From NCBI GenBank assembly GCA_017864995.1, contig GCA_017864995.1_4097.1: a stretch of 64,000 nucleotides of DNA; one strand, 5' to 3'. Each line of letters starts with the position of its first letter. Positions within the stretch are counted from its first letter, which is position 1. Below are positions 1-64,000 of the stretch, in pieces. The notes beneath the pieces were generated by a model. That model was not told where the DNA came from. It did not search any database and worked only from the letters and a program-made list of their open reading frames with translations. The translations under genes were made by a program, and so were the position numbers. Origin of the DNA: a phage.

Positions 1-1
1 T

Positions 2-316
2 GGTTGGTACACTGACAGAACCGCTTCGTACTGTATAGATGCTAACTATTTTAAGGGTGGTGATTGTAACCAGTACTTTAATAAATCAAGACGACAGTTG
101 GTGTTTCGTGACCCAACGATTAATCGTCAATATCTATTGGAGAATGGTAAAAGAAATATTGACTATAGACACTTAAGTGTAGTAGAATGTTGTAAATTAC
201 AGGGTATTCCTGTAGATTTCTTTAAAGTGTCTAGTAAGACACAAGCATACAAAATGCTTGGTAATGGATGGACTATGCCAGTTATATCACACTTACTAAG
301 AGAGATATTCTTTTGA
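2..316 (+). CDS. DNA (cytosine-5)-methyltransferase-like protein, C-terminal fragment (5' end outside window)
   Basis: Frame open from window edge to stop at 314-316; motifs ECCKLQGIPVDF and LGNGWTMPV resemble C5-MTase C-terminal motifs (RLQGFPDDF / GNxVxVPV). Confidence 0.5.
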   Translation, partial: GWYTDRTASYCIDANYFKGGDCNQYFNKSRRQLVFRDPTINRQYLLENGKRNIDYRHLSVVECCKLQGIPVDFFKVSSKTQAYKMLGNGWTMPVISHLLREIFF

Positions 317-318
317 AC

Positions 319-798
319 ATGAAGAACTACCCCACCTATACTGAACGTGTAATGAAATTTCAACGTCAGTCATCAAAGGAAGAATTAGAATTTAATTTGT
401 ACTATCCTAATATTGGTGATGAGGTATTCTATTGTTCTCATACAAAGAATGGAACTTTACTTAAATCCGGTAAAGGTATTATTGTTGATATGATTCGCAC
501 TTTCAAAGGTAAACTTAATGTAATGTACAAAGTACAAGATTCAAGTACTGAGTGCATTCATGAAGTGATGCATAATATACCTGCATATCCAAAGGATTTT
601 GTTGAGCTAATATCTCGAAGGGAGAAACCTATGTTTTATTGTGGTTATGACAAACTAACCAAACAAATTATTCCTAATACTATGGGAAAATTTAAAAGTG
701 ATGTTAAAACTGAACTTAATAAGAAATTAGGTTCATCATGGGAAACTGAAAACGAATTCATCGAAATTCGTTTGATTGAAGTTACTATACTCGATTAA
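319..798 (+). CDS. hypothetical protein
   Basis: ATG 3 nt after upstream stop; track ORF 268-798 trimmed to first in-phase ATG after the preceding gene. Confidence 0.6.
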   Translation: MKNYPTYTERVMKFQRQSSKEELEFNLYYPNIGDEVFYCSHTKNGTLLKSGKGIIVDMIRTFKGKLNVMYKVQDSSTECIHEVMHNIPAYPKDFVELISRREKPMFYCGYDKLTKQIIPNTMGKFKSDVKTELNKKLGSSWETENEFIEIRLIEVTILD

Positions 799-804
799 TT
801 ACAG

Positions 805-828
805 ATCCACGCTATGCGTGGATTTTTC
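805..828 (+). terminator. rho-independent terminator
   Basis: Hairpin atccacgc-tat-gcgtggat followed by TTTTT. Confidence 0.6.
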
Positions 829-840
829 ATAGGTGCATAT

Positions 841-1356
841 ATGACCGTTCCTTATGTTAAAATTATTAATAATATCCTTGATTCGTGGGAAGATGTTATT
901 ACTGGTAAAAAGAACCCAATGCCAGTACACGCACTAACCGGAAGACTACAATTCAGAACGTCAAACAAAACTGAAACTTTTAATAATCATGATGTTCACA
1001 TTACTATAAAATCACCTGTACGTATTGTAATTAAAAAAAATCAAGATGATGAATTGACATTATCTATTGGTAGTGATAAAATCATTTTAAGTAATTTATC
1101 CGAAGAAGAATTCTTTCAACGAAGTACTATCATCGACATGAAAGATTTCACATATGAATCATTGGTTGAACTCAATACACGTTTCAACGATATTCAGGAA
1201 CGATTGCGACCAATCCTCCGTAAAGAAGAGGAAGCCTGGAATGAAAGTGTGAGAAAAATGCAAGAAATGTTGAAAGAAAATATTAACAATCTGGGTAAAG
1301 CTACAATGGAATTTGGTAAATCTTTTAAACTGAACTTTTCAAAGGATCGTAAATGA
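841..1356 (+). CDS. hypothetical protein, EEE-x-F-Q-x-S-T-V motif family
   Basis: Track ORF 814 start lies inside the terminator hairpin so internal ATG 841 chosen; contains LSEEEFFQRSTII. Confidence 0.6.
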   Translation: MTVPYVKIINNILDSWEDVITGKKNPMPVHALTGRLQFRTSNKTETFNNHDVHITIKSPVRIVIKKNQDDELTLSIGSDKIILSNLSEEEFFQRSTIIDMKDFTYESLVELNTRFNDIQERLRPILRKEEEAWNESVRKMQEMLKENINNLGKATMEFGKSFKLNFSKDRK

Positions 1357-1808
1357 AAATTGATAATTTGATTCATGTCTTAGGGACTTTACACAAAATA
1401 TTATTACATCTTAACGAGATGAATAAACTAGGTTATAATGTCCATAATGTATTTGAACCTACATTTAAATATAACTCAATCACTGGAGATGGTAATTACA
1501 TAATCGAATATACATATGAAACCGATCCAGACTTCTATCCTCTTACGTTGCGAATTTATCCAACAAGTCCGATAGGCATTCACGATATATCATCAATTTC
1601 ACTTGATCCAGATGGTGAAACGAGTATTGAATACAATAATGATTCAAAACCAGAATTTTACATTGATGATATTAAAAAGTTGTTCAATGATGAATATGTT
1701 TTCCAACAAAGTACTGTGCATGATGTTGGTAGTACTAATGGGCAATTTTGGAATACATGTTATTATCATATGATTGAAATTTGTAAATTACTAAAAGGTG
1801 TTGAATAA
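1353..1808 (+). CDS. hypothetical protein, F-Q-x-S-T-V motif family
   Basis: ATGA start/stop overlap with upstream gene; contains YVFQQSTVHD. Confidence 0.65.
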   Translation: MKIDNLIHVLGTLHKILLHLNEMNKLGYNVHNVFEPTFKYNSITGDGNYIIEYTYETDPDFYPLTLRIYPTSPIGIHDISSISLDPDGETSIEYNNDSKPEFYIDDIKKLFNDEYVFQQSTVHDVGSTNGQFWNTCYYHMIEICKLLKGVE

Positions 1809-2191
1809 TGAAATACTGCATTGAAGTACATTACACTACAGGTGATACTGAAAATTGTTATGACGTTCTTAATACAATTGATATTCAATGGTCTTCTAAA
1901 GAGGAAGCAGTTGCTGCTTTACAGTGCCTAAAAGAGCATTGGGTGTTTTATATGAAGCAAGATAATTGCTATACAAAAGAACACGAAACCATCGTCGAAA
2001 ATGCTAAACAAAAAGAGTGGTTTGACCCAATATCACCAGCATATTCATTCTTGGTTAAAGTTGGCGATGTGACAGTTCCATTACGAACACCGTGGAACGG
2101 CTACTTTGAAACTCTTCATAATGCACGAGTTGTCGCTGTTGATAACCCTGAACAAATCGATTTCGATTCATTGGACTGGAAAAAACTATGA
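1808..2191 (+). CDS. hypothetical protein
   Basis: TAATG overlap with upstream gene; 127 aa ORF. Confidence 0.65.
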   Translation: MKYCIEVHYTTGDTENCYDVLNTIDIQWSSKEEAVAALQCLKEHWVFYMKQDNCYTKEHETIVENAKQKEWFDPISPAYSFLVKVGDVTVPLRTPWNGYFETLHNARVVAVDNPEQIDFDSLDWKKL

Positions 2192-2631
2192 CAGTACTGC
2201 ACCAATTGAAGAAGGTTAAGCATCCAGTTGTATACGAGGATTGGAAACGACAGAAGTTGATGGGTGATTTTTATTTCCCAAAATCTAAAGTTCTTGCGAA
2301 TTCAAGATGTACATATTTCAAACATAATGATAAAGATACAGTATTTGTTGAAATGGGTTTCAATCCATCAAATACAATGTTCACTACTAACCAAACATTT
2401 TACAAATTTCATATCCAAAAAGATTCATTTTCTATCATGATTTTAAAACTTTTAGTTGAAGATCTGCTATACCGTGGTGAACGTGTACCTTTATCATTAG
2501 TGGATATTCCTTATAATAATTTAGAGGAAATGTACTTCCAACAGTTGACAGTACAAGAAAACTTTGGTATGATAGGACTTCAAGAGTTAGAGATGATTAA
2601 GCAAATTCGTGATATCTACTTTAAGGAGTAA
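2188..2631 (+). CDS. hypothetical protein, F-Q motif family (divergent)
   Basis: ATGA overlap; contains LEEMYFQQLTVQE. Confidence 0.65.
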   Translation: MTVLHQLKKVKHPVVYEDWKRQKLMGDFYFPKSKVLANSRCTYFKHNDKDTVFVEMGFNPSNTMFTTNQTFYKFHIQKDSFSIMILKLLVEDLLYRGERVPLSLVDIPYNNLEEMYFQQLTVQENFGMIGLQELEMIKQIRDIYFKE

Positions 2632-2633
2632 CT

Positions 2634-2777
2634 ATGCCAGTACGTAACAGTACTTCACGCTTTACGCTTCAACAGAAAGCAGATCTTTTGAATATGGCAA
2701 ACAAAGATTCTAATTTTCACTATCTAGTACTCGGTGGTTCAGTTGAAAAGATTGACCTACGTGAGTGTATGAAATAA
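2634..2777 (+). CDS. hypothetical small protein (47 aa)
   Basis: Not in track (<60 aa); ATG preceded by GGAG SD, fills gap between genes; hand-translated. Confidence 0.4.
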   Translation: MPVRNSTSRFTLQQKADLLNMANKDSNFHYLVLGGSVEKIDLRECMK

Positions 2778-2790
2778 CAAAGGGGATAAA

Positions 2791-2961
2791 ATGAGCCTAC
2801 GTGAATCATGGGAACAATTTAAAGAAGAGATTGGTTATCGTGGTGTTAAGATTGAACCAATCAATCGTACTGAAAGCATCAAAGCTAGTACTAATGGCAC
2901 TACCTATGATCGTTATGATGAAAAGTATGGTTTACATTCTAAACCAAAGGATACTGAATAA
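2791..2961 (+). CDS. hypothetical small protein (56 aa)
   Basis: Not in track; SD AAAGGGGA upstream of ATG; hand-translated. Confidence 0.4.
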   Translation: MSLRESWEQFKEEIGYRGVKIEPINRTESIKASTNGTTYDRYDEKYGLHSKPKDTE

Positions 2962-3104
2962 TGGTGTATACTAACATTTTTACTGGTATTATGCGTAAGT
3001 TTGTTAATGGTATTGGATATGTATCCAATGACAACGGTAGTACATGGGTAAAAAATAATACGTCCGAATCTTTAGTGAAAAGTCTTCCGTATTATAAAGC
3101 TTGA
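2961..3104 (+). CDS. hypothetical small protein (47 aa)
   Basis: Not in track; TAATG overlap with preceding small ORF; hand-translated. Confidence 0.35.
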   Translation: MVYTNIFTGIMRKFVNGIGYVSNDNGSTWVKNNTSESLVKSLPYYKA

Positions 3105-3129
3105 CACATGAAAATGGAGTATGTATAAT
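3101..3129 (+). promoter_or_regulatory. sigma70-type promoter (TTGACA-17-TATAAT)
   Basis: Perfect -35 TTGACA at 3101 and -10 TATAAT at 3124 with TG immediately upstream. Confidence 0.65.
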
Positions 3130-3146
3130 ACTCCTATATTAATCAA

Positions 3147-3734
3147 ATGAGGATATACGAAATGGCTGGTGTTGATAAAATTTGTGAATTCAGTGGAGAT
3201 TATGAAGGTTACGAAATGTACAAGTCCAAGCGTAATCACATTCAAGTTCTGTCAAAGTACCGTAAAGAATTCCGAGGACACAAAGCAACATTGTATGTTT
3301 TTGAGAATGGATATTCTGAAGTTTTCACAAGTGGTGGGTATAGTACAGCTAACATGGCACATATCAACCCAAACCCAACTGAAGATGATTGGAATAGTGG
3401 TAACGCTTTTCGTATTTCAATTTTGAATAAAATGAATCGTTACGACCGTTATTGTACATTCTTTGAAAATATTTCAGAATACAAGCAAGCATTAAAGAAA
3501 TATAATCAACGCTTACTAATGAATTATGATTACATTCTTCATGTTCCTACTGTTCCAGGTCAGGTTAATGGTCTGTATACGAACAGTACACATGATTTAA
3601 CTGCGGTGAAGCGTCGCCTCAAACGTATGTTGGGTTGTGGTAATTTAACAATCAAGGTTATGCGTAATGAATCAATGTATAACTTTTTAAATGTACTACA
3701 CTACACATTGAAGGATAATAATGGAAACGATTAA
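3147..3734 (+). CDS. hypothetical protein
   Basis: 195 aa ORF; start may be ATG 3162 which has a better GAGG SD. Confidence 0.65.
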   Translation: MRIYEMAGVDKICEFSGDYEGYEMYKSKRNHIQVLSKYRKEFRGHKATLYVFENGYSEVFTSGGYSTANMAHINPNPTEDDWNSGNAFRISILNKMNRYDRYCTFFENISEYKQALKKYNQRLLMNYDYILHVPTVPGQVNGLYTNSTHDLTAVKRRLKRMLGCGNLTIKVMRNESMYNFLNVLHYTLKDNNGND

Positions 3735-3918
3735 GTTTATGTTTGAGGTGTTTGTTGCATTCATCTTATGTGCTGTATCTATTGCTATTGCTTTAATCCC
3801 AGTAATCGTTTACCAAGTTAATGGTGGTACAGACCAAACAGTTGATCTGTTTCTTCGTTGCGTGGGATTCTGCATATGGTTGGCGATGTTTATGTACTAT
3901 ATGCATCGTGAGGATTGA
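3721..3918 (+). CDS. small membrane protein
   Basis: Hydrophobic 65 aa ORF with two predicted TM segments; overlaps neighbours by a few nt. Confidence 0.55.
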   Translation: METIKFMFEVFVAFILCAVSIAIALIPVIVYQVNGGTDQTVDLFLRCVGFCIWLAMFMYYMHRED

Positions 3919-4751
3919 TTATGTCATTGGAAAAAGTAATTATTTCTGAATTCCGAAAGTACATCATTGATTGTGATAGAGATACCCAGCGTAAGTTCAA
4001 TGAGTATCTTGACAAATATCCATATTTGATGTTTAATCCATTTGAAACTCAATCCGATGTTAATCTTGGATTTTACATTGGGTTTACACAACGAATTCTA
4101 CAACAATATGAGATGAAACAGCCAGAGGTTTGGGTAGAAACTGATTCGAATGAGACGAATGTTTTTTATCTGTACTCTTATTATGCTGAAATTGTTAGTT
4201 CAATGACGCTAGAAGGGTATCTATTCGTCAAAACATCTGATATTGAAAAAATATACATAGAACCTGTATCTTTGGATATGGTTGCCCAGCTTCCAACAGT
4301 TCAATATTTGGATGCAAATGAGTTGACATATTCGGTGTTTGAGTACCTTAACCGAGACGATTTAACTCAAGAAATTGAGAATATGGTTTCAAAATATACC
4401 ACAACTCTTATATCTAATGGTTCACTTAGAATAGAACTGATTTACGACGATACTAGTACTAATGCAGTACGAGGAATTCGAATTGGAAAAGTTACTATAC
4501 GTGTTGTCCACAATGATGTAGTACTTGGTTATATTTCGAAACGTGGTCATGACTTGTGTTTGATTAACACATATGTTATTGAACGAAAAGAATGGAACGA
4601 TTTAATGCAAAAAATCGTAGACGGAAGTGGAATTCGTGATATAATGTGTAATGAGGTAGTGACAATGAATCCTGACATTGACTGTGATGTATATTTCCCA
4701 GTTCCTGGATTTACTCTACGTAATTTTGGTACATTAAAGGGTACAAAATGA
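3915..4751 (+). CDS. hypothetical protein
   Basis: 278 aa ORF; ATGA overlaps at both ends. Confidence 0.7.
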   Translation: MIMSLEKVIISEFRKYIIDCDRDTQRKFNEYLDKYPYLMFNPFETQSDVNLGFYIGFTQRILQQYEMKQPEVWVETDSNETNVFYLYSYYAEIVSSMTLEGYLFVKTSDIEKIYIEPVSLDMVAQLPTVQYLDANELTYSVFEYLNRDDLTQEIENMVSKYTTTLISNGSLRIELIYDDTSTNAVRGIRIGKVTIRVVHNDVVLGYISKRGHDLCLINTYVIERKEWNDLMQKIVDGSGIRDIMCNEVVTMNPDIDCDVYFPVPGFTLRNFGTLKGTK

Positions 4752-5038
4752 AAATTTTAGAAGTCTTACTTGAAAAGGATGCATCCGGCACTCTTTATGT
4801 TGGTAATGAGTTCAGTCCTGACCCAATTGATATGATGCAGCGTATTCAAACACTGACCCAATCAATTTCAGTTAAACAACCTTTCCTAAAAGAATTGGAA
4901 ATTCACTGCGATAAAGATATGGAACAACATGATAATGTTATTTCTGATATCAAAAGTCTATTGACAAAGAATGGATATGTGGAGTATAATCCTTCTATCG
5001 TAATCGTTATCCCTGACTTTATGAAAGGAACATTGTAA
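4748..5038 (+). CDS. hypothetical protein
   Basis: 96 aa ORF; ATGA overlap. Confidence 0.65.
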   Translation: MKILEVLLEKDASGTLYVGNEFSPDPIDMMQRIQTLTQSISVKQPFLKELEIHCDKDMEQHDNVISDIKSLLTKNGYVEYNPSIVIVIPDFMKGTL

Positions 5039-5307
5039 TGACTAAAGAAGAAATGAAATCTCGCCTAAGCGAACTTAAGAAAGAACGAAAACTAGTCCGT
5101 TTGGACTGGGACATTCTTAACAAAAAAGATGAGCAATCATATGCTAACTGGAGTTCCGATAAAGTTCGCAATGACCGTTCCAAAGAAGACGCTAAACAGT
5201 TTATGGCATTGACCAAACGTTTATCTTCACTGAATAGTGAAATTACAGGTCTTCAAAAGGAAATTATTTCAATTCTTCAAGTGGAGATCAACTCACTGTA
5301 TGAATAA
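5038..5307 (+). CDS. hypothetical protein (coiled-coil-like)
   Basis: 89 aa ORF, K/E-rich heptad-like sequence. Confidence 0.6.
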   Translation: MTKEEMKSRLSELKKERKLVRLDWDILNKKDEQSYANWSSDKVRNDRSKEDAKQFMALTKRLSSLNSEITGLQKEIISILQVEINSLYE

Positions 5308-5596
5308 ACATGAAGTGATTCATTTTGATGGTAAGATTTATGTACCAAACAATGATAGTACTGAATCTTATTATCTAATCAATGCAATTATGTCAGAAAC
5401 ACAAACATGTTGCCGTCAGCGTCCAGGTGAGTATGAGTTCAGTCAGACCATTGGTTATTATCGTTATACTGAACTTGATAAATTTACAATCGATTCTAAA
5501 AAAGTTATTGACGTTCTCACGAAGAACGGATATAATGAATCCGAATCAAACGAAACAGAGTTACCAGTCGTGAAATTTGTTCTAAAAAATAATTAA
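5300..5596 (+). CDS. hypothetical protein
   Basis: Track ORF 5237-5596 trimmed to ATG 5300 overlapping upstream stop. Confidence 0.55.
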   Translation: MNKHEVIHFDGKIYVPNNDSTESYYLINAIMSETQTCCRQRPGEYEFSQTIGYYRYTELDKFTIDSKKVIDVLTKNGYNESESNETELPVVKFVLKNN

Positions 5597-5599
5597 TTT

Positions 5600-5629
5600 T
5601 TGGGACAACGCTGAAAAGCATGATATAAT
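5600..5629 (+). promoter_or_regulatory. sigma70-type promoter (TTGGGA ... TATAAT)
   Basis: TTGGGAcaacgctgaaaagcatgaTATAAT; same architecture as the promoter at 10015. Confidence 0.45.
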
Positions 5630-5663
5630 GTATATTATCGGCAGATGTAAAAATGCAAACCAT

Positions 5664-5685
5664 TCCTCAATGATGAGGGTTTTTC
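5664..5685 (+). terminator. putative terminator hairpin
   Basis: Stem tcctca/tgaggg with loop atga followed by TTTT. Confidence 0.4.
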
Positions 5686-5713
5686 ATAAAAAAGAAATAA
5701 AAGGGTATTAAAA

Positions 5714-5923
5714 ATGGCTAAAGAAACTAACGCACAAGTACTAGATATCACCGACTTCGACCGCACTGTGAACTACATTCAGTTCCAGATTCATCAAGCT
5801 GAAGAAGCTCTCGCAGTATTCCACGGTACTGGTGCAAGGCCAATCCGTTTTGCTCATCTAATTGCATGGAAGAAAAGTCTACAAGAAGAACTTTCTGAAC
5901 TGCGTAAAGCAAACCGTAAGTAA
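5714..5923 (+). CDS. hypothetical protein
   Basis: 69 aa ORF between terminators, SD AAAAGGG upstream. Confidence 0.6.
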   Translation: MAKETNAQVLDITDFDRTVNYIQFQIHQAEEALAVFHGTGARPIRFAHLIAWKKSLQEELSELRKANRK

Positions 5924-5933
5924 TTGATTTCCC

Positions 5934-5961
5934 GCCTCATCAATGTTGATGGGGCTTTTTT
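5934..5961 (+). terminator. rho-independent terminator
   Basis: 9-bp stem gcctcatca/tgatggggc followed by TTTTTT. Confidence 0.6.
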
Positions 5962-5988
5962 AATAAAATACAAACTGAGGATATATTA

Positions 5989-6495
5989 ATGAGTGTTGAA
6001 TATTGGTTTTTGTTTATATGTCTTGGTACACTAGTACTGATTACATTGGGCTTAATCTTCAATACGGTAATCAGTGGTAGTAATTACTTCAAGTCCTTTC
6101 AACTTCTAATGTCAGCTATGCAGTACAGTGACGAGGCAGAAGAAACCACTACGTTGATTTTGAATAAACTTGAAGCTAACTTACTGGTTGCTAAAATTTC
6201 TTCGTGTAATACAAATATTGTATTTTATGCATCACCCGTGGACATTAATGGGTACGAAATGAGTTACCAACCAGCCGTTGCTGAAATTTTTATTGGTTCT
6301 AAGTATTATGCATATGGATATATCCGAAAGTATTATACTGAAGCAAAAGCCGAGCTAACAAAGAAACGACCGTCAATTAAGACATTAAAGCGTATCATCG
6401 CACTAGAAAAGAAACTACGAGGTGATGTGACAAAAAATGATTCACCCACTGTAGTAAATACAAAGAAAAAAAATAACGTAGTGGAGTTGGATTAA
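5989..6495 (+). CDS. membrane-anchored hypothetical protein
   Basis: 168 aa ORF with N-terminal hydrophobic segment (FLFICLGTLVLITLGLIF). Confidence 0.65.
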   Translation: MSVEYWFLFICLGTLVLITLGLIFNTVISGSNYFKSFQLLMSAMQYSDEAEETTTLILNKLEANLLVAKISSCNTNIVFYASPVDINGYEMSYQPAVAEIFIGSKYYAYGYIRKYYTEAKAELTKKRPSIKTLKRIIALEKKLRGDVTKNDSPTVVNTKKKNNVVELD

Positions 6496-6800
6496 TGGAC
6501 GCAGATAAATCAAACAGTATTCTTATTGATGTACAAACGAAGTTATTAGATGTTATGGAAATCATCAAAGATTTACCACAAGGATATCAGTTTAAAGTTC
6601 GTGAAATGTTATCTTGTGCAGAAACGGTTGTGTCTATGTACAATGATGTGCAGCATGGAATTATCCCTGAAATTCTTCAAGATGGTCTAAATATTAACAC
6701 AAAGATTCCAGCACAAGAGCCTGAAGAGGTTGTTCAGCCTGAACCAGAACCTCCTATACGTAAAGTACTGGATCTATCTGGGATTAAAATTAACATCTAA
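6495..6800 (+). CDS. hypothetical protein
   Basis: 101 aa ORF, acidic PEPEP-rich C-terminus; TAATG overlap. Confidence 0.6.
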   Translation: MDADKSNSILIDVQTKLLDVMEIIKDLPQGYQFKVREMLSCAETVVSMYNDVQHGIIPEILQDGLNINTKIPAQEPEEVVQPEPEPPIRKVLDLSGIKINI

Positions 6801-6824
6801 AAAATACAATCAATAGGAGAAGTA

Positions 6825-6974
6825 ATGAGTAATCAAAAAATCGACTTAGTAGTAAAACTTCAAGAGATTCAAGCACTAGCTAAAGACCTTGATGAAAAAC
6901 ATGCAGCAGCAGTTGATTCACTGTGTGCAACAATCCTGACTGTTTTTACAGATTACGAAAAGAAATCTGATTAA
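6825..6974 (+). CDS. hypothetical small protein (49 aa)
   Basis: Not in track; strong SD AGGAGA 6 nt upstream of ATG; followed by terminator. Confidence 0.45.
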   Translation: MSNQKIDLVVKLQEIQALAKDLDEKHAAAVDSLCATILTVFTDYEKKSD

Positions 6975-6987
6975 ACATTACTTTATG

Positions 6988-7014
6988 CCCAGTCTAGTAC
7001 TGGGTATTTTTTTT
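6988..7014 (+). terminator. rho-independent terminator
   Basis: Hairpin cccagt-ctagt-actggg followed by a T-run of about 9. Confidence 0.6.
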
Positions 7015-7025
7015 AAGGAAATAAA

Positions 7026-7418
7026 ATGACTGAATCAGAACTACACGAAATGATAGATTTCATTTATGAAATGGTGCAAGATAAAAATAACATTAATACA
7101 ATTACTACTGGACCAAGACAAATTGGTAACCAAATGACATATTCGTTGTCCTTATGGTTACACCCGAACTTCAAGGTTGATTGTTTGTATTTTCGTCCTG
7201 ATATTGATGCTTATTATTTTGTAAATCATGATGCATTAATGAAACCAAATAAGCGTCCAGTTGATGATGCCTTTGTGACGCACCCATTTTATCTGGCTGA
7301 TTCCGAAGAAGATGAGTTTCAAAAGAACACAACGTTAAGCCCAGGTGAAATTTGCATCCCTTACACACTAAAAGATAAAATGATTTACATCACAGAAGTT
7401 ATGAAAACATGCTGGTAA
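7026..7418 (+). CDS. hypothetical protein, F-Q motif family (divergent)
   Basis: 130 aa ORF; contains SEEDEFQKNTTLS. Confidence 0.65.
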   Translation: MTESELHEMIDFIYEMVQDKNNINTITTGPRQIGNQMTYSLSLWLHPNFKVDCLYFRPDIDAYYFVNHDALMKPNKRPVDDAFVTHPFYLADSEEDEFQKNTTLSPGEICIPYTLKDKMIYITEVMKTCW

Positions 7419-7466
7419 GTGCAATGAAACTCTGATATAATACAAATAATGATAATAGGAGGATAT

Positions 7467-7685
7467 ATGAAATTTATTAATTTTGATATTTCTAAGGTCA
7501 AAGAATTATTTGTAAGAAATGCAGTTTATGATATCATGTTACATAACGGTACTGTACAAGAAGATGTTGTATTGTTTTCGTTTGATGGTGAAAATCTCGA
7601 AACTATATATAAATTCAGCAACTTAGATGGTGACTTTTGGGAAACCAGTGCTGTTAAAATGTATAGAATTAAAAAGGAGCATTAA
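7467..7685 (+). CDS. hypothetical protein
   Basis: Track ORF 7449 trimmed to ATG 7467 which has SD TAGGAGGA. Confidence 0.55.
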   Translation: MKFINFDISKVKELFVRNAVYDIMLHNGTVQEDVVLFSFDGENLETIYKFSNLDGDFWETSAVKMYRIKKEH

Positions 7686-7686
7686 T

Positions 7687-8175
7687 ATGCCAATTCGTGG
7701 TGTACCAGAACCATTAATGGAAGTTATTAAGCATGTTCGCATTGGAGATCGAGAAGTTAATCTTCGCCGTAATAACATTTTTTACTTTAAAACTTCAGAA
7801 ATGAGTTCTGTACAGATTGTCATTGGTACATCTATTAAGATTACTCGTGTACTTGATGGTAGTACTGACTTCGTTGAATATAATGTACTTACTAATAAAG
7901 TAACGCATATATATAAATGGAGTGGGTATAAAACTATTAAGTATGAATTTGACTTAGCTAGAACTGAAGAAGAACGATTTATGCTGAGTACTATCAATCC
8001 AGCAAACTATCCTGACCTTGATGCATTTTTGCTAATTTTAAAATTGTATAATGAAGCAAATCAGAAAGCCAAAGATTATGATAGAATCATGTATGAACGC
8101 CGAAAAGAACGTGCACAAAAAAGTTATGATCTGTATGATAGCCCATACGTGAAATATAGTAAGGGGTCGAAATGA
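7687..8175 (+). CDS. hypothetical protein, F-Q motif family (divergent)
   Basis: Track ORF 7627 trimmed to ATG 7687 (SD AAGGAG); contains TEEERFMLSTINP. Confidence 0.6.
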   Translation: MPIRGVPEPLMEVIKHVRIGDREVNLRRNNIFYFKTSEMSSVQIVIGTSIKITRVLDGSTDFVEYNVLTNKVTHIYKWSGYKTIKYEFDLARTEEERFMLSTINPANYPDLDAFLLILKLYNEANQKAKDYDRIMYERRKERAQKSYDLYDSPYVKYSKGSK

Positions 8176-8576
8176 ATAAAGAAGTTCAAATTATCATAAC
8201 TCCACCTATACAAAGTCTGGATGTATCCATTAGTGATTTTTTGGAAAAATACTATGAATGGTTTAATGAAGATTCAGTAATTTATAACCATTCATTACCT
8301 GATGGTTTCGTTGAGCTTATTGAATTAAATGCAAAATCACTATACTTCTGTGTTGAATACAATGATTATATGACAGATGAAGCATATCGTTTTCGTTGTA
8401 CATTGTATCCTAACCATTTTTCCATTGGTTATAAAGACTATCAGTACTGCACCACAAACTATAGTGTAGAGGAAGAATTTCAGTACAATTTACTTTATCC
8501 TGATTTAGATTATACGATTGCAGTACTGTTGACTAAAATCATGGATTTTTATAAAGATAAATATAATGCAGCCTAA
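8172..8576 (+). CDS. hypothetical protein, F-Q motif family (divergent)
   Basis: ATGA overlap; contains VEEEFQYNLLYPD. Confidence 0.65.
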   Translation: MNKEVQIIITPPIQSLDVSISDFLEKYYEWFNEDSVIYNHSLPDGFVELIELNAKSLYFCVEYNDYMTDEAYRFRCTLYPNHFSIGYKDYQYCTTNYSVEEEFQYNLLYPDLDYTIAVLLTKIMDFYKDKYNAA

Positions 8577-8751
8577 GACATTTGATGAGTGGTTTAATCT
8601 ACACTATAATATAAATGCAGCAGATATATACTATTTTAAGCTTGAATTGTATATATCATTGCGTAACCCAATTGAGTACTATAACAACATTATCAATTGT
8701 GATGATTTTGGTACATATTTTAGTATAGCAGTCATGGACAAAATAAGATGA
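8566..8751 (+). CDS. hypothetical protein
   Basis: 61 aa ORF overlapping neighbours. Confidence 0.45.
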   Translation: MQPKTFDEWFNLHYNINAADIYYFKLELYISLRNPIEYYNNIINCDDFGTYFSIAVMDKIR

Positions 8752-8918
8752 CACACAAAGAATGGTTAGATGAACTAAAATTTAAACATAATCCTTTTGG
8801 TTTTGGTATACGCCAAGGTCATTATGATGTGTTAAAAGATAAACAACTTTTCAAATCATTTGTACTTGATGAGGATAGTAATCACTGGTACATCTATGAG
8901 CTTGCAATTAGGAAATAG
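8748..8918 (+). CDS. hypothetical small protein, MTHxEW family
   Basis: Not in track; begins MTHKEWLDELKF like the tandem MTHEEW ORFs at 10252-10738; ATGA overlap. Confidence 0.45.
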   Translation: MTHKEWLDELKFKHNPFGFGIRQGHYDVLKDKQLFKSFVLDEDSNHWYIYELAIRK

Positions 8919-8928
8919 AAGATATAGT

Positions 8929-9277
<349 letters not shown>

Positions 9278-9290
9278 CGAGGAATCCAAA

Positions 9291-9488
9291 GTGACTAAAG
9301 CAGAACTTGTAGCATTATTGGAATCATATCCCGATGATGCATGTATTGAAGTTGTTCATAGTGCGAGACATTTTGACATTGAAGATGTAGTACGTTATAA
9401 TGACAAAGGTGTACTCATCATGGAACTATGTATTGGTGAAATGAAAACTGTACCCGAATCAGAAAAACGTAAAAATAGTAAACCGTAA
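9291..9488 (+). CDS. hypothetical protein
   Basis: 65 aa ORF with GTG start preceded by GAGGAA SD. Confidence 0.55.
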   Translation: MTKAELVALLESYPDDACIEVVHSARHFDIEDVVRYNDKGVLIMELCIGEMKTVPESEKRKNSKP

Positions 9489-9498
9489 GGAAAATAAA

Positions 9499-9717
9499 AT
9501 GGAATCTACTCTATTAGAAGTTATTAACTCATTAAACGCTGGCGACAATGTTCAAGTACTCCTTCAGGGATACCGTGTAAAAGGTTCAGTAGTTTTAGTT
9601 AATGACACCACTGTTGTTGTAACTGAAACTAACCCGTTTGACAGTAATGAACTTGCTAATATCCATATTGATATTAAAAGTATTATTGGTGTTGGTGTAA
9701 CTAAACCACAAGAATAA
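9499..9717 (+). CDS. hypothetical protein
   Basis: 72 aa ORF, SD AAGGAAA upstream. Confidence 0.6.
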   Translation: MESTLLEVINSLNAGDNVQVLLQGYRVKGSVVLVNDTTVVVTETNPFDSNELANIHIDIKSIIGVGVTKPQE

Positions 9718-9738
9718 CAATTGTTATTGGGGATTACT

Positions 9739-10011
9739 ATGCATTTTGAAAAATTCAATACAAATCGTAACACACGCATTGACGTTCTTTATGAAACACA
9801 AGACACAATAAGCATTCGTACACGTAGTGGTGATGTATATCATGACTGTACTATTGGTTGGGAACAGGGAAGAACACGTAGTGCAGAATTCGATAACTAT
9901 CGCTTCTACCAAGGGGACACCACAATCTGGCCTGAAGACGTAGAAGATATTGCGATTGAAGATGAACATAAAGATGAATTTATAAAATTTAATCCCGAAA
10001 CCGAATCATAA
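9739..10011 (+). CDS. hypothetical protein
   Basis: Track ORF 9721 (TTG) trimmed to ATG 9739 with GGGGA SD. Confidence 0.55.
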   Translation: MHFEKFNTNRNTRIDVLYETQDTISIRTRSGDVYHDCTIGWEQGRTRSAEFDNYRFYQGDTTIWPEDVEDIAIEDEHKDEFIKFNPETES

Positions 10012-10014
10012 ATA

Positions 10015-10141
<127 letters not shown>

Positions 10142-10148
10142 CCAAAAT

Positions 10149-10249
<101 letters not shown>

Positions 10250-10251
10250 CC

Positions 10252-10412
<161 letters not shown>

Positions 10413-10416
<4 letters not shown>

Positions 10417-10573
10417 CACATGAAGAATGGATGAATGACATTAATTTTAGATATTCGGGTATCGGTAAATGGCTAAAGTATCATTGGGAATTCATTTCAG
10501 AGCCACATCTGTATGATAAACTTATCAACGATCCAGCATATGAAATGTACTTAATTGAACTACTGGTACGAAC

Positions 10574-10577
<4 letters not shown>
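10413..10577 (+). CDS. hypothetical small protein, MTHEEW family (copy 2)
   Basis: 54 aa ORF; ATGA overlap with copy 1; tandem duplicate. Confidence 0.5.
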
Positions 10578-10745
<168 letters not shown>

Positions 10746-10746
10746 G

Positions 10747-11200
<454 letters not shown>

Positions 11201-11228
11201 GTATCTTAATAACAGAAGGTATATTGAA

Positions 11229-11468
11229 ATGAGTAAGTATTTTGTGAGTTATAGTTATAATGTATCACAAAAGGTTCCACGTGGTGATGGAATGGGCTGG
11301 TCATATGATACATATACTTTAAATGAGTCATGTATCATCGAATTGCAAGAAAAAGACCTTGACATTTTAAAAATCAAACAATATATTCTTGATGTTGAAT
11401 TGGCACATCGTACCGACAACTGTCCAGATGTAAACAACGTCAACATCTTAGTACTAACCAAAGTATAA
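11229..11468 (+). CDS. hypothetical protein
   Basis: Track ORF 11199 trimmed to ATG 11229 with GAAGG SD. Confidence 0.55.
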   Translation: MSKYFVSYSYNVSQKVPRGDGMGWSYDTYTLNESCIIELQEKDLDILKIKQYILDVELAHRTDNCPDVNNVNILVLTKV

Positions 11469-11474
11469 GATAAA

Positions 11475-11508
<34 letters not shown>

Positions 11509-11514
11509 GAATTC

Positions 11515-11860
11515 CACAATCAGACGTATATGGTGTAAGTTACGTCGATGTAATCCAGAACAAGATCTCTGGTACTCTAGGAAGTGGTGAATGTTAACCT
11601 AGACGGGTTTGATAATTGGACGATAGGCAATTATTACTTGACTAGCAGGTTTAAACTAGAGGTGACAGTCCTTTACCAAACTGGAAAACCGGATGGACTT
11701 TTATTTAAAAGGGTAAGGCGTGGAAATATGTTTACAGTAGTTGCTTTTAGTAGCCTGTACGCCCCACGTCAAGGTAGCCGAAAGGCAAGTTAAAACGGGT
11801 GGTTATAAAGCTGAATTAACAGCGGCGTTTAAAAGCGTCACCATCCATTTTTTTAATTAA
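11515..11860 (+). ncRNA. candidate structured non-coding RNA (function unknown)
   Basis: About 350 nt driven by promoter at 11480, visibly higher GC than flanks, no convincing ORF (only a GTG-start 69 aa ORF of odd composition), multiple stems; lies in the tRNA region. Confidence 0.3.
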
Positions 11861-11870
11861 AGTTGGTGAT

Positions 11871-12690
<820 letters not shown>

Positions 12691-12703
12691 ATAGGAAATT
12701 AAA

Positions 12704-12889
12704 GTGCAACTTTTAATTCTTTCAATATTGTATATTATTATAATGGTTCCGATATCAATACGTTTAATTACACTTGAACGATTTTTATCGAAACATGGAA
12801 ATAGATCTATGATCTTTGTACCAATCGGGTTGATATTGTTTGGTATATTTTCATTTATAATGGGAATTAACGCTACATTCATTTCATAG
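12704..12889 (+). CDS. small hydrophobic membrane protein
   Basis: 61 aa ORF with GTG start; two hydrophobic segments. Confidence 0.4.
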   Translation: MQLLILSILYIIIMVPISIRLITLERFLSKHGNRSMIFVPIGLILFGIFSFIMGINATFIS

Positions 12890-12898
12890 GAAACAAAT

Positions 12899-13566
<668 letters not shown>

Positions 13567-13585
13567 AGAGGTACTTCGAGTATGC

Positions 13586-13916
<331 letters not shown>

Positions 13917-13967
13917 GCCTCCCCTCAATGCGAAAGAGTATGGAGACTTGTTGGTTATCTTACTTCT

Positions 13968-14050
<83 letters not shown>

Positions 14051-14053
14051 TCA

Positions 14054-14126
<73 letters not shown>

Positions 14127-14143
14127 CAAAATAAAGGTACACT

Positions 14144-14560
14144 ATGAAATACAACATTGTTAAAATGGTGAACTACGTATTAAAAAACAACGCATGGTCA
14201 CTGCATGATGTACAATTAGAAGATATTGGTGAAGTTAGAGTTTTTTGCTATGATGGCGATTTGAACGAAACCACTGATTTGAGTAAATGTTTTAATATTT
14301 TTCTTGGTTATGAAATCAATAATCATTTTTATTCATTTGATGTGTATTTTGAACGAGTTAAAATCAGAATTGCTAATGTAAATAGTGATTATTATGACAC
14401 TAGAATTGAATTGAATTTTGACGATATTGATACTGAAGAAAAATTCTTTCAGTACTGTCTCGTAAACGATCCAAATGGATTGACATTTGAGGACATTAAA
14501 GCTATACTTATAGTTCAAAGATTAATTCCAGAAGAGGTTCTAAATCCCTTTAATGACTAG
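14144..14560 (+). CDS. hypothetical protein, F-Q motif family
   Basis: 138 aa ORF; contains TEEKFFQYCLVNDPNG; C-terminus paralogous to next gene. Confidence 0.65.
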   Translation: MKYNIVKMVNYVLKNNAWSLHDVQLEDIGEVRVFCYDGDLNETTDLSKCFNIFLGYEINNHFYSFDVYFERVKIRIANVNSDYYDTRIELNFDDIDTEEKFFQYCLVNDPNGLTFEDIKAILIVQRLIPEEVLNPFND

Positions 14561-14912
14561 TTTAATAACTCGTATAATGCAAGATGTTCGTAAGAATCTT
14601 CATACTGGTAATTTTGATGATCCTAACATAAAAATATTATGTTATGATGGATTCACCCTAGTACATCCATCAGAATCTAATAATTTATACATAGTATATA
14701 CTTCTCCTAATCTTTTGTATCGATTTGATTTATATACTACAATGGCTAAGATAACATTAGGTGTTTCTAAGGAGCCAATTTTTATAGCAGTACGTGATTT
14801 TGAGTACACAGAAGAGTCATTATTCCAGTACTCAATGATAAATGACATTGGTGACTTGACATTAGAAGAGATAAATGTTATAGTTGGTATCTGTCGTTTG
14901 ATTAATCCATAA
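14553..14912 (+). CDS. hypothetical protein, F-Q motif family (tandem paralog)
   Basis: 119 aa ORF; contains TEESLFQYSMINDIG and C-terminal EINVIVGICRLINP matching upstream DIKAILIVQRLIP. Confidence 0.65.
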   Translation: MTSLITRIMQDVRKNLHTGNFDDPNIKILCYDGFTLVHPSESNNLYIVYTSPNLLYRFDLYTTMAKITLGVSKEPIFIAVRDFEYTEESLFQYSMINDIGDLTLEEINVIVGICRLINP

Positions 14913-14925
14913 CTCGGAGCTTAAT

Positions 14926-15117
14926 ATGTTTTTGAATTTGTTATGCTTATTTGGTCGTACATTGGTTCTTGCTATTATTCATACACCTGGTATTCGTAAT
15001 TATGTTTCTTATGAATTTAAGAAAAATTACCACAACAATACTGAAGTTCGTGCAACTAAGATGTGCAAAGACTTCAATGGAGATGTTCCACCATTCAAGA
15101 AGTACGAGGATGAATAA
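14926..15117 (+). CDS. hypothetical protein
   Basis: 63 aa ORF, N-terminal hydrophobic. Confidence 0.45.
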   Translation: MFLNLLCLFGRTLVLAIIHTPGIRNYVSYEFKKNYHNNTEVRATKMCKDFNGDVPPFKKYEDE

Positions 15118-15401
15118 TGGAATTTATTGTTGCACCTGATGAACTAAAAACATTCACGTTCCGAGACAATAACAATTATCCTTATACAAATCATTCATTG
15201 AATTCATTGCATGTTATTTCAATCATTGCATCTGAATACAGAGACAATCCATGTATTGATTTTAAAACCACTGATGGTGAATATACATGGGTAGTTCCGA
15301 ACGATAAATACAGTTATCAGGGTGCAGTAGAGATCCGCGACTCGATTCTAAAGCAAATCGAAGATGGACATACTCATCCTAAACTAAACATTCAGTACTG
15401 A
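15117..15401 (+). CDS. hypothetical protein
   Basis: 94 aa ORF; TAATG overlap. Confidence 0.6.
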   Translation: MEFIVAPDELKTFTFRDNNNYPYTNHSLNSLHVISIIASEYRDNPCIDFKTTDGEYTWVVPNDKYSYQGAVEIRDSILKQIEDGHTHPKLNIQY

Positions 15402-15414
15402 AATCGTTTAACCG

Positions 15415-15462
15415 GATAGCTTCTAGTCGGTACTGAATTCCTCCTTTTGTCTAGAAGCTATC
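15415..15462. promoter_or_regulatory. long hairpin (12-bp perfect inverted repeat)
   Basis: gatagcttctag ... ctagaagctatc with 24-nt loop, followed by ttttaaagTATAAT. Confidence 0.45.
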
Positions 15463-15560
15463 ACTCTTTTAAAGTATAATGATATCACCCTCATGGTTCA
15501 TTATATTCGTTACCCTCTAACAGTATCTTTTTATTCCTCTTTGATACTGTATTTTAGAAG

Positions 15561-15590
15561 TTGACATTTTTACTTCTACTGTGTTATACT
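15561..15590 (+). promoter_or_regulatory. sigma70-type promoter (TTGACA-18-TATACT)
   Basis: TTGACA at 15561 and TATACT at 15585. Confidence 0.5.
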
Positions 15591-15592
15591 TA

Positions 15593-15625
15593 AGGCTGAT
15601 TCATTATGAATCGGCCTTTTTTCTT
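15593..15625 (+). terminator. leader hairpin with T-run (terminator/attenuator-like)
   Basis: aggctgattcat/atgaatcggcct stem followed by TTTTTT, between promoter and start codon. Confidence 0.45.
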
Positions 15626-15640
15626 GTGGGGATTAATGTA

Positions 15641-16057
15641 ATGAATAAAGAAGTTATTAGTTTAATGGATGAGTATATCAACCAAACATATCGTTTTATA
15701 TTTTTTAATGCATTTGAGTCCAGGACAACGTATCATTCTGGTGAATATGAGATAATAACTGGATCATTTCTTAACGGATACATGGAGTTTTTAGAACAAA
15801 GCGATAATGTTTTCATTTCCATATCTGAAAAACATGGTGATGATTATGTTATTGATGTATGGCCTAATAAAGTAGAGATTGACACTACAAAGAAAATTGT
15901 AATTGATGTGGACGAATCATTGTATGATTTAACTGAAGATATGTATATGCAACTAAATTTCGTATACGATCTAACTAACATAAGTTATTCTAATCTAAGT
16001 AAATTATTTTATATTTGTGGTGTACTACATAAAAACGTACAACAAAATAAAGGATAA
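15641..16057 (+). CDS. hypothetical protein
   Basis: Track ORF 15581 trimmed to ATG 15641 with GGGGA SD, downstream of the leader hairpin. Confidence 0.6.
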   Translation: MNKEVISLMDEYINQTYRFIFFNAFESRTTYHSGEYEIITGSFLNGYMEFLEQSDNVFISISEKHGDDYVIDVWPNKVEIDTTKKIVIDVDESLYDLTEDMYMQLNFVYDLTNISYSNLSKLFYICGVLHKNVQQNKG

Positions 16058-16129
16058 ACATTTAAATGTTGACAATTGACAACATAAATGGTATCTTTGA
16101 AATTGCCAGAACCCTACGAGGAAGATGAT

Positions 16130-16537
16130 ATGGTCAAAATTTTAAGTGACAATGCGGTTGATATTGTCATTGATGTACTTGAAAACAGTAATACATTTGA
16201 GAAGAAACACAGTACTGTATACTTCGGTAAAGATTGTTGGCTGAACTATATATCTGATAATTCGTTTGTAATTCGTGTTGAAACGGGTGATATTGGATTT
16301 ACGGTACATGCGGCACATACCAAAACTGATAAACAAATCACTGTTATTGCTGACACGCCAAGTATCTGGGATAGAATTGATGATTGTGAACACTACACGT
16401 CAACATTATATGATACAGAAGAAGAACATTTCATGGATAGTACTGTTAAAGAATTAGCTATTCCATTTAAACTTATGAAAGCAGCAAGAGATTTTATTTT
16501 AAAATACAAAAAAATAGGAGTTGATGATGCAATTTAA
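16130..16537 (+). CDS. hypothetical protein, F-Q motif family (divergent)
   Basis: Track ORF 16088 trimmed to ATG 16130 (SD GAGGAAG); contains TEEEHFMDSTVKE. Confidence 0.6.
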   Translation: MVKILSDNAVDIVIDVLENSNTFEKKHSTVYFGKDCWLNYISDNSFVIRVETGDIGFTVHAAHTKTDKQITVIADTPSIWDRIDDCEHYTSTLYDTEEEHFMDSTVKELAIPFKLMKAARDFILKYKKIGVDDAI

Positions 16538-16973
16538 TGGTAAGGTTTCTAAAGTAGGTTTAGTTTTTGAAAATTGTGAGTTCATTGAGATTGATGTAAA
16601 GAATGTTTTATGGATGCATATTGCTGACGAGAAAACTCTTTGTAGTCGTTTTTCCAACGGTCTAACTATTAGTACTGGTATTGGTGAGTTTGGTATCGCA
16701 TTACGTAGTGACACACCATCTGATTTCATGGATAACTCAACACTGCTAGAACGTTTAAAAATGCGTGACGTTACACACGTTTATCTATATGATACTAACG
16801 GTGTTGAACAGCGTTATGTAGTTGAATGGGCTAATTATAACCTTAGTGATCAATATTCAGTAAACCAGCGTGTTCAACTCACCCCTGGTGGTAATATTGT
16901 GTTTGTTAGTTCAACTGGTAAATTAATCAGTGTAGATGATGAAAGTATTGATCTATTCACTTCATATAACTAA
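16524..16973 (+). CDS. hypothetical protein
   Basis: 149 aa ORF; SD AGGAG upstream of ATGATG. Confidence 0.6.
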   Translation: MMQFNGKVSKVGLVFENCEFIEIDVKNVLWMHIADEKTLCSRFSNGLTISTGIGEFGIALRSDTPSDFMDNSTLLERLKMRDVTHVYLYDTNGVEQRYVVEWANYNLSDQYSVNQRVQLTPGGNIVFVSSTGKLISVDDESIDLFTSYN

Positions 16974-16984
16974 TACGAGATAAT

Positions 16985-17404
16985 ATGAAAACAATCAAAA
17001 CACATTTCAAAGATACATGGACAGAAGTAAGTACTGGTAATATTCAAGATATTTTATACAGTACTGAAACTATTCATGTCTATGATGAAGAGACAGCCGC
17101 CGAGCAGTTAAAGGCATTGCATCGTAGTGTAGGTGAACACACCGAGTACGGTGTCAAACATACTCGTGAATTGGTAAGTACTGATCATATTGACACCCGC
17201 ACTGTAAATCTATCAAAAGAAGAAATGTTTGATTTTATTCTAAACAATACTTTAACAATTCAACCAGATGGATCACTATACAGTAAAACAGATGGTACAC
17301 AAGTTAGTAAAAAGTACAATGTGACCATCAATGATACGGTGATGTCTGGATATGATTTAGTTGATGCAATCAACGAGTACGTTTCTATGCAGAGGTTGAA
17401 ATGA
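16985..17404 (+). CDS. hypothetical protein
   Basis: 139 aa ORF. Confidence 0.65.
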   Translation: MKTIKTHFKDTWTEVSTGNIQDILYSTETIHVYDEETAAEQLKALHRSVGEHTEYGVKHTRELVSTDHIDTRTVNLSKEEMFDFILNNTLTIQPDGSLYSKTDGTQVSKKYNVTINDTVMSGYDLVDAINEYVSMQRLK

Positions 17405-17766
17405 TTAATCTGATATATTTTACAATTATTTGTTGCATTACTATTGTACTTTGTCGTCTAATTCATGTATACTCATATCATAAAGCGTTGAGAATCGAAC
17501 AAGAGATTTACAACGAAAACCGTGAGCCAGAGCCAGAGAAGCTACCCCGCTCACCATATGCATTGAAGCGTGAGATGCATTCGGAGAGTAAGAAGTGGGG
17601 TTATGCAATAACCAAGCATGGTTATATCTACACTGCTGCAAATGGCTATTTTCAAATTCACCATGATCTTTCAGTTGCGATTGGAATTTTATGGGAAATG
17701 GAGGATATAGGTGGTTATGAGCGTACTAAATTCCCAAACTTACAAAATGATCCAGGAACTTCATGA
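17401..17766 (+). CDS. membrane-anchored hypothetical protein
   Basis: 121 aa ORF with N-terminal TM segment (LIYFTIICCITIVLC); ATGA overlap. Confidence 0.6.
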   Translation: MINLIYFTIICCITIVLCRLIHVYSYHKALRIEQEIYNENREPEPEKLPRSPYALKREMHSESKKWGYAITKHGYIYTAANGYFQIHHDLSVAIGILWEMEDIGGYERTKFPNLQNDPGTS

Positions 17767-17920
17767 AGAACATGATATAATTGTAGATGTAGAAAAGAAG
17801 GAAGTTGTTATGAAGAAGCAAGCATACCGCATCTTAGACAACTTCTATCTTAAGGCATTTATAATGAAGTTCTGTGCAGACGAGCACTTAACAGGACGTG
17901 TTATACGCAAGGAGTCGTAG
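17747..17920 (+). CDS. hypothetical small protein
   Basis: Track ORF 17711 trimmed to internal ATG 17747. Confidence 0.4.
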   Translation: MIQELHEEHDIIVDVEKKEVVMKKQAYRILDNFYLKAFIMKFCADEHLTGRVIRKES

Positions 17921-18262
17921 ATGGACATGAGTTCAACAATTCAGTACTTGAGCGAGAATTTTGTCAAAATCATTTCACGTGGTGGTATGATTGTGCATCC
18001 TGAAACTGAAGATATGTATATCATTCGTTTTGATGCAAATTCTTATGATCAAGTACTTGTTGTTTCGAAATTAGTAGGTTATAATGAAGTCGTTCAGTTC
18101 TGCTGTACCGAGTTCGGTATCTATATTAAAGATGCAGAAACCAATGAGATTTCACATTATTTTTATCACACACTGATGGGTACTAAAGATTTTGGATTGA
18201 AATTCAATGATTTAGTACAATGTCACTATATGTTTAAAACATACCCAGCATCTGGGAAATAA
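17921..18262 (+). CDS. hypothetical protein
   Basis: 113 aa ORF; ATG directly after upstream stop. Confidence 0.6.
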   Translation: MDMSSTIQYLSENFVKIISRGGMIVHPETEDMYIIRFDANSYDQVLVVSKLVGYNEVVQFCCTEFGIYIKDAETNEISHYFYHTLMGTKDFGLKFNDLVQCHYMFKTYPASGK

Positions 18263-18273
18263 GGAGTAACAAT

Positions 18274-19089
18274 ATGAGCAACATTTTCTTCAAAACCATT
18301 TCCTTCAAAAAAGAATCTTACTCTTACGCTTATGTAGATGGTAAAGTACTCAATATCGTTCTAGATGGTGTTGATGTACCTGTTCAATTTACCAGTCACC
18401 AAGAAGCGATTGAGGGTGCTCAAGAGCTTAACAGCTTACTAAATGGTATTGAGAAGAAACCTGAAGTTAAATCTGACCTTGATTTATTGGTTGACAAAAT
18501 TAAAAGTGGTGAACTATTATCAATTCTAGACCAGTGTAATGAAAAATTACGTGGTGTTGTTGGTGATGTACGTACTACAGTTCAAGATCGTCTACTTGAG
18601 CAAGCATTCAAAGAAGTTACTAAGAAAACTGAAGAACGTGTTGAAGGTATGATTAAAAACATTGATGACGTTCTCACTCATATGTTCACCAAGCCATACG
18701 AATCAAGTACTGATTCTGAAGAGAAACAAGAAGAACCAGTAGAACGCACCAAGCCATCTATTGTTACTAAAGTTAAACATAGTTTTGGTTCACTGGATGA
18801 TGTATTTGGCTTTACAAATGTACGTGTTAGTACTGATGAAAAGCCAGAAGTTGATGAAATGCTAATTGGTGACATGACCACTGGTCAACTCAAAAAAGAG
18901 ATTGATACCTTTGTTAATGAACTAATTAGTTCTGAACGTGCTGAAAATATGTTTAGCAGTATTTCAGCTAACTTCGGTAAAGAAGCAACTGAGCAAGCAG
19001 TACAGGCATTCAAAGATTTGATTTACACTGTCGCAATTGCTAATCCAGAACAAACACTGGAAGAAGTTCTACGTAAAAACTTCAAATAA
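18274..19089 (+). CDS. hypothetical protein (acidic, coiled-coil-like)
   Basis: 271 aa ORF; SD AAGGAG upstream; followed by bidirectional terminator. Confidence 0.7.
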   Translation: MSNIFFKTISFKKESYSYAYVDGKVLNIVLDGVDVPVQFTSHQEAIEGAQELNSLLNGIEKKPEVKSDLDLLVDKIKSGELLSILDQCNEKLRGVVGDVRTTVQDRLLEQAFKEVTKKTEERVEGMIKNIDDVLTHMFTKPYESSTDSEEKQEEPVERTKPSIVTKVKHSFGSLDDVFGFTNVRVSTDEKPEVDEMLIGDMTTGQLKKEIDTFVNELISSERAENMFSSISANFGKEATEQAVQAFKDLIYTVAIANPEQTLEEVLRKNFK

Positions 19090-19098
19090 GATATAGAT

Positions 19099-19132
19099 AA
19101 AAGAAAAGCCACTACATTGTAGTGGCTTTTTT
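19099..19132. terminator. bidirectional rho-independent terminator
   Basis: A-run, hairpin gccactac-att-gtagtggc, T-run; between convergent genes. Confidence 0.7.
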
Positions 19133-19133
19133 G

Positions 19134-20291
19134 TTATGCGTTATAACCAACAATGACTACAGTACAGCCAAATGGTTCAACAACTTTTAATACAACATTA
19201 TCATCGGCATCTAGTTCAACTTCACTTAGTACAACGTGATTGTCTTCAGCATAGACTTGAACTTGTGGGAGGATTTTACCATGTTCACTGGCAGGAATGG
19301 ACAGTGTGTACATAGAATCACCATCATCTACCCAATCACTATCAGTATACGTGTTGTGATATGGAGTGGTGTGTAAGGTTTTACCAATAATACTCAATGA
19401 GATTGGAGCATCATCAGTTTGGTACACAGTAATATTACCGCTAGGATCTACAATGAGGTCTACTCCAATTTGGAATAAATCACCACTGTATGCTTGTAGA
19501 GCAAGATACTCACCACGCTCATGCACAGTAGCTGGTACAGTTGCCATGTACATACCATCGGACGTGTACTCAAACTGAGATAGAAGTACTGAAGTAACGA
19601 AGTCAATATCTTCGCCGCTTTCTAGTATATCAAATTCAATAGTTTTGGTATTATATATGTCAGAAGTGAGTATGATGGTTCCTTTACCGGATTGAGTAAT
19701 TGGATCAACTGGAATACTAAAAACATCATCAATTATTTCAGTAGTGAAGTACTCGGTTCCGTCAGGAAGTATAACGGTAATACGCATTCCAGTTGTATCA
19801 ATGGCTGAACCTGCGTTGAATAGGCGACCACCTACCAAATCATCACCTACGAACGTTGGGAACATAAGGATGTTGTCTATATCTCTATCTATAATCCCGC
19901 ATTCAGGGGTGTACATATTATATAGTGTTTGTGAACTACCTAGAATTGTTTTGTGCAAAAGAAACTTATAAACAAACCCAGTAGGATCTGATTCAAGTTT
20001 AGCATCTGAGTATCCTCTTACGAAAAAAGAGTTCTTTCTTATTTCACTTAGGATTTGGTCATTAGTTTTGTTGTAGTTTAATTGATATCCTTGTATATCC
20101 TTTGTTGTAATTTGTACTTTACGATAAATTACATTACTTACAGGATCAAGTAAATCATATAATCTATGGCTTCTCTGACGATAGATTCGAACATTTTTGA
20201 GTTTAGTCCCATCGTTGAGAATTGCACCATCGACTACATATCCACATTCACCGAACTTATATTGTCCAGCAGCAGCAATCGATCTTGACAT
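19134..20291 (-). CDS. hypothetical protein (385 aa; possibly virion-associated)
   Basis: Only long minus-strand ORF in the first 51 kb; SD GGAGGG upstream; TATAAT/ATAAATA-rich upstream region. Confidence 0.7.
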   Translation of the reverse strand: MSRSIAAAGQYKFGECGYVVDGAILNDGTKLKNVRIYRQRSHRLYDLLDPVSNVIYRKVQITTKDIQGYQLNYNKTNDQILSEIRKNSFFVRGYSDAKLESDPTGFVYKFLLHKTILGSSQTLYNMYTPECGIIDRDIDNILMFPTFVGDDLVGGRLFNAGSAIDTTGMRITVILPDGTEYFTTEIIDDVFSIPVDPITQSGKGTIILTSDIYNTKTIEFDILESGEDIDFVTSVLLSQFEYTSDGMYMATVPATVHERGEYLALQAYSGDLFQIGVDLIVDPSGNITVYQTDDAPISLSIIGKTLHTTPYHNTYTDSDWVDDGDSMYTLSIPASEHGKILPQVQVYAEDNHVVLSEVELDADDNVVLKVVEPFGCTVVIVGYNA

Positions 20292-20351
20292 TCATCCCTC
20301 CATTGGTATAATTATTATAACGTATTTATTCTAGATAGGTAAAAAAGCACC

Positions 20352-20380
20352 TTGACTGAGTTGTGTTTTTGACGTATACT
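20352..20380 (+). promoter_or_regulatory. sigma70-type promoter (TTGACT-17-TATACT)
   Basis: In the divergent intergenic region between 19134-20291(-) and 20408(+). Confidence 0.55.
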
Positions 20381-20407
20381 TAAATGGAATATCAATAAGG
20401 GGATTTT

Positions 20408-20992
20408 ATGAGTGTTGTAGAAAAACGTTTAGTACTGAAAAATGGTAAAATGACTGTTAAGCTATACAAAGATGAAGCTGATTCTTTTATGGCTAAAGCA
20501 ATTGAGAAATCCGAACGATATAAAATTCTTGCACCTGCAAGTAAATCGCCGTATGGGTTTAATCACGCTCACAGTCATTTTGTTGGTATGGTATGTGAAC
20601 ATGCTTCATTTGTACTTTTTAATGAAATTGAAAACTATTCAGGTATTGCACTTAACATCGATCCAGCGTTCCAAAGTGATGGACGTGATGGGGAATGTGA
20701 TATCAAAGTAAACAACTTAAGAATTGAAGTGAAAGGTATCAAGTACAAATCGTGGACCGACTTTGGACCATGTGTTAGTACTCGACAGTTAAAAAATATA
20801 CAGAAAAAAGCTGACGTTATTCTGTGGGTATTGTATAATGAGAAAAAGCAAGAATTCACATTTGAGGGATTCAACTATGTAAAAGACATTAGTTCGATTC
20901 CAGTTGTGCTAACAGGTGTACCAGGGCGACCAATGATTGAAAATCACCCAGTACTGAGTATTATTAAACCACTTCAGGAGTTACCATTATGA
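20408..20992 (+). CDS. hypothetical protein (possible PD-(D/E)xK-like nuclease motif)
   Basis: 194 aa ORF; segment DGRDGECDIKV...IEVKG fits a D...E-x-K pattern; speculative. Confidence 0.6.
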   Translation: MSVVEKRLVLKNGKMTVKLYKDEADSFMAKAIEKSERYKILAPASKSPYGFNHAHSHFVGMVCEHASFVLFNEIENYSGIALNIDPAFQSDGRDGECDIKVNNLRIEVKGIKYKSWTDFGPCVSTRQLKNIQKKADVILWVLYNEKKQEFTFEGFNYVKDISSIPVVLTGVPGRPMIENHPVLSIIKPLQELPL

Positions 20993-21216
20993 TTCAGGCA
21001 ACTGTATATCAAGATATTAATGAAGAATTTAATTCTAAAATTGCATTTTTATCCTTTCCCGTATTGCCAGCTATTGGTGCTACGTTGAATCTTACAATCT
21101 GTGGCTTTGAAAAATACTATGAAGTACTAGATATTGAGTACTGTGCAGATGTTTATTCATGCAACAGTGAGATTGCTATTCCTGTGCAAATCGACATTAT
21201 TGTAAAAGAGGTTTGA
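20989..21216 (+). CDS. hypothetical protein
   Basis: 75 aa ORF; ATGA overlap. Confidence 0.55.
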   Translation: MIQATVYQDINEEFNSKIAFLSFPVLPAIGATLNLTICGFEKYYEVLDIEYCADVYSCNSEIAIPVQIDIIVKEV

Positions 21217-21677
21217 TTATGTTTAAACACTTTCTAGTAATCACTGCTGTTGTATTCAGTACTTCCTGCTTCGTTGCACCAGTACATGCGGAAGACCAGC
21301 GTCAAACAATCAAGACGATTGGAACAGGGAAAGCCCAACCAAAACGTACTGCTGAAGAATACATGCCTGAGATGCGTGAACGTTACCGCCAGCAATACCG
21401 TGAAAAACATGCTAATGATAAGCCTATCAAAAAGCATAAATGGAATGTAGTCAAATCGCCATCGTTTTGTGCTGGGTATGCTAAGGTTAAGGATGAACAG
21501 CACAACAAGCAGTACTATAAAGATATGTACACATTCTATGATTCGAGGATCTCGGATGATGACATGATGGCTGCTAAGGTTGATAAAGAAGAATTTCTTC
21601 AGGGTTATGACATGACCGATGATGACAAGATCATGGAATGTGTTGAAGTATATGAAAAATACAGAGGTTTTGAATGA
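21213..21677 (+). CDS. secreted hypothetical protein
   Basis: 154 aa ORF with N-terminal signal-peptide-like segment ending VHAEDQ. Confidence 0.6.
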   Translation: MIMFKHFLVITAVVFSTSCFVAPVHAEDQRQTIKTIGTGKAQPKRTAEEYMPEMRERYRQQYREKHANDKPIKKHKWNVVKSPSFCAGYAKVKDEQHNKQYYKDMYTFYDSRISDDDMMAAKVDKEEFLQGYDMTDDDKIMECVEVYEKYRGFE

Positions 21678-22117
21678 CACTTTTGCTGATTCTAGGTTTA
21701 TTAGTGTCATATTTCATTTTTCTTAACATCTTCTCTGATGCATCACATTTTGCATATGCTTCAGCTATTGCAAAACACGAAGGGATAAAGAAGTATATTC
21801 CTGCATTGTTATTCTCATATATGTACCACCCAAGGTACTTTACACTAGGTGTGTTTGACAAGTATGTATACGACGAAAAAGCACTCAATGAAATTGAATA
21901 CTTTGTAAGAACTCATGCTAATAACAATCCAAAATCATTAATTAACTTTACTGATAATCGTAAACGTGTTAGTATTAGAACTGACTTGTATCCTACCAGT
22001 CACTTTCATCTAGGCGATTGTAGTGTGTACAGGGTTAGATACGAAAACTTACTGTTACCACCATCACATATAAGATACATAGAAAAATACTTGTTGAAAT
22101 GTGTTGACTCCAAATAG
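21674..22117 (+). CDS. membrane-anchored hypothetical protein
   Basis: 147 aa ORF, N-terminal TM segment. Confidence 0.6.
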   Translation: MTLLLILGLLVSYFIFLNIFSDASHFAYASAIAKHEGIKKYIPALLFSYMYHPRYFTLGVFDKYVYDEKALNEIEYFVRTHANNNPKSLINFTDNRKRVSIRTDLYPTSHFHLGDCSVYRVRYENLLLPPSHIRYIEKYLLKCVDSK

Positions 22118-22170
22118 TAAATGGCAGTATAATAGCTTCGTACCGCAATAACTGACAAGAGGATTTAACG

Positions 22171-22629
22171 ATGGACGTATTAGCTACTCAATTCAAACGC
22201 AACGCAGAAGAACGTGAAGGTTACCTAAGTATCAGTGAAGTGGTTGAAGATGGATTCAAGCAGTACATTTTCAACAGTGCAATTAAACTGAAGCCAACAA
22301 AAGATTCACCGGATCGCAGCTTCACAAAGTGGATTGCATTCTGGGAAGAGTCACCAATTGCAATCGAAATGACTGTCATTACTACAGTACTGGAAACTGG
22401 TTACATCAAAGCAATTGTAGTTGATAAGAAAGTTCGTACTCTTGATGAAATCGGGACATATCCAGCACGTAACTCTAAAGTATTTGGGTGTTTAGTTGAT
22501 GGTAAGTTTATGATTGAAAAAGATGCTAAGAACTATGTAATTGATAAACTACAAACCAGTGCTACTAAACAGGAAGTCGTAGACCAGAACGCAGTGGATG
22601 CTATTAAAAAGGCATGGGGACTGAAATAA
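22171..22629 (+). CDS. hypothetical protein
   Basis: 152 aa ORF; SD GAGGA upstream. Confidence 0.65.
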   Translation: MDVLATQFKRNAEEREGYLSISEVVEDGFKQYIFNSAIKLKPTKDSPDRSFTKWIAFWEESPIAIEMTVITTVLETGYIKAIVVDKKVRTLDEIGTYPARNSKVFGCLVDGKFMIEKDAKNYVIDKLQTSATKQEVVDQNAVDAIKKAWGLK

Positions 22630-23051
22630 TGTTCACACTTAGCAATGCAAAGTATCTATTTCTTATTGCTATTATTGGTTGGGTTATGGCTCCAGTGCTT
22701 AATGCACTGGGGTTTCTAGACGGACATAAACTTGTAGATGTTTCAGGTGTAATCCAGGGCATTTCATGGTATTCATTGATTATATTTTCTATATGTATTC
22801 ATACATTTGCACGTGATTGCCGCCGTCTGCTTTTTGTTAAAGTATTCGGTACTAAGAGATATAGTTTTGTGTTTACATTTATTTTAATACCATGTATTAT
22901 CTATGCTTTTGTATTTGATTACTATACTTATCTGTGGGTGTGTGGTTCTATGTTTGTTATGTTGGAATATACAAGAACTGTTCAAAACTCATATGCTGAT
23001 GAGTATTATGATCTTGAAGTTAAACGAAAATTAACGGAGCTAAACAAATGA
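22614..23051 (+). CDS. polytopic membrane protein
   Basis: 145 aa ORF with 3-4 hydrophobic segments; start may be ATG 22629. Confidence 0.6.
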   Translation: MGTEIMFTLSNAKYLFLIAIIGWVMAPVLNALGFLDGHKLVDVSGVIQGISWYSLIIFSICIHTFARDCRRLLFVKVFGTKRYSFVFTFILIPCIIYAFVFDYYTYLWVCGSMFVMLEYTRTVQNSYADEYYDLEVKRKLTELNK

Positions 23052-23473
23052 GGGGATACAATAAGATTTGTATTTTTGTATTTTTAGTTTGTGCAATCAA
23101 TACATTTGGATATTACTGTACTGAAAACAACATTTCATATGGTTTAAATCCTTTGTGGTTTACAATTGCCAATGTAGCACAAATTGGTATTGCTGTTATG
23201 TCTGCACTTATGTTCTGTCCAATTGTCACTATGGATACTGATCATGAAAGGCTTGGATTTATCCGTGATACTGGAGACGAACCTTACAGTAGATTGATTG
23301 TGTTGTATCCATTTATTGTTATTTTAGGTACTAACATCCAACTTGGGTCTTTATCTAATAGTGTTACTTCAGCAGCCATTACAGTCTTTGCATTCACATT
23401 TTTTATGGTACACAAATCAGTACTCAAATGGCACATCACCAAAATGGCAGAGAAAGGTACGGAAAACAGTTGA
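23048..23473 (+). CDS. polytopic membrane protein
   Basis: 141 aa ORF with several hydrophobic segments; ATGA overlap. Confidence 0.6.
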   Translation: MRGYNKICIFVFLVCAINTFGYYCTENNISYGLNPLWFTIANVAQIGIAVMSALMFCPIVTMDTDHERLGFIRDTGDEPYSRLIVLYPFIVILGTNIQLGSLSNSVTSAAITVFAFTFFMVHKSVLKWHITKMAEKGTENS

Positions 23474-23532
23474 CGTGAGTTATTGAGTCATATATAATTA
23501 TTACATCAAAACTGGGAAATGGTAAGGAACTT

Positions 23533-23784
23533 ATGAACATCGATAAGGTCAAAGAACTTAGTGAAGCACTAATTAAGAACGAAGAAGCTTGTGAAGAACT
23601 TCGCAGTACTATCAAAGTTGAGTACGCACGTCTTCAAGCTATGCTTCAGGAATCCGAATGGGTTGTAACTAAATCCATCGAAGCTATCTATAAGGATATC
23701 GAATCCCTTTTCAATAAGAAAAGTAAGTTTGAATCTGATTCATATAACAAGCGTAAAGAATTGAATTCAGTACTCGGTATCTAA
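23533..23784 (+). CDS. hypothetical protein
   Basis: 83 aa ORF. Confidence 0.6.
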   Translation: MNIDKVKELSEALIKNEEACEELRSTIKVEYARLQAMLQESEWVVTKSIEAIYKDIESLFNKKSKFESDSYNKRKELNSVLGI

Positions 23785-23858
23785 AAGTATTTGACTTAAC
23801 CAATAACATGGAGTACAATGTGCTCCTACTTTAATCAAAATCCTAAAAGGAAAACATT

Positions 23859-24119
23859 ATGAAATCTATCCTCGTTGCTGTAAACCTGGTTGCTTCCCCA
23901 TCTTTCAACTTCAAACAAGTTGTTGCTGATAATCTGAAGAACATTTGCCCTAACGCTGAATTGACTTTCTGTGTGTTTGATTCAGAAAAAGTAACAACTG
24001 TTGATCTAAACTATCTTTTGAACGAAGTACAAAGTATTTCTGGTGAAAGTAATTTGGAAGTACTGAACTCCGTTGCTGATGACTATGATGATACACTTGT
24101 AATTTCGGAGAAATTCTAA
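23859..24119 (+). CDS. hypothetical protein
   Basis: 86 aa ORF; SD AAAGGAAA upstream. Confidence 0.6.
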   Translation: MKSILVAVNLVASPSFNFKQVVADNLKNICPNAELTFCVFDSEKVTTVDLNYLLNEVQSISGESNLEVLNSVADDYDDTLVISEKF

Positions 24120-24124
24120 ATCCA

Positions 24125-24544
24125 ATGCTTAGATTTATACATTACTTAATCAGTAAGGTTTTTGGGTATCAAACTGTGGAGGACAAGGCTAATCTAGCAC
24201 ACAAAATCTTCACAGCTTTGTGTTCTGGTGATTATCCTGTATTGAATAAGTACTGTAAATCTAAAGCATGTATTGACATAATGGCACTTCGTATATATGA
24301 GTGCCAGTTCAATAGATACAATTTTTACCAGTACAGATATGATAAAGATGATTTTGATAGCATTGTAATGCTAAAGAATTTATGTAATAATAAAAAGAAT
24401 ATTCATATATCTGAATTTGTTGCATTGTATTTTTATTTAAAAAGTTCATTGTATATGAATTCAATGCAACGATTTGATACTAGAATTAATGTATTCAACG
24501 ATAAAGAATTTTATATCTATGATAAATTTTTAGATAAGGTTTAA
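24125..24544 (+). CDS. hypothetical protein
   Basis: 139 aa ORF. Confidence 0.55.
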   Translation: MLRFIHYLISKVFGYQTVEDKANLAHKIFTALCSGDYPVLNKYCKSKACIDIMALRIYECQFNRYNFYQYRYDKDDFDSIVMLKNLCNNKKNIHISEFVALYFYLKSSLYMNSMQRFDTRINVFNDKEFYIYDKFLDKV

Positions 24545-24545
24545 T

Positions 24546-25043
24546 ATGACGACTGTTTATATTGATAAACGCTTGGGAGTATTACTTACTGATTCAAAAG
24601 TGACATCAACTGAGCAACGTTCATTTTTGAACCTATTCCCGTTGAAGCCAAAACTTAGTTATGGTGTAGTTTCACAAAAAACATTGTATGTACACGACCG
24701 ACTGTTTAGTGCTTGCGGTGAAGTTAGTGAAATTAACAAAGTACTGAGATACTTGATTTCACAAGAGACTGTGATACCAGACCGCAAGGCGAGTTGTCAC
24801 TGTGTTCTTGTGTCAAAAGATTACATCATTCACTTAATCGTTAATAAGGGTAAGTTTACCAAGAAGATTGATTATCTCCATAATGATTATACATTCTTTA
24901 TGGGTAGTGGTGGTGAATACATGCTTGATGCAGCAGTACATGAAGAGTATAATACTCTTCTTGATAAGGTATTTGATACCTTCATGGATGTTCATAACCA
25001 TGATATCTATACCGATGATAATATTAATGTATACCGTTTTTGA
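24546..25043 (+). CDS. hypothetical protein
   Basis: 165 aa ORF. Confidence 0.6.
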   Translation: MTTVYIDKRLGVLLTDSKVTSTEQRSFLNLFPLKPKLSYGVVSQKTLYVHDRLFSACGEVSEINKVLRYLISQETVIPDRKASCHCVLVSKDYIIHLIVNKGKFTKKIDYLHNDYTFFMGSGGEYMLDAAVHEEYNTLLDKVFDTFMDVHNHDIYTDDNINVYRF

Positions 25044-25065
25044 TTTCATTCATTAGGAGAAGTAA

Positions 25066-26031
25066 GTGAAAAAGCTTGATTTAAATGCAATTTCTGAAGA
25101 AGTACTGGATGAGTGTTTTGCTAGTGAAGAAGTCAACGTATTAGAGGCTCTTGATTCCGTCGAAGAAGAAGAACATGACGGTCACAAGTTTGAGAAACCA
25201 AAAACAGGTATCAGCTTAACTCGCCCTAAAGGGATAACGAATGAAATGCTCATCCAAGCAGTGCGTGATGGTATTGACGTTGAAAAGAACATTGACCTTT
25301 TGGTTCGCTACAACTATCCAATGGTAGTAAGTGTTGCACGTAAGTGTACATGTTTTATCCCATTTGAAGATAAGATTTCTTATGGTGTTGAAGGTTTAAT
25401 GCGAGCAATTCATACGTTCGACACTACCAAAAATGTTAAGTTCATTACATATGCAACAACAACTGTGTACATGACAATCTATAACGAAAGTGCAGATGCT
25501 AATTATCTAGTGCATTTCCCACGTTATATGAGTGTTAATAACATTTATGTGAAACGTTGTGTAGAAGAGTATCAAAGGAAACATGGTAAATACCCAACTC
25601 CTGAGATGGTGTCAAAAGAGACTGGTATTGAGATTCAACACGTTAAGAATTGTCTAACTTACAGTAACACTTATGTAGCATTGAATATGAAAATGAGTAA
25701 TGATTCAGAAAGTACATTATCTGACATTGTTACTTCAGTTGAACCTGATTACAACTTAGGCGTAGAAACTGTCAGTACCCCACTGGTACAAAGTATTGCA
25801 GAAATGATGAGTAACCTATCTGCCAAAGACCGTGAATTGATTGAACGTGTACATGGTATTGGTTCTTATTCTGAACCCGAAACGCTACGAGAAATCATTG
25901 AGAGTGGTTTTGAAGATGAGAAGGGTAAGGTCATGACTGCTCGTTCTTCATTGCACCGTAAGTACTCTGAAGCAATGGAACGACTGCGTAAGATGGTTAA
26001 GACAAAAGGTTATGAGTTCGAAGATTTTTAA
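25066..26031 (+). CDS. RNA polymerase sigma factor, sigma-70 family (phage-encoded)
   Basis: Region-2-like LVRYNYPMVVSVARKC...GVEGLMRAIHTFDTTKNVKFITYATTTV and region-4-like LIERVHGIGSYSEPETLREI; GTG start with GGAGAAG SD. Confidence 0.7.
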   Translation: MKKLDLNAISEEVLDECFASEEVNVLEALDSVEEEEHDGHKFEKPKTGISLTRPKGITNEMLIQAVRDGIDVEKNIDLLVRYNYPMVVSVARKCTCFIPFEDKISYGVEGLMRAIHTFDTTKNVKFITYATTTVYMTIYNESADANYLVHFPRYMSVNNIYVKRCVEEYQRKHGKYPTPEMVSKETGIEIQHVKNCLTYSNTYVALNMKMSNDSESTLSDIVTSVEPDYNLGVETVSTPLVQSIAEMMSNLSAKDRELIERVHGIGSYSEPETLREIIESGFEDEKGKVMTARSSLHRKYSEAMERLRKMVKTKGYEFEDF

Positions 26032-26038
26032 GATTAAA

Positions 26039-26065
26039 GGGTTGACTTCGGTCAACCCTTTTTTT
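26039..26065 (+). terminator. rho-independent terminator (PeSL-type hairpin without -10 box)
   Basis: gggttgac-TTCG-gtcaaccc followed by TTTTTTT; same hairpin as the terminator-promoter cassettes downstream. Confidence 0.7.
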
Positions 26066-26599
26066 ATGGGACAAATTTATTAATGGTGATACAATGATCT
26101 ATGTACAATCACAATGACAGTACTGGTACTGACAATCTTCCCCTACTTCACTTGAAAATGTAAAGGATAGATGAGCTTTTCATTGTAGCGAACAGCAAAA
26201 GAAACCCGTTAGATGTGGGCATAGTTTGAACCCCTCACGGCAATGCGGCTGTATAAAGAACCACGTTAGGATAGCTGGTGGTTCCTCGATAGACATATAA
26301 GGATAACACCTTACGAATTATCTAAGGGAGAGTTATCGAATTTTGTACAGGAAAGTTGCGTCCAAAATTTGAGTACTCACATTAAGTATTTGATTGCATA
26401 GATACTTAATGAAGATACACTATGTTTAAAAGTGTAGACCGTCATATGAAACTGAAGTAGAGAGAAACAGGATGACCCGCTTTCGCACTCGTTATGAGTA
26501 ATCTTCAATGCAATAGCTCTGATACCATCAGCGTCAAATTTCCCTCCGTGCGGGGGGAAGAAAAATCCCTTCCTCAAATCCCGTCAATATTAAAAGTCC
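26066..26599 (+). other. ORF-free island, candidate structured RNA
   Basis: About 530 bp with no plausible ORF on either strand in an otherwise gene-dense region; more GC-rich by eye, many local inverted repeats. Confidence 0.3.
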
Positions 26600-26628
26600 T
26601 TGACAGTTATGATTCATTCGCGTAGAAT
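26600..26628 (+). promoter_or_regulatory. sigma70-type promoter (TTGACA-17-TAGAAT)
   Basis: TTGACA at 26600 and TAGAAT at 26623. Confidence 0.5.
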
Positions 26629-26692
26629 ACGTAGTATTAGAAGCGAACAGACATCTCGAAGAGATGGATGATTAACCATCGAGGAATATCTA

Positions 26693-26902
26693 ATGAATTC
26701 AGTAATCTTTTTAATTATTGCTCTTTCACCACAATCTGGCGTACAAATCACCCCAATGAATTCAATGAATCAATGCATTGCAGTACGTGACAGTACGTAT
26801 GAACAAGTAAACAGCGTTTCACTTAGAACAGTTGGTGAAGAATTAATGTGGTGTTACAATAGTAATACTAAAGAAAAACTAATTGTTGGACAAACAGAAT
26901 GA
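26693..26902 (+). CDS. small secreted/membrane protein
   Basis: 69 aa ORF with N-terminal hydrophobic segment; SD GAGGAA upstream. Confidence 0.5.
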   Translation: MNSVIFLIIALSPQSGVQITPMNSMNQCIAVRDSTYEQVNSVSLRTVGEELMWCYNSNTKEKLIVGQTE

Positions 26903-27129
26903 GTTATGGTGTTCGTTTTGAGATTCGTTCTATTGTTATCAATGACGAGAAACAAGCATCGTTGGATGGCGATATACGAGAACTATATCTATCATGTATC
27001 CGTGCAAAATCTGAAGCAGATGTCTTAGTACAAATGTATAGTTTTAACTTTTCAAATGGATTCTATTTGGTACGAGTTATTGAAGTGAAAAAAGTACTTA
27101 TTGGTTGTAGCATAGAAGGATTAATGTAA
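26899..27129 (+). CDS. hypothetical protein
   Basis: 76 aa ORF; ATGA overlap. Confidence 0.5.
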   Translation: MSYGVRFEIRSIVINDEKQASLDGDIRELYLSCIRAKSEADVLVQMYSFNFSNGFYLVRVIEVKKVLIGCSIEGLM

Positions 27130-27130
27130 A

Positions 27131-27925
27131 ATGAGCACTATAGATGAATTGATTCGCCGGAATTCAAAATACTACGACCCATCAGAAATTGTCGGCAACA
27201 TTACTAAATCTGAGTTCGGCCCAAATACTCGAAAACTCATTCATGTAATGTCACGTGATGGCTTTAAATGTGATTGTTGTGGTGAATCCAATGTGGTATT
27301 CACTTTACATAAGCACAGTACTAAAGACCGTTATAAATTCAGACCTTATGTACTTAAAGGGAAACGCCTTGTACGCATGACGTTAGACCATAATGTACTG
27401 GACTGTCTTCAGGGCGGTAATGATAAAGAGAACATGACCGCATTGTGTGAGGATTGTAACGCATTACGCCAGCATAAGTTTGCTGAGTACAGTGAGTTTA
27501 AGCACTGGTATCATAACGCTGATCGTTCTATCGAGCCTGACGTTAACTACTGCTTCATTGAGTATATTAAGAATGCTAAAGATACGTACATTCTTAAATC
27601 AATGTCACCTATTACAGTGTTCCCTGAGAATCTATTCAGTACTATGCAGCGTGATTTTAAACGTGGTATCATTAATGCATTCAAACATTTAGACAAAGGT
27701 ATCAAGCACTTTGAGGTGCAATGCTTAAATGAAGGAATGAATCGTTTAGTACAAATTTACATGAAATCATTTATAGGTGTTGACACCGCACGTCTACCAG
27801 TATATAATTACTTTATTGAAAGCGAAGAAGGTGAATCACTTCGTGATTATGGTGAAAGATTTAATAATAAAGTTTTCACTGCAATCGCAAACGAGATTCA
27901 TTACTATAAACCATATGTAATTTAA
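27131..27925 (+). CDS. HNH endonuclease-like protein (possible homing endonuclease)
   Basis: CDCCGES ... LDHNVLDCLQGGNDKENMTALCEDCNALRQH fits the HNH beta-beta-alpha metal finger. Confidence 0.65.
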   Translation: MSTIDELIRRNSKYYDPSEIVGNITKSEFGPNTRKLIHVMSRDGFKCDCCGESNVVFTLHKHSTKDRYKFRPYVLKGKRLVRMTLDHNVLDCLQGGNDKENMTALCEDCNALRQHKFAEYSEFKHWYHNADRSIEPDVNYCFIEYIKNAKDTYILKSMSPITVFPENLFSTMQRDFKRGIINAFKHLDKGIKHFEVQCLNEGMNRLVQIYMKSFIGVDTARLPVYNYFIESEEGESLRDYGERFNNKVFTAIANEIHYYKPYVI

Positions 27926-27939
27926 TTAGAGGATATATC

Positions 27940-28122
27940 ATGCAAAACATCATTCTTATCGTAGGTATCATTCTTGGTGTATATGGTCACTCCTGGATGA
28001 ACGAGAAGTTCCCTAATACCCGTCCTGAGTATTGCAGTACTAATGTATTCCAGAATGGTGAGAAACCAAAGGATAGTATTGGTAAGAAACTGGACAAAGT
28101 ACTTGACGTAATCAACGAATAA
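27940..28122 (+). CDS. small membrane protein
   Basis: 60 aa ORF with N-terminal TM segment. Confidence 0.5.
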   Translation: MQNIILIVGIILGVYGHSWMNEKFPNTRPEYCSTNVFQNGEKPKDSIGKKLDKVLDVINE

Positions 28123-28131
28123 GGGTAAAGT

Positions 28132-28332
28132 ATGTTTAAATCAAATACAAATGTTGGTAAGAAGGTTCAATTACTTGAGGATGTATCCACCTTGAGTGGA
28201 ATTTTCCCAAGAGGTCACATCATGACTATTATTGCCGAAACATCCCGTGGGTGGGATTTGGAAGATGCTGATGGTAATCGCATCCTTGAGGCTGGATTCT
28301 ATGGTCATCGTGAATATAAAATCATTGATTAA
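28132..28332 (+). CDS. hypothetical protein
   Basis: 66 aa ORF. Confidence 0.55.
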   Translation: MFKSNTNVGKKVQLLEDVSTLSGIFPRGHIMTIIAETSRGWDLEDADGNRILEAGFYGHREYKIID

Positions 28333-28341
28333 GGATGCAAC

Positions 28342-28425
28342 ATGACTTTAGAGATTGTCTTTGGTATTGTTAGCTTAGTCGTCTGTGTGGGTTGGTTTGG
28401 GTATCTGATGATTTTTGGTGATTAA
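28342..28425 (+). CDS. hypothetical 27-aa hydrophobic peptide
   Basis: Not in track; MTLEIVFGIVSLVVCVGWFGYLMIFGD; SD AAGGA upstream; weak. Confidence 0.25.
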   Translation: MTLEIVFGIVSLVVCVGWFGYLMIFGD

Positions 28426-28428
28426 TAC

Positions 28429-28456
28429 TTGACATAAGATATCAGTACTGTATAAT
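28429..28456 (+). promoter_or_regulatory. early promoter (TTGACA-16-TATAAT)
   Basis: ttgacataagatatcagtactgtataatgtttatatcaa. Confidence 0.6.
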
Positions 28457-28501
28457 GTTTATATCAAACGACACCCACTTTAACAAATAATAGGAAATAT
28501 T

Positions 28502-28780
28502 ATGTCTTTTACCAAAGAAGAACGTGACCTTATTAAAAAAGCAATCTGGTTTTATGCTAATGAAGGGGAGTGCGATGAAGAAAAAGCACGTGAACTGTGT
28601 AATATCCTTGAGCAGAAACAAGAACTGAAAGTTTATCGTATCCGTGTTTTGGATGACGGGGATCGTATTGTCCTAGCTGAAACAAAAGAAGAAGCAGAAC
28701 AAATCTTCACTGATAAAAACGAAAATCCACATTGGATGGAAGAAGTCTGTGAAGTAAAAAAAGGTACTTATATCGATTGA
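28502..28780 (+). CDS. hypothetical protein
   Basis: 92 aa ORF; stop TGA inside TTGACT of downstream promoter. Confidence 0.6.
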   Translation: MSFTKEERDLIKKAIWFYANEGECDEEKARELCNILEQKQELKVYRIRVLDDGDRIVLAETKEEAEQIFTDKNENPHWMEEVCEVKKGTYID

Positions 28781-28805
28781 CTGTACTGAATAATAGCAGT
28801 ATAAT
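28777..28805 (+). promoter_or_regulatory. early promoter (TTGACT-17-TATAAT)
   Basis: ttgactgtactgaataatagcagtataatgtttatatcaa. Confidence 0.6.
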
Positions 28806-28898
28806 GTTTATATCAAAGGGAATGCAGTGAAAGGAAAGACAGCATAATCGTACTCGTCACTGCGTTTCCACCCTTTTAAATTAAATGAGGAATTAACT

Positions 28899-29207
28899 AT
28901 GTTTCAAACTAACACTCAAGGTTTTGTAATCATCGATTTGAATCAAAACAGCGGTTATTGGATGAAACCTACTGACGCATGTATGCAGTTTGATTTTTTA
29001 GGTTACAGGATTAGTGTAAGTACTGGTGCTTCTGTACTGCGTGGTGGTTGTATCGTTGAACATCTGGTAACTGATCCAGAAGGTCGTGAGTATGAAATCG
29101 CAGGTTCAGTACAAGATGCCATTATGTTTGTATGTCAGCGTGAAATGAATAGTTCGAATTCAAATGCACTGACTCATGCTCTTTCTCAAGAAGTGGAGGT
29201 TCGTTAA
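28899..29207 (+). CDS. hypothetical protein
   Basis: 102 aa ORF; SD GAGGAA upstream. Confidence 0.6.
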   Translation: MFQTNTQGFVIIDLNQNSGYWMKPTDACMQFDFLGYRISVSTGASVLRGGCIVEHLVTDPEGREYEIAGSVQDAIMFVCQREMNSSNSNALTHALSQEVEVR

Positions 29208-29458
29208 TGAAATATATCGTAGCAGTACTCGTTGCATTTTTACTCACTGCATGTGACGCTTCAACAAAAGAACGCACAAGTGATTTTATTCTCCCTATTG
29301 AATTACAAGAAGCAGGATGTAAGATTTATCGTATGCAAAAGGACGGTGCTGGTGTAACCTTGTATACAGTTTATTGCCCTAATGCAAATACCAGTACTGG
29401 ATACAGCAGCGGTAAAACACGAATCAATACTTCAGTGATTAATGGAGTACAACAATGA
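29207..29458 (+). CDS. putative lipoprotein
   Basis: N-terminus MKYIVAVLVAFLLTAC with lipobox-like LTAC. Confidence 0.6.
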   Translation: MKYIVAVLVAFLLTACDASTKERTSDFILPIELQEAGCKIYRMQKDGAGVTLYTVYCPNANTSTGYSSGKTRINTSVINGVQQ

Positions 29459-29823
29459 GCCTTGATACAACCCGTGCAACAGATTTATTAACTCGTATGA
29501 ATAATGAAGAATTTCTTGCTGAAATAAAGTACAAGCTTGAAAAACTGGCACGAAGTGCTGAAGTAATTGAAGTTGAAGGTCACTTACCAATGGACCAATT
29601 CCATACGTTCAACGAAGATATGGTTTATTATCCAAATGAAATTTGGATTGAGTGGGAGTCATGGACTAACAAAACTCTACGCATTGAAGGTTATTGTGTG
29701 AATTATGAATCTGAACCTGGTGATGTTACAAAAACTCTCTCCATTTGGTGTACAAAAACACATGAACTCGTTGAGGTGAATTTGAATTATATGAAAGGTT
29801 TCCGTTGGGGTGATGTTCAATGA
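29455..29823 (+). CDS. hypothetical protein
   Basis: 122 aa ORF; ATGA overlap. Confidence 0.6.
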   Translation: MSLDTTRATDLLTRMNNEEFLAEIKYKLEKLARSAEVIEVEGHLPMDQFHTFNEDMVYYPNEIWIEWESWTNKTLRIEGYCVNYESEPGDVTKTLSIWCTKTHELVEVNLNYMKGFRWGDVQ

Positions 29824-30095
29824 TTAAAAAACTATTGACAGTTGTCTTTGTATTCTGTACAATGTTTCTTACAGCATGTAATGATGACGGCAGGTTTAGT
29901 GCAAAAGACTTAGTTCGTCAGGATTGTACATTCACAGGTAAGTCTTTTATTAACGAGTATGAGGTATGTACACAATCAGGCCGTATCTGTGGTGGTTGGG
30001 AAAAACGTCAGGAGAGATTGTATGTATATGAATGCCCTGGACATCTCAACAAAGTACTAAGCACACACAAACTTGTTTATGATAAGGTTGAATAA
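29820..30095 (+). CDS. putative lipoprotein (Cys-rich)
   Basis: N-terminus MIKKLLTVVFVFCTMFLTACNDD with lipobox-like LTAC. Confidence 0.6.
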   Translation: MIKKLLTVVFVFCTMFLTACNDDGRFSAKDLVRQDCTFTGKSFINEYEVCTQSGRICGGWEKRQERLYVYECPGHLNKVLSTHKLVYDKVE

Positions 30096-30310
30096 TGACT
30101 ACCAATGAAATGATGCAGGTTATTTGGGATAAAGGTTGTGATATTAAAATCACTAGTACTGATGTTCGTGTATTCAAAACTGAATATATGGAGTACTTGG
30201 ACCTTGATACTTATAATAATATTGTATCAATTGAACACAAAGGTGCAGTACTGGAAACAATTGACGTAGTACTGAAGAAAGCTACCGACCTATTAGGAGC
30301 GGCAGTGTGA
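30095..30310 (+). CDS. hypothetical protein
   Basis: 71 aa ORF; TAATG overlap. Confidence 0.55.
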   Translation: MTTNEMMQVIWDKGCDIKITSTDVRVFKTEYMEYLDLDTYNNIVSIEHKGAVLETIDVVLKKATDLLGAAV

Positions 30311-30453
30311 ATAACAAAGAGTGGGAAGAGTACCGTAAGAAGTGCAGGGAGTTTGATAAAGAACTAACTGGTACAGTGAATGCAGTAATGTGGGTATCTG
30401 TAATTATTGCAGTTCTTGCGTTGGGTGCTATTATTATTAATAAATTATTCTAA
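30307..30453 (+). CDS. hypothetical small C-tail-anchored membrane protein (48 aa)
   Basis: Not in track; GTG start overlapping upstream stop, AGGAG SD; C-terminal hydrophobic segment; weak. Confidence 0.35.
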   Translation: MNNKEWEEYRKKCREFDKELTGTVNAVMWVSVIIAVLALGAIIINKLF

Positions 30454-30463
30454 GGCGAATATC

Positions 30464-30664
30464 ATGTTTACTTTATATCTCGCAGTAGTTCTCACCAATG
30501 GTGAAATCACTCGTACTATTGGTGAAGGTGTATATAAAACACCAGACCAGTGCTACTCTGCTACTCATTGGCCTCGCGATAGTGGGGATGAAACTCGCAC
30601 TGAATTCAAATGCATGAAAGTAAAAGGTGATTTTGTTAACCTTAAGGTTATCGAGGCGAAATAA
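30464..30664 (+). CDS. hypothetical protein
   Basis: Track ORF 30407 trimmed to ATG 30464. Confidence 0.5.
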   Translation: MFTLYLAVVLTNGEITRTIGEGVYKTPDQCYSATHWPRDSGDETRTEFKCMKVKGDFVNLKVIEAK

Positions 30665-31179
30665 TGGATATTAATGAGTTGTTGATCTTATTGTTTAATC
30701 GTGGAAATGATGTAAGACGTTCTGAATATCAAGACAAAATTCACATTGAAACTGATAAATGTTATGGTAAAACAACTCATGAGATTTTGAAGCCAAATGG
30801 CAAACGATATGCCGATGTATGTTTTCATGAACGAAGTGATGGTAGTGAAATAATCAGTACTGAAATTGTGTTTTATGATAGATCCTCGGCAGGATCGTAT
30901 GAAATAGAACTTATATATTGCCCTGGTTCAGAAACACACAATAAACGTCAGATATTATATGATGTTTATTCACCTCCAGGTGTAGCTGAATATTTTGTTA
31001 TTGATTACAGTACTGAAGAAAGTGTGTTTCAACAGAGCTTGATTCATAACTTCCAGTTGAATGATCCAAATGTACCAAAGTTGTTCAAACTACTCGATAC
31101 TATCGATGTTGATTTTGAATTTGTTATGTGCATTAGAACTTCCTTGATCGATGAATTTATGGAACTACTTAATATATGA
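30664..31179 (+). CDS. hypothetical protein, F-Q motif family
   Basis: 171 aa ORF; contains TEESVFQQSLIHNF. Confidence 0.65.
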   Translation: MDINELLILLFNRGNDVRRSEYQDKIHIETDKCYGKTTHEILKPNGKRYADVCFHERSDGSEIISTEIVFYDRSSAGSYEIELIYCPGSETHNKRQILYDVYSPPGVAEYFVIDYSTEESVFQQSLIHNFQLNDPNVPKLFKLLDTIDVDFEFVMCIRTSLIDEFMELLNI

Positions 31180-31397
31180 ATCGTTACTACATTGTGTATG
31201 AGCATGTATCTGAGTTTAATAATGTACGTGGTTATAAGAAAGAAGTACAGAAGATTGATGTATTTGTTCGTGCATTAAGTCCAACACATGCACTATTTAA
31301 ATTGTTTGATGAAGTAACTAAGTACAACACACCAAAAACACAACGCTATATTGAAACAGTACATAGTGTAATACTCACTGAATATGATGGAGAATGA
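31176..31397 (+). CDS. hypothetical protein
   Basis: 73 aa ORF; ATGA overlap. Confidence 0.55.
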   Translation: MNRYYIVYEHVSEFNNVRGYKKEVQKIDVFVRALSPTHALFKLFDEVTKYNTPKTQRYIETVHSVILTEYDGE

Positions 31398-31400
31398 CAA

Positions 31401-31619
31401 ATGAATTTATATCTAGTTGAAGGGTCAGTACAAGTATCCAAGCAAGACGGAGAAGGGTATCGTTTTTCACATGTAGAATATTTTAAGTACGTAGTAAAGG
31501 CCGATGGTCAGTACGACGCAGAAATTCAGGTTGAAGAATCATTCCGTAAGAAGAATGATATTGGTAAATTTGAATACCAAGACTTACAATTCACTGTATG
31601 GCCTAGCATTAATGACTAA
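31401..31619 (+). CDS. hypothetical protein
   Basis: 72 aa ORF. Confidence 0.55.
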   Translation: MNLYLVEGSVQVSKQDGEGYRFSHVEYFKYVVKADGQYDAEIQVEESFRKKNDIGKFEYQDLQFTVWPSIND

Positions 31620-31620
31620 G

Positions 31621-31824
31621 ATGTGGTGGTGTCATGGTGTCTACAATGTCTATGAATATGGTAGATTCAAAATGAGCAGCACCTATGCCAGACGTGTTAA
31701 TGCGAAAAACCAAGTTGATGCTGCTTGTGAGATTGTAGAGTGGTATGCAGAGTTCAATGCAATTGATTTTATGTACGAAATAGTTACAATAAATGTTGTA
31801 CAAATTGACACGTCTTTGATATAA
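31621..31824 (+). CDS. hypothetical protein
   Basis: Track ORF 31504 trimmed to ATG 31621 just after upstream stop; no clear SD. Confidence 0.4.
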   Translation: MWWCHGVYNVYEYGRFKMSSTYARRVNAKNQVDAACEIVEWYAEFNAIDFMYEIVTINVVQIDTSLI

Positions 31825-31860
31825 TAACTACATCAAAAAACAACTGCAACTGAGGATACT

Positions 31861-32523
31861 ATGTTAGTAAATCTTAATTTCATCACTTCTCCTGATTGGG
31901 CATTGCGTGGTGTTTCTTTGAACTTTAAAGAAACTAATTTCGACTACATTGGTGATTGTACTTTAGTTAATGCTACATTTGATCCTCATCATCCTTTTTG
32001 GGCTGAAATTCATGATCCTAATGTAAACAATAGTACATCTGTTATGACTATTGTACAGACGAAACATACAGGTATCCTCGCAGGTTATAGACCAGGACAT
32101 GCGATTGAACACTTCACTGATTATGATGTAGTAGATGAGTATCCAATGATCCATGAAGATGGAAGTTTATACACGTCAGAAGACTTCCGTGCTATCTTTA
32201 ATAGTACTGATGACATTCTACCAAGTGGTCGTCCACGCCCTGAGTCTTATCTTATGCACCCGTCTTATGGTGTAGCAGATACGCTTGAACAGATTTTGAC
32301 GAAGTACAAGAACCTTATTGAAGGTCCAGAAGAAATTGTCATGTGCTATCATCCAGTCCTGAAGTCTGACCAACCAGAGAGTGGTGGGTGGCGTTGGCAT
32401 AAGAATGGTGAGTACATCGGTACTAAGCGTAGTAAAGAACGCTTTGAGTACTTGTATGATGAGCCAGATGTTGAGGTTGTTTTATGTTATAATTTTCTTA
32501 AGGTGAAAAAGAAATGTATCTAG
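31861..32523 (+). CDS. hypothetical protein
   Basis: 220 aa ORF; SD GAGGA upstream. Confidence 0.7.
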   Translation: MLVNLNFITSPDWALRGVSLNFKETNFDYIGDCTLVNATFDPHHPFWAEIHDPNVNNSTSVMTIVQTKHTGILAGYRPGHAIEHFTDYDVVDEYPMIHEDGSLYTSEDFRAIFNSTDDILPSGRPRPESYLMHPSYGVADTLEQILTKYKNLIEGPEEIVMCYHPVLKSDQPESGGWRWHKNGEYIGTKRSKERFEYLYDEPDVEVVLCYNFLKVKKKCI

Positions 32524-32756
32524 TATTGAGTTTTGTAGTTGCATTATTGTTTATGTTCTACCCTACACTAGTAGCAGTAGCCACTAAACGAAAGCTGGTG
32601 GATATCACTACTGTATTCTTGCTAAACGTGGCACTCGTTCTAGTGTCTATTATCATTCCCGTGAGCTTTACGGTTATTGATATGGCATCTGTATTACTAT
32701 TCGTCTTCAGTTATCTTATGCTTATTGAAGAAAAACCTGTTGACAAACGTTTGTAG
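32514..32756 (+). CDS. small membrane protein
   Basis: 80 aa ORF with two hydrophobic segments. Confidence 0.5.
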   Translation: MYLVLSFVVALLFMFYPTLVAVATKRKLVDITTVFLLNVALVLVSIIIPVSFTVIDMASVLLFVFSYLMLIEEKPVDKRL

Positions 32757-32767
32757 TACTGTATAAT
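32740..32767 (+). promoter_or_regulatory. early promoter (TTGACA-16-TATAAT) with palindromic spacer
   Basis: ttgacaaacgtttgtagtactgtataatgg; spacer contains 12-bp palindrome acaaacgtttgt. Confidence 0.55.
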
Positions 32768-32814
32768 GGTTCTTGTAGTCTGAAACTTAACACTTAAACT
32801 TGAGGATATAAAAC

Positions 32815-33141
32815 ATGTTATCAGTTCTAATTTCAATTCCTGCTCTAATTCTGTTATGGGTTATGGTTTTCGAATTCTTCATTAAAGACGAAACCGAGCG
32901 TGATGAGTTTCGTGAGTTGTTTATGCTAGACTCACCTATTGCACGAATCTTCTTTGTTGTAGTACTTATTTCAGTACTGTCATGGTTAGTAAGTTTTGTA
33001 TTACCAATTGGACCATTTGTTTCAATTATGAATTTAGTTGAGAATATTGTTGGTATTGTGTGGTTTACTAATGCATTGTTTGCTGGTAAAGTTTCCATTT
33101 GGTTTGATATCTTGAAAGATAAACTAACTAGTAAGAAGTAA
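32815..33141 (+). CDS. polytopic membrane protein
   Basis: 108 aa ORF with 3 hydrophobic segments; SD GAGGA upstream. Confidence 0.6.
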   Translation: MLSVLISIPALILLWVMVFEFFIKDETERDEFRELFMLDSPIARIFFVVVLISVLSWLVSFVLPIGPFVSIMNLVENIVGIVWFTNALFAGKVSIWFDILKDKLTSKK

Positions 33142-33219
33142 CGTTCAAAAAGTCTCTAATAGTATTAAATACTTCTGTACAAATAATATGTGCAGAAGTA
33201 TTGCTCGTTAGAGGTTATA

Positions 33220-33585
33220 ATGAAAAAATATATAAGAATGATAATGGTGTTTGTAGTATTCATGCTTTATTCAAGGTTCAGTACAGCCGTACCTGCTTAC
33301 CTTGATTGTATGGGAAACGATGGAACATGGCATGTACTTTCTAATGACCCACAAAATGGAAACAATATTGTCGTAGATAATGAGGTTTACCGTTTCAGGG
33401 CCGAGAGTTTGATTGGGAATAAAAAGGTATCGACATATAAATCAGATGCTGGTATAATAGCAAATGTAATATTGATAGTGGACCCCAAGACAAAGGATGG
33501 GGATATTTACATAGTCATTTATCAAGATTCGTCGAACAAACGCGATCAGGATATTGATAAATTGAATATTCATTGTGAACTTTAA
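33220..33585 (+). CDS. small secreted protein (Cys-containing family)
   Basis: Track ORF 33190 trimmed to ATG 33220 (SD GAGG); signal-peptide-like N-terminus; VVDNEVYRF segment resembles YIDGEVYNF in 33976. Confidence 0.6.
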   Translation: MKKYIRMIMVFVVFMLYSRFSTAVPAYLDCMGNDGTWHVLSNDPQNGNNIVVDNEVYRFRAESLIGNKKVSTYKSDAGIIANVILIVDPKTKDGDIYIVIYQDSSNKRDQDIDKLNIHCEL

Positions 33586-33595
33586 GGTATAACAA

Positions 33596-33979
33596 ATGAT
33601 AAACGATGTAATGCTTTATGTATTAATTACTCCGATTCTTATTAACTCAGTAATAACTATTTCAATGGCATTATTTGGTATAGTAGCAATTGTTTATGCT
33701 GTTAGTACTGGGAAGTATACTTTAATTAGTAAGGTTGATTCATGGTTCGCATCTGATAGTGTACCATATTCAGCTAGTATGATTACGATTGGTATTCTAA
33801 TCGTTGCATTTACACTGCACTGTATTGGTTTTATTAATACAAGTATTTTTTCAGTTTTTATTGGTCTATCATTATATCCATCACTTTGGTACTTGATTTA
33901 TGTAATCGATGTTTGGTATAATAACTACAAGCAGTACAAAGTGAAGAAATCCATTTTATCCAAAGGAAACAAATCATGA
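33596..33979 (+). CDS. polytopic membrane protein
   Basis: 127 aa ORF with 4 hydrophobic segments. Confidence 0.6.
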   Translation: MINDVMLYVLITPILINSVITISMALFGIVAIVYAVSTGKYTLISKVDSWFASDSVPYSASMITIGILIVAFTLHCIGFINTSIFSVFIGLSLYPSLWYLIYVIDVWYNNYKQYKVKKSILSKGNKS

Positions 33980-34326
33980 AAGTAATTTTGTTTTTTGTTT
34001 GTATGATTATATGTGGTATGTCTTATGCAGAACCATTACCTGGACTAGTCTGTACTGAAGGTGATATTAAACACATTTACCAAGGTGATAGCGATGACCA
34101 TACTATCGTTTATATCGATGGTGAAGTGTATAATTTTGTTAAAGAACATACTGTAGGTGACATTAGTTTTACGCAGTACTCGAACGATACTGATCCCAAT
34201 ATGCTTGCATTTCTTCAAGTTGATGTATATGAAGAAAGTAATGGCGAACAGTATGTTAAACTTGTGATGATGCGTAAGGCAGCAAAACAGGCAACATTCG
34301 GTGGCTTGTGTAAATATGAGGACTAA
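33976..34326 (+). CDS. small secreted protein (Cys-containing family)
   Basis: 116 aa ORF; N-terminal signal-peptide-like MKVILFFVCMIICGMSYAEP. Confidence 0.6.
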   Translation: MKVILFFVCMIICGMSYAEPLPGLVCTEGDIKHIYQGDSDDHTIVYIDGEVYNFVKEHTVGDISFTQYSNDTDPNMLAFLQVDVYEESNGEQYVKLVMMRKAAKQATFGGLCKYED

Positions 34327-34330
34327 ACAT

Positions 34331-34522
34331 ATGTTGATTTATCAATGTGATAACATTCGTGTTATGCAGCATCCCTACTTACAAATCTTTGATGTGCAGC
34401 AGTATATGGAAGGTGATGATCCAAGAACCTATGGTCGTAAGTATGATTACTTCACTGTAAAGCAGTGTCATAACATCAAAGAAGTACGACAATTAGTTCA
34501 AGAACTTCAAAATAAAGGTTGA
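34331..34522 (+). CDS. hypothetical small protein
   Basis: Track ORF 34301 trimmed to ATG 34331 (SD GAGGA). Confidence 0.45.
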   Translation: MLIYQCDNIRVMQHPYLQIFDVQQYMEGDDPRTYGRKYDYFTVKQCHNIKEVRQLVQELQNKG

Positions 34523-34548
34523 CTTCGGTCAACCTTTTTTGTTATAAT
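34517..34548 (+). promoter_or_regulatory. terminator-promoter cassette (PeSL-like)
   Basis: Hairpin ggttgac-TTCG-gtcaacc with T-run; TTGACT inside the stem as -35, TATAAT 18 nt downstream. Confidence 0.7.
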
Positions 34549-34577
34549 TATTTCATCAACTACTGGGGATTTTAATT

Positions 34578-35018
34578 ATGTACGTATATCGTTTTGAACT
34601 TAAATTCAGTTATATTGAACCTAACTTAGATCCAGCAAAAACAGTAGGGCCGTTCGCACGGTACTCTTCACGATACAGTACGAAAAATGGATTTGACCGT
34701 TTGTGCATGACCACGCCTTCGCAATTCCAACCAGAACCAACTGAAGATGGAATCTATTCAATCAAACGTGGCTGGGCATTTGGCTGTCAGAGTTTGAATG
34801 ATTTGTTTAAGTTCTTTACTATGGACTTGGGTAAATTACATCGTGCAGGGTTTGCTGTATCAGTATATGAAGTTCCTGATAATCATGTTGACATTGGTCG
34901 TAGTCAGGTTCAGTACTATTGTGGTAGTGCCAATCTGGTTCGTATCATGTCAGTGAGAGAAGCAAAGGATGAGTACCGCCAAAGTAAAAGAGTAATACAT
35001 GAGGCTGTATATGGATAA
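34578..35018 (+). CDS. hypothetical protein
   Basis: 146 aa ORF downstream of cassette. Confidence 0.65.
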   Translation: MYVYRFELKFSYIEPNLDPAKTVGPFARYSSRYSTKNGFDRLCMTTPSQFQPEPTEDGIYSIKRGWAFGCQSLNDLFKFFTMDLGKLHRAGFAVSVYEVPDNHVDIGRSQVQYYCGSANLVRIMSVREAKDEYRQSKRVIHEAVYG

Positions 35019-35355
35019 GACTCAAATAGAATTAAAAAAATTTGTATCGTTTTATCTACCCAATGACCCACGTTGTACACAATATGATGTTGCATATTAC
35101 AATGCATTGACTACACAGTTAATGAAGAAATTCAAACAATGTTTGACTGTATTCAATGATGATGGTAGACGTAGATATAGAATCATTCCAATGAATGATG
35201 AAAACGATAACTACTTTGACTTTGATGTTGTTTTTAGAGCATACAGTGATGATAGAATAAAATTAAATTATGAGCAAATAATGCTTGACCTGAGTGTTAT
35301 CTGTGTTATAATTACTCACATAGCCGAACTTGATGGTTTAAAAGAATGGTATTAA
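35011..35355 (+). CDS. hypothetical protein
   Basis: Track ORF 34999 trimmed to ATG 35011 overlapping upstream stop. Confidence 0.55.
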   Translation: MDKTQIELKKFVSFYLPNDPRCTQYDVAYYNALTTQLMKKFKQCLTVFNDDGRRRYRIIPMNDENDNYFDFDVVFRAYSDDRIKLNYEQIMLDLSVICVIITHIAELDGLKEWY

Positions 35356-35369
35356 CTTAGAGGATAATC

Positions 35370-35636
35370 ATGAAGCTTAAATTACAATACAATGGTTTTA
35401 CTTTGCGTAACGACACTGAGTTTGTCAATCGTTCACCAGGTGCTGAGTTGTTTTTGCGAGAGATGAACATTCCTTTCGTCATCACTACTGTTGGTGACCG
35501 TGAAGTGCTACAATACGCAGAGCATCCAGTTATTGATGTTCCGTGGTATTCTGAGCATATGTATATGGATATGGCCCGTCGCTACGACTGTAAGTTCGTA
35601 GTTGAAGGTGATAAAATTACAGTCCAATTCAAATAA
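35370..35636 (+). CDS. hypothetical protein
   Basis: 88 aa ORF; SD GAGGA upstream. Confidence 0.6.
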   Translation: MKLKLQYNGFTLRNDTEFVNRSPGAELFLREMNIPFVITTVGDREVLQYAEHPVIDVPWYSEHMYMDMARRYDCKFVVEGDKITVQFK

Positions 35637-35647
35637 GGTAACTTAAA

Positions 35648-35941
35648 ATGATCAGTACTTCAGTAAATGCAAGCATCGTGGCAGACGTAGAAATGGTTAA
35701 AGAATGTACAGACGAAACCCTTCGCAACATGTACATCAATGATTTGATTTCAGAGTACGGAAGTCGTGGTGTTCATGAGTTTGTTCGCCTAAGCGGTGAA
35801 TTGATGAAGAATCGCATTCGTATGAAGCTTAATGTGCATCCAAAAGCATGGGCGTTTACAATGAAGTACGCTGAAGATATTGTTGAGTTGCGTCGCAATG
35901 ATGTGTATAATCGTTTACACAATGGTACATTAAAGGACTAA
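35648..35941 (+). CDS. hypothetical protein
   Basis: 97 aa ORF. Confidence 0.6.
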   Translation: MISTSVNASIVADVEMVKECTDETLRNMYINDLISEYGSRGVHEFVRLSGELMKNRIRMKLNVHPKAWAFTMKYAEDIVELRRNDVYNRLHNGTLKD

Positions 35942-35947
35942 ATTATA

Positions 35948-35978
35948 GGAATCCGTAAAAGGATTCCTGTTCTTGTTT
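35948..35978 (+). terminator. putative terminator
   Basis: Hairpin ggaatcc-gtaaaa-ggattcc followed by T-rich tract. Confidence 0.5.
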
Positions 35979-35991
35979 ATAAGGTAATAAA

Positions 35992-36216
35992 ATGAAATAT
36001 CTAGTACTAGTACTGCTATTCTTGAGTACTGTTGTATGTGCTAAACCAAAGTATCATGTAGTGTGTATCAACGAGATGGAAGGGTATACTGAAACATATA
36101 AGAACCATATTGTTGAAGTTGCAGCCCAAGGTTCCTATGGGACCATCATCTTCCTTAAGAACAATGTGATTGTTCAGTACAAAAAAGATTCAAATTGTAA
36201 AGTGACTAAAAATTGA
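35992..36216 (+). CDS. small secreted protein
   Basis: 74 aa ORF; signal-peptide-like N-terminus MKYLVLVLLFLSTVVCA. Confidence 0.55.
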   Translation: MKYLVLVLLFLSTVVCAKPKYHVVCINEMEGYTETYKNHIVEVAAQGSYGTIIFLKNNVIVQYKKDSNCKVTKN

Positions 36217-36232
36217 TCTAGATCAATTTTTC
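36211..36232 (+). terminator. putative terminator (perfect palindrome plus T-run)
   Basis: aattgatctagatcaatt followed by TTTT; overlaps stop codon of upstream gene. Confidence 0.5.
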
Positions 36233-36286
36233 AGATATTCTCTGTAAATAATAGCAGTACAGAACATTATTTTACGGAGGTGTAAT

Positions 36287-36523
36287 ATGGAAACTATAAT
36301 CATCATATGTGCGTTGTTTGCATTTTTGGTAATGTGGTCACCAACATTCATTGCATATAAAATGAAAAATAAAAATGCAGAAGCAATTATGTACGTAAAC
36401 TTATGTTGCATACTAACTTATGGAATACTTTTATTCTTTACTGAATTTACATTAATCCCAGTAGTAGTTTGTTCATCAATGTTTATTTGGTTGTTTCTGC
36501 TTTATGAATCTATTAAAAAATAA
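36287..36523 (+). CDS. small membrane protein
   Basis: 78 aa ORF with 2-3 hydrophobic segments; SD GGAGG upstream. Confidence 0.55.
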   Translation: METIIIICALFAFLVMWSPTFIAYKMKNKNAEAIMYVNLCCILTYGILLFFTEFTLIPVVVCSSMFIWLFLLYESIKK

Positions 36524-36577
36524 AAGATATAGGGTTGGTAATATGCCATCCCTTTTACTTTATGTGGGGTTTAATTA

Positions 36578-37150
36578 ATGAATAGAAAAGGTAAGTTCAA
36601 AGTATCAAAGAAGAACAAAAGTTCTAGATTTAGACCTATAACTTTAACTTTTAAGGCTAAAGAAGAATTAACTGCACTTAGTAAAAAGATAATTTCATCT
36701 AAGATTAAAGTATCATACGTAAATTCGGTAAAATTTCAGAAGGTTAAACCACAAGACAAACTCATTTCACTTATATTTAAACGTAATGATTTTGAGATAT
36801 TAGTAGATGATTATAGAGCCTATAATGCTGGATTCATTCATGTCACTTGTAATACCGAACTAACTGAGTTGGAACATTTGACATGTATCATAAGTGTAGA
36901 TAACGGTGTGGTGAAGTACAATTTTTTACATTTTACCAATATCAATAATGGAATGGGTGTACAATCCAGACCTATAGTACCTACATGTGATGTGACTAAT
37001 TTAGCAAAGCTCAATGAAGAAGAATATTTTCAAGAAAGCATTGTAACTGAGCATTTAGATGCTATAATAGCAACTTACAAAGAATGCATATGGGTTTTGA
37101 ATGCGATAAAGCCCAAATTGTGTTTAATGAATGTCGTTCGTGATTTATAA
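36578..37150 (+). CDS. hypothetical protein, F-Q motif family
   Basis: 190 aa ORF; contains NEEEYFQESIVTEH. Confidence 0.65.
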   Translation: MNRKGKFKVSKKNKSSRFRPITLTFKAKEELTALSKKIISSKIKVSYVNSVKFQKVKPQDKLISLIFKRNDFEILVDDYRAYNAGFIHVTCNTELTELEHLTCIISVDNGVVKYNFLHFTNINNGMGVQSRPIVPTCDVTNLAKLNEEEYFQESIVTEHLDAIIATYKECIWVLNAIKPKLCLMNVVRDL

Positions 37151-37163
37151 CTGGAGATGAAGT

Positions 37164-37607
37164 ATGGGTTGGATTAACGTTAATAGCATTGAGCTAAATG
37201 AGCAAGACATATTTGCCTTTGTTAATTTGGTAGAGAACATTGCTATTAAAGGTCGTCTGTTTAGTTCATCGGACGGTAAAAAATGGATCTCTCTTATGAA
37301 CGACAATGGCGAGATTTATGACGTTATGCAACTACCTCATTGGGCTTATAAGAATACATCTGATGATGTGATGGCTGCTGTTATGCGTGAGTTTGAGAAG
37401 CTGCCAGGTGGTGATATTAAGAACATCGTATTCAATGCAGAACGCATGAACTACACACCAGAGCAGCTTCAACAGTTGGCAATTGCTGCCTATCAAGCTG
37501 CCATTAAGAAACCTGAATGTGTGATATTAAAGTACACACCGAACTTGAAGTTAACACTAGAAGATATGGATTCCTTTATCTTCAGTTCAGAACTTAAACA
37601 GTACTGA
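37164..37607 (+). CDS. hypothetical protein
   Basis: 147 aa ORF; SD GGAG upstream. Confidence 0.65.
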   Translation: MGWINVNSIELNEQDIFAFVNLVENIAIKGRLFSSSDGKKWISLMNDNGEIYDVMQLPHWAYKNTSDDVMAAVMREFEKLPGGDIKNIVFNAERMNYTPEQLQQLAIAAYQAAIKKPECVILKYTPNLKLTLEDMDSFIFSSELKQY

Positions 37608-37614
37608 TTTGACT

Positions 37615-37644
37615 TTGGAACAACCATTTCATATGTGATATAAT
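37615..37644 (+). promoter_or_regulatory. possible promoter (weak -35, TATAAT -10)
   Basis: gatataat at about 37637 with TTGACT/TTGGAA upstream at non-ideal spacing. Confidence 0.3.
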
Positions 37645-37718
37645 CTTAAGTGTCTGTTGAAATAAACAGCACATGAAGTATAAATATTAAAGTAATTTAT
37701 CTCTTTAAGGAGTATGAA

Positions 37719-38102
37719 ATGGTTGATAAATGGAATAAGAAAGATCCATCGCATGATGTGGATATTTCTGGAATTGATAATGCACATAAGCATAAGTATC
37801 TTGATTCACTAGGTCTACTAAAGCCTGACCAAAGTCTTGCACATGATCGTCCTTCACGTGAAAAAGCTTTCAGTCTAGAATCACTAGGCCATGAATTGAA
37901 TCGTGTATTTGAAGATCATCCAATTTATGTACGTGATATCATTGAGAAACTTAAAGTGACTCCTAAAGAGCACTTCAAGGCAACAGTACACGCAGCATTC
38001 CGTGCACTACATGAAGCACTAAAGAAAACTCATAACCTTCGCAAGATTCATGATGACATCGTGAACTCTATTGAAGGCGAAAAACATAAGTTTAAAAAAT
38101 AA
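37719..38102 (+). CDS. hypothetical basic protein
   Basis: 127 aa ORF; shares Y-x-[DN]-SLGLL motif with the 503-aa protein at 38950. Confidence 0.6.
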   Translation: MVDKWNKKDPSHDVDISGIDNAHKHKYLDSLGLLKPDQSLAHDRPSREKAFSLESLGHELNRVFEDHPIYVRDIIEKLKVTPKEHFKATVHAAFRALHEALKKTHNLRKIHDDIVNSIEGEKHKFKK

Positions 38103-38108
38103 TTAAAA

Positions 38109-38142
38109 GGGGTTGACTTCAGTCAGCCCTTTGTCGTATAAT
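38109..38142 (+). promoter_or_regulatory. terminator-promoter cassette (PeSL-like)
   Basis: gggttgac-ttca-gtcagccc hairpin; TTGACT at 38113, TATAAT at 38137 (18-nt spacer). Confidence 0.65.
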
Positions 38143-38189
38143 ATTTTCATCAAGTGATACAAAATACAAACAACGTGAGGTATTAAATT

Positions 38190-38303
38190 ATGCAAGGTAC
38201 TAAATTCATCATCGCTGCCCTAATCGCTGCTGTTGTAGTGGGTACAGTATGTTATTCAATTGACACCTATATCAATACACCTAGTGTTGAACAAACCAAA
38301 TAA
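38190..38303 (+). CDS. hypothetical small membrane protein (37 aa)
   Basis: Not in track; MQGTKFIIAALIAAVVVGTVCY; SD GAGG upstream; weak. Confidence 0.35.
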   Translation: MQGTKFIIAALIAAVVVGTVCYSIDTYINTPSVEQTK

Positions 38304-38311
38304 GGGATATC

Positions 38312-38575
38312 ATGGCTGAAACATTATCACTATATGCGTTAGTACTGTTATTTGTCGGATTTCTTCCTGCACTCATTACAGCCATTCGTGTTGTTAAACA
38401 TGAAGCTGCATTGATTGTATGTAGTATTGGGTCGAACATTCTATTGTATTTCTTTTTGACAAATACTATTGTACTGTTTGCTTTCTTTATCATGATTCTG
38501 TGGGTACTTGTAATTCTCGGATTCTTCATTTGGTCATTGGTTGATCCTAAGAAAAAAACAGGAGAAGTGAAATGA
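38312..38575 (+). CDS. polytopic membrane protein
   Basis: 87 aa ORF with 3 hydrophobic segments. Confidence 0.55.
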   Translation: MAETLSLYALVLLFVGFLPALITAIRVVKHEAALIVCSIGSNILLYFFLTNTIVLFAFFIMILWVLVILGFFIWSLVDPKKKTGEVK

Positions 38576-38868
38576 AATTAATTATAGCAATGATGATGTG
38601 TTTGGCTTTCCCTGTACTGGCTACTCCTAATCTGGACTGCACACTGTTGCGTTCAGATGGTGACACACTTGAAATCAACACATATGAACTCTTTGGTCCA
38701 AGTGTAGTGGAGAATGAAACCACCTACAATTTCAAAGCTATTGACTTTGAAGGTAATGTTCCAGTACTAACTACAATGACTATTGACAAAACTACTTTAC
38801 TCGGACGAATCACCACACAACGTGGAGAAAGTAAAACATTCACAGCGAAAGCTGACTGTAACTACTAA
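38572..38868 (+). CDS. small secreted protein (Cys-containing family)
   Basis: 98 aa ORF; N-terminal signal-peptide-like MKLIIAMMMCLAFPVLATP. Confidence 0.6.
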   Translation: MKLIIAMMMCLAFPVLATPNLDCTLLRSDGDTLEINTYELFGPSVVENETTYNFKAIDFEGNVPVLTTMTIDKTTLLGRITTQRGESKTFTAKADCNY

Positions 38869-38890
38869 TGGTATAGTACAGTGAAAATAG

Positions 38891-38921
38891 GGTTGACTTC
38901 GGTCAACCTTTTCTTTATACT
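38891..38921 (+). promoter_or_regulatory. terminator-promoter cassette (PeSL-like)
   Basis: ggttgac-TTCG-gtcaacc hairpin with T-run; TTGACT at 38893, TATACT 17 nt downstream. Confidence 0.65.
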
Positions 38922-38949
38922 ATAAATATAGTCATAGAGAATAAACAAT

Positions 38950-40461
38950 ATGAAATCTATGGAGAGAAATCAAATGCCAGGTCAATTTACTGATAAAAAT
39001 GGCGGGAACATGGCAGGTCACTCTGATAAATGGAGTGAACGCAATCGTCGTCAAAATAGCTACCAAGCAGGACAGGGGTCACGTGGTTCACGTAATCAAG
39101 GGACAGGTTTAGCTGGTAAGGCAAACGCAGAAGCAGGTGAAGTTAAGAGTACTGAGAACATGACTGAGCTAGAAAAGCTACGTTATGTTAACTCATTAGG
39201 TCTTCTTAACGCAACACAGAAACAACGCCTTGCTGATATGGAACGTGCTGAGAAAGAACAAGCAGTTCCTAAAGAAGAACCAAAACCAGAAGCTCCTAAA
39301 GCAGCTAACCCTGTTAAAGAGTTATCTGATAACTTAGGTAAGATCTTTGCTAACAAACCACAGTTGATTCAGGGTATTGTCAAAGCACTACAGGCAGTTC
39401 CTAAAGAAGAACTCAAAGGTAAAGCACAAGCTGTACTTGATGCAATGAAAGGTAATAAGAGCACTGAACCCACTGAAGTATTCAGTACTATCATGCGTGC
39501 ACTTGAAGGTACACACAAAGAAGATTCCAAAGAACCTGAACAGGGTGAAGCAAGTCTTGATGGTATTCTTAAAACTTTTGATAGTATTGGTAAAGCAGAC
39601 CGTGCTAATGCCCAGCAAGTCAAGAATGTACTGGCTAAACTTGAAAACCGTTTAGAAGGTAAAGACGATAAGGTTAAGCTCGTATCAGATGCAGTTAACA
39701 GTGCACTTAAATCTTATGTACAAGGTGAGAAAAGTCGCTTCGTAACAGCTATGGATGCTGCATTCAACACTATGAAAAAGTATGAAGCAGAACATGGTGA
39801 GAAGGTAACACCAGATGGTTATCTACTACGTAAAGATGAAGAAGGTGCAGTTGAACAGAAAGATGTTGAGCCTGAGCAAGAAGATCTACCTGATACCGTT
39901 GATATGGATGGATACATTCATCGTCCTGAGATGGAAGAGTTTGGGTCAGATAAAGAAGGTTTTGAACATGCAATGGCAGTATATAAAGCATTAGTTAAAA
40001 ATCCAGATTATGCTAACCGTTTTGTTGACGAGTTTGATAGTGCATGGAATAACTACAAAGAGAAAGGTTATGACTTCCCTGCTGAAGCTGCATTCTTTGA
40101 ACTTGGTAAACTATTAGCTAAACATGGAATTGACGTTGGTTCATCTGATTCTGACGGTATGGAAGAAGAACATCTTGAAATGACTGATAAATCAATTCAT
40201 GAACTTCAAAAGTTAATGATGTGGATATCCGAGATTGGTAAAAAAGCAGGTGCTGATAGTAAAAGTATCAACAAAAATATTAGTTGGATTAAAGATAATG
40301 TTGGTAACAATGCTCGTAAACTTCAAAAGGCTTGGGCTGATTTAGTAAATGGTGCAGATGATGTTGACATTGAATCACCAGAAGCATATGAGTATGCACT
40401 AACTACACTTGATAACTCATTCAAAGAGTACGACCGTGGTGTTGGAAAGGATAAAAAATAA
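38950..40461 (+). CDS. hypothetical charged protein (503 aa)
   Basis: Long K/E/A-rich ORF flanked by cassettes; contains LRYVNSLGLL motif shared with 37719. Confidence 0.75.
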   Translation: MKSMERNQMPGQFTDKNGGNMAGHSDKWSERNRRQNSYQAGQGSRGSRNQGTGLAGKANAEAGEVKSTENMTELEKLRYVNSLGLLNATQKQRLADMERAEKEQAVPKEEPKPEAPKAANPVKELSDNLGKIFANKPQLIQGIVKALQAVPKEELKGKAQAVLDAMKGNKSTEPTEVFSTIMRALEGTHKEDSKEPEQGEASLDGILKTFDSIGKADRANAQQVKNVLAKLENRLEGKDDKVKLVSDAVNSALKSYVQGEKSRFVTAMDAAFNTMKKYEAEHGEKVTPDGYLLRKDEEGAVEQKDVEPEQEDLPDTVDMDGYIHRPEMEEFGSDKEGFEHAMAVYKALVKNPDYANRFVDEFDSAWNNYKEKGYDFPAEAAFFELGKLLAKHGIDVGSSDSDGMEEEHLEMTDKSIHELQKLMMWISEIGKKAGADSKSINKNISWIKDNVGNNARKLQKAWADLVNGADDVDIESPEAYEYALTTLDNSFKEYDRGVGKDKK

Positions 40462-40470
40462 ACATTTAAA

Positions 40471-40503
40471 AGGTTGACTTCGGTCAACCTTTTTTTGTAA
40501 ATA
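40471..40503 (+). promoter_or_regulatory. terminator-promoter cassette (PeSL-like, weak -10)
   Basis: aggttgac-TTCG-gtcaacct hairpin with TTTTTTT; -10-like TAAATA. Confidence 0.55.
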
Positions 40504-40532
40504 TTGTAGAGGGTTTTATAAGAGGTAATGCA

Positions 40533-40784
40533 ATGTTTAAATATGTTTTATTTTCACTTGTATTGTTTACTGATATAGTTTATAGTACTGAATACCAGTG
40601 CTCCATTGCTAGACAGGAGTTTAGAAACGGTGAGTTCTATACCAAGTCTTACACTAGAGGATTGGTACATGACAATAATAAAACTATAGGGTTCAATGCA
40701 TTTGATAACAAAGATCGATATACGTCTGGAATACTATCTGAACGTAAGTCGGATATACTAGGTATCGAGCGTGAATTCCGGTGA
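40533..40784 (+). CDS. small secreted protein (Cys-containing family)
   Basis: 83 aa ORF; signal-peptide-like N-terminus. Confidence 0.55.
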   Translation: MFKYVLFSLVLFTDIVYSTEYQCSIARQEFRNGEFYTKSYTRGLVHDNNKTIGFNAFDNKDRYTSGILSERKSDILGIEREFR

Positions 40785-40794
40785 CACGGTTGCA

Positions 40795-41145
40795 ATGTGT
40801 AATGATATTGAGAGTACTAAGAAAGTATATACTAATGGTGAAAATACTTTTAGATTCCACAATCTTACTACCAATGAAAGTTTATACTTCTACAACTGTA
40901 AAGAGTTCATTAAACCTGTGGATAACTCATGTGATATGCCGGAGCCAAAAACTGCTGTATGTGAGGAACCACAATCTAAAGCTGACAAAGATTCAAAAGA
41001 TAAGAAAGACAAAGCTGACAAATCGGATAAAAAAGAAAACAAAAAGAAAGCTAAAGATGATAAAGATAAAAAGTCCCCTAAGCCAAATCCATTTGAAAAG
41101 CCAAAGAATGAAAAGCCAAAACCAGACATGACATGTAAAATATAA
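40795..41145 (+). CDS. hypothetical protein with K/D-rich low-complexity tail
   Basis: Track ORF 40771 trimmed to ATG 40795; C-terminal KADKDSKDKKDKADKSDKKENKKKAKDDKDKK. Confidence 0.5.
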   Translation: MCNDIESTKKVYTNGENTFRFHNLTTNESLYFYNCKEFIKPVDNSCDMPEPKTAVCEEPQSKADKDSKDKKDKADKSDKKENKKKAKDDKDKKSPKPNPFEKPKNEKPKPDMTCKI

Positions 41146-41152
41146 AAGAAAA

Positions 41153-41185
41153 GGGTTGACTTCGGTCGGCCCTTTTTGCTATAAT
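41153..41185 (+). promoter_or_regulatory. terminator-promoter cassette (PeSL-like)
   Basis: gggttgac-TTCG-gtcggccc, TTTTT, TATAAT at 41180, conserved leader catttcatcaactactggagg. Confidence 0.7.
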
Positions 41186-41211
41186 CATTTCATCAACTAC
41201 TGGAGGCAAAC

Positions 41212-41625
41212 ATGTTAAAAGTTATTTTCCGTTCTATCAGTTCATTACTTCTTATGATTAGTTCAGTTTGTTATGCAAATGAAGTATCTGATTTATTTGA
41301 GAAGAATTACCCAACTGCACAAGAGATGGGTGTTTTAAAATGCAAGCTAACTTCGTACAACATCATCGGCAGTAAACTTGTACTGGAACATGAACGTAGT
41401 ACACCAATCCCTCTAGTAGAAGAAGGTAGTACCTTTAGCTTCAAGTACGGGGTGAATGTAACATCTGGTGTAATGAACAATGTTGATGCAGAGACTGGTT
41501 CAACATGGAGTACTAGCGGTAAAGATGTGTTTCATCGTATGCGTGAAAATGGTAAACTGAAGTACGTATATGAAAGTTCATTCATGAAACGTGTATTCAT
41601 TATAAAAAATTGTGTACCAGCATAA
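41212..41625 (+). CDS. secreted hypothetical protein
   Basis: 137 aa ORF; signal-peptide-like N-terminus ending CYANEV. Confidence 0.6.
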   Translation: MLKVIFRSISSLLLMISSVCYANEVSDLFEKNYPTAQEMGVLKCKLTSYNIIGSKLVLEHERSTPIPLVEEGSTFSFKYGVNVTSGVMNNVDAETGSTWSTSGKDVFHRMRENGKLKYVYESSFMKRVFIIKNCVPA

Positions 41626-41636
41626 GGAACAACATC

Positions 41637-41912
41637 ATGCGTTCATTTGAAAACTTAATCGGTAAACTTCGCTTACAAGAAATTGAAGCTGATGTGAAGG
41701 AATTATCTGAAACTAAGAGTTACATTCATTTAGATGAACTGTTTATTAAGTACGGTGAGATTGGTTTTAAGTCATTATTTGTTTTTGTCATGAAGGTGCA
41801 TAGTTTAAAGTACTTTGATTTGAGTTCAAAAGACGGACAACCAAATCTGTATTACATGTATTATCTTAAGAACATAGACGAAGCTAATACATTATTCTTA
41901 GAATATATGTAG
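41637..41912 (+). CDS. hypothetical protein
   Basis: Track ORF 41610 trimmed to ATG 41637 (SD AAGGAA). Confidence 0.55.
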   Translation: MRSFENLIGKLRLQEIEADVKELSETKSYIHLDELFIKYGEIGFKSLFVFVMKVHSLKYFDLSSKDGQPNLYYMYYLKNIDEANTLFLEYM

Positions 41913-41923
41913 GGGTAAAAAAA

Positions 41924-42262
41924 ATGGAACAACATTTTGAATTAATTAATAAGGTATCATTTTATGTAGTATCGTTAATTTGGGTGTATTACATGTTTTG
42001 TTACATTATTGCATTCTTCCGATACACAACCTTGTATCAACGCATATACTACGATGCACCCATTTCATTTATGATGTTCTGTGCATGTACGTGGGGGATA
42101 ATTGAAGCACTGGTATGTGGATATAGTACTGACGAATTAAATCTCGTATCGGGGTTGACATTACTAACAATTGCCATTATGATAGCTACTGTTCCGATAT
42201 TTTTGCTCTTTAAACTGCTTCATCGTATTGATGAGTGGCGTGATAAAATCCCTGAAAAGTAA
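41924..42262 (+). CDS. small polytopic membrane protein, basic-C-tail family (copy A1)
   Basis: 112 aa, 3 hydrophobic segments, C-terminus RIDEWRDKIPEK. Confidence 0.6.
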   Translation: MEQHFELINKVSFYVVSLIWVYYMFCYIIAFFRYTTLYQRIYYDAPISFMMFCACTWGIIEALVCGYSTDELNLVSGLTLLTIAIMIATVPIFLLFKLLHRIDEWRDKIPEK

Positions 42263-42271
42263 GGATTGATA

Positions 42272-42613
42272 ATGATTTTCTACACTAATGCTTTTGCTTA
42301 TGCTATTGCATCAATCTACATTGTGTACTTCTTATTTGGTGGAGTACTGTACTTCTTTAAGTACAAAACATTGTTTAACCGAATGTATCCAAATCATCCA
42401 ATTGTTGTAGTACTTTTGATTATTTCTGTTGCTCACATCATTGTAGAAACAATAATGGGTATTAGTGCAGTACATTACAGTCTAGGTACTATTGTGATTA
42501 TTACTATGATCATCGCATACATTTTAGTAATGGGTTTTGGTTTATTTGGAAATGTAGCAATGAAATTGTATAATCGAATCAAAACATTACGTGATAATCT
42601 ACCGGAGCGTTGA
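42272..42613 (+). CDS. small polytopic membrane protein, basic-C-tail family (copy A2)
   Basis: ATG 42272 with SD AAGGA; C-terminus RIKTLRDNLPER. Confidence 0.6.
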   Translation: MIFYTNAFAYAIASIYIVYFLFGGVLYFFKYKTLFNRMYPNHPIVVVLLIISVAHIIVETIMGISAVHYSLGTIVIITMIIAYILVMGFGLFGNVAMKLYNRIKTLRDNLPER

Positions 42614-42614
42614 G

Positions 42615-42959
42615 ATGTATAATTTAAATTTAATATCATATATCATAACAACACTGTTTACTTTCTATGCCTTTGTTGGTATACTCCTACTGTACTTTAA
42701 ATTTTATAAACTTTTTGATCGTTTTTATCCGTCATTAGAACATGAATTCTTATTAGTGATGTACATATGTCTAACGTTTATGTCTACATTTTTCACTGCA
42801 TCTGATGGTATCATTGGTATTAAAGCTGAAGAACCAAATGGGAGTACGCTTGTTGCCTTTATTCTGGTAGGATTTTTCAGTACTTATATTACCTTTATTT
42901 CAGGATGTACCGTGATTGATTATCTTGTGAAATTACGAGATAAAATGCCAAATCGATAG
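42615..42959 (+). CDS. small polytopic membrane protein, basic-C-tail family (copy A3)
   Basis: Track ORF 42591 trimmed to ATG 42615; C-terminus VKLRDKMPNR. Confidence 0.6.
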   Translation: MYNLNLISYIITTLFTFYAFVGILLLYFKFYKLFDRFYPSLEHEFLLVMYICLTFMSTFFTASDGIIGIKAEEPNGSTLVAFILVGFFSTYITFISGCTVIDYLVKLRDKMPNR

Positions 42960-42968
42960 GGGATTGCT

Positions 42969-43226
42969 ATGTTTGCATTGCGTAATAAAAATACAAAAGA
43001 GATTCTATGTATCTCAATAGTATGGGATTGTGCAGGAAGTGAAATGATTCTCGAAGAAGGTTCAGGTGATTGTGTTTATGTTGTTCAGGATCGTCGCGAA
43101 CTGGAATCATTACTTGACGAATTTAATGCTGGTGGAAATCCTAAAAGTACTCAATTCCCTGAGATCAGGAATCCAGCACCACCAGGCTCTTATGAAATTC
43201 TACAACTGTGGGAGATGGATAAGTAA
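42969..43226 (+). CDS. hypothetical protein
   Basis: 85 aa ORF; SD GGGGA upstream. Confidence 0.55.
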   Translation: MFALRNKNTKEILCISIVWDCAGSEMILEEGSGDCVYVVQDRRELESLLDEFNAGGNPKSTQFPEIRNPAPPGSYEILQLWEMDK

Positions 43227-43606
43227 TGCGTCAAATGCACAAAGTAACCGAGCTAAACAAGCGTCTGATTAAACAATCAATGTTTGAGGATAAAGAGTCT
43301 TACTATAACTTCAAACGTGCTGTAGAGGCTGCTATCCACATTCAGAAGCTTAAAGATAGTGGATGTATTATTCTCGAAAATGGTTCTGACGTTGTTACTG
43401 ATGACTTCAGTGTAGCGTTTGATGTTTCACCTGATGGTTCGCTATCAATGCCACGCTTAGGGACTGGTGACATGACTGTGTGGGTAGGTTTCACTATGGG
43501 GAATGTACCAGGCACGGTGTATGTAGATGATGCTGAGTTGAAAGAAAGCTTCAAAAACTTATCGCATCTTGAACCACAATACGCACATGAAATGAATTTA
43601 TTTTGA
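43226..43606 (+). CDS. hypothetical protein
   Basis: 126 aa ORF; TAATG overlap. Confidence 0.6.
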   Translation: MRQMHKVTELNKRLIKQSMFEDKESYYNFKRAVEAAIHIQKLKDSGCIILENGSDVVTDDFSVAFDVSPDGSLSMPRLGTGDMTVWVGFTMGNVPGTVYVDDAELKESFKNLSHLEPQYAHEMNLF

Positions 43607-43607
43607 G

Positions 43608-43635
43608 TTGACAAACTCATTCAGTACTGTATAAT
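43608..43635 (+). promoter_or_regulatory. early promoter (TTGACA-16-TATAAT)
   Basis: ttgacaaactcattcagtactgtataatgtttatcaa; same family as 28429 and 10748. Confidence 0.6.
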
Positions 43636-43682
43636 GTTTATCAAGGGGATGAACTTCTCATCCCCACAATCGAGGAATTGTC

Positions 43683-44237
43683 ATGATTACTTTTAAGAAA
43701 ACTGCTAACCACATCCATGAGATCTACATTAACGGTCACAAAGCTGGCCTTCTTCGTTTACTCGCCCATCATCCGAATATTACCGTATCTGATAATGAAC
43801 CTAAAGATTGGCGTGTATTTTTCTTTGGAAAGTACAGTGATTTTCAAGTATCAAACCTGAAGAACATTCGTTCAGTATGCACGTTAACTGAAATTAAAGA
43901 AAAGTTAACCAAAGCATTGAAAACTAATCCAGATAGTGTTCTTCCACCTGATAACTTTGTAGAGAAAGGATATGCCTTAGCTCATTTCAAAGATGGTACT
44001 ATTCAATCTATCAGTACTGAATATGAATATCAATGGACTGAGTACTTCACTTATGGATCGCGTAATACATTGATGGCTTCACGTAGTAAATTGGAAGAAG
44101 TACTGACTCGTATGAATGAACGCGAGCGTCAATTTTATGACAAACCAGAAATGTGGAGTTCAACTTACATTGACCGTATTGACTATGTTATTATGACTCC
44201 AATCTTTGACACTGCTTACTATGATTCTTTGAAATAA
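43683..44237 (+). CDS. hypothetical protein
   Basis: 184 aa ORF; SD GAGGAA upstream. Confidence 0.65.
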   Translation: MITFKKTANHIHEIYINGHKAGLLRLLAHHPNITVSDNEPKDWRVFFFGKYSDFQVSNLKNIRSVCTLTEIKEKLTKALKTNPDSVLPPDNFVEKGYALAHFKDGTIQSISTEYEYQWTEYFTYGSRNTLMASRSKLEEVLTRMNERERQFYDKPEMWSSTYIDRIDYVIMTPIFDTAYYDSLK

Positions 44238-44248
44238 GGATAACTTAT

Positions 44249-44425
44249 ATGAAACTACGTACTCGTAATCGACTGATGGATGCACTGTACCATGAACAGC
44301 TTTCACTGAATGAAGTGAAGCGTCAGTTAATGTACACATATCTGTTACCCGCTCGCATTGCAAAACAACGTGCTAAAGAATTGCTGAAAGAAGCAATCGA
44401 GTACTGGGAATCTGATTCGTACTAA
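44249..44425 (+). CDS. hypothetical small protein (58 aa)
   Basis: Not in track; SD AAGGA upstream; hand-translated. Confidence 0.45.
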   Translation: MKLRTRNRLMDALYHEQLSLNEVKRQLMYTYLLPARIAKQRAKELLKEAIEYWESDSY

Positions 44426-44453
44426 TTGTCACGTTAATTAAGTGAGGCGATAA

Positions 44454-44705
44454 ATGAAAATTTTATTAGTTCTAATACTACTAATTGTTTTACCATTTAC
44501 GTTAGTATCCCCTGAACTTGCATGGAATGTGTTTGTGTACTTACTATGTACTATTGTAGTAAATGGTATCTTGATCTTAGTTCTATTCATAAATGGAATA
44601 GGACACGGTGGAGGATGGACCAGTACTGCTGATATTGTACATAAAACCACTATGTTTTTATTTGTAGTGTGGAATTTATTCTGGACTTGGTTTGTGTTCT
44701 TCTAA
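44454..44705 (+). CDS. small polytopic membrane protein
   Basis: 83 aa, 3 hydrophobic segments. Confidence 0.5.
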   Translation: MKILLVLILLIVLPFTLVSPELAWNVFVYLLCTIVVNGILILVLFINGIGHGGGWTSTADIVHKTTMFLFVVWNLFWTWFVFF

Positions 44706-44714
44706 TTAAAAAAT

Positions 44715-45086
44715 ATGAATATAGATTTGAAAGGTGCAACACGAACTGTCATACTCATTGGGGAATATGCTATCAAGATTCCAACCTTTAAAAGTTGGAA
44801 GCTATTCTTAACAGGGATGATAGCTAACCTCAATGAACGTTCGTGGATGCAGTACTCCAAGCGTAGTGATACTGGTATCTGTCCTACTTTGTGGTCATCA
44901 TGTACTGGACTAGTAACTGTACAGAAACGTTGTAAGCCAGTACAACATAGGGGTTTATTTTGGGTGGAGTTGTGTGCTTTAGCATTGAATTCAGAGTTAA
45001 GTACTGACTTCTTTTATTCAGATGCGAAGCCAGAAAACTTTGGGTATCTGTGTGGTAAGTTGGTTAAACTTGATTATGGAGATTAA
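44715..45086 (+). CDS. hypothetical protein
   Basis: 123 aa ORF. Confidence 0.6.
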   Translation: MNIDLKGATRTVILIGEYAIKIPTFKSWKLFLTGMIANLNERSWMQYSKRSDTGICPTLWSSCTGLVTVQKRCKPVQHRGLFWVELCALALNSELSTDFFYSDAKPENFGYLCGKLVKLDYGD

Positions 45087-45087
45087 T

Positions 45088-45357
45088 ATGTACGCACTGT
45101 ATAATAAAGAAAAGAAACGATTTGCTAAGGTTGAAATTTCGATTGATACATTTGACATGTTGGAGTACTGTATTGTAACGGACCTATATGCTAACTTGTA
45201 TTACGTTCTTGATGACGTATCAGTACTGCAACGATTGCTTGAGAATTCCAAAAGTCAATGCCAGGGCATCCATGATGGTTCATCTTATGAAACACCTGAG
45301 TGTTCCTACGGCTATCTGGACGGGTATGAGATTGTGAAGTTGGGGATTGTTGAATAA
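45088..45357 (+). CDS. hypothetical protein
   Basis: Track ORF 45022 trimmed to ATG 45088 (SD GGAG) after upstream stop. Confidence 0.5.
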   Translation: MYALYNKEKKRFAKVEISIDTFDMLEYCIVTDLYANLYYVLDDVSVLQRLLENSKSQCQGIHDGSSYETPECSYGYLDGYEIVKLGIVE

Positions 45358-45369
45358 ATGGATTAAACA

Positions 45370-45783
45370 ATGAAGAAGTGTATCACGTGTAATATTGAAA
45401 AAGACATTAGTGAATTTGGTATAAGAAGTGATACTGGGAAACATAGAAATACATGCAAAGGTTGTAGTAATATTACCAGTAAGAGAACCAGAAATAAAAA
45501 AACTGATGTAAAAACACTTGAAGAAATCAAAAGAAAAAATAAAGATTTCATGACCAGAGTTAAATCATTTTATGGTTGTAGTGTTTGTATGATGAAGTAT
45601 CCAGAATGTTTAGACTTTCACCATCTTGACCCTAATACCAAAGAACATACACCAAGTTCTATGTTCAGTAAAAGTCGAGATGCTATCAAAGATGAAATTC
45701 GAAAGTGTATGATTCTTTGTTCTAATCACCATCGCATGGTACATTCTGGTAGACTATGTTTGATTGAAAGAAAAAAGGGTTGA
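45370..45783 (+). CDS. HNH endonuclease (freestanding, homing-endonuclease-like)
   Basis: CITC...CKGC...LDFHHLDPNTKEH...CMILCSNHHRMVH fits HNH with zinc-binding cysteines; stop codon TGA lies inside the TTGACT of the downstream cassette. Confidence 0.65.
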   Translation: MKKCITCNIEKDISEFGIRSDTGKHRNTCKGCSNITSKRTRNKKTDVKTLEEIKRKNKDFMTRVKSFYGCSVCMMKYPECLDFHHLDPNTKEHTPSSMFSKSRDAIKDEIRKCMILCSNHHRMVHSGRLCLIERKKG

Positions 45784-45809
45784 CTTCGGTCAGCCCTTTT
45801 TGCTATAAT
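45777..45809 (+). promoter_or_regulatory. terminator-promoter cassette (PeSL-like)
   Basis: gggttgac-TTCG-gtcagccc, TTTTT, TATAAT at 45804, leader catttcatcgaaacgagagg. Confidence 0.7.
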
Positions 45810-45837
45810 CATTTCATCGAAACGAGAGGATGAATAC

Positions 45838-46281
45838 ATGACACGCATTAACTTAGTACACGTTAAAGAACTTGCTGACCAACATCTGATGGCTGAATAT
45901 CGTGAACTCCCACGTGTGTTTGGTGCTGTACAAAAACATGTTCAAGCACGTAAGCGAGTCCGTGATTTCAAAATTAACAGTACTTACCTGTTAGGTTCAG
46001 GTCATGTAACATTCTTCTACAACAAGTTATTGTACTTACAGAAGCGTCATATTGATATTGTTAACGAATGTTTGCGTCGTGGGATGAAGATTCAAAACAC
46101 TGAAGTAAACGACATTAGCGGATTCCCTACTGAGTTTTGTAATGACTACGTACCATCGGAGTCAGAGATTAAAATGTCTCGTGAGCGTTTGATTGAGAAG
46201 CTACAGATGAAGCCTACGTGGTATAAGTTTACTGATGTTGAGTTACCTGAGTATTATCGTTCTATGATAGTGTATTACTAA
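45838..46281 (+). CDS. denV: pyrimidine dimer DNA glycosylase / endonuclease V
   Basis: N-terminus [35 protein letters not shown]...VRDFKI...GHVTFFY...PTWYK matches my memory of T4 endonuclease V nearly residue for residue over the first ~60 aa. Confidence 0.85.
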
Positions 46282-46321
46282 AAATACACCATAAATGAAG
46301 AAATTATTTAATACAAATGTG

Positions 46322-46350
46322 TTGACCAGTGGTTGACATTTATGTTAACA
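46322..46350 (+). promoter_or_regulatory. possible promoter (TTGACC-17-TAACAT)
   Basis: gttgaccagtggttgacatttatgttaacat upstream of 46382; weak. Confidence 0.3.
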
Positions 46351-46381
46351 TATCAGTACTGAAAACTAAAGAGATTGAGTA

Positions 46382-47836
46382 ATGTTTGAAGAATTTTACA
46401 TGAACTTAAAAAATGAAAAAGTATTCATACATAGTGAATGTGGGATGTCATTTCAATTCATTGATAATAGTATTCTTCCAGATTACTATAAGAATGTGAT
46501 CAATAAATTGAGAACCATAAATTCAAACATTACGATTTTTGGATTCTGTGTAAGCTCATTAGATGAGCTATCATCTAAATCAAAAATTCTTTTCATGTAT
46601 AAGAATGTTTTATATTTAAATATGGATCAACATACCTTAAAAAATAAAATTTCCAAAACAACAGATTTGAAATTTGTAGTTCCATATAATAATGATAACT
46701 ATTTTTATTACATTACCCAAAAAGTGAAAAAATTTGGGGCATGTATTTTTGAAAATGAAAAAATAAGTGATGGTGCAAATACTATAATTAAATACAAATG
46801 TCACGACGGTCATATAACCAACAAAACTATAAAGGCGATTCACAATAATCCAGATAAATGTATGATGTGTGCTGGCATAGCCCCACTAACCCAAGAAAAT
46901 GCATCATCTATCGTTGCGGAGAAATGTAAAGAAAAAAATCTTGAATTTACTCCATTTACATATATCAATATTTCTACCAAAATAAATCTATATTGTAAGA
47001 TTCATGATTATTCTTGGGTATCAGTGTATAATAACATCAGGAATGATGGGTTTGGGTGTAAGTATTGTGCAAGTGCAAAAAATTCAATGCTACGCAAACC
47101 AAAAAACCCACAACAAGAAATTGAAAAAATATGTGTTGAGAATGGGTATAAATTAGTGGAGCCTTTTGTATATACCAATCAAACCACAGTCATTCATTTA
47201 ATGTGTGATAAACATCCAATACCCCACACATGGAAGACTGCTTATTCATCTTTGGTATATTCAAAGACTAAGTGTAACTTATGTCAAACACATAAATCAT
47301 CTAGGGCGAATATCATTAATAAAGAAGAACGTAAAGCTCAAGTTCAAGCAAAAAGTTTAAAAAATGACTGGGTATTGAAAGATTTTGAATTTGGGGGAAG
47401 TGTTTGTAGAAATATACATCTTGAATGTCATAAGCATAGTCGAGTACATAAGTGGACAACAACCTATCATCATTACATTGTTCGTGATCAAGGTTGTGCA
47501 GCCTGTAATAATGGTCATACACAGCAATATGCTTATATTAATACTATTTTAGACAATGATTTACCTGTGGCTTTAAAATATGGTATTGAAAAACAAAAAG
47601 GAACAAGAGTTAAGACACAAAATAGAAAATCATTATTTAAAGTACAGTCATTGTATGTTTATGTATTCCAAAGCGTAGAACAGTGCAAGAACGCTGAAAA
47701 AGAATGTAAGAAGATTTTTGGAAAAGGTATTTTATCTAAACGCGAAATGTGTGATGGATATACTGAAACAACCACAATATTAAATTTGGGTAAAATCATT
47801 GAAATCTATGAAAAATGGGGTGGCGTAAAACAATAA
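46382..47836 (+). CDS. Cys/His-rich repeat protein (four C-x-H ... G-C-x2-C modules; putative zinc-binding DNA-binding or nuclease-like)
   Basis: Repeats YKCHDGH...CMMCAG, LYCKIHDY...GCKYCAS, LMCDKHP...CNLCQ, LECHKHS...GCAACNN spaced about 55 aa apart. Confidence 0.7.
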   Translation: MFEEFYMNLKNEKVFIHSECGMSFQFIDNSILPDYYKNVINKLRTINSNITIFGFCVSSLDELSSKSKILFMYKNVLYLNMDQHTLKNKISKTTDLKFVVPYNNDNYFYYITQKVKKFGACIFENEKISDGANTIIKYKCHDGHITNKTIKAIHNNPDKCMMCAGIAPLTQENASSIVAEKCKEKNLEFTPFTYINISTKINLYCKIHDYSWVSVYNNIRNDGFGCKYCASAKNSMLRKPKNPQQEIEKICVENGYKLVEPFVYTNQTTVIHLMCDKHPIPHTWKTAYSSLVYSKTKCNLCQTHKSSRANIINKEERKAQVQAKSLKNDWVLKDFEFGGSVCRNIHLECHKHSRVHKWTTTYHHYIVRDQGCAACNNGHTQQYAYINTILDNDLPVALKYGIEKQKGTRVKTQNRKSLFKVQSLYVYVFQSVEQCKNAEKECKKIFGKGILSKREMCDGYTETTTILNLGKIIEIYEKWGGVKQ

Positions 47837-47844
47837 TAAGAAAA

Positions 47845-47877
47845 GGGTTGACTTCGGTCGGCCCTTTTTGCTATAAT
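47845..47877 (+). promoter_or_regulatory. terminator-promoter cassette (PeSL-like)
   Basis: gggttgac-TTCG-gtcggccc, TTTTT, TATAAT at 47872, leader tatttcatcaactgatgagg; near-identical to 41153 and 45777. Confidence 0.7.
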
Positions 47878-47905
47878 TATTTCATCAACTGATGAGGATA
47901 ACGAA

Positions 47906-48676
47906 ATGACCAGAGAAGCACGTAGCATTCAAATTCAGAAAAACTTCAACTCCATGATGGTTGCTCTTGAGTGTTTGCTCGACGATAGCAGTACTGTAAA
48001 AAGTATGGTTGTCAGCGGTGCACCTGGTGTTGGTAAGACTTACACCCTGTCACAACGCCTCCAGAAAGCTCATGACGCAGCAGAATGGAACGTAGCTACT
48101 ATCAGTGGTAAGATGACTACTCTTGCTCTGTATGAAGTTCTGTACAAGAATCGTCACAGCACCAACGTATTAGTACTGGATGATATGGACAGCATCTTTG
48201 ATTCAGAAGACGGTATGAACCTACTCAAAGCAGTACTGGACAGCGGTAAACGTACTGTGTCTTACATGACTAGCTCTAAGTACTTAACTACCAACGGTAT
48301 CCCTAACAGCTTTGATTTTAACGGTCGTATCGTGTTCATTACTAACAAAGATTTAGCACTGAATGCTAAAGCTAAAACCAAAATGTCTGCTCACTATGCT
48401 GCTCTTATGTCTCGCTCTGTGTATGTTGACTTACAGATCCAGACTAAAAGCGATATCATGATTCACATTGAAAACGTAATGAACAAGACCAACATCCTGT
48501 CAACTAAAGGTGTTAATAGTAATGGTAGCAAAGCAATCCTGAATTGGATGCTGAAACATGAAGATGCACTTCGTGCTCCTTCACTGCGTATGCCTCTGTT
48601 GATTTCAGCAGTATACAACAACAACCCGTATGATTGGGAAGAGCAGTGCGAAAACTTGTTCCTTGAGAAAATTTAA
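47906..48676 (+). CDS. P-loop NTPase (AAA-like ATPase)
   Basis: Walker A VVSGAPGVGKTYTL and Walker B-like NVLVLDDMDSIF. Confidence 0.7.
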   Translation: MTREARSIQIQKNFNSMMVALECLLDDSSTVKSMVVSGAPGVGKTYTLSQRLQKAHDAAEWNVATISGKMTTLALYEVLYKNRHSTNVLVLDDMDSIFDSEDGMNLLKAVLDSGKRTVSYMTSSKYLTTNGIPNSFDFNGRIVFITNKDLALNAKAKTKMSAHYAALMSRSVYVDLQIQTKSDIMIHIENVMNKTNILSTKGVNSNGSKAILNWMLKHEDALRAPSLRMPLLISAVYNNNPYDWEEQCENLFLEKI

Positions 48677-48743
48677 TTACATGTATTGACTGTACTATCA
48701 TAGTGTAGTACTATAACTTAATATTCACCACCGGAGATACGAT

Positions 48744-49082
48744 ATGCTTGAGTTTTTTAATTCAGATACAATGCTTAGTATTACTTTGATTTATCTGTTT
48801 GGTTTTTTCTTTTATCATGCACTAGTTGTAGTACTATGGTATTTTAAAAAGAAAATCGTTTTCAAACTGTATCCTGATGGAAACATTTCACTACTTCTTT
48901 TCACTATTATCCAAGGTATGTTTGCAATTGTTGGTCTTATCGCACACTTAATTTATTGTGCTAATCCACAGTTGAACTCAATATCACAATATATTGTATT
49001 CCTTGGATTACTAATTTGGGTGCTGATATACTTGTTTAATCTCATCATTAATGGTAGAGCAAAAATTCGTGGGGACTTCTAA
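48744..49082 (+). CDS. small polytopic membrane protein, basic-C-tail family (copy B1)
   Basis: 112 aa, 3 hydrophobic segments. Confidence 0.6.
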   Translation: MLEFFNSDTMLSITLIYLFGFFFYHALVVVLWYFKKKIVFKLYPDGNISLLLFTIIQGMFAIVGLIAHLIYCANPQLNSISQYIVFLGLLIWVLIYLFNLIINGRAKIRGDF

Positions 49083-49429
49083 TGTTTGAATCTTATCTTG
49101 AGTTGTTAAAGAGTAGTTCTGTTGCACATTCAATTGCAGGGATTATTCTAACAGGTTATGTAACATTTTGGGTAGTTATGTTTCTAGGATGGTATTTTAA
49201 ACGACAATTCTATAAGCGTAATGGTGAAGATTTTATGAATTCTTTCATTAATCAATCGTTGTTTGCATCAACATTGATAGCATGTATTGTAGCAACACTC
49301 ACAGGAAAGGTACTGCCAGCATTCTCCGCAGTTTACGGTACATTGGGTATGATATGTGTAGTTTTTTACTTGACCATTAAACTTTGTTGTGTTATGATTG
49401 AACTTCGAAACAAGATACCGGAGGAATGA
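49082..49429 (+). CDS. small polytopic membrane protein, basic-C-tail family (copy B2)
   Basis: C-terminus ELRNKIPEE resembles copies A1-A3; TAATG overlap. Confidence 0.6.
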   Translation: MFESYLELLKSSSVAHSIAGIILTGYVTFWVVMFLGWYFKRQFYKRNGEDFMNSFINQSLFASTLIACIVATLTGKVLPAFSAVYGTLGMICVVFYLTIKLCCVMIELRNKIPEE

Positions 49430-49764
49430 TGGAATATTTTTTACACTTAATGCCGTGGTATATGAAAGTTAGTACTATGTACTATATTCTTAGTGCTGGA
49501 TTCTACTTTCTGATGTGGTTCTTCAAACGACCAATTTCAGTATTCATCTCTGATAACATGCTGCAATTAAAATTACACGCATGGTTTGGTATGGCGATGT
49601 TCATGCCTATTATTCACTACTCAATGATTAGTAGAGGGTTCCGTTCCAATGGTGAACCAATTATATTAGTATTCTATTGGGGTTCAACTATTGCATATGT
49701 AAGTTTGTTGTTGTTCCCAGTCGTTCATAAATTACGTGCTAAAGTTCCTGATGCGAGGTACTAA
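49426..49764 (+). CDS. small polytopic membrane protein, basic-C-tail family (copy B3)
   Basis: C-terminus HKLRAKVPDARY; ATGA overlap. Confidence 0.6.
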   Translation: MMEYFLHLMPWYMKVSTMYYILSAGFYFLMWFFKRPISVFISDNMLQLKLHAWFGMAMFMPIIHYSMISRGFRSNGEPIILVFYWGSTIAYVSLLLFPVVHKLRAKVPDARY

Positions 49765-50078
49765 TGGATATCGTAACATTGATTTACACGCTTTATTCAT
49801 TCTATTTTATTATGTGTTGGGTTGGATTTTTATTTGTACTGAAGATGTTTGATTATGTTGAAAAACAGATAAAAGAATTTTGTATTCCTTTTATTGGGTC
49901 AACCATTATTAGTATTACTTGCTTGTATTATTTGATATGTGATCCACCTGTTAATACAGCAATGATTGACTTCATGTTATTACCAACAACTGTTATTTTT
50001 TTATGTAGTCTGATGCCACCGATTAGCCGTGGACTAACTGAATTTAGACGCAATCAAAAGCGTAAACGAGGGATGTGA
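49764..50078 (+). CDS. small polytopic membrane protein, basic-C-tail family (copy B4)
   Basis: C-terminus TEFRRNQKRKRGM. Confidence 0.6.
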   Translation: MDIVTLIYTLYSFYFIMCWVGFLFVLKMFDYVEKQIKEFCIPFIGSTIISITCLYYLICDPPVNTAMIDFMLLPTTVIFLCSLMPPISRGLTEFRRNQKRKRGM

Positions 50079-50446
50079 TGGAAATTGCACTTATTATATT
50101 AACTTCTATGTTGTTTATTAGTACAATTGTTATTATTGGCAAGTTCTTCTGTGTATCCTTCTTGGAAACCGTATACGATGAAATTGCTGATGATTATGAA
50201 TTACATGCGGGATTTTTTACTACGTATTGGATTAGTTTATTACTACTTATCACTGTATGGATTTTACATATATTCAAATGGGGTATGGTAGATGGTGATC
50301 CAGTACTGGCAATTATCTGTGTAGTGTTTGGTCTACTCGGTGGTGCTGTCCATAATCTGATGGTAATTTGGCAAACCGTACAATATGTATTAGTTCCACA
50401 TTTTCAGAGAATGCACCAAAGCATCAAATACCGCAAACGAGGATAA
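50075..50446 (+). CDS. small polytopic membrane protein, basic-C-tail family (copy B5)
   Basis: C-terminus QSIKYRKRG; ATGA overlap. Confidence 0.6.
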   Translation: MMEIALIILTSMLFISTIVIIGKFFCVSFLETVYDEIADDYELHAGFFTTYWISLLLLITVWILHIFKWGMVDGDPVLAIICVVFGLLGGAVHNLMVIWQTVQYVLVPHFQRMHQSIKYRKRG

Positions 50447-50447
50447 C

Positions 50448-64000: not shown

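Follow-up and report, generated by a model that had tools for sequence, protein, structure and literature searches.

In a jumbo phage of E. coli, the interval 11511–11854 contains two independent structured non-coding RNA genes on the strand of the tRNA genes. The first of them, RNA-A, is unlike the families in Rfam and belongs to a phage-borne family. The window (the whole stretch of DNA that was analysed, 64,000 nucleotides) comes from a 121Q/PBECO4-type phage (Asteriusvirus), and all coordinates below refer to its plus strand. A sequence-only reading of this region had proposed a single non-coding RNA of about 350 nt. The stretch is indeed non-coding, but it consists of two modules, RNA-A of about 190 nt and RNA-B of about 135 nt. 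Taken jointly, the genes, their folds and the trans-acting function that we propose are the best overall explanation, and we consider it quite probable. Its gene-and-fold part is well supported; the functional part is our best guess.

Two RNA genes behind a cassette promoter

The interval is preceded by a cassette promoter of the sigma-70 type (11480–11508), with the -35 hexamer TTGACT at 11480–11485, a 17-nt spacer and the extended -10 element TGATATAAT at 11500–11508. The hexamers TTGACT and TATAAT, the latter with a TG upstream, match the consensus at 11 of 12 positions, and the spacing is within the 16–18 nt of sigma-70 promoters. The earlier claim that a promoter at 11480 fires into this stretch was thus borne out. 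The promoter 22-mer TTGACTAAATAGTTCAGTACTG is found in four identical copies (10748, 11169, 11480 and 12239) against 0.00 expected, and the TTCAGTACTG motif, which lies within the promoter spacer, occurs 21 times against 0.23 expected. ARAGORN identified six tRNA genes on the same strand, spanning 10055–14127. The observation of a raised G+C content was also correct: it is 0.395–0.42 over 11500–11800, compared to 0.28–0.33 in the flanking ORFs and 0.44–0.475 in the tRNA genes.

Downstream of both RNAs, and outside them, lies an ORF of 123 aa (11871–12242; phrog_38341, unknown function). The promoter scan detected no promoter of its own in 11509–11870, so this ORF is probably reached by read-through from 11480. 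In phage G17, both RNAs are cleanly deleted, which places the ORF directly behind the promoter. G17-type phages lack RNA-A and RNA-B, and the two are therefore not needed for growth on the isolation host.

The division into two modules follows from comparison with other phages. In K64-1, RNA-B has a separate promoter lying between the two RNAs; in contig L042, a tRNA gene intervenes between them; and RNA-A and RNA-B differ in their phylogenetic distributions. In the alignment, the two are separated by an A/U-rich spacer (11700–11716), and it is at this spacer that K64-1 carries a 42-nt insertion with the promoter TTGAAC-17-TATAAT. Single-sequence thermodynamics of the whole 346 nt was uninformative (z = -1.71).

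The overlapping open reading frame

The interval 11515–11860 codes for no protein. Only two plus-strand ORFs lie inside it, a GTG-start ORF at 11584–11793 (69 aa), which straddles the junction of RNA-A and RNA-B, and a TTG-start ORF at 11741–11860 (39 aa). We considered whether the first is a real small protein gene, with the nucleotide conservation reflecting coding constraint. It stays open in 121Q-type genomes, and a hypothetical protein is annotated at its place in several GenBank records. However, its frame contains in-frame stops in K64-1, RaK2 and L043, and substitutions are spread evenly over the codon positions (6/5/5, 8/4/6 and 6/8/7) with no third-position bias. Single-base indels within the region occur in L042, L045b and Pm5461 and are located in loops. 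In Bragavirus and Novosibvirus the homology does not extend past RNA-A, and a tRNA gene comes next. Each lineage has its own length and boundaries for the ORFs overlapping RNA-A, one of which enters a tRNA gene. No family in Pfam or PHROG matched the ORF, and its GTG "start" is part of the 3' strand of a pseudoknot of RNA-A (GUGG, 11584–11587). A clear coding signature or conserved homologues, which would speak against a non-coding RNA, were looked for in this ORF and are absent. The comparative sequence data already refute a real gene here, and we regard it as extremely improbable; the sequence-only reading had rightly called this ORF implausible. The matter is of practical interest, as dozens of GenBank records have a spurious "hypothetical protein" placed over RNA-A.

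Fold of RNA-A

RNA-A (11511–11699, about 185–190 nt) has seven helices and two pseudoknots. The covariance model matches it with 239.6 bits and is covered in full. At the 5' end, the strand CCAC (11514–11517) forms pseudoknot PK1 with GUGG in the loop of helix Pc (11584–11587). Helix Pa (11523–11546) pairs GACGU 11523–11527 with ACGUC 11542–11546 and has a loop with a conserved GG(Y)GU; all five of its pairs change on both sides. It is followed by Pb (11555–11572, CCAG/CUGG), a hairpin of variable length, in which 3 of 4 pairs are compensatory and the loop ranges from 3 to about 20 nt across the homologues. Helix Pc (11576–11603, UCUAGG/CCUAGA) is compensatory in all 6 pairs. The invariant junction CGGG(U/A)U (11604–11610) precedes helix Pd (11611–11618/11628–11635), whose invariant loop is GACGAUA (11619–11625). 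Seven of the eight Pd pairs are compensatory, and GACGATA and CGGG are unchanged in 16/16 aligned members. An invariant UGAC is then followed by helix Pe (together 11637–11659), which pairs CUAG 11642–11645 with CUAG 11656–11659, has a loop opening with an invariant GCAG, and varies as CUAG/CUAG, CAAG/CUUG and CUGG/CCAG.

The RNA ends in a pseudoknotted domain supported by covariation (11661–11699). In helix Pf, GGUGA 11661–11665 pairs with UUACC 11673–11677 around the loop AGUCC (11667–11671). This loop forms pseudoknot PK2 with the 3' tail GGACU (11695–11699), and the small hairpin Pg (11681–11692) lies between Pf and the tail. PK2 covaries through six variants, GUCC/GGAC, ACCC/GGGU, GCCC/GGGC, UUCC/GGAA, AUCC/GGAU and UCCC/GGGA. 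PK1 is compensated by lineage: CCAC/GUGG, GCAC/GUGC (Aeromonas), CCUCA/UGAGG (L047 and L057) and CUACA/UGUAG (L055). Its complementarity in single sequences alone is not significant. Both pseudoknots are absent from the covariance model, yet both covary; since PK2 was left out of the model, its support is independent of the model fit. In the phage studied here, the -10 hexamer ends 5 nt before the CCAC of PK1, and a start at A11516 would cost half of this pseudoknot.

Across 16 sequences, 95.7–97% of alignment cells pair, compared to 24–43% with the partners slid, where for the nested helices the alignment itself was fitted to the covariance model. Both sides change in 27–31 of the 45 pairs, and none of 500 shuffles attained the observed values. 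This means that base pairs are kept by compensatory changes beyond the controls, as in a structured non-coding RNA. An independent MAFFT and RNAalifold run recovered Pc, Pd and Pf with compensatory changes. The conserved G.U pairs, such as the one found in 14/16 members at the base of Pd, are compatible only with a plus-strand RNA. Between the helices an unpaired core is invariant (CGGG, GACGAUA, UGAC, GCAG, GAGGU, ACCA and AUGG). By single-sequence thermodynamics, RNA-A does not stand out (z = -0.83).

Several other pairings and readings were tried and rejected. RNAalifold paired CUAG 11656–11659 with CUGG 11681–11684; this pairing fails in L045 and L047, whereas the CUAG/CUAG pairing of Pe covaries. 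The pairing of GUUUG in the Pc/Pd junction with CAAAC shows no compensation in PM2, Proteus phage 1 and L047, and that of UGGUG in loop a with CACCA is unsupported in the Aeromonas phages and L047. Neither the GGA motifs of a CsrA sponge nor the motif of an anticodon decoy is conserved across the family. The same is true for the palindromic loop GUUUAAAC of this phage, on which a kissing-loop dimer would depend, and nothing suggests multimers.

Fold of RNA-B

RNA-B (approximately 11717–11854, about 135 nt) has three parts: a tiered hairpin, then a GNRA hairpin, and at the end a branched hairpin that resembles a terminator and carries U7. Its 5' domain (11717–11786) includes a three-tier hairpin, GGCGUGG 11717–11723/CCACGUC 11764–11770 with UACAG/CUGUA and GUUGC/GUAGC, and the GNRA hairpin GCC-GAAA-GGC (11777–11786). 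This domain has 81.5% identity over 54 nt in Kuravirus phages and shows compensatory changes in L042 and Kuravirus XT18. The 3' domain (11797–11854) has a 7-bp outer stem, GGGUGGU/ACCAUCC, that encloses two inner hairpins, GCUG..CAGC and GGCG..CGUC, and is followed by U7 (11848–11854). The outer stem and U7 can be seen in both the sequence and the minimum free energy (MFE) fold; a simple terminator scan misses this terminator-like 3' end because the stem is branched. In K64-1, RaK2 and L043, the 3' module is also found immediately behind tRNA genes. For RNA-B as a whole, the MFE fold is the proposed fold (z = -3.49; 1 of 200 shuffles folds as well). Both sides change in seven pairs, and the share of cells that pair is 95.9%, compared to 30–46% with the partners slid, in a sample of only seven sequences. 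RNA-B therefore combines a stable fold with compensatory changes, as a structured non-coding RNA does.

Distribution of RNA-A among phages

RNA-A is an uncatalogued, phage-only family that occupies tRNA-like slots of tRNA arrays in at least six unrelated phage groups. Far beyond what chance would give, about 70 phage records belonging to several families share the first ~190 nt of the interval at 85–100% identity. It is 85–96% identical to elements in the tRNA arrays of Alcyoneusvirus, the T4-like Bragavirus and the T5-like Novosibvirus, and recognisable homologues are present in Aeromonas T4-like phages, a Stephanstirmvirinae phage and metagenomic contigs. RNA-A lies between tRNA genes in PM2, SdyM_006, Proteus phage 1, KP13-16, AS-zj and the metagenome contigs L045 and L047, and just upstream of a tRNA cluster in the IMG/VR contig L055. 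In other phages its 5' edge is 2–5 nt past the CCA of a tRNA, and in Bragavirus and Novosibvirus a gap of 9–13 nt separates RNA-A from the next tRNA downstream. RNA-A is always oriented like the tRNA genes. Depending on the lineage, RNA-A is followed by tRNA-Asp, tRNA-Ser, tRNA-Thr, tRNA-Met, a promoter or RNA-B. Within 3 kb on each side, no protein gene is shared by the lineages, which points to a stand-alone RNA-A whose partner would be encoded by the host or elsewhere. RNA-A has been widely transferred among the tRNA arrays of unrelated phages, a fact beyond the view of the sequence-only reading.

Concerning the 85–96% identity among enteric phages, recent horizontal transfer, rather than constraint, may explain much of it.

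No homologue of RNA-A was found among 5,426 E. coli genomes, and a scan of bacterial genomes with the RNA-A core pattern gave only three chance matches, in Nocardia. Pattern scans of IMG/VR returned mostly known isolates and one new member (L055). About 19 other matches, in contigs of about 35 kb, sit in a protein-coding gene, and nine further matches were rejected by the covariance model. The literature that we searched contains no description of RNA-A.

Proposed mechanism and alternative explanations

RNA-A and RNA-B are most likely stable trans-acting RNAs released from tRNA-type precursors; we infer their stability, end points and abundance from the sequence. Host RNA polymerase would start at the promoter 11480–11508 and transcribe RNA-A, then RNA-B. 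The branched hairpin and U7 of RNA-B probably stop most transcripts, and read-through would reach the ORF at 11871. In RNA-A, the 5' end is locked in the Pc loop by PK1 and the 3' end in the Pf loop by PK2. In the tRNA arrays of other phages, host tRNA-maturing nucleases may free RNA-A from a polycistronic precursor. An enzyme of the RNase E type would cut the A/U spacer, RNase P would cleave at the downstream tRNA, and exonucleases would then trim up to the pseudoknots. The freed RNA-A may then accumulate as a stable RNA and act in trans via its invariant core, binding a host-encoded protein or a small ligand. Its arena would be that of phage tRNAs, that is, sustaining translation or countering host defence directed at tRNA or RNA. 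A bolder idea, which we find rather unlikely as it stands, is that RNA-A represents a new functional class, a double-pseudoknot ribozyme, a sponge for a ligand or second messenger, or a protein decoy. It would travel as a mobile tRNA-array cassette between virulent phages of Enterobacterales and Aeromonas that are not related to each other and, like the phage tRNAs next to it, would defeat RNA- or tRNA-directed defence or reprogram translation.

The two RNAs might instead act in cis, as a riboswitch- or attenuator-like leader that controls the 123-aa ORF via the hairpin 11797–11854. It would suit such a leader that the ORF has no promoter of its own in 11509–11870, that RNA-B ends in a stem and U7 just upstream of the SD and ATG, and that the G17 deletion joins the promoter straight to the ORF. 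Five other lineages, however, have a tRNA gene or another promoter after RNA-A, and no constant downstream gene or gene class was found across the lineages. Moreover, RNA-A and RNA-B are separable, and the 3' module of RNA-B also stands after tRNA genes. A leader is therefore improbable. We give equally little credence to a self-cleaving or catalytic RNA-A that separates tRNA precursor units, for example by a cut at its own 5' edge. Ribozymes typically combine a compact double-pseudoknot fold with an unpaired core that does not vary, and RNA-A has both, with its 5' edge 2–5 nt past a tRNA CCA in several lineages. Against this, no ribozyme family in Rfam matched even at E up to 10, and the pseudoknot topology of RNA-A seems unlike the nested double pseudoknots of HDV and glmS or the folds of twister, pistol and hatchet. 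In addition, RNase P and RNase E are already supplied by the host, and cleavage is needless here and in L042, where RNA-A starts at a promoter.

Conservation could also act on the DNA, namely on a site of homing or recombination, on an array of operators, or on a signal for replication or packaging. Homing endonucleases have a hot spot in the tRNA regions of T4-like phages, a segD-like gene adjoins RNA-A in SdyM_006, and the element has clearly moved between unrelated phages. But a DNA site does not account for compensatory changes that preserve pairing in 31/45 pairs, for G.U pairs that would read as A.C mismatches on the opposite strand, or for an orientation that always follows the tRNA genes; nor is an endonuclease gene consistently nearby. 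Such a site is very improbable. Still more so, to the point of being negligible, is a degenerate or unusual tRNA, tmRNA, RNase P RNA or other housekeeping RNA. The position in the tRNA array would fit, and GACGGGAUUG resembles the 5' region of E. coli tmRNA and GACUGUCC occurs in M1 RNA, which we take to be short chance resemblances. These segments are not conserved across the RNA-A family, and the 5,426 E. coli genomes contain no match. ARAGORN called no tRNA or tmRNA in the interval. The Rfam scan suggested by the sequence-only reading returned no known family at RNA-A or RNA-B: with Rfam 15 at gathering thresholds (families tested include RNase P, 6S, SRP, Y RNA-like, ribozymes, riboswitches, GOLLD and ROOL), the whole window gave tRNAs only. 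In 11400–11950 at E up to 10, the best matches were three chance ones of 12–18 bits, and a search of six homologous loci at E up to 5 gave nothing that covers RNA-A; no housekeeping family was matched in the window or the six loci at E up to 10. Trans-acting RNAs remain the reading that we prefer.

Comparison with known RNAs

In viral tRNA-like structures such as that of TYMV, and in other pseudoknots that stabilise the end of an RNA, the 3'-terminal strand pairs with a hairpin loop in an H-type pseudoknot, as in RNA-A. However, RNA-A has no 3' CCA, T arm or acceptor mimic, and Pg lies inside the pseudoknot loop; we claim no membership. Arrays of UG27 reverse-transcriptase ncRNAs are located beside the RT gene in prophages, mainly of Bacteroidota and Bacillota (bioRxiv 10.64898/2026.09.22.753630). 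By that description, this reading was set aside, as RNA-A has no protein gene shared alongside it across lineages. In PA5oct, a jumbo phage of the same broad clade, RNA-seq revealed two highly transcribed non-coding regions with no assigned function, ncRNA001 and ncRNA002 (PMC7318152). Unlike RNA-A, they are not in a tRNA array, and the RNA-A model found nothing in the first 40 kb of PA5oct; the PA5oct ncRNAs are not homologous.

That phage tRNA clusters encode small stable RNAs has been known since T4 was studied in the 1970s. The sequence-only reading had drawn an analogy with these RNAs of T4, and it holds for position, namely a tRNA cluster and the tRNA strand, but not for homology. T4 rnaC (species 1, 139 nt) and rnaD (species 2, 119 nt) are likewise non-coding and abut tRNA genes, and their biological role is still unknown (review PMC3014915). 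The RNA-A covariance model R1 did not match them (L007, 1909–2172) either with default filters or with filters off. T4 rnaC has a tRNA-like T arm and rnaD a CACCA end; RNA-A has neither, is longer and doubly pseudoknotted, and is common to several phage families, whereas rnaC and rnaD are confined to T4 relatives.

Phage tRNA regions are now regarded as anti-defence loci. Since RNA-A moves with them, it is a candidate RNA-based factor of counter-defence or host takeover. It bears on the old question of what the RNAs of tRNA clusters do, and the larger GOLLD and ROOL are equally unexplained. These two are also phage-borne, often near tRNA islands, and have covarying pseudoknotted folds without a known partner or function (bioRxiv 10.1101/2024.12.08.627333). 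Their Rfam models do not match RNA-A or RNA-B. GOLLD often exceeds 800 nt (bioRxiv 10.1101/2024.12.08.627333) and ROOL is also large, compared to about 185 nt for RNA-A. RNA-A is more tractable, being short, with a covariation-supported fold and an invariant core. It is carried by phages that can be cultured, belong to at least six lineages and infect E. coli, Klebsiella, Proteus, Shigella and Aeromonas, and natural deletion variants such as G17 offer a ready comparison without both RNAs. RNA-A is a new family among the phage RNAs associated with tRNA islands.

Results

The Interval Behind the Cassette Promoter Holds Two Modules

BLAST of positions 11470–11870 against phage genomes placed the window in the 121Q/PBECO4 group of E. 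coli jumbo phages (Asteriusvirus), at 97–99.8% identity. The sequence-only reading had proposed one promoter-driven non-coding RNA of ~350 nt at 11515–11860, in a G+C-rich stretch. The promoter TTGACT-17 nt-TATAAT, with TG in front, is indeed present at 11480–11508. This cassette occurs in four identical copies (10748, 11169, 11480 and 12239), where chance would give none. The G+C content also agrees with that reading, being 0.395–0.42 over 11500–11800 vs. 0.28–0.33 in the flanking ORFs. Six tRNA genes lie between 10055 and 14127 on the same strand as the interval, in which + strand ORFs are limited to one of 69 aa with a GTG start (11584–11793) and one of 39 aa with a TTG start.

A single RNA, however, is not what the comparison with relatives revealed. 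Phage K64-1 (Alcyoneusvirus) has a 42-nt insertion between ~11712 and ~11713, and this insertion is itself a promoter, TTGAAC-17-TATAAT. In the metagenomic contig L042, the gene order is tRNA-Leu, the first half of the interval, the cassette promoter, tRNA-Arg and the second half. The distributions differ as well. The first ~190 nt have matches in about 70 phage records, T4-like, T5-like and Aeromonas phages among them; the second half has full-length matches only in Asteriusvirus and Alcyoneusvirus, plus a 54-nt piece in Kuravirus. On this comparative evidence, the interval is two modules, the predicted structured RNAs RNA-A (~11511–11699) and RNA-B (~11717–11854).

The surrounding DNA has features of its own. 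The 10-mer TTCAGTACTG occurs 21 times in the window vs. 0.23 expected (9100, 10760, 11181, 11492, 12251, 13401, 13522, 14448, 15391 and 12 more), and each of the four cassette promoters has it within the spacer. A full palindrome holding it, TTCAGTACTGAA, is found at 9100, 13401, 13522 and 15391. The 10-mer looks like an operator or regulator-binding site. Three paralogous 54-aa ORFs, tandem and overlapping (10252–10416, 10413–10577 and 10574–10738), all start with MTHEEWM, and the first matches phrog_10970 (unknown function). The ~285 nt at 13381–13665, 5' of the tRNA-Thr pair, are without a plausible + strand ORF, have a G+C content of 0.38–0.40 and are 94–99% conserved inside Asteriusvirus but not common to other phage families; this may be another candidate non-coding RNA.

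The GTG-Start ORF Does Not Behave as a Gene

A coding ORF was considered as an alternative to RNA. Several in-frame stops break the frame of ORF 11584–11793 in K64-1, in RaK2 (also Alcyoneusvirus) and in the metagenomic contig L043, and single-base indels fall within it in the close relatives L042, L045b and Pm5461. Changes from the window sequence fall evenly on the three codon positions (6/5/5, 8/4/6 and 6/8/7), and a protein-coding signature was not found. The translation matched no Pfam or PHROG family, whereas PHROG matches were obtained for four of five small ORFs tested nearby. What looks like a GTG "start" forms the 3' strand of PK1, a pseudoknot of RNA-A. ORFs overlapping RNA-A elsewhere vary in length and boundaries between phages, and that of Proteus phage 1 extends into the tRNA-Ser gene. 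The in-frame stops, indels, even codon-position changes and lack of a protein family rule out this ORF as a gene, as its earlier description as implausible had anticipated.

Many GenBank genomes, among them those of 121Q, K64-1 (RefSeq), WPEC3, JP4 and the Salmonella SD phages, have one or two "hypothetical proteins" annotated over RNA-A/RNA-B, and in Aeromonas phage 65 the GeneMark ORF 65p135 overlaps RNA-A in the 5' part of the RNA. These, including 65p135, are probably mis-annotations.

RNA-A Has a Covarying Fold with Two Pseudoknots

The evidence for the predicted RNA-A structure is comparative: single-sequence folding was not significant (z = −0.83) and did not recover it. A covariance model, built from ten close members with a hand-derived nested structure and without PK1 and the second pseudoknot, PK2, recovered all divergent members full-length (73–94 bits, E 1e-20 to 1e-26). 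Pairs were then counted on a 45-pair structure with both pseudoknots in two alignments of 16 sequences, A6 and A9 (the latter with the IMG/VR contig L055 and Klebsiella phage KP13-16). Standard pairs are formed in 97.0% of cells in A6 and 95.7% in A9, the nested-helix part of the alignment being fitted to the covariance model; sliding the 3' partners by 1–3 columns drops pairing to 24–43% and 24–42%, respectively. Both sides have changed in 27 of the 45 pairs in A6 and 31 in A9, and none of 500 shuffles of either alignment reached the observed values. Independently, MAFFT with RNAalifold on seven sequences identified Pc, Pd and Pf, with compensatory changes in these helices.

The seven + strand helices are Pa (11523–27/11542–46), Pb (11555–58/11569–72, variable in length), Pc (11576–81/11598–603), Pd (11611–18/11628–35), Pe (11642–45/11656–59), Pf (11661–65/11673–77) and Pg (11681–84/11689–92). 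PK2 pairs AGUCC at 11667–71 with GGACU at 11695–99, also on the + strand; its variants (GUCC/GGAC, ACCC/GGGU, GCCC/GGGC, UUCC/GGAA, AUCC/GGAU and UCCC/GGGA) strongly support a real pseudoknot. For the short PK1, CCAC at 11514–11517 with GUGG at 11584–11587 (+ strand), the support is three compensations, each specific to a lineage (GCAC/GUGC, CCUCA/UGAGG and CUACA/UGUAG), its complementarity in the single sequence not being significant. With the −10 hexamer ending at 11508 and CCAC beginning at 11514, transcription in the window phage may start within the 5' strand of PK1. Between the helices, CGGG, GACGAUA, UGAC, GCAG, GAGGU, ACCA and AUGG are invariant in all 16 members and likely form the functional core of RNA-A.

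RNA-B Is a Stable Hairpin Module

For RNA-B (11714–11850), the minimum-free-energy fold is the same as the centroid, and its stability (z = −3.49) was equalled by 1 of 200 shuffles. On the + strand, it has a three-tier hairpin (11717–11770), a GNRA hairpin (11777–11786) and a branched hairpin (11797–11846) followed by U7. In seven sequences, a smaller set than for RNA-A, 95.9% of cells pair vs. 30–46% when slid, and seven pairs have changed on both sides. The branched hairpin recurs directly 3' of tRNA genes in Alcyoneusvirus (Klebsiella phages), and such RNA-B-like loci lie at 1334–1498 and 3092–3150 of K64-1 and at 1738–1818 of L043. This recurrence would fit a terminator or processing role. 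In Alcyoneusvirus, an RNA-B-like paralogue occupies the gap between tRNA-Gly and RNA-A.

In Kuravirus phages, a 790-nt ORF-free region contains the tiered hairpin again, with compensatory changes; in Escherichia phage XT18 (Kuravirus) the hairpin lies at 2501–2554. This region (2013–2803 of XT18), without an annotated ORF, is a mosaic of short modules 80–95% identical to pieces of N4-like phages (near tRNA genes), Shigella phage DS8, Klebsiella phage Kp4865-1 and the jumbo phages. It includes a piece with GACGATA (2564–2640) and a tRNA-like end with the acceptor TTACAGGT.../...ACCTGTAACCA and a T-arm-like hairpin, on which ARAGORN makes no call. In RNA-B itself, GGCGU (11717–11721) can pair with CCACGUC (11764–11770) or with the adjacent ACGCC (11759–11763), and both alternatives remain complementary in L042 (GGUGU/ACACC/CCACAUC). 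The alternatives could represent a switch or a triple interaction.

RNA-A Travels with tRNA Genes

In Proteus phage PM2 and Shigella phage SdyM_006 (Straboviridae, Bragavirus), RNA-A takes up the space from tRNA-Gly to tRNA-Asp, 4 nt 3' of the encoded CCA and about 9 nt 5' of the next tRNA. It lies between tRNA-Leu and tRNA-Ser in Proteus phage 1 (Demerecviridae, Novosibvirus) and KP13-16 (Stephanstirmvirinae), between tRNA-Pro and tRNA-Thr in Aeromonas phage AS-zj (Straboviridae, Emmerichvirinae), and between tRNA-Leu and tRNA-Met in the metagenomic contig L047. In Aeromonas phage 65 (also Emmerichvirinae), it is ~90 nt 5' of tRNA-Thr and ~300 nt 3' of tRNA-Pro, partly covered by an annotated small ORF. 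K64-1 and RaK2 have it 3' of tRNA-Gly and an RNA-B-like element, and L055 (120 kb) has a divergent copy 5' of tRNA-Thr, tRNA-Ser and tRNA-Gly. In contig L045, two diverged minus-strand copies (2102–2285 and 2419–2609) flank tRNA-Arg(acg), and thus RNA-A appears duplicated within one tRNA array.

The DNA flanking RNA-A is not alignable from lineage to lineage. A search of 5,426 E. coli genomes gave no copy, and the core pattern, run against 185,579 genomes of bacteria and archaea, matched only three, all Nocardia, taken as chance. By its distribution, RNA-A behaves as a mobile, stand-alone module of tRNA arrays; recent transfer may be partly behind its high identity among enteric phages. In some Asteriusvirus, including Escherichia phage G17 and phAPEC6, nothing is left but the promoter and the first ~36 nt of RNA-A. 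In G17 (2501–2600 of its sequence vs. 11546–11860 of the window), a clean deletion removes RNA-A from ~nucleotide 37 on and the whole of RNA-B, so propagation on the isolation host requires neither RNA.

Discussion

The comparisons identify two predicted structured RNA genes that follow a strong promoter and share the strand of the tRNAs; in RNA-A, both termini are tied into pseudoknots and the core is invariant. In the arrays, RNA-A would be freed like the tRNAs, with an endonuclease cutting the A/U spacer 3' of the upstream CCA and RNase P cutting at the downstream tRNA. Exonuclease trimming would halt at the pseudoknots, and RNA-A would build up as a stable RNA acting in trans. Any binding partner, not being encoded beside it, would probably come from the host or be a small molecule. 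Phage tRNA regions are now recognised as anti-defence loci (e.g. PMC13096335), and RNA-A travels with tRNAs between unrelated phages; our best guess, of low confidence, is therefore that it may protect translation or counter RNA- or tRNA-directed defence.

Other, less probable readings were weighed. As a cis-leader, RNA-A would serve the downstream 123-aa ORF 11871–12242. The G17 deletion fuses the cassette promoter to the homologue of this ORF, with the same remnant in phAPEC6 and two other records; no protein gene is common across lineages within 3 kb on either side of RNA-A. With a DNA-level element, the conservation would act on the DNA. RNA-A always has the orientation of the tRNA genes, and its structure is assigned to a + strand RNA because G.U pairs are conserved. 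A processing ribozyme would itself help to cut the array transcript into its units. A degenerate housekeeping RNA would be at home among tRNAs; ARAGORN found no tRNA or tmRNA in the interval, and the scan of Rfam 15 gave no match at gathering thresholds and, at E up to 10, three matches only (12–18 bits), judged chance. Nothing in Rfam covered RNA-A in six homologous loci either.

The RNA-A model did not match the RNA-seq-defined non-coding RNAs of the related jumbo phage PA5oct (first 40 kb), and no description of RNA-A was found in the literature. The analogy with T4, whose rnaC and rnaD have no known role (PMC3014915), held for the genomic niche in the tRNA cluster but not for homology, as the model matched neither RNA, even with filters off. 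GOLLD and ROOL, phage RNAs of no known function, have ornate folds and lie near tRNA islands (bioRxiv 10.1101/2024.12.08.627333). RNA-A has its niche in common with rnaC/rnaD, GOLLD and ROOL but differs from each in sequence, size and architecture, and thus appears to be a new family within a known kind of phage RNA.

Follow-up and report, generated by a model that had tools for sequence, protein, structure and literature searches.

The window, that is, the whole 64,000-nucleotide stretch of DNA that was analysed, belongs to an Asteriusvirus, a jumbo phage of E. coli of the PBECO4/121Q type. It is 97-99% identical to the Escherichia phages Ecwhy_1, BF17 and fEgEco12 and approximately 86% identical to PBECO4, 121Q, G17 and phAPEC6, all of which are Asteriusvirus jumbo phages of 350-385 kb. 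The locus studied here is a 239-bp intergenic gap (15402-15640) flanked by two ORFs, neither of which matched a Pfam family and whose PHROG matches were only of the unknown-function type. The stop codon of the upstream ORF (TGA, 15399-15401) sits within the palindrome TTCAGTACTGAA, and the downstream ORF, which opens an operon that extends from 15641 to about 19089, is variable, with only approximately 43% identity in the PBECO4-type phages. Six tRNA genes and many small plus-strand ORFs lie 5' of the terminator that is described below, and the promoter scan found ten consensus-like sigma-70 promoters at 9229-14856, upstream of this terminator. The phage itself encodes a sigma-70-family factor. 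The features of the locus are as follows.

15117-15401, plus strand: upstream ORF of 94 aa (phrog_30132), the final ORF of the upstream early operon
15391-15402, no strand assigned: palindrome copy 1, TTCAGTACTGAA, with the CAGTACTG motif; left edge of the conserved non-coding module
15415-15462, plus strand: hairpin H1, perfect 12-bp stem, 24-nt loop, -18.1 kcal/mol as RNA
15473-15507, plus strand: hairpin H1b, AGTATAATGA / TCATTATATT, CACCCTC in the loop; includes TATAAT at 15475-15480
15520-15550, plus strand: hairpin H2, ACAGTATC / GATACTGT, with a 15-nt pyrimidine-rich loop that carries TTCCTC
15555-15578, plus strand: hairpin H2b, TAGAAGT / ACTTCTA, which encloses the -35 hexamer
15561-15590, plus strand: predicted sigma-70-type promoter, TTGACA, 18-nt spacer, extended -10 TGTTATACT
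15592-15625, plus strand: predicted intrinsic terminator, 12-bp stem, -15.7 kcal/mol, T-run TTTTTTCTT
15628-15643, plus strand: start of the downstream ORF (138 aa, first gene of the downstream operon), with an SD-like GGGGA at 15628-15632 and ATG at 15641

ARAGORN detected no tRNA or tmRNA in the gap, and only the six tRNAs passed the gathering thresholds of Rfam 15 across the whole window. With E-values of up to 10 being admitted for 15300-15750, the best sub-threshold match reached 23.9 bits against a threshold of 41 and was essentially the terminator. A coding role for the gap, as annotated for 121Q gene 145, G17_00168 and the SD-1_S14 minus-strand CDS, was rejected because the start codons and reading frames are not conserved between the lineages. 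Full-text searches of the literature yielded no mapping of promoters, terminators or transcripts in 121Q, PBECO4 or phAPEC6.

Overlap of a predicted promoter and a predicted terminator

The initial annotation had described TTGACA and TATACT separated by 18 nt and followed by a hairpin and a T-run, and all of these elements lie where it had placed them. The -35 hexamer occupies 15561-15566 and the -10 hexamer 15585-15590; the spacer ends in TGT, which creates an extended -10 element, TGnTATACT (15582-15590), and the promoter scored 11 of 12 matches plus the TG in the scan. A spacer of 18 nt is one above the optimum, for which a TG motif usually compensates. Promoter-like hexamer pairs are not enriched in the window (60 found vs 57.5 expected), and the promoter call therefore rests on the quality of the match and its conservation and not on counts. 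In an alignment of eight lineages (the window, CMSTMSU, G17, 121Q, UE-S1, ph0011, JNE01 and A4), TGTTATACTTA is invariant in all eight, the spacer sequence varies and a -35-like hexamer (TTGACA/T, TTGATT or TTGCAT) is found at a spacing of 17-18 nt in every one. An invariant -10, a variable spacer and a retained -35 is the footprint that a working promoter would be expected to leave. The TATACTTA form of the element is shared with the promoters at 14480 and 20352, and the scan of the window found no other 11/12-match promoter for the downstream operon before its first gene. The TATAAT that follows the first hairpin, which had also been noted, did not hold up as a promoter: the promoter scan did not list it, its best -35 matches in three of six positions, it has no TG, it forms the 5' arm of the H1b stem and it is lost in JNE01/Turkey5 and ph0011.

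The terminator hairpin (AAGGCTGATTCAT-T-ATGAATCGGCCTT, 15592-15618) consists of 12 pairs, five of them G-C, closed by a 3-nt loop, and its stem begins 1 nt past the -10 hexamer. The T-run TTTTTTCTT occupies 15617-25, with its first two T's paired in the stem, and the U-run measures 6-8 nt. In the terminator scan, this hairpin was the sole intrinsic terminator on the plus strand from 7007 to 19105, and it has been annotated independently in G17 (ARNold, -11.6) and in UE-S1. It is present in every predicted fold, and no structure that competes with it was found in the minimum-energy or centroid folds of any lineage. A conserved U.G pair, which would be a C.A mismatch on the other strand, identifies it as a plus-strand RNA structure; since this pair disables an opposite-strand terminator and there is no upstream A-run, the terminator is unidirectional. 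In the scan of the window, this locus was the only one at which an 11/12-match promoter ended 1-3 nt before a terminator stem.

Initiation by sigma-70 is expected 6-9 nt downstream of the -10, which would place the start site within 15596-15599, with G15598 and A15599 as the likely purines. A start at this distance strips the G-C-rich base from the stem: RNAs that begin at 15596, 15597, 15598 and 15599 keep hairpins of -6.9, -4.7, -4.7 and -0.2 kcal/mol, respectively, and the residual stem is displaced 4-7 nt from the U-run. Because the truncated stem is both weak and away from the U-run, the full terminator would form only in transcripts derived from upstream. Predicted initiation within the 5' arm of the terminator, as the initial annotation had drawn it, is a geometry that is conserved in every Asteriusvirus lineage. 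If the start were to fall at 15594-15595, the folding model retains a hairpin of -14.4 or -10.7 kcal/mol, which could terminate the promoter's own transcripts. Moreover, the terminator lies downstream of the promoter, so that read-through polymerases cross the promoter and may occlude it.

The same genome also carries a repeated family of composite cassettes, with eight copies at 26042-47848, that follow the pattern A(A/G)GGTTGACTTCGGTCAACCC-TTTTT-GC-TATAAT, also written A(A/G)GGTTGACTTCGGTC(A/G)(A/G)CC(C/T)-T-run. In these cassettes, the -35 (TTGACT) is located in the 5' arm of the terminator, the T-run forms the spacer and the -10 comes next; in at least six of the eight, the -10 (TATAAT or TATACT) follows TTGACT by 17-18 nt. 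Judging from this arrangement, a polymerase arriving from upstream would stop in the spacer and the local transcript would start past the hairpin. The studied locus reaches the same end by the opposite geometry.

Upstream hairpins, conservation and the homology boundary

Five hairpins follow one another in the gap: H1, H1b, H2, H2b and the terminator. The perfect 12-bp inverted repeat and long hairpin that had been noted at the left of the region were confirmed as H1, whose arms are GATAGCTTCTAG (15415-15426) and CTAGAAGCTATC (15451-15462), followed by ACTCTTTTAAAG and then by the TATAAT at 15475-15480. Perfect inverted repeats of at least 12 bp with a loop of 3-30 nt occur four times in the 64-kb window compared with 0.28 expected (averaged over 100 second-order Markov simulations); apart from H1, all of them are terminators. 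The loop of H1 carries a second copy of the palindrome at 15428-15435 (CGGTACTG in the window, CAGTACTG in its relatives) and, at 15440-15446, CCTCCTT, the same sequence as the anti-Shine-Dalgarno core in 16S rRNA. In place of H1, a 12-bp helix can form between the two CAGUACUG copies (15390-15401 with 15427-15438); in the window, the whole alternative fold amounts to -14.6 kcal/mol vs -22.4 kcal/mol with H1. The fold of the 261-nt region has a z-score of -6.3 against dinucleotide shuffles.

The CAGTACTG motif is 37-56-fold over-represented, with 37 sites compared with approximately one in shuffles and 0.66 from the base composition. It is found in promoter spacers, and its conservation is above the background. 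At two further sites, 9088 and 12987, GATAGCTT lies no more than 7 nt from CAGTACTG. A literature search on the palindrome returned nothing useful. An approximately eight-fold excess of AGTACT was also observed.

The module was found as a single copy in all 36 matching Asteriusvirus records and nowhere else in the phage collection. Its five-hairpin architecture is kept across the lineages with local variations: ph0011 has lost the 3' arm of H1 along with H1b, JNE01 likewise lacks H1b, UE-S1 has it in a degenerate form and A4 contains an extra, inserted hairpin. In the terminator, GGCTGA..TC..G..CCTTTTT (stem form GGCTGA.TC...GA.TC.GCCTTTTT) is invariant or nearly so across the eight lineages, and the few changes in its stem comprise a U.G pair that became U-A in ph0011 and, in JNE01, a compensatory switch from U-A to A-U. 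On fitting the alignment to a covariance model that comprised H2, H2b and the terminator, we found that eight pairs had changed on both sides compared with 1.6 in the shuffles (none of the 500 shuffles reached eight), and 96.6% of the cells were paired vs 28-49% with the partners slid. Both sides have changed in three of the eight pairs of H2 and in four of the seven of H2b. In phage A4, the H2b stem has been replaced completely (GGTATTG / CAATGCC) with its pairing kept and TTGAC retained, and the H2 stem has been largely rewritten, again with its pairing kept. Since the alignment had been fitted to the model and the independent lineages are few, the covariation support for these three hairpins is good but not overwhelming. 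It comes from only about six independent lineages because the scans gave no more divergent copies: the viral contigs yielded 121Q itself only, and the metagenomes, scanned with a 16-base pattern, gave largely chance matches together with a single copy of the G17 type. In Erwinia Alexandravirus, a homologue of the upstream ORF is 33% identical, and the gap 3' of it holds an ordinary terminator with no similarity to the module.

H1 is nearly invariant, with ten of its 11 stem pairs never varying; it has changed only by two substitutions that give G.U pairs and by a compensatory pair in A4, in which the stem is also longer. Within its untranslated 3' tail, the upstream operon carries H1, H1b, H2 and H2b as conserved RNA structures, for which 3'-end protection, a Rho-loading region and a protein-binding region are candidate roles. 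They are not needed for the promoter/terminator logic, and the 5' half is dispensable for the 3' cassette since the 3' arm of H1 and H1b are lost in ph0011 and H1b in JNE01. A minus-strand RNA or CsrA sponge with GGA loops was considered and rejected: the one-sided changes form G.U pairs on the plus strand, there is no minus-strand terminator and the U.G pair would become C.A. A replication origin was considered as well, but no feature of the anatomy called for one.

The cassette also marks the junction at which a conserved block gives way to a variable one of unknown-function ORFs. Nucleotide identity to G17 is 82-98% over 14939-15638 and 44-64% from 15639, with the megablast match to this phage stopping precisely at 15625, the final base of the T-run; an insertion or deletion of approximately 300 bp relative to G17 follows at 16036. 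Between the two phage groups, protein identity is approximately 94% upstream and approximately 43% downstream. JNE01/Turkey5 lacks the upstream ORF and shows 31% identity in the downstream one, yet the module is kept from the CAGTACTG palindrome to the terminator; palindrome copy 1 is non-coding there and yet conserved. Across the whole window, six of the 22 homology breakpoints lie no more than 30 nt from a promoter/terminator element compared with a random mean of 1.4 (p about 0.002). The CAGTACTG motif was tried as a recombination junction and rejected; three of the 22 breakpoints lie near it vs 0.96 expected, p = 0.07 with promoters accounted for.

Interpretation of the cassette and competing readings

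We propose, with a probability of roughly 0.7, that the last 70 bp of the region (approximately 15555-15625) form a composite early-promoter/terminator cassette of the promoter-early stem-loop (PeSL) type, with promoter activity, start site, termination and escape all predicted from the sequence. Polymerase from the heavily promoted upstream operon of tRNAs and small ORFs would transcribe the full hairpin (15592-15618) and the U-run and terminate. Polymerase that is recruited to TTGACA-18-TGnTATACT would start at approximately 15597-15599, within the 5' arm of the hairpin, and the local RNA, which would have no G-C stem base, would form no terminator and would read into the downstream operon. 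The small stem left at the 5' end of this mRNA may also protect it from decay. In this way, the cassette would uncouple the upstream and downstream operons. The initial annotation had offered two functions, the termination of read-through with local escape or an attenuator. The former is the most economical reading of the sequence, with the energetics, the conservation and the PeSL precedent all pointing to it. The attenuator found no support: no alternative pairing competes with the terminator in the minimum-energy or centroid folds of any lineage, and the local transcripts cannot contain the full 5' arm. The near-invariance of the terminator stem exceeds what pairing needs, and the cassette model explains this only loosely, by recombination or by constraints on the initially transcribed sequence.

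The upstream features permit other readings, among them a trans-acting RNA, a Rho site, a protein-binding platform or the stacked remnants of older cassettes. It is conceivable but unlikely that 15391-15625 is primarily a structured regulatory RNA, the 3' tail of the upstream operon, possibly processed to a stable RNA of approximately 200 nt or shorter, whose pyrimidine-rich, anti-Shine-Dalgarno-like loops (CCUCCUU, CACCCUC, UACCCUC and UUCCUC) interact with a protein or base-pair with ribosome-binding sites, with the overlap of promoter and terminator being secondary. The conserved order of the five hairpins, their covariation, one-sided changes that form only G.U pairs on the plus strand and the z-score would all suit such an RNA, as would the retention of the module in JNE01/Turkey5 despite different flanking genes. 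Additionally, the gap is the most pyrimidine-rich 240-nt plus-strand stretch in the first 51 kb (61% vs 47 +/- 4%), it holds four of the 33 CCTC of those 51 kb, in which the motif is depleted (59 expected), and CCTCC-type motifs are found in the loops of the window-type, G17/121Q, JNE01 and A4 sequences. However, no promoter with at least nine of 12 matches lies upstream of H1, and the TATAAT at 15475 has neither a -35 nor a TG and is lost in two lineages; Rfam gave no match; ph0011 and JNE01 show that half of the structure can be dispensed with; the single-stranded segments are not conserved in A4; CCTCCTT, the sole sense-strand copy in the plus-strand gene block, is at the level of chance, which predicts one in 51 kb; the target scan yielded one outlier only; and the independent lineages number only about six. 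We are similarly doubtful that these 235 nt constitute an independent, conserved structured RNA of the phage that is set free as the 3' tail of the very highly transcribed tRNA/early operon. If this were true, the RNA, with its CCUCC loops and self-complementary CAGUACUG, would target ribosome-binding sites in trans or titrate a host RNA-binding protein during takeover, and the promoter/terminator overlap would be only its 3' end.

That the promoter is non-functional, and the element a plain intrinsic terminator in which TTGACA and TATACT are a relic or are kept for another reason, such as an RNase E or Hfq site immediately before the terminator or a recombination hot spot, seems improbable. 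The chance frequency of hexamer pairs in this AT-rich DNA, the position of the -35 inside the covarying H2b, which could explain part of its conservation, and the 18-nt spacer speak for it. Against it, the -35, the TG and the -10 are each retained at the proper distance in all six lineages, between which the sequence of the spacer differs, TTGAC is retained in A4 where the H2b stem was rewritten, the TATACTTA form recurs in two other promoters and the downstream operon would be left with no other 11/12-match promoter before its first gene. We consider it highly improbable that the terminator is conditional, i.e., an attenuator or antiterminator in which the CAGUACUG copies pair in place of H1 according to ribosomes at the stop codon, with 15461-15540 possibly loading Rho. 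The 12-bp helix between copy 1 and copy 2 is the preferred fold in JNE01, A4 and UE-S1, copy 1 overlaps the stop codon and 15461-15540 contains 19 C vs 6 G (approximately 3 sd above the mean, top 0.2% of windows), a bias reminiscent of a Rho-loading site. Neither conformer, however, touches the terminator hairpin, no conserved U-run follows H1, the excess of C over G is modest and pairing is predicted for much of the stretch; moreover, copy 1 lies approximately 20 nt past the stop codon in JNE01, and coupling to translation is thus not conserved. Finally, we give very little credence to H1 and the CAGTACTG palindromes being operator-like double-stranded DNA sites for a phage or host protein rather than RNA structure. 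The near-invariance of the H1 arms and loop palindrome goes beyond the need of an RNA stem, CAGTACTG is over-represented, placed in promoter spacers and conserved above the background, and GATAGCTT accompanies it at 9088 and 12987; on the other hand, the few changes in H1 all preserve plus-strand RNA pairing, ph0011 lost H1 and kept the promoter/terminator, and the distance of 100-145 bp from H1 to the downstream -35 is large for a simple operator.

On the preferred reading of a composite promoter/terminator cassette, the locus would be a concrete operon boundary made up of the upstream tRNA/early operon, an insulator and a variable block of ORFs. The overlap would make a compact natural insulator, and the 65-bp element could serve synthetic biology by blocking incoming transcription and fixing a new level. 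Its coincidence with a sharp homology boundary supports regulatory cassettes as sites of gene-module exchange in large phages. The design is already known, and the locus is a clean example of it with no new mechanism, leaving the current understanding of transcription unchanged. Of greater unusualness, as side observations, are the covarying hairpins with CCUCC loops and the excess of AGTACT and CAGTACTG.

Relation to known systems

The terminator resembles canonical enterobacterial and phage intrinsic terminators in its G-C-based stem of 12 pairs, 3-nt loop and U-run; it differs from them in that a consensus promoter ends one nucleotide before the stem, which thereby sets the 5' end of the next transcript. 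Enterobacterial 3'-UTR-derived sRNAs end at the operon terminator, and CyaR-type sRNAs have anti-Shine-Dalgarno loops. The gap shares with these a structured untranslated tail, an intrinsic terminator as its end and C/U-rich loops that could pair with ribosome-binding sites, which is a resemblance only. The autonomous transcription signals around variable genes are reminiscent of the morons of lambdoid phages, i.e., promoter-gene-terminator units (discussed in PMC2839356). Unlike in morons, the terminator of one unit is physically fused to the promoter of the next and the signals coincide with a homology boundary, which is a property of PeSLs.

PeSLs were defined in RB49 and phi1 by Arbiol et al. 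(2010, PMC2839356) as a strong sigma-70-like early promoter combined with a transcription-terminating stem-loop. Five subclasses were distinguished by the position of the stem-loop (PMC2839356), which may separate or overlie the -35 and -10 boxes or follow immediately after the -10 (PMC2839356; PMC4122927). Fusions to lacZ showed both terminator and promoter activity, recombination between PeSLs was shown as well and the published logic is to stop read-through and let local transcripts escape (PMC2839356). PeSLs occupy the junctions of insertions/deletions and replacements (PMC2839356; PMC4122927), and Comeau et al. (2014, PMC4122927) added T4/PST and KVP40/nt-1 to the phages with PeSLs and described degraded copies near insertions/deletions. 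The studied cassette agrees with this description in that a near-consensus sigma-70-type promoter is fused to a predicted terminating stem-loop just downstream of the -10. Moreover, its position is intergenic, with the Shine-Dalgarno sequence and the ATG of a small unknown-function gene following directly, it lies at a junction of conserved and replaced sequence, and a PeSL-like family whose hairpin is located in the spacer is clearly repeated in this genome. It departs from it in several respects. The host is an Asteriusvirus jumbo phage, outside the T4-like group in which PeSLs were defined. The gap measures 239 bp compared with approximately 100 bp in PeSLs, with approximately 150 nt of extra conserved hairpins preceding the cassette. 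The cassette is also present as a single copy per genome and not as a dispersed repeat, and therefore has no sister copies to recombine with. Because it shares the promoter, the stem-loop, the intergenic position and the junction but not the dispersed repeat, we file it as PeSL-like and not as a classical repeated PeSL. We regard it as a new member of the PeSL kind in a different phage group, which would extend the composite promoter/terminator design from the T4-like phages to the Asteriusvirus jumbo phages.

An over-represented palindrome and its contexts

The palindrome CAGTACTG was the most over-represented 8-mer of the window, in which it occurred 37 times compared with approximately one occurrence in shuffled sequences and 0.66 from the base composition. 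In the whole window, the shorter word AGTACT was found 184 times versus 21.8 and TCAGTACTGA ten times versus 0.1. The sites of CAGTACTG were evenly distributed along the window and were present in all three reading frames as well as in intergenic DNA; examples are as follows:

10762, 11183, 11494, 12253, 15393, 28443, 43622: example sites of CAGTACTG

The palindrome words were equally over-represented in the related Asteriusvirus phage G17, in which AGTACT was kept at 110 of 152 sites compared with 48.8% for random words, while CAGTACTG was kept at 21 of 32 sites (41.6% for random words). Together, this excess, the even spread along the window with sites in every frame and between genes, and the retention relative to G17 point to a DNA-level selection on CAGTACTG/AGTACT, which would make it a candidate binding, modification or cleavage site.

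The palindrome was also a part of a recurring early-promoter motif, cTTGAC(T/A)aaatagtTCAGTACTG(a)TATAATg, the spacer of which holds CAGTACTG abutting the -10 element:

10748-10775, 11169-11196, 11480-11508, 12239-12267, 28429-28456, 43608-43635: early-promoter motif with CAGTACTG in its spacer

The first eight bases of the arm of H1 (the hairpin with a 12-bp stem at 15415-15462), GATAGCTT, had only three further occurrences in the window when both strands were counted. Two of these (9088-9109 and 12978-12994) were located within coding regions at most 7 nt from a CAGTACTG, a pairing that mirrors the layout of H1, and such pairs may represent a bipartite motif or leftovers of the module to which H1 belongs.

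The word CAGTAC of the palindrome motif is also the building block of a family of repeated terminators, (A)GCCAGTAC-loop-GTACTGGC(T), which was found on both strands at 51190-63240 and is the second such family besides the PeSL-like cassettes described below. A terminator of this family was present 3' of each gene in a series of minus-strand paralogues of ~360-460 aa, for which the G17 annotation reads 'putative DNA condensation protein' and gives an RCC1/ATS1-like domain.

Lineage differences and a predicted loop pairing

In phage A4 (locus L004, ~960-1005), an additional hairpin with a 10-bp stem, TCTCTCCAGG...CCTGGAGAGA, was inserted between H1 and H1b (the hairpin at 15473-15507); its MFE pairing is slightly staggered and its loop contains CCAGTAC. 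This insertion shows, at the level of the compared sequences, that the 15391-15625 module acquires and loses hairpin units. The tRNA genes differed as well:

13974-14047, 14054-14127: two tandem tRNA-Thr(UGU) genes

Both copies were present in the window, BF17, Turkey3 and JNE01 and only one in G17; in the alignment, the window carries the additional gene as an insert.

The H1b loop GAUAUCACCCUCAUGG (15480-15496) was predicted to form a -20 kcal/mol duplex with 29795-29825, the ribosome-binding region (..GUUGGGGUGAUGUUCAAUG) of an ORF that starts at 29820. Compared with the average over all tested start regions, this duplex was an outlier by ~4.8 sd, and it may be a chance result among ~500 tests.

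A phage sigma factor and PeSL-like cassettes

The window encodes its own sigma factor:

25066-26031, plus strand: phage-encoded sigma-70-family factor, 321 aa (Pfam)

Its Pfam matches covered regions 2 and 3 only, and no match to sigma-70 region 4 was obtained at the threshold used. Such a factor could favour extended -10 promoters, for example the invariant TGTTATACT at 15582-15590.

Eight copies of a cassette, AGGGTTGACTTCGGTCAACCC-TTTTTGC-TATAAT-cATTTCATCAAC, were found in the window:

26042, 34519, 38113, 38893, 40474, 41156, 45780, 47848: PeSL-like cassette copies

Several of them coincided with homology breakpoints relative to G17. The cassette resembles the PeSL (promoter-early stem-loop) of T4-like phages, a composite of promoter and terminator: its terminator hairpin has the loop UUCG and carries the -35 element in the 5' arm, and the T-run of this terminator serves as the promoter spacer.

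Follow-up and report, generated by a model that had tools for sequence, protein, structure and literature searches.

The presence of a sigma factor gene in the early region of a jumbo phage genome raises the question of which promoters, if any, such a factor would serve. We addressed this question for a gene in a 64,000-nucleotide stretch of phage DNA (the window), whose source is a jumbo E. coli myovirus of ~350-385 kb that is related to fEgEco12, WPEC5 and PBECO4. The identity of the gene is already known: GenBank annotates a 99%-identical copy as a sigma factor, orthologues are annotated or mentioned as RNA polymerase sigma factors (PMC5259590, PMC7247149, PMC13070987 and PMC7824862), and jumbo phages of this group are known to have both an RpoD-like and a gp55-like sigma. 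A literature search for experiments on the sigma factor of this clade or on its promoters returned annotation-level (domain) mentions only. As the gene has been annotated and discussed in the literature, its identity adds nothing new, and the initial annotation overrated its novelty. The same gene, in the same early-region context and with no essential difference from the window copy, is found in RaK2-like phages and Asteriusvirus (fEgEco12 g519, phAPEC6, PBECO4/121Q, RaK2, GAP32 and CBB_513; PHROG 351), with identities of 99% in WPEC3 and WPEC5, 59% in G17 and PBECO4, ~40% in RaK2 and ~37% in GAP32 and CBB. Another fEgEco12 gene product labelled 'putative sigma 54', g276, proved to be a ribosome hibernation (S30AE-type) protein and no sigma factor.

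The protein is a divergent three-domain member of the sigma-70 family, composed of a short region-1.2-like segment followed by sigma2, sigma3 and sigma4 (Table 1, in which the gene coincides exactly with the open reading frame). Among PHROG profiles it matched only PHROG 351, 'RNA polymerase sigma factor' (E = 4.6e-48), and not PHROG 234, so it is no gp55 homologue. Profile-profile alignment (hhalign) to 28 cellular sigma factors covered aa 72-309 with a probability of 100% (E = 8.8e-42), the closest solved structures were M. tuberculosis SigB and SigA and E. coli RpoS and RpoD (E = 1e-17 to 1e-14), and the whole AlphaFold model matched sigma-S and sigma-A chains in Foldseek (E = 2.4e-10, 291 columns). 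Curated NCBIfam cut-offs for RpoD, RpoS and SigA were not reached (95.5 bits against 354 for RpoD_Cterm and 79.8 against 378.7 for RpoS). The factor belongs to a small, discrete clade of 15 representatives found at E < 1e-30, with matches that run full length at 31-99% identity; beyond these, generic sigmas plateau near 1e-19. Signatures of the clade that family alignments place in the protein are IPxxDKxxYGxEG, the lack of a Trp dyad, PxY(M/L)S, a GxxDxxGK insertion and an S/T-L-x-R-R/K-Y helix, with the missing dyad and the insertion in region 4.2 common to every member. These results bear out the proposal of the initial annotation that the phage encodes a full-length sigma-70 family member, and its remark that this is not a T4 feature fits established knowledge and the source of the window, which is not T4. 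To our knowledge, T4 itself has no full-length sigma-70 family gene. Binding to core RNA polymerase and promoter-specific initiation are the predicted functions of the protein.

Regions 2 and 3 both exceeded their Pfam thresholds (PF04542 at 37.2 bits, gathering score 24, and PF04539 at 45.4 bits, threshold 25.3) and were matched by 15 of 15 family members. According to our residue map, region 2 keeps F118, D119, F126 and Y129 (sigma-70 F419, E420, F427 and Y430), with the Trp dyad W433/W434 changed to T132/T133 and Q437, T440 and R441 to M, Y and N; region 2.2 is partly conserved, with D403 and G411 kept and Q406, E407 and N409 altered. A PRYMSV motif that is invariant in the family precedes region 3, and within it Y154 and V157 take the place of sigma-70 H455 and E458. 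The Pfam models of regions 1.1 and 1.2 (PF03979 and PF00140) found no match in the protein. Its first 50 residues are modelled at a pLDDT below 50, and the region-1.2-like segment forms a helix at aa 59-67 in the AlphaFold model.

Regions 2 and 4 had both been described as recognisable, which holds for region 2; region 4 is present but escapes its Pfam model, Sigma70_r4 (PF04545), which gave no match to this protein and weak matches in 6 of 15 relatives (best E = 3e-5). That region 4 is missing, as the absent Pfam match could imply, was ruled out by hhalign, which covers regions 4.1-4.2 up to aa 309, by the AlphaFold model, in which aa 238-315 form a helical, confidently predicted C-terminal domain (pLDDT 76-89), and by Foldseek. 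The helix-turn-helix of region 4.2 carries an eight-residue insertion, GFEDEKGK, whose gap position is set exactly by hhalign and which falls in a non-helical loop of the model (aa 280-292). G281, D284 and G287 are invariant in the family and K288 is nearly so, and the insertion was found in ~17 further representative clusters. Ungapped alignments of region 4.2 (HMMER and one MAFFT run) were dropped in favour of this arrangement, on the basis of the profile-profile alignment and the model. In the predicted recognition helix, R293, S294, S295, H297 and R298 align with R584, E585, R586, R588 and Q589 of sigma-70. Among the sigma-70 residues that read the -10, extended -10 and -35 elements, only Y430 and R584 are kept; in the phage protein, T/T stands in for W433/W434, M for Q437, Y for both T440 and H455, V for E458, S for E585, H for R588 and R for Q589.

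The replacement of several canonical DNA-contact residues, together with the changes at Q406, E407 and N409 in region 2.2, would suit a protein that acts mainly as a competitor or decoy on the host core, shutting off host transcription with no promoter specificity of its own. We regard this as hardly credible. The recognition helix is still basic and conserved within clades (R293, H297, R298 and K299), Y129 and the residues of the -11A pocket are retained, and all three DNA-binding domains have been kept across a clade of only ~30% identity, a pattern that points to selection for DNA recognition.

An early operon ends with the sigma gene; its promoters match the host consensus and its terminator is strong (Table 1). 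Sites of the type TTGACn-N16-18-TAnAAT occur 29 times in the window, on the + strand only. The four genes upstream of the sigma gene are separated by gaps of at most 74 nt with no terminator in between, and the last of them (24546-25043) is weakly similar to the HslV peptidase (PHROG 1040, 'peptidase HslV family', E = 2.8e-6). Directly downstream of the sigma gene lies a promoter of a different type, described below, which was also found at this place in the G17-like locus (with TGGGAT) and in the RaK2-like genome (with TTGAAC).

Table 1 Features of the sigma factor locus and of related promoters in the window
Feature	Position	Strand	Description and basis
Middle-class promoter	5601-5629	+	TGGGAC-N17-TATAAT with TGa extension
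Middle-class promoter	10016-10044	+	TGGGAC-N17-TATAAT with TGa extension; followed after 11 nt by tRNA-Ser (10055-10144)
Early promoter, operon head	23470-23498	+	TTGACG-17-TATAAT; 11 of 12 consensus matches, host sigma-70 type
Four upstream ORFs	23533-25043	+	23533-23784, 23859-24119, 24125-24544 and 24546-25043; co-oriented; ORF list
Second early-type promoter, within operon	23791-23819	+	TTGACT-17-TACAAT; 10 of 12 matches
Shine-Dalgarno sequence	25055-25059	+	AGGAG, 6 nt upstream of GTG start; read from sequence
Sigma factor gene	25066-26031	+	321 aa plus stop codon; GTG start
N-terminal segment, aa 1-50	25066-25215	+	Conserved stretch MKKLDLNAISEEVLDECF, then acidic variable linker; family alignment
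Region-1.2-like segment, aa 51-75	25216-25290	+	RPxGxTNExLIxxIRxG; aligns with C-terminal part of cellular region 1.2
Region 2, aa 79-141	25300-25488	+	Pfam Sigma70_r2 (PF04542)
Region 3, aa 162-224	25549-25737	+	Pfam Sigma70_r3 (PF04539)
Region 4, aa 238-315	25777-26010	+	Diverged from Pfam model; hhalign and AlphaFold
Eight-residue insertion, aa 281-288	25906-25929	+	GFEDEKGK, between both helices of region 4.2 helix-turn-helix
Predicted recognition helix, aa 293-313	25942-26004	+	RSSLHRKYSEAMERLRKMVKT; residue map, AlphaFold model and hhalign
Intrinsic terminator closing operon	26036-26068	+	11-bp stem AAAGGGTTGAC-TTCG-GTCAACCCTTT, then T-run
Middle-class promoter	26067-26095	+	TGGGAC-N17-TACAAT with TGa extension; putative target of phage sigma
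Structured-RNA element, ORF-free	26102-26594	+	Predicted to be transcribed from promoter at 26067-26095; one of four paralogues per genome
RCC1-array cassettes (8)	52363-63208	-	WTAAATA-N3-TATAA; late-class promoters, not assigned to phage sigma; at 52363, 54330, 56940, 58228, 59450, 60713, 61943 and 63194

We derived promoter classes in the complete genome of fEgEco12, a 97%-identical relative. Three classes were found: an early class, TTGACA-N17-TATAAT; a middle class, TG(G/A)GAC-N17-TGnTATAAT, found ahead of genes for replication, of four structured RNAs and of the gp55-like gene for the late sigma; and a late class, (A/T)TAAATA, located upstream of structural genes. The early pattern TTGACA-N16-18-TAYAAT occurs at 37 sites (1.4 expected) and the middle pattern G[AG]GACA-N16-18-TAYAAT at 18 (1.0 expected), with all 55 on the + strand. 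The dinucleotide preceding GACA is bimodal, with TT at 37 sites, GG or GA at 18 and every other dinucleotide at 0-4, and the TGn extension accompanies 16 of the 18 middle sites as against 8 of the 37 early sites. When hexamers at a distance of 17 nt ahead of TAYAAT were scanned without bias, TGAGAC (enriched 106-fold) and TGGGAC (59-fold) were likewise recovered. The genes behind middle promoters encode gp32, primase, topoisomerase, exonuclease, the four RNA copies and the late sigma, the true start of which is probably the ATG at 191073. The same arrangement, with a middle promoter upstream of the late sigma gene, is seen at CBB Porf_244 (PMC5259590, Table S6).

Across clades, the early hexamer TTGACA is constant, whereas the middle hexamer shifts along with the recognition helix of the phage sigma. 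Helices with RSSLHRKY, RSSIHRKY, RSAIHRRY or HSTIHRRY pair with TGGGA(C/T/A), the RaK2-like RGTLHYKF pairs with TTGAAC, and KATLSRRY, found in CBB, GAP32 and XbC2-like phages, pairs with TG(A/G)AAC. This sample comprises approximately three independent hexamer states, with some clades represented by one or two promoters, and is small because our search for related loci yielded six viral loci and because two metagenomic contigs run out a short way past the sigma gene. In the RaK2-like genome, whose hexamer TTGAAC is close to TTGACA, early and middle classes are less distinct. A one-residue rule, by which R293 would read G at hexamer position 4 and K or H would specify A, fails, as the clade with His293 has TGGGAT. 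Our claim is therefore limited to clade-level covariation of helix and hexamer, for which positions 297 and 298 are the best trackers. Region 4.2 of sigma-70 is essentially identical among enterobacterial hosts. Since this host reader stays the same while the middle hexamer varies, a phage-encoded reader appears to be needed, and because the middle hexamer and the recognition helix change together while the early hexamer remains constant, the middle class is most likely the target of the phage sigma.

The -10 element of the middle class complicates this assignment. It is a perfect extended -10 for sigma-70 (TGnTATAAT), yet the residues with which sigma-70 reads such elements, including those contacting TG and position -12, are missing from the phage sigma, so host sigma-70 could serve the middle promoters by way of their extended -10 alone. 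Host sigma-70 might accordingly read the middle promoters, aided by a phage activator bound at TG(G/A)GAC in the manner of MotA/AsiA, with the phage sigma serving another promoter set or playing a more limited role; the optimal extended -10 in 16 of the 18 middle sites would be as such a scheme predicts. T4-type appropriation by MotA/AsiA itself was rejected, as no homologues of either were found in either genome at phmmer E <= 10, a weak negative given how quickly both proteins diverge. The hexamer also occupies the precise binding position of region 4.2, with an unvarying spacing of 17 nt, and covaries with the phage recognition helix, and an activator would leave an early-expressed, clade-wide conserved sigma with no visible promoter class among the three found. 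Taken together, we consider activator-assisted use by sigma-70 unlikely, and continue to favour the phage sigma as reader of the middle class.

A different set of promoters had been suggested by the initial annotation, namely the TATAAT boxes in the cassettes of the RCC1 array. Each cassette is built from a terminator hairpin, GATTAAATATAGTATAAT and a Shine-Dalgarno sequence. The boxes are perfect and have no sigma-70 -35 element, so a specificity other than that of the host would be needed, and the base preceding TAAATA sets the RCC1 cassettes apart as a sub-variant, since it is T there whereas 28 of 30 other late promoters have A or C; a separate reader for this sub-variant is conceivable in principle. 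The cassettes, however, also lack a TGn extension and the TGRGAC hexamer, with the hairpin filling the -35 position, and their TAAATA-N3-TATA recurs at structural genes, among them those for tail fibre and tail tube; the (A/T)TAAATA box is found upstream of ~30 of 45 structural genes. When scored with a late weight matrix trained on other structural-gene promoters only, with the RCC1 cassettes left out, 13 of 15 cassettes ranked 26-210 among 707,350 genome positions (top 0.03%), and late promoters typically have the box-to-ATG distance seen in them, 25-30 nt. The phage encodes, outside the window, a dedicated late sigma of the gp55 type (fEgEco12 g336; PHROG 12791, E = 1.4e-152; PHROG 234, E = 1.5e-16), which is the natural reader of the late class. 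These late-class features led us to reject, as the leading reading, the view of the cassettes as -10-only promoters of the phage sigma; that the factor drives them is not supported, and we judge it very unlikely.

We favour, with reasonable confidence, a cascade running from host sigma-70 through the phage sigma to the gp55-like sigma. In such a cascade, the phage sigma would be produced early by the sigma-70 holoenzyme, would displace sigma-70 on the host core polymerase and would send the polymerase to middle promoters of the form TG(G/A)GAC-N17-TATAAT with a TGn extension. The middle regulon would comprise genes for replication and nucleotide metabolism (gp32, primase, topoisomerase and exonuclease), a tRNA and the four structured RNAs; it would also include the gp55-type late sigma gene, whose product would in turn act on the (A/T)TAAATA promoters upstream of structural genes and in the RCC1 array.

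The structured RNA directly downstream of the sigma gene is ~490 nt long, unannotated and supported by covariation, and it found no match in searches for Rfam families, tRNA or tmRNA. It is a more surprising object than the sigma gene itself and appears to be part of the same regulon. We put forward more tentatively, as a prospect a little short of even, the fuller proposal that a phage-private -35 hexamer (TGRGAC, or TTGAAC/TGAAAC in sister clades) is read by a loop-bearing region 4.2 with a co-evolving helix, and that the regulon includes a deeply conserved, multi-copy RNA family of ~450-500 nt with no Rfam entry and with genetic linkage to the sigma gene. If this is true, jumbo phages would hold a natural series of orthogonal sigma/promoter systems governing an RNA function. 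The promoter class, the templates and the natural helix/hexamer variants could show by what means giant phages with no RNA polymerase of their own carry out a three-stage programme on the host enzyme, and synthetic biology could gain orthogonal sigma/promoter pairs from them.

The phage factor shares its domain order (1.2-like, 2, 3, 3.2 linker and 4) with cellular group 1 and 2 sigmas, namely the C-terminal half of RpoD, RpoS and SigA/SigB, and conserves D403, G411, F419, F427, Y430 and P453. It differs from them in lacking region 1.1, the non-conserved region and the W433/W434 dyad, and in carrying the eight-residue loop in the helix-turn-helix of region 4.2. Absence of the dyad is a group-3-like trait. 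In Bacillus phage SPO1, gp28, made from early host-type promoters, turns the host core to middle promoters before another phage sigma takes over for late genes. The jumbo phage cascade would work alike if the proposed model is right, although gp28 has no specific sequence kinship with the jumbo sigma beyond the sigma-70 family. Both promoter elements change in SPO1, whereas in the jumbo phage the -10 stays TATAAT-like and the -35 hexamer alone differs from that of the host; the late step, unlike that of SPO1, uses a T4 gp55-type factor. The jumbo group is distantly related to T4 and keeps a T4-type late system, with a gp55-like gene beside gp46/47-like genes and with late boxes of the TATAAATA type. 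The middle-promoter switch of T4 is performed by MotA/AsiA. Because these proteins are undetectable here, it seems that a complete sigma factor, rather than remodelling of sigma-70, brings about the middle switch in the jumbo phage.

The gene that the initial annotation assigned to the sigma-70 family was placed exactly, and its product is a genuine family member. Profile searches gave hits clearly above cut-off to Pfam Sigma70_r2 (aa 79-141, 37.2 bits; cut-off 24) and Sigma70_r3 (aa 162-224, 45.4 bits; cut-off 25.3), and a match to PHROG 351, 'RNA polymerase sigma factor' (E=4.6e-48). The closest solved structures were M. tuberculosis SigB and SigA and E. coli RpoS and RpoD (E=1e-17 to 1e-14). 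The outcome that the initial annotation had named as refuting, no significant match to sigma-70 profiles, was not observed. Regions 2 and 4 had both been described as recognizable, which Pfam bears out for region 2 only; Sigma70_r4 did not match the window protein and was matched weakly by 6 of 15 relatives. Region 4 is present despite the absent Pfam match: profile-profile alignment of the family with 28 cellular sigma factors covered aa 72-309 (probability 100%, E=8.8e-42), in the AlphaFold model aa 51-145, 153-198 and 238-315 each form a confidently predicted helical domain, and Foldseek aligned the whole model to sigma-S and sigma-A chains over 291 columns (E=2.4e-10).

The identity of the gene is already known, as it is annotated in relatives and mentioned in several papers. 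Nine jumbo E. coli myoviruses of ~354-386 kb, among them WPEC5, WPEC3, Ecwhy_1, fEgEco12 and CMSTMSU, match the window at 95.8-98.3% identity over the tested stretch, and their records contain genes, 99% identical at the protein level, labelled 'RNA polymerase sigma factor'. The fEgEco12 (PMC13070987), phAPEC6 (PMC7247149) and CBB (PMC5259590) papers note it at the annotation level, the last locating CBB_513 in the predicted early region, and Iyer et al. describe group 2 jumbo phages as having two sigma factors, one minimal and the other RpoD-like and more complete (PMC7824862). Our literature search found no experimental work on this factor. Identity is 59% in the G17/PBECO4 group, ~40% in RaK2 and ~37% in GAP32/CBB, and an exhaustive search delimited a small, discrete clade of 15 representatives (E<1e-30), followed by a plateau of generic sigma factors at ~1e-19.

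In an alignment with E. coli RpoD, whose register hhalign confirmed, the protein retains scaffold residues of sigma-70 (D403, G411, F419, E420 as Asp, F427, Y430 and P453). Substituted across the whole family are Q406, E407 and N409 of region 2.2, the W433/W434 dyad (replaced by Thr, Ser, Val or Ala) and Q437, T440 and R441, and H455 and E458 have become Tyr and Val within an invariant PRYMSV motif. In region 4.2, E585 is likewise replaced by Ser, R586 by Ser or Thr, R588 by His and Q589 by Arg, and the helix-turn-helix carries an insertion of eight residues, GFEDEKGK (aa 281-288; G281, D284 and G287 invariant, K288 nearly so), that separates its two helices. The gap was placed exactly there by hhalign, and AlphaFold modelled aa 280-292 as a non-helical loop and aa 293-313 as a long helix; an ungapped register from HMMER and one MAFFT run was rejected on this support. 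About 17 more distant representative clusters carry all of these signatures. Region 1.1 and the non-conserved region are absent, the N terminus comprising a conserved stretch, an acidic linker and only a short 1.2-like segment. Because the residues that read the -35 and the -10 elements both differ from those of sigma-70, the protein should not simply duplicate host specificity.

Promoter classes were derived in fEgEco12, whose complete genome we assembled and whose identity to the window is 97% over the tested stretch. Early sites (TTGACA-N16-18-TAYAAT) numbered 37 against 1.4 expected and middle sites (G[AG]GACA-N16-18-TAYAAT; full form TG(G/A)GAC-N17-TATAAT) 18 against 1.0, all 55 on the plus strand. 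The dinucleotide 5' of GACA was bimodal (TT 37, GG or GA 18, each other 0-4), and 16 of 18 middle sites have a TGn extension, compared with 8 of 37 in the early class. When the hexamers lying 17 nt upstream of TAYAAT were scanned without bias, the strongest enrichment was that of TGAGAC (106-fold) and TGGGAC (59-fold), together with an early-class variant, CTTGCA (59-fold). Genes behind middle promoters include gp32 (two sites), primase, topoisomerase large subunit, an exonuclease, a protease and others, as well as g336 (TGGGAC-N17-TATAAT), the gp55-type late sigma gene (PHROG 12791, E=1.4e-152; PHROG 234, E=1.5e-16). The 5' end annotated for g336 (PP777464.1, 190974-191912) overlaps this promoter, and the gene probably begins instead with the ATG at 191073, ~50 nt downstream of the promoter. 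About 30 of 45 structural genes have a late box, (A/T)TAAATA, at a distance of 17-61 nt upstream. The T4 late box in its exact form, TATAAATA, is limited to nine occurrences in 375 kb, eight of them just upstream of genes such as those for major capsid and baseplate proteins. Another candidate, g276 (119214-119546; 'putative sigma 54'), was rejected as a ribosome-hibernation/S30AE-type protein (PF02482, E=2.3e-10).

Three promoter classes face three sigma factors, namely host sigma-70, the window factor and the gp55-like factor. On indirect grounds, from sequence comparison, we consider it fairly probable that these would act as a cascade, with the window factor reading the middle class. The box of the middle class occupies the position bound by region 4.2, with a constant spacing of 17 nt, and departs from TTGACA in its upstream half; the factor is altered at the corresponding contact positions. 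In a genome scan the early hexamer TTGACA was constant across clades, as also tabulated for CBB (Table S5, PMC5259590). The middle hexamer varies together with the recognition helix: RSSLHRKY (window clade) accompanies TG(G/A)GAC, RSSIHRKY (G17-like) TGGGAT, RSAIHRRY TGGGAA and AGGGAT, HSTIHRRY TGGGAT, RGTLHYKF (RaK2-like) TTGAAC and KATLSRRY (CBB, GAP32 and XbC2-like) TG(A/G)AAC, a covariation that amounts to about three independent states, with no more than one or two promoters from some clades. Sigma-70 region 4.2 is the same among the enterobacterial hosts while the hexamer changes, so a phage-encoded reader of the hexamer is required. Counting against the cascade, the middle -10 is an ideal sigma-70 extended -10, yet the window factor lacks the -10 readers of sigma-70. 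That host sigma-70 reads middle promoters with some further activator seems rather unlikely, as phmmer (E<=10) detected no MotA or AsiA homologue, a weak negative given how fast these proteins diverge, and the hexamer covaries with the helix of the window factor. A role as a pure decoy appears extremely improbable.

The initial annotation had proposed that the factor reads TATAAT boxes in the cassettes of the RCC1-like array, a link that our results do not support and that we regard as very unlikely. Each intergenic cassette consists of a terminator hairpin, GCCAGTACT..AGTACTGGC, with a T-run, directly followed by GATTAAATATAGTATAAtGAATAAAGGAGG and ATG. The hairpin occupies the -35 position, and the cassettes contain neither a TGRGAC hexamer nor a TGn extension. 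Promoter regions of structural genes, tail-fibre genes among them, have nearly the same sequence (ATAAATATAGTATATAT, CTAAATATAaGTATATT, CTAAATAAAGTATAAT, ATAAATACGTTATAAT). With a late weight matrix trained on 30 structural-gene promoters, RCC1 array excluded, sites in 13 of 15 paralogues ranked 26-210 among 707,350 positions, at box-to-ATG distances (25-30 nt) inside the training range. The cassettes form a late sub-variant with T before TAAATA, where 28 of the 30 training promoters have A or C, and the TATAAT downstream of the late-type box is probably not the -10 element. The phage has a dedicated gp55-type factor, the natural candidate to read this class.

The RCC1-like genes lie head to tail and all share a conserved N terminus, MLPF(A/V)R...; among the raw ORFs, several seem to overlap or to be fused (57029-58417 with 58281-59468, for instance, or 60771-62093 with 61996-63072). 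A DNA-organizing role for such proteins has been speculated (PMC7247149).

Directly 3' of the sigma gene, behind a middle-class promoter, lies a predicted structured RNA, an arrangement also found in G17-like and RaK2-like clades. Three paralogues elsewhere in the genome (71-80% identical) each have their own middle-class promoter, and a profile built from four copies found the element in every tested clade, always behind that clade's promoter variant. By BLAST, 62 phage records contain the element (~450-500 nt), each genome with 3-5 copies that mostly lack annotation. Clades whose sigma proteins share only 59% identity still share 96% in the copy next to the sigma gene. RNAalifold predicted 48 pairs in 10 helices, with compensatory double changes in 25 of them (4-10 in controls with partners slid) and 93% of cells paired (43-53% when slid); none of 500 shuffles reached these values. 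No Rfam 15 family matched any copy, and a literature search found no published description.

Coordinates of features in the window and of RNA copies in related genomes
Feature	Coordinates	Strand	Remark
Sigma ORF	25066-26031	+	321 aa, GTG start (ORF list)
Shine-Dalgarno AGGAG of sigma gene	25055-25059	+	read from sequence
Host-consensus promoter TTGACG-17-TATAAT	23470-23498	+	upstream of sigma gene
Host-consensus promoter TTGACT-17-TACAAT	23791-23819	+	upstream of sigma gene
Terminator closing sigma operon	26036-26061	+	11-bp stem; as a decayed copy of the fused cassette, 26036-26066
Middle-class promoter	26067-26095	+	immediately after sigma-operon terminator
Predicted structured RNA	26102-26594	+	~490 nt, ORF-free, faced by promoter 26067-26095
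RNA paralogues, fEgEco12 (PP777464.1)	59872-60394, 110631-111203, 195739-196241		
Further RNA copies	L010 11063-11517, L013 15239-15695, L014 16266-16721, L011 15153-15603		
Further RNA copies, OU509535.1	162527-163112, 347227-347501, 85139-85629		
Fused terminator/promoter cassettes	34519-34548, 38113-38142, 41156-41185, 45780-45809, 47848-47877	+	
RCC1-like array	51221-63995 (~51.2-64 kb)	-	Pfam RCC1 matches
Palindrome examples	28429-28456, 32740-32767, 56957-63247		last range, RCC1-array terminator stems

The sigma gene comes last in a run of five closely packed plus-strand ORFs (23533-26031). In the surrounding ~50 kb, small plus-strand genes are preceded by 29 TTGACn-N16-18-TAnAAT sites, every one on the plus strand; this is the early-region pattern given for CBB (PMC5259590).

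Several further features were observed in this region. The co-transcribed gene directly 5' of the sigma gene (24546-25043, +) encodes a 165-aa, weakly HslV-like protein (PHROG 1040, E=2.8e-6) with no Pfam match, its fEgEco12 counterpart being annotated 'ATP-dependent protease subunit HslV'. A fused cassette, GGGTTGACTTCGGTCAxCCC-TTTTTGC-TATAAT, recurs with its -35 hexamer TTGACT inside the terminator stem, such that a single stretch of ~45 nt serves both as the end of one early transcript and as the start of the following one; the terminator of the sigma gene is a decayed copy whose -10 is now TATGGG. Among the genes of a tRNA cluster (10016-14127, +; Ser-tga, Ser-gct, Met, Asn and two Thr-tgt) lie four near-identical early promoters, TTGACTAAATAGTTCAGTACTG(T/A)TA(T/A)AAT, at 10748, 11169, 11480 and 12239, and a middle-class promoter (10016-10044) stands 11 nt upstream of the first tRNA-Ser. 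Within the plus-strand early region, a single structural-protein gene (19134-20291) runs on the minus strand; it has a late-type promoter, ATAAATACGTTATAA (20315-20329, minus strand), back to back with a perfect early promoter, TTGACA-16-TATAAT (20285-20312, +), that overlaps the start of the gene. Across the whole window, the palindrome AGTACT is ~9-fold over-represented (184 observed, 19.8 expected) and CAGTACTG ~60-fold (37 observed, 0.6 expected), as in fEgEco12 and a RaK2-like genome (246 observed, 2.2 expected); sites fall in all reading frames, intergenic DNA, promoter spacers and terminator stems.

The sigma gene itself, being known, carries modest weight, which would grow only with confirmation of the middle-promoter regulon and of the RNA family linked to it. 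'Promoter 1' of CBB, TG(A/G)AAC-N17-TGnTATAAT, has the same architecture as the middle class, and its list includes Porf_244, the promoter of the CBB gp55-like gene (PMC5259590). In fEgEco12, g336 adjoins gp46/47-like genes, matching the position of gene 55 in T4.

Follow-up and report, generated by a model that had tools for sequence, protein, structure and literature searches.

PeSL elements, whose definition and reporter evidence in phages phi1 and RB49 come from Arbiol 2010 (PMC2839356), are the closest described counterparts of the repeats analysed here. They are repeated intergenic composites built from an upstream part rich in A/T, a sigma-70 promoter close to consensus and a terminator stem-loop clamped by G...C, after which come a Shine-Dalgarno sequence and a start codon, and in the plastic early regions where they occur they precede small ORFs of unknown function (PMC2839356). 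Indels or replacements between close relatives leave single chimeric elements, and degraded copies exist. Of five published subclasses, one places the stem-loop over the -35 (PMC2839356). The cassettes reported here have these same features, and all belong to one subclass with a near-fixed hairpin (TTGAC-UUCG-GTCAG), in contrast to the varied stem positions of phi1/RB49. They number about 8 per genome and cluster in about 22 kb, against about 50 per phi1/RB49 genome, and their activities are predicted from sequence whereas the promoter, terminator and mini-circle activities of the phi1/RB49 elements are experimental (PMC2839356).

A second comparison is offered by the Schizo-T4 Vibrio phages of the nt-1/KVP40 type, for which the nt-1 consensus is A3-4 G3-loop-C3 T3-4 with TTGYVH, N17 and TAWWAT (Comeau 2014, PMC4122927). 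Our cassette fits this consensus, and 'half' elements lacking the -10 are likewise described there. One intergenic nt-1 stretch (L007:20001-20061; AAGAAAAGGGTTGACAGTAGTCAGCCCTTTTTTGTATCAT...ATCAACT...GGAG), which may not be among the PeSLs figured in PMC4122927, shares 77% identity with the cassette consensus across 60 nt, and another (L007:14759), to which the same caution applies, combines a UUCG loop with a leader resembling the WPEC3 variant. The nt-1 hairpins differ in that their stem sequence is more varied and many have no embedded -35. The morons of lambdoid phages and the linkers of the Botstein type, discussed in PMC2839356, are also modules with their own promoter and terminator, conserved linkers having been proposed as exchange points. 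The regulatory sequences of morons, however, are neither repeated nor conserved and are not thought to mediate exchange (PMC2839356), whereas in our case it is the regulatory cassette that provides the repeated homology.

The window, by which we mean the whole stretch of 64,000 nucleotides that was analysed, corresponds to the early-gene part of the genome of a 121Q/PBECO4-like jumbo coliphage (Asteriusvirus) infecting E. coli. The first-pass annotation had likened the copies to promoter-early stem-loop elements in T4-type hyperplastic regions; 'hyperplastic' fits, but a T4-type phage was rejected, the genome being that of an Asteriusvirus jumbo phage of about 350-385 kb and, unlike phi1/RB49, not T4-like.

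Anatomy of the cassettes

A search of the whole window for TTGACTTCGGTCAA with at most 2 mismatches returned exactly 8 matches, all on the + strand (26042, 34519, 38113, 38893, 40474, 41156, 45780 and 47848), where 0.54 were expected from shuffled windows and 8 were reached in 0 of 100 shuffles. A wider 18-mer search allowing at most 4 substitutions found no further copies in the 23-52 kb stretch. These are the eight copies of the first-pass annotation, which had counted the same sites from the preceding G run. Each intergenic cassette spans about 60 bases and is housed in a gap of 55-90 nt between two + strand genes (Table 1).

Table 1. Cassettes and associated genes of the early region, in window coordinates
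Feature	Position	Strand	Sequence and gene context	Homology with relatives
Phage sigma-factor gene	25066-26031		Directly 5' of cassette 1; matches Sigma70_r2 and Sigma70_r3	
Cassette 1	26033-26068	+	Terminator-only ('half PeSL'); AAAGGG-TTGAC-TTCG-GTCAA-CCC then T7; 11-pair stem, -17.6 kcal/mol, z -4.6; no -10 at 17-18 nt	
Cassette 2	34509-34577	+	Hairpin 34514-34537, T6; -35 TTGACT at 34519; extended -10 TGTTATAAT ending 34548; GGGG Shine-Dalgarno; ATG at 34578; TGA of TTGAC (34520-34522) is the stop of the upstream ORF	
Cassette 3	38103-38189	+	UUCA loop, one U.G pair, short T-run TTTGTCG; -35 at 38113, TATAAT ending 38142; small ORF from 38190	Synteny block common to six relatives stops at 38153
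Cargo between cassettes 3 and 4	38190-38868	+	Small ORF plus ORFs 38312-38575 and 38572-38868	
Cassette 4	38883-38949	+	Hairpin, tail TTTTCTTT; -35 at 38893, TATACT ending 38921; ATG at 38950, virion structural protein gene	Restarts at 38884 with five relatives
Cassette 5	40464-40532	+	Terminator-only; AAAAGG-TTGAC-TTCG-GTCAA-CC then T7; next gene from 40533	
Cassette 6	41146-41211	+	Hairpin with two U.G pairs (GTCGG arm), T5, z -5.5; extended -10 TGCTATAAT ending 41185; leader CATTTCATCAACTACTGGAGG; ATG 41212	
HNH endonuclease gene	45370-45783	+	phrog_2255, E 4.6e-32; between the gene-216 homologue and cassette 7	
Cassette 7	45770-45837	+	Hairpin (GTCAG arm), T5, z -5.9; TGCTATAAT ending 45809; leader CATTTCATCGAAACGAGAGG; denV ATG at 45838; TGA of TTGAC (45781-45783) is the HNH gene stop codon	Restarts at 45763-45772 with 121Q, G17, CMSTMSU and Ecwhy_1
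Window-specific replacement, denV to cassette 8	46242-47837	+	Altered denV 3' end plus 484-aa ORF (46382-47836)	
Cassette 8	47838-47905	+	Hairpin (GTCGG arm), T5; TGCTATAAT ending 47877; leader TATTTCATCAACTGATGAGG; ATG 47906, AAA-ATPase-like gene	Restarts exactly at 47838 with six relatives

As RNA all eight copies fold into hairpins of 9-13 bp with a UUCG loop (UUCA at 38113), free energies of -14.1 to -19.8 kcal/mol and z-scores of -4.6 to -5.9, and a T-run of 3-7 lies directly 3' of each. The -35 TTGACT with a -10 located 17-18 nt downstream, claimed for most copies, is seen in six of the eight (TATAAT at 34519, 38113, 41156, 45780 and 47848, TATACT at 38893), with a TG extended -10 in four of these six. 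The two terminator-only copies, at 26042 and 40474, both carry T7; the missing -10 had been noticed before at the former and not singled out at the latter, where no recognisable -10 was found either in the window or at the orthologous site of every fetched relative that retains the cassette. The leader TTTCATC..., followed by GGAGG or GAGG and then ATG, is common to five copies, bearing out the conserved leader that had been reported, and the ATG stands 27-30 nt past the -10 in five of the six promoter-bearing copies (48 nt at 38113). The HNH gene does, as had been observed, take its stop codon from the cassette, its ORF ending with the TGA of T[TGA]C, and so does the ORF ending at 34522. The promoters are slightly off consensus in having an 18-nt spacer and TTGACT instead of TTGACA. 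The U-tract is short or broken up in some copies (TTTGTCG at 38113, TTTTCTTT at 38893), and hence termination may be weak there. Among the best six terminator-like sites in 25-45 kb, five are cassette hairpins, read from either strand, and of the 35 strong promoters on the + strand, just the 6 that belong to cassettes are accompanied by stem-loops with z <= -3.5.

Cassettes in other genomes

Near-identical cassettes are present in several other phage families, and Klebsiella phage K64-1 has an orthologous cassette upstream of denV. Examination of 67 unique copies showed that the TTGAC arm is near invariant, that the loop varies most, being mostly UUCG or another tetraloop, and that changes in the 3' arm are solely transitions after which the bases still pair as G.U. 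At pair 3-16, 52 of the 67 copies have U.G; this position pairs in the + RNA of 62 copies and in - strand RNA would pair in just 11. The prevailing U.G pair is functional in the + transcript alone, which makes the RNA hairpin specific to one strand. Lengths of the G-run and C-run covary (r 0.66), and a longer G-run is accompanied by T as the next base in 30 of 31 cases. Of 63 viral copies of the 18-mer core, 46 (73%) have a properly spaced -10 of at least 5/6 match, as against 0 of 77 bacterial copies, and the upstream A-tract shows the same contrast (50/63 vs 4/77). The T-run reaches 7 in 6 of the 37 copies that lack a -10, compared with 1 of the 98 that have one. Independent annotation is in line with both functions: the hairpins are entered as ARNold terminators in the G17 record, and the record of a Yersinia jumbo phage places -35/-10 signals beside the hairpin at one cassette, its annotated -35 not being at TTGACT.

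This near-identity across families may reflect common descent or transfer, or else convergence upon one optimal design that merges a -35 consensus with a C(UUCG)G tetraloop and includes a GC clamp and U-tract along with an extended -10; we regard convergence as an evenly balanced proposition. Nearly every position of the core of about 40 nt is functionally determined, and Brochothrix A9, a Herelleviridae phage of a Gram-positive host, combines this core with a distinct leader of its own, both of which convergence would explain. In phages of Gram-negative hosts, however, the likeness reaches into the initially transcribed region, where, counted in a fixed register over 162 copies from several phage groups, ATCGAAAC and ATCAACT stand at the predicted +1 in 20 and 15 copies against about 0.3 and 1.1 expected, and the same U.G choice (GTCAG) is made in all groups.

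Gene gain and loss at the cassettes

Comparing insertion points with those of relatives, a check proposed in the first-pass annotation, revealed recombination junctions inside cassettes at three loci. Across ten relatives these loci set one chimeric cassette against two cassettes plus an insert, with flank homology switching inside the cassette. Flank identity of the chimeric cassettes is 88-100% on the correct side and 44-74% on the wrong side, and the switch point lies inside about 16 nt of common hairpin sequence. Breakpoints, some of them approximate because BLAST blocks were chained greedily (above all for ph0011), fall within cassette footprints in 5 of 34 cases against 0.84 expected (P 0.0014), and occur at 6 of 8 cassette junctions compared with 10 of the 58 remaining gene junctions (P 0.0018). 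The slot between cassettes 3 and 4 holds a single 38-aa gene in 121Q, G17, JP4 and phAPEC6 and a different 774-nt gene in UB, and it is empty in ph0011, leaving one chimeric cassette; no family match was found for the cargo ORFs of the window in this slot. The HNH gene is not present in 121Q, G17, Ecwhy_1 and CMSTMSU, and its insertion amounts to 405 nt with a 9-nt junction overlap. In the replacement preceding cassette 8, the C-terminal half of the 484-aa ORF (residues 242-483) belongs to the endonuclease family phrog_681 (E 1.1e-52), and the family search gave no match for the N-terminal half. These two window-specific endonuclease insertions next to cassettes may have been moved by homing.

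We consider it unlikely that the cassettes regulate transcription and yet play no causal part in turnover, breakpoints coinciding with them as conserved islands at gene boundaries and insertions arriving through homing-endonuclease mobility or illegitimate recombination. The endonuclease content of both window-specific insertions is in keeping with such a passive role, as are the differing endonuclease genes that several relatives have in the slot from denV to gene 223, the left-hand breakpoints often lying inside genes (for example, 46241 in denV, and 40904) and the cassette-free flanks being equally or more variable. Three loci nevertheless have a single cassette with its left flank from one cassette and its right flank from another, the cargo at two of the three is not an endonuclease (ORFans; a methyltransferase module), and the enrichment of breakpoints survives the null restricted to gene junctions. 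Coverage among relatives is 17-47% in 50-64 kb, 44-87% in 1-25 kb and 55-92% in the cassette region, so that the cassette-free DNA around matches or exceeds that region in plasticity, for which the cassettes are not solely responsible. A different promoter repeat, one lacking the hairpin, flanks an indel at 28469-28798 with a copy on either side, which suggests that dispersed repeats of any kind will do and that the cassettes are not special drivers.

Proposed mode of action

Taking these results together, the cassettes are probably PeSL-type composite regulatory units in the early-gene region of a 121Q-like jumbo coliphage, and every sequence-level test that we ran agrees with the earlier reading of a terminator plus promoter with the -35 inside a UUCG hairpin. 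We infer that termination and initiation take place at these sites, early in infection, when a 121Q-like phage would use the host sigma-70 RNA polymerase; a literature search found no maps of transcript 5' or 3' ends for any Asteriusvirus. Upstream RNA, reading A-tract-GGG-UUGAC-UUCG-GUCAG-CCC-U(3-7), would fold into a GC-clamped tetraloop hairpin with a U-tract and act as an intrinsic terminator or attenuator closing the upstream transcription unit. In the duplex DNA the 5' arm and the first loop base would serve as the -35 hexamer TTGACT, the remaining hairpin and the U-tract as the 17-18 nt spacer, and TGnTATAAT as the extended -10. Since transcription would begin about 7 nt past the -10, the new mRNA would lack the hairpin and carry GGAGG in a leader of about 20 nt. 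The promoter geometry would limit the U-tract to 5-6, and with the U-tract thus capped, promoter-bearing copies are probably leaky terminators.

That the cassettes are terminators only, the TTGAC of the stem being incidental and the TATAAT boxes using other -35 elements or belonging to no promoters, seems very improbable to us. The stem sequence does persist without a promoter, as two of the eight copies keep the TTGAC hairpin and have no -10, and the annotators of the G17 record marked the cassette hairpins just as terminators (ARNold). The position of the -10 in the other six window copies, four of them with the TG extension, and the viral-bacterial contrast in the -10 argue against this, as does the 5' arm, which never drifts, though the stem would gain strength from a T-to-C change opposite the frequent G; it is the 3' arm that takes up all variation, which points to a sequence-specific constraint on TTGAC. 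It is scarcely credible that the inverted repeat is instead the site of a dimeric phage or host regulator over the -35, a typical operator position for a palindrome and one in line with the speculation of Arbiol 2010 (PMC2839356) about a DNA-binding protein recognising the GGGG...CCCC stem, given that the DNA repeat is imperfect in most copies (the T opposite G at pair 3-16), an imperfection tolerated by one RNA strand only, that the loop prefers an RNA-stabilising UUCG or UACG tetraloop, and that the U-tract is always 3' and the A-tract 5' in elements placed directly after stop codons.

As terminator-plus-promoter units that are also dispersed direct repeats of about 50 nt in one orientation, the cassettes would therefore be substrates for homologous recombination as well. 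Gain and loss of genes among related phages by cassette recombination is already described for the PeSL elements of T4-like phages. In the 121Q-like phages, recombination between cassettes may delete, insert or swap the gene modules lying between them, and every exchanged module would retain its own promoter and terminator.

Genomic setting

Comparison with sequenced phages places the window among the 121Q/PBECO4-like jumbo coliphages (Asteriusvirus, 348-386 kb) and not among the T4-type phages, with whose hyperplastic-region elements the first-pass annotation had compared the cassettes. Its closest records are fEgEco12 (98.9% identity, with indels) and 121Q (about 88%). The genes of the interval 1-52 kb lie on the + strand, and matches to TTGACN-N16-18-TAnnnT in this interval number 44 on the + strand versus 3 on the - strand. 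The interval holds the genes for a phage sigma-70-like factor and DenV, two of HNH type and numerous small hypothetical ones, and is presumably a dense early-type region read by the host sigma-70 polymerase; the early timing is drawn from the analogy of jumbo phages related to this one, for which TTGAC/TATAAT promoters have been reported (PMC5259590; PMC7318152). In 121Q there are eight copies of the exact cassette core, seven of them in or beside one stretch of ~22 kb that is syntenic with the window, among small hypothetical genes.

Anatomy of the cassettes

The intergenic cassettes were said to occur eight times, and a search with TTGACTTCGGTCAA allowing up to two mismatches returned exactly eight matches, all on the + strand, when 0.54 were expected from shuffled sequences and none of 100 shuffles reached eight. 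The sites are identical to those first reported, which had been counted from the preceding G run rather than from TTGAC. Scanning 23-52 kb with a longer pattern, an 18-mer in which as many as four substitutions were tolerated, brought up no further copies. Each copy presents the same order of parts, namely an A-tract, GG(G), TTGAC, TTCG (TTCA once), GTCAA, GTCAG or GTCGG, CC(C) and a T-run, and the consensus can be written as AAAAGGG-TTGAC-TTCG-GTCAG-CCC-TTTTT-GC-TATAAT. The A-tract 5' of GGG is present in all eight, and all eight fold as RNA into a hairpin of 9-13 bp (-14.1 to -19.8 kcal/mol; z between -4.6 and -5.9 against dinucleotide shuffles).

A promoter had been claimed for most copies, and indeed a -10 hexamer lies 17-18 nt past TTGACT in six of the eight (TATAAT five times, TATACT once), being extended by TG in four. 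The lack of a -10 noted earlier for copy 26042 was borne out, but it is shared by copy 40474; these two copies also carry the longest T-runs, of seven. The genes lying upstream have their stop codons 0-25 nt before the cassette, and in two cases inside TTGAC: the HNH reading frame 45370-45783 terminates, as proposed, at the TGA within TTGAC, and so does the frame ending at 34522. Downstream, GGAGG or GAGG followed by ATG is found 27-30 nt past the -10 in five of the six promoter-bearing copies, and at 48 nt in copy 38113.

Coordinates of the repeats, candidate intervals and genes discussed in the text
Feature	Position	Strand	Basis
Cassette cores (position of TTGAC)	26042, 34519, 38113, 38893, 40474, 41156, 45780, 47848	+	Mismatch search with TTGACTTCGGTCAA
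Candidate mini-circle interval	38113-38893 (780 bp)		
Candidate mini-circle interval	40474-41156 (682 bp)		
Second promoter family, without strong hairpin	10748, 11169, 11480, 12239, 28429, 28777, 32740, 43608	+	TTGACTAAATAGTTCAGTACTGTATAATGTTT
Third repeat family, terminators	51190, 53078, 54357, 56967, 58253, 59475, 60738, 61966, 63221	-	
Phage sigma-70-like factor gene	25066-26031	+	
denV	45838-46281	+	

Selective constraint on the two halves of the cassette

Within the window the cassettes are the probable terminators of their region and also a promoter class of their own. Of the six terminator-like sites that rank best in 25-45 kb, either strand being read, five are cassette hairpins, and of the window's 35 strong + strand promoters none but the six in cassettes has a stem-loop with z at or below -3.5. 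The idea that stem-loops generally accompany the strong promoters of this DNA, in the manner of the other subclasses of promoter-early stem-loops considered below, was rejected, the only candidates being the weak ones at 5508 (z -2.5), 11480 (z -2.25) and 1054 (z -3.3).

The variation of arms and loop was tabulated, without assuming pairing, in 67 context-distinct copies from annotated phage records. The TTGAC arm was nearly invariant; the loop was the most variable segment, yet in most copies it kept UUCG or some other tetraloop, UACG for instance; and the 3' arm varied solely by transitions that preserve pairing as G.U. Because pair 3-16 is U.G in 52 of the 67 copies, the stem pairs in the + strand RNA in 62 of them, whereas in the - strand RNA it would do so in only 11. 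The lengths of the flanking G run and C run covary (r 0.66), and a longer G run is followed by T in 30 of 31 cases, giving G.U once more. Such a pattern is the mark of an RNA hairpin transcribed in the same sense as the genes, with a DNA-sequence constraint added on one arm of the kind that a -35 element would impose.

Examination of the 18-mer core GGTTGACTTCGGTCRRCC in viral contigs and bacterial genomes supplied a control. In viral contigs a -10 matching in at least five of six positions at 16-19 nt accompanied 46 of 63 unique copies, and an upstream A-tract 50 of 63, while in bacterial genomes none of 77 unique copies had such a -10 at 16-19 nt and only four had the A-tract. The composite is thus not a by-product of the hairpin sequence. 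Nor is the cassette a bacterial repeat, as the chromosomal matches, of which there are at least 120 (some in Poribacteria 16S rRNA), are all single-copy, occur near the chance rate (roughly 70 expected for 596 Gb) and have no -10. Together with the geometry considered next, these observations indicate selection on each half of the cassette.

A further line of evidence is the geometry of the element. The remainder of the hairpin and the C clamp occupy 11-12 nt of the spacer after TTGACT, leaving room for only five or six T before TGnTATAAT, and a T-run of seven was found in 6 of 37 copies lacking a -10 versus 1 of 98 possessing one. From these two observations the promoter-bearing copies are probably partial terminators, and those with seven T would be terminator-only. 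Transcription from the cassette is predicted to start ~7 nt past the -10, so that the new transcripts would be free of the hairpin; they would begin AUCAACU... or AUCGAAAC..., followed by GGAGG.

Previous annotation has recognised the parts. The hairpins are marked as ARNold terminators in the G17 record, and in a Yersinia jumbo-phage record -35/-10 signals are marked beside the hairpin at one cassette, with a -35 that differs in position from TTGACT. Papers on CBB, PA5oct and G17 treat promoters apart from terminators and make no mention of a composite (PMC5259590 and PMC7318152 among the sources). Our literature search found no description of the composite in this phage group, a search with the literal cassette sequence recovered one unrelated paper only, and one for Asteriusvirus transcriptomes gave nothing relevant. 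An Rfam search of 24-50 kb at gathering thresholds returned no family.

Recombination at the cassettes

Ten relatives from the genus Asteriusvirus were set against the window, namely fEgEco12, WPEC3, CMSTMSU, Ecwhy_1, 121Q, G17, UB, JP4, ph0011 and phAPEC6. Most cassettes are kept at orthologous sites, and homology blocks stop or restart at cassette edges, for example at 38153, 38884, 45763-45772 and 47838. The comparison of insertion points that had been suggested yielded three loci at which some genomes have one cassette and others two cassettes enclosing cargo, and each time the single cassette is chimeric. At the first locus, between structural-protein genes (121Q genes 199 and 201), the single cassette of ph0011 agrees in its left flank with the left cassette of 121Q and JP4 (88-90% identity) and in its right flank with their right cassette (91-93%), the wrong-way comparisons giving 56-63%; the cargo is a 38-aa gene in 121Q, G17, JP4 and phAPEC6, three reading frames in the window and a different gene in UB. 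At the second locus, upstream of denV, a single cassette is present in the window and in JP4, whereas ph0011 has two around four genes, including one for an N6-adenine methyltransferase, with correct-side identities of 94% and 89% versus 58-74% the wrong way. The third locus extends from denV to an AAA-ATPase-like gene and has one cassette in fEgEco12 and ph0011. Here 121Q, G17, Ecwhy_1, UB and JP4 carry a half-cassette, homology stopping within the 3' arm, and past it one or two more cassettes between different gene modules; in its left flank the fEgEco12 cassette agrees with the half-cassette at 100% identity and in its right flank with the distal cassette at 91-97%, the shared stretch being AAGGGTTGACTTCGGT.

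Breakpoints were also enriched in the cassettes. Five of 34 distinct breakpoints fell in cassette footprints, which make up 2.4% of the region, when 0.84 were expected (P 0.0014), and six of the eight cassette-bearing gene junctions were breakpoints versus 10 of 58 other junctions (P 0.0018). The chimeric flanks and these counts indicate that recombination occurs within the cassettes.

Other routes to variation act in the same DNA. Coverage by the relatives was 44-87% in 1-25 kb and 17-47% in 50-64 kb, both cassette-free, versus 55-92% in 25-50 kb; since the cassette-free flanks are as variable or more so, a preference of cassettes for the most plastic DNA is not shown. The indel 28469-28798 is flanked on either side by a copy of a different promoter repeat, one that has no hairpin, and shows an 18-nt overlap. 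Two insertions specific to the window lie beside cassettes, one being the HNH gene and the other a reading frame of 484 aa whose C-terminal half belongs to an endonuclease family, and the slot of the window's endonuclease insertion is occupied by various endonuclease genes in relatives. Homing and ordinary dispersed-repeat recombination therefore contribute too, and the cassettes appear to be one recombination substrate among several. That a homing endonuclease targets the cassettes themselves was set aside, as it would cut all eight copies of its own genome. The 1.6-kb insert of the window was not found elsewhere in genomes, being unique save for a shared endonuclease 3' end, and the methyltransferase module of ph0011 was not found at other positions, its sole match being a GAP32 methyltransferase (70%).

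Relation to promoter-early stem-loops

The first-pass annotation had likened the cassettes to the promoter-early stem-loops (PeSLs), a class defined by Arbiol et al. (2010) from the T4-like phages phi1 and RB49. By that definition a PeSL has a stop codon and an AT-rich tract on its upstream side, a sigma-70 promoter close to consensus and a stem-loop with a G/C clamp, which may take any of five positions (one of them over the -35), followed by a Shine-Dalgarno sequence and a start codon. PeSLs concentrate in plastic regions, accompany indels and can form mini-circles, and reporter assays gave evidence for promoter and terminator activity (PMC2839356). According to that study there was no evidence of PeSLs beyond the T4-likes (PMC2839356), and Comeau et al. 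(2014) extended them to PST/T4 and nt-1/KVP40, with the nt-1 consensus A3-4 G3-loop-C3 T3-4, TTGYVH, N17, TAWWAT and with degraded copies that keep the -35 and stem-loop and lack the -10 (PMC4122927).

The likeness stands up for every sequence-level trait, since the cassettes show a repeated sigma-70-like promoter, a stem-loop over the -35, the succession of A-tract, stop, Shine-Dalgarno and start, and indels with chimeric elements. Their consensus fits that of nt-1 in -35, spacer, -10 and stem-loop, and the -10-less copies 26042 and 40474 are the counterpart of the published degraded class. A BLAST comparison of the 61-nt consensus with Vibrio phage nt-1 identified AAGAAAAGGGTTGACAGTAGTCAGCCCTTTTTTGTATCAT...ATCAACT...GGAG (L007:20001-20061; 77% over 60 nt), and a second matched site has a UUCG loop; both were matched by sequence and may differ from the sites of the published figure. 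The cassettes depart from the published range of PeSLs in belonging to an Asteriusvirus genome rather than a T4-like myovirus, a difference in taxonomy and not in mechanism. These comparisons support the view that they are PeSL-type terminator-promoter composites, of the subclass with the stem-loop over the -35, in a lineage where they were previously undescribed.

Distribution among other phages and origin

The composite recurs almost base for base in other phages, always between two genes and with a -10-like hexamer (four to six matches of six to TATAAT) at 17-18 nt. We found it in Klebsiella K64-1, Xanthomonas XbC2, Yersinia fHe-Yen9-03, Serratia BF, Aeromonas 65.2, Vibrio D481, Vibrio VH7D, Pectobacterium PcCB7V (Vequintavirinae) and the Gram-positive Brochothrix A9. 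The K64-1 cassette is orthologous, as it lies upstream of denV. The core has 65 occurrences in IMG/VR, which are spread over 47 stretches and for the most part form multi-copy sets in contigs of 345-378 kb.

Nearly every position of the core is functionally determined, and the Brochothrix A9 case argues for convergence on a single optimal design. Cassettes from phages of Gram-negative hosts, however, remain alike into the initially transcribed region, where ATCGAAAC and ATCAACT were found at one fixed register in 20 and 15 of 162 copies, versus about 0.3 and 1.1 expected. This similarity of the +1 region hints at common descent or exchange among the phages of Gram-negative hosts. A further-reaching reading, which we consider unlikely, is that the cassette is a shared adaptor of large virulent phages in several families (Asteriusvirus, the RaK2/K64-1 group, GAP32 and other jumbo phages, the KVP40/nt-1-like and Aeromonas Straboviridae, and the Vequintavirinae), kept partly because gene modules that bring their own promoter and terminator could thereby recombine between co-infecting unrelated phages, integron-like but with no integrase.

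ATCGAAAC (or ATCAACT) starts at the predicted +1, for example at 45816-45823 in the window and at many of the phage loci catalogued as L019-L065, in Asteriusvirus, other jumbo contigs, contigs of Vequintavirinae size and nt-1. Several jumbo-phage cassettes precede no reading frame and have instead, ~30-40 nt past the -10, a conserved ...CTAACCCAYAGGGTG... (loci L015 in Xanthomonas XbC2, L020, L030 elsewhere in the 121Q genome, L034, L039, L040 and L048), which may be a small non-coding RNA transcribed from the cassette promoter; the window has no copy of it.

Other repeats and genes of the window

The palindromic octamer CAGTACTG occurs 37 times in the whole window versus 1.0 expected, in coding and non-coding DNA alike, and over-representation of a palindrome to this degree is unusual. 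It forms the spacer of the second promoter family (e.g. 10762, 11183, 11494, 12253, 28443 and 43622) and the core of - strand terminator hairpins (as a stem at 63223). Several of the second-family promoters sit in a tRNA cluster (10055-14127), and two of them enclose, with an 18-nt junction overlap, the 331-bp segment 28469-28798 (reading frame 28502-28780, phrog_24324), which is missing in fEgEco12, WPEC3, CMSTMSU, Ecwhy_1 and ph0011. The third family, (A)GCCAGTACT-loop-AGTACTGGC(T) and a T-run, ends the - strand genes, which bear the annotation of RCC1-like or 'DNA condensation' paralogues in relatives; near 52 kb the GC skew is reversed, and the region of these terminators is the window's most variable part among relatives.

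In the reading frame of 484 aa (46382-47836, + strand), residues 242-483 match endonuclease family phrog_681 (E 1e-52); the first ~240 residues returned no Pfam, PHROG or NCBIfam family, apart from one sub-threshold Pfam CapR match, and their DNA had no match in the phage collection. The product looks like a domain-swapped free-standing endonuclease. DenV has 147 aa in the window versus 171 in fEgEco12 and 121Q, and since homology with relatives stops at 46241-46257, inside denV, the adjacent replacement has given the window an alternative C-terminus. After the sigma-factor gene and the first cassette, ~620 nt (26070-26690) contain no + strand reading frame of 60 aa or more and no Rfam match; an extended -10 candidate (26068-26095), CAGTACTG at 26118 and a promoter at 26600 occur there, and ph0011 diverges at 26330-26553.

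Significance

PeSLs have been proposed as physical linkers in the modular evolution of T4-like phages and were documented only there. The presence of this architecture in 121Q-like jumbo phages, where three variable loci have chimeric cassettes, suggests that the mechanism reaches a second major lineage of large phages. The cassettes also offer a simple annotation rule for the boundaries of transcription units in poorly annotated genomes of 350 kb, and their fixed sequence amounts to a compact and portable insulator, a terminator and strong promoter in ~45 nt, that may serve phage engineering. The main interest of the finding, which we judge to be moderate, lies in the PeSL mechanism beyond the T4-like phages and in the testable question posed by its recurrence across families, namely convergence versus horizontal spread of a regulatory element.

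Follow-up and report, generated by a model that had tools for sequence, protein, structure and literature searches.

A multicopy family of predicted large, structured non-coding RNAs in Rak2-like jumbo phages

Results

An ORF-free gap follows the sigma-factor gene

We examined a 64,000-nucleotide stretch of phage DNA (contig GCA_017864995.1_4097.1 of assembly GCA_017864995.1; hereafter the window) that represents an Asteriusvirus-type jumbo coliphage and is 97-99.5% identical to phages WPEC5, WPEC3, fEgEco12 and EC.P1 of the 121Q/PBECO4 group. Downstream of a sigma-70-family gene (Pfam Sigma70_r2/r3), in a region where neighboring genes abut or overlap, lies a 661-bp gap that ends at a run of small abutting ORFs. 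The initial annotation had described an ORF-free, structure-rich and GC-rich island of about 530 bp at this site; the gap is real and slightly larger than that. Only 38-aa (-), 66-aa (-) and 43-aa (+) ORFs fall within it, and none is conserved. Over the stretch matching the 66-aa minus-strand ORF, 9 of 58 family members have a stop-free frame, lengths modulo 3 are spread evenly (22/16/20), and the longest stop-free stretches lie at different places in different copies. The GC content of the region is 39.3%, compared to a window mean of 34.8% (sd 2.8), which places it at the 93.5th percentile of equal-sized segments, with flanks of 36-37.5%; the excess is real but modest. The many short inverted repeats noted initially are not beyond chance when judged by single-sequence folding (z = -1.5 on the + strand and -2.4 on the - strand), whereas the comparative analysis described below shows that the helices are real.

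The gap contains one transcription unit composed of a promoter, a core of ~435 nt and a 3' module of ~50 nt (Table 1). The initial suggestion that the upstream hairpin had lost its -10 box is misleading, as a promoter-like site with an extended -10 lies just beyond the hairpin, and all 67 copies of the element that were examined share TGRRAC-N13-TGnTATAAT at the same distance from the core. This motif is the "TGAAACG -35" promoter class reported as enriched upstream of DNA-synthesis genes in phage CBB (PMC5259590). The promoter noted in the initial annotation, at the far end of the island, was confirmed as a consensus match. We infer that host sigma-70 RNA polymerase starts near 26102 and that the RNA folds as it is made.

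Table 1. Features of the RNA locus in window coordinates, with the evidence for each.
Feature	Coordinates	Strand	Description	Evidence
Sigma-factor gene	25066-26031	+	Sigma-70 family	Pfam Sigma70_r2/r3
Gap	26032-26692		661 nt, no conserved ORF	ORF list and comparison of copies
Upstream hairpin	26036-26061	+	Intrinsic-terminator-like, 11-bp stem plus T-run, ending the sigma-factor gene; upstream boundary, not part of the RNA	Terminator scan; similar hairpins at seven other window sites
Promoter	26068-26095	+	-35-like GGGACA (26068-26073), 16-nt spacer, extended -10 TGATACAAT (26087-26095; TACAAT with upstream TG); start near 26102-26103 inferred	9 of 12 match with TG
RNA core	26103-26537 (approximate)	+	~435 nt, predicted start to heptamer 1	Profile match and predicted structure (see text)
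5' domain	26111-26186	+	Long-range helix P1 (ACAATGA 26111-17 with TCATTGT 26180-86) enclosing hairpins P2 (26118-26131) and P3 (26142-26170); conserved 9-nt P3 loop GAAAATGTA (26154-62)	P1: all 8 pairs with double changes (alignment misplaces the window's P1 by one column); P3 inner stem also in the curated structure
P4-P5 region	26192-26252	+	P4 (26192-96 with 26248-52) and P5 (26206-09 with 26237-40) flank conserved internal-loop strands AAAAGAAAC (26197-205) and CAATGCG; hairpin P5a (26215-34); near-invariant CACGGCAATGCGGC (26236-49)	Two helices of the curated structure; invariant columns
P6	26258-26284	+	Hairpin, GAACCA/TGGTTC stem, variable loop	All 6 pairs with double changes, up to 4 pair types, 97% paired
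P7 region	26288-26330	+	Invariant single-stranded GATAGACATATAAGG, hairpin P7 (26298-26313), invariant TAAGGGAG (26323-30)	Invariant columns; one helix of the curated structure
Pm	26338-26371	+	Module hairpin, stem AATTTTG/CAAAATT, conserved 16-nt loop (ACAGGAAAGTTGCGTC in the window)	In a different helix in other subfamilies (alignment columns 370-410 versus 545-580); at both sites in the E. coli island copy
P8 and PK1	26380-26411	+	Hairpin P8 (outer 26380-86 with 26405-11; inner 26388-92 with 26399-403); loop 26393-98 pairs with 26509-14 as pseudoknot PK1	Two helices of the curated structure; PK1: all 6 pairs with double changes, 98.9% paired
3' domain	26414-26514	+	Hairpin P9 (26414-37); pseudoknot PK2 (GTCAT 26441-45 with ATGAC 26472-76); three-way junction of P10 (26453-57 with 26503-07), P11 (26460-64 with 26480-84) and P12 (26487-99); PK1 3' strand (26509-14)	Four helices 99-100% paired, with 3, 4, 4 and 3 double-changed pairs
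Terminal hairpin and heptamer 1	26519-26537	+	CTGAT acc ATCAG (26519-31); heptamer 1 GCGTCAA (26531-37)	No T-run insert follows in the window copy
3' module	26542-26587	+	C/U-rich:G6 hairpin P13 (CCCTCC gtgc GGGGGG, 26542-57), conserved tail, heptamer 2 (CCGTCAA, 26581-87) repeating heptamer 1	P13: only G-C to G-U changes, so RNA-level pairing on the + strand
Downstream promoter-like site	26600-26628	+	TTGACA-17-TAGAAT, for the downstream small ORFs; downstream boundary, not part of the RNA	11 of 12 match
Downstream ORF	26693-26902	+	69 aa	ORF list

The element is conserved across genera and present in several copies per genome

The element is syntenic in all Asteriusvirus genomes, in whose records the gap is left unannotated or carries only spurious small "hypothetical proteins". 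Beyond the genus, about 450 nt of the gap (roughly 26141-26597) aligns at ~70% nucleotide identity with Pectobacterium CBB, Cronobacter GAP32, Serratia BF, Yersinia fHe-Yen9-04, Salmonella Munch/7t3, and Erwinia and Xanthomonas jumbo phages. In each of them it sits in an ORF-free gap of ~650 bp, co-oriented with the downstream genes in nearly all loci. Genes similar in size to the window's downstream ~265-aa "HNH" gene follow the RNA in other genera, but they are not homologous to the window's gene or to each other, so there is no conserved protein partner.

Two motif scans of IMG/VR, a family HMM and the locus coordinates revealed several full-length copies per genome, in general 4-5 diverged, co-oriented copies 52-112 kb apart. 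CBB, GAP32, Yen9-04 and two or three metagenomic genomes have five each, 121Q has four that are 95-100% conserved in all Asteriusvirus records, and Rak2 has at least two. The window holds exactly one, which is full-length against the family profile (nhmmer E 1e-102 over 26088-26596, HMM 2-522 of 522); only the terminator hairpin recurs within the window. A metagenome scan returned 53 loci, all of them true members, and about 100 loci were recovered in total. Paralogues within a genome are only 58-78% identical and fall into five orthologous groups that are shared between genera and keep the same order along the genome. All copies in a genome are on one strand. In five-copy genomes the gaps between copies are 44-86 kb, and the probability that five random points on a circle leave so large a minimum gap is 0.0004-0.02, although these genomes share synteny and this counts as essentially one observation. 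The spacing in Asteriusvirus genomes, with only four detected copies, is less even (55-112 kb, P=0.05).

Covariation supports a 13-helix structure with two pseudoknots

We aligned 36 distinct copies with MAFFT, and RNAalifold gave 48 pairs on this alignment. Covariation scans added hairpins and two pseudoknots, yielding a curated structure of 71 pairs in 13 helices. In this structure 97.1% of cells are paired, compared to 36-44% when the partners were slid by 1-3 columns; 54 of 71 pairs show changes on both sides, compared to 12-19; and the covariation score is 0.497, compared to 0.07-0.10. None of 500 shuffles reached the observed values. Several helices (P6, P10, P11, P12 and PK1) show 3-4 pair types with no breaks, and all helices form in the window sequence. 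G-U pairs, for example pair 431/438 in 29 of 29 sequences and U-G in P13, would be A-C mismatches on the other strand, so the RNA is on the + strand. Long unpaired stretches are invariant, namely GAAAAUGUA, AAAAGAAAC, CACGGCAAUGCGGC, GAUAGACAUAUAAGG, UAAGGGAG, GACCGU and ACCCGC.

In 36 of 58 other copies, a T-run, terminator-like insert follows the core. After that point every copy carries the 3' module, with an invariant G-run on the RNA-like strand and a conserved tail (CAACAAAUC-UCGUCAG). The module never occurs without the core (three extra hits were chance matches inside coding sequence), and it evolves in step with the core apart from one conversion event in 121Q. The heptamer that ends the core and the heptamer that ends the module change together within a locus: UCGUCAG with UCGUCAG, CGUCAA with CGUCAA (the window), UUGUCAG with UUGUCAG, GUGUCA with GUGUCA, and CUUCAAG with CUUCAAG. 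In the locus designated L066, both heptamers changed C to U since it split from its 96%-identical relative L053. No complementary partner for the heptamers was found inside the RNA by column scans, per-sequence searches or covariation. The module is inherited with the core, so the repeat is not a recent target-site duplication.

The element matches no RNA family searched

Searches with the 4227 models of Rfam 15 (including group I/II introns, RNase P, tmRNA, 6S, SRP, ROOL, GOLLD, HEARO, OLE and raiA) returned only 6 tRNAs for the whole window at gathering thresholds. At E-values up to 10, the only hits on 25900-26800 were to the terminator hairpin or were chance, and six divergent family members searched to E 5 showed nothing in the element. 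ARAGORN found 6 tRNAs at 10-14 kb and nothing at 26 kb, and no tRNA lies near 25 other copies. A self-splicing intron is not supported, as the element is intergenic, has its own conserved promoter, is bounded by an upstream terminator, and is flanked by complete genes that differ between loci. We found no description of the element in papers on jumbo phages, ornate RNAs, viral structured-RNA catalogues, or the CBB, fEgEco12 and PA5oct genomes, although an anonymous entry in a catalogue of 10,006 viral candidates (PMC10690425), which was not compared by sequence, cannot be excluded.

Complete cassettes occur in integrative elements of Enterobacteriaceae

A complete cassette (E 1.6e-121) lies in a ~10.7-kb island of E. 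coli LR-29-1, between ffs and ybaA. The island carries a tyrosine integrase cut by IS3, DuOB/DUF488/mSLOG conflict genes and a resolvase. Related elements occur in the Citrobacter amalonaticus chromosome, in an Enterobacteriaceae MAG and in two metagenome contigs, where the RNA sits between a large serine integrase and a CI/S24 repressor; one of these elements also carries a reverse transcriptase. These elements share the RNA, a 118-aa protein and the repressor. Their proteins have no match in 50,697 phage records, and no replication gene was recognized in them by Pfam or PHROGs.

Discussion

The comparative evidence supports, with high confidence in the absence of transcript data, the proposal in the initial annotation that the island encodes a larger non-coding RNA. 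It appears to be a stand-alone gene for an intricately folded RNA of about 435 nt to heptamer 1 and about 485 nt with its 3' module, and is the window's single copy of an undescribed family. Large, highly structured bacterial and phage RNAs are rare, and each one found so far has opened new biology (RNase P, group I/II introns, OLE, HEARO/omega-RNA, ROOL/GOLLD). The genomic behavior of this one, with five paralogues retained at regular intervals, a module behind a terminator, a heptamer repeat that changes together within each locus, and capture of the whole cassette by integrative elements, has no precedent among known ornate RNAs. It is experimentally tractable, as it occurs in cultivable coliphages (121Q, PBECO4, phAPEC6 and relatives) and in an E. 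coli chromosome.

The function of the RNA is unresolved and is only inferred here. We favor, at roughly even odds, action at or from its own locus, because of the even spacing of the copies, the invariant G6-hairpin/tail module that follows each copy, the locus-by-locus change of the two heptamers, and the capture of the cassette by small elements without recognizable replication genes. Within this reading, the single most likely mechanism, although doubtful in itself, is a structured pre-primer/R-loop RNA that marks multiple replication origins. The folded core would play the part of ColE1 RNA II, and the G-run/heptamer region would be where the RNA pairs with DNA, as at T4 ori(uvsY)/ori(34). 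T4 origins appear to be middle promoters whose transcript forms the primer R-loop, and ColE1 RNA II apparently needs its fold plus an rG-run/dC-run contact; the association of the promoter class with DNA-synthesis genes in CBB is in line with this view. In contrast, the terminator-like inserts would stop most transcripts before the proposed hybrid site, the RNA gene is more GC-rich than its surroundings and so shows no sign of a DNA-unwinding element, and GC skew stays positive on both sides of the window copy (22-31 kb) with no inflection, although phage skew is mostly set by transcription, so that this negative result carries little weight. In addition, so many invariant unpaired nucleotides, two pseudoknots and a movable tertiary module are typical of free ribozymes or RNP RNAs, not of known primer RNAs. 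A less likely version of locus-tied action is a leader RNA that modifies the polymerase making it (put/nut-like processive antitermination).

More speculatively, and likewise doubtful, the five evenly spaced, co-oriented cassettes of a ~350-kb phage genome could be a new kind of genome-organizing element. Each would make a ribozyme-sized folded RNA that stays functionally tied to its locus, as an RNA-primed origin or the head of a transcription domain, with locus specificity set by a heptamer repeated in the RNA's 3' end and in the DNA just downstream. The integrative elements of E. coli and Citrobacter would then have captured the cassette so that the jumbo phage's machinery replicates or expresses them, making them the first candidate satellites of jumbo phages. 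If the RNA does act at its own locus, it would show how a 350-kb phage genome organizes replication or transcription.

A free, trans-acting RNA, such as a ribozyme, the RNA subunit of an RNP, a sponge or mimic for a host factor, or a self-assembling RNA like ROOL/GOLLD, remains a possible but somewhat less favored alternative, in which several gene copies would provide dosage or diversified specificity and the even spacing would be incidental. It is consistent with the size of the RNA, its pseudoknots and long invariant unpaired stretches, the hairpin that moves between helices, and the provision of each copy with its own strong promoter and of most copies with a terminator directly after the core. 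Invariant nucleotides are shared between lytic jumbo phages of several genera and integrative elements with no shared proteins, which points to a host partner or to RNA-only chemistry, and in the temperate, Citrobacter-type element the RNA lies in the int-cI accessory region, a usual place for trans-acting lysogeny-expressed genes. Moreover, known bacterial or phage RNAs of this size and complexity essentially all appear to act in trans or to be self-splicing. This alternative does not explain the even, co-oriented spacing, the invariant module behind a terminator, or the joint change of the two heptamers given that no partner was found inside the RNA. No complementary target for the Pm loop occurs in the window. 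A phi29 pRNA-like hetero-oligomer of the five paralogues is not supported, as a scan between paralogues over 4-8 genomes, with low power, found only the intramolecular helices and low-complexity matches.

A cis-regulatory leader (giant riboswitch or attenuator) that controls only the genes immediately downstream is very unlikely. The order of promoter, structured RNA, terminator and genes is seen in 36 of 58 copies, the RNA is co-oriented with downstream genes in nearly all loci, and in some copies heptamer 1 forms the 5' half of the terminator stem (e.g., GUCAGA...UCUGAC-U8 in the copies designated L067 and L031). However, downstream genes differ between paralogous loci and are not homologous, a separate strong promoter lies between the RNA and the next gene, the window copy and groups A/B have no terminator, and in phage Munch the downstream genes are on the other strand. 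The second suggestion of the initial annotation, a remnant of a mobile insertion, is not supported, and a decayed remnant or a pseudogene is highly improbable: despite the lack of ORFs, the GC excess and the short direct repeats flanking the 3' module, the element is full-length, its substitutions preserve the structure across genera, its promoter and five orthologous groups are retained, and its module is inherited vertically with the core. Least likely is an unannotated protein-coding gene, because, although some records annotate small hypothetical ORFs inside the element (e.g., GAP32_503A and three minus-strand CDS in Kaldavass), no frame is conserved, indel lengths are not multiples of three, and an apparent AUG mini-ORF in the 3' module is read in different frames in different copies and is absent from the window.

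Comparison with known systems

The PA5oct ncRNA002 (451 nt, 1.2-5% of phage reads by RNA-seq; PMC7318152) is an ORF-free, highly transcribed region of ~450 nt in a jumbo phage distantly related to the Rak2-like group. It shows no detectable sequence homology to the element (nhmmer --max, E>1), is GC-rich, lies in the terminal repeat, and has no reported structure. Like the HK022 put RNA and the lambda nut and rrn boxB-boxA antitermination leaders, the element sits directly downstream of a strong promoter, is followed in most copies (although not in the window) by a terminator-like insert and then by a hairpin plus a conserved A/C-rich single-stranded tract (CAACAAAUC), and is co-oriented with long gene arrays. 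It is, however, about six times larger than put, its boxA resemblance is weak (GCCUCAACAAA against GCUCUUUAACAA), and downstream genes have their own promoters. With the ColE1 RNA II pre-primer and the T4 R-loop origins it would share a promoter-driven transcript of several hundred nt whose 3' region meets a G-run/C-run element; as regards T4, the elements are dispersed along a T4-related genome, and the cassette could perhaps make a small element replicate, as T4 origin plasmids do. Hybrid formation, RNase H processing and initiation have not been demonstrated for it, and its fold is much more elaborate and more conserved than that of RNA II.

ROOL and GOLLD, large ornate RNAs of unknown function that are often encoded by phages and prophages and were shown by cryo-EM to form RNA-only multimers (PMC12286853), are the same kind of object: phage-encoded non-coding RNAs of more than 400 nt with many covarying helices and pseudoknots that form independent transcription units. 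The element has no sequence or structure match to their covariance models, occurs in jumbo phages of Enterobacteriaceae rather than in Lactobacillales or rumen phages, and is not next to tRNA genes. It comes as 4-5 diverged, evenly spaced copies per genome and has a conserved 3' module with a repeated heptamer.

RNA cassettes in chromosomal and integrative elements

A complete copy of the RNA cassette lies in a ~10.7-kb chromosomal island of E. coli LR-29-1 (NZ_AP027515.1; also NZ_CM130020.1), between ffs and ybaA. The island carries a tyrosine integrase cut by IS3, DuOB/DUF488/mSLOG-DUF4326 conflict genes, and a resolvase, and it may be a satellite or a defence island linked to jumbo phages. 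Only 2 of 5426 complete E. coli genomes have it. A family of small integrative elements was also observed in Citrobacter, an Enterobacteriaceae MAG, and metagenomes (loci L085, L136, and L082), in which the order is large serine integrase, the RNA, a 165-aa gene, then a divergent CI(S24)/Cro pair and a conserved 118-aa gene. L136 additionally carries a reverse transcriptase (RVT_1) that is presumably a defence cargo.

Features of the window surrounding the RNA gene

A cluster of six tRNA genes (Ser-TGA, Ser-GCT, Met, Asn, and two Thr-TGT) is located 12 kb upstream of the RNA gene and is not adjacent to it. The terminator hairpin cassette that precedes the RNA promoter is present in seven further copies (87-96% identical over ~30 nt), all of which lie downstream of the RNA gene, whereas none was found upstream in the window. 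A 264-aa ORF that relatives annotate as an HNH endonuclease gave no Pfam hit at E<0.01, although a CxxC...DH...N...CxxC pattern is visible; this ORF is not homologous to the similar-sized genes that follow the RNA in CBB and other genera.

Coordinates of the RNA copies, associated elements, neighboring features, and the PA5oct ncRNA
Location	Feature
L081 6800-7432	RNA cassette, E. coli LR-29-1 island
L085 1845-6991; L136 135-7450; L082 6422-7830	Small integrative elements
L136 1343-2272	Reverse transcriptase (RVT_1)
Window 10055-14127	tRNA gene cluster
Window 27131-27925	264-aa ORF
Window 34514, 38102, 38889, 40466, 41150, 45774, 47842	Further copies of the terminator hairpin cassette
L072 and L020 (247.5 kb and 326.6 kb)	Phage 121Q copies
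Alignment A1 columns 27-60 (for example L023 8003-8050, and L015, L012, L019, L013)	5' hairpin with U6 run
Alignment A1 columns 370-410 versus 545-580; window 26338-26371	Hairpin module with conserved loop
L042 14452-14902	PA5oct ncRNA002

Variation among copies of the RNA

Two of the copies in phage 121Q (L072 and L020) possess 3' modules that are 93% identical while their cores are only 71% identical, indicating a gene-conversion event confined to the terminator and module region. In one orthologous group of the alignment of distinct copies (A1), a stable hairpin followed by a U6 run sits directly after the -10 box, at the very 5' end of the RNA, and looks like a terminator at about +30. A hairpin module with a conserved 16-nt loop (ACAAUAUAGAUCCGUC) is inserted in the central region in most subfamilies, but in the P12 arm in others, and the E. 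coli island copy has it at both sites; it behaves like a transposable tertiary-contact module. When compared with the abundant 451-nt ncRNA of the related jumbo phage PA5oct (ncRNA002), which was defined by RNA-seq, this family shows no sequence similarity.
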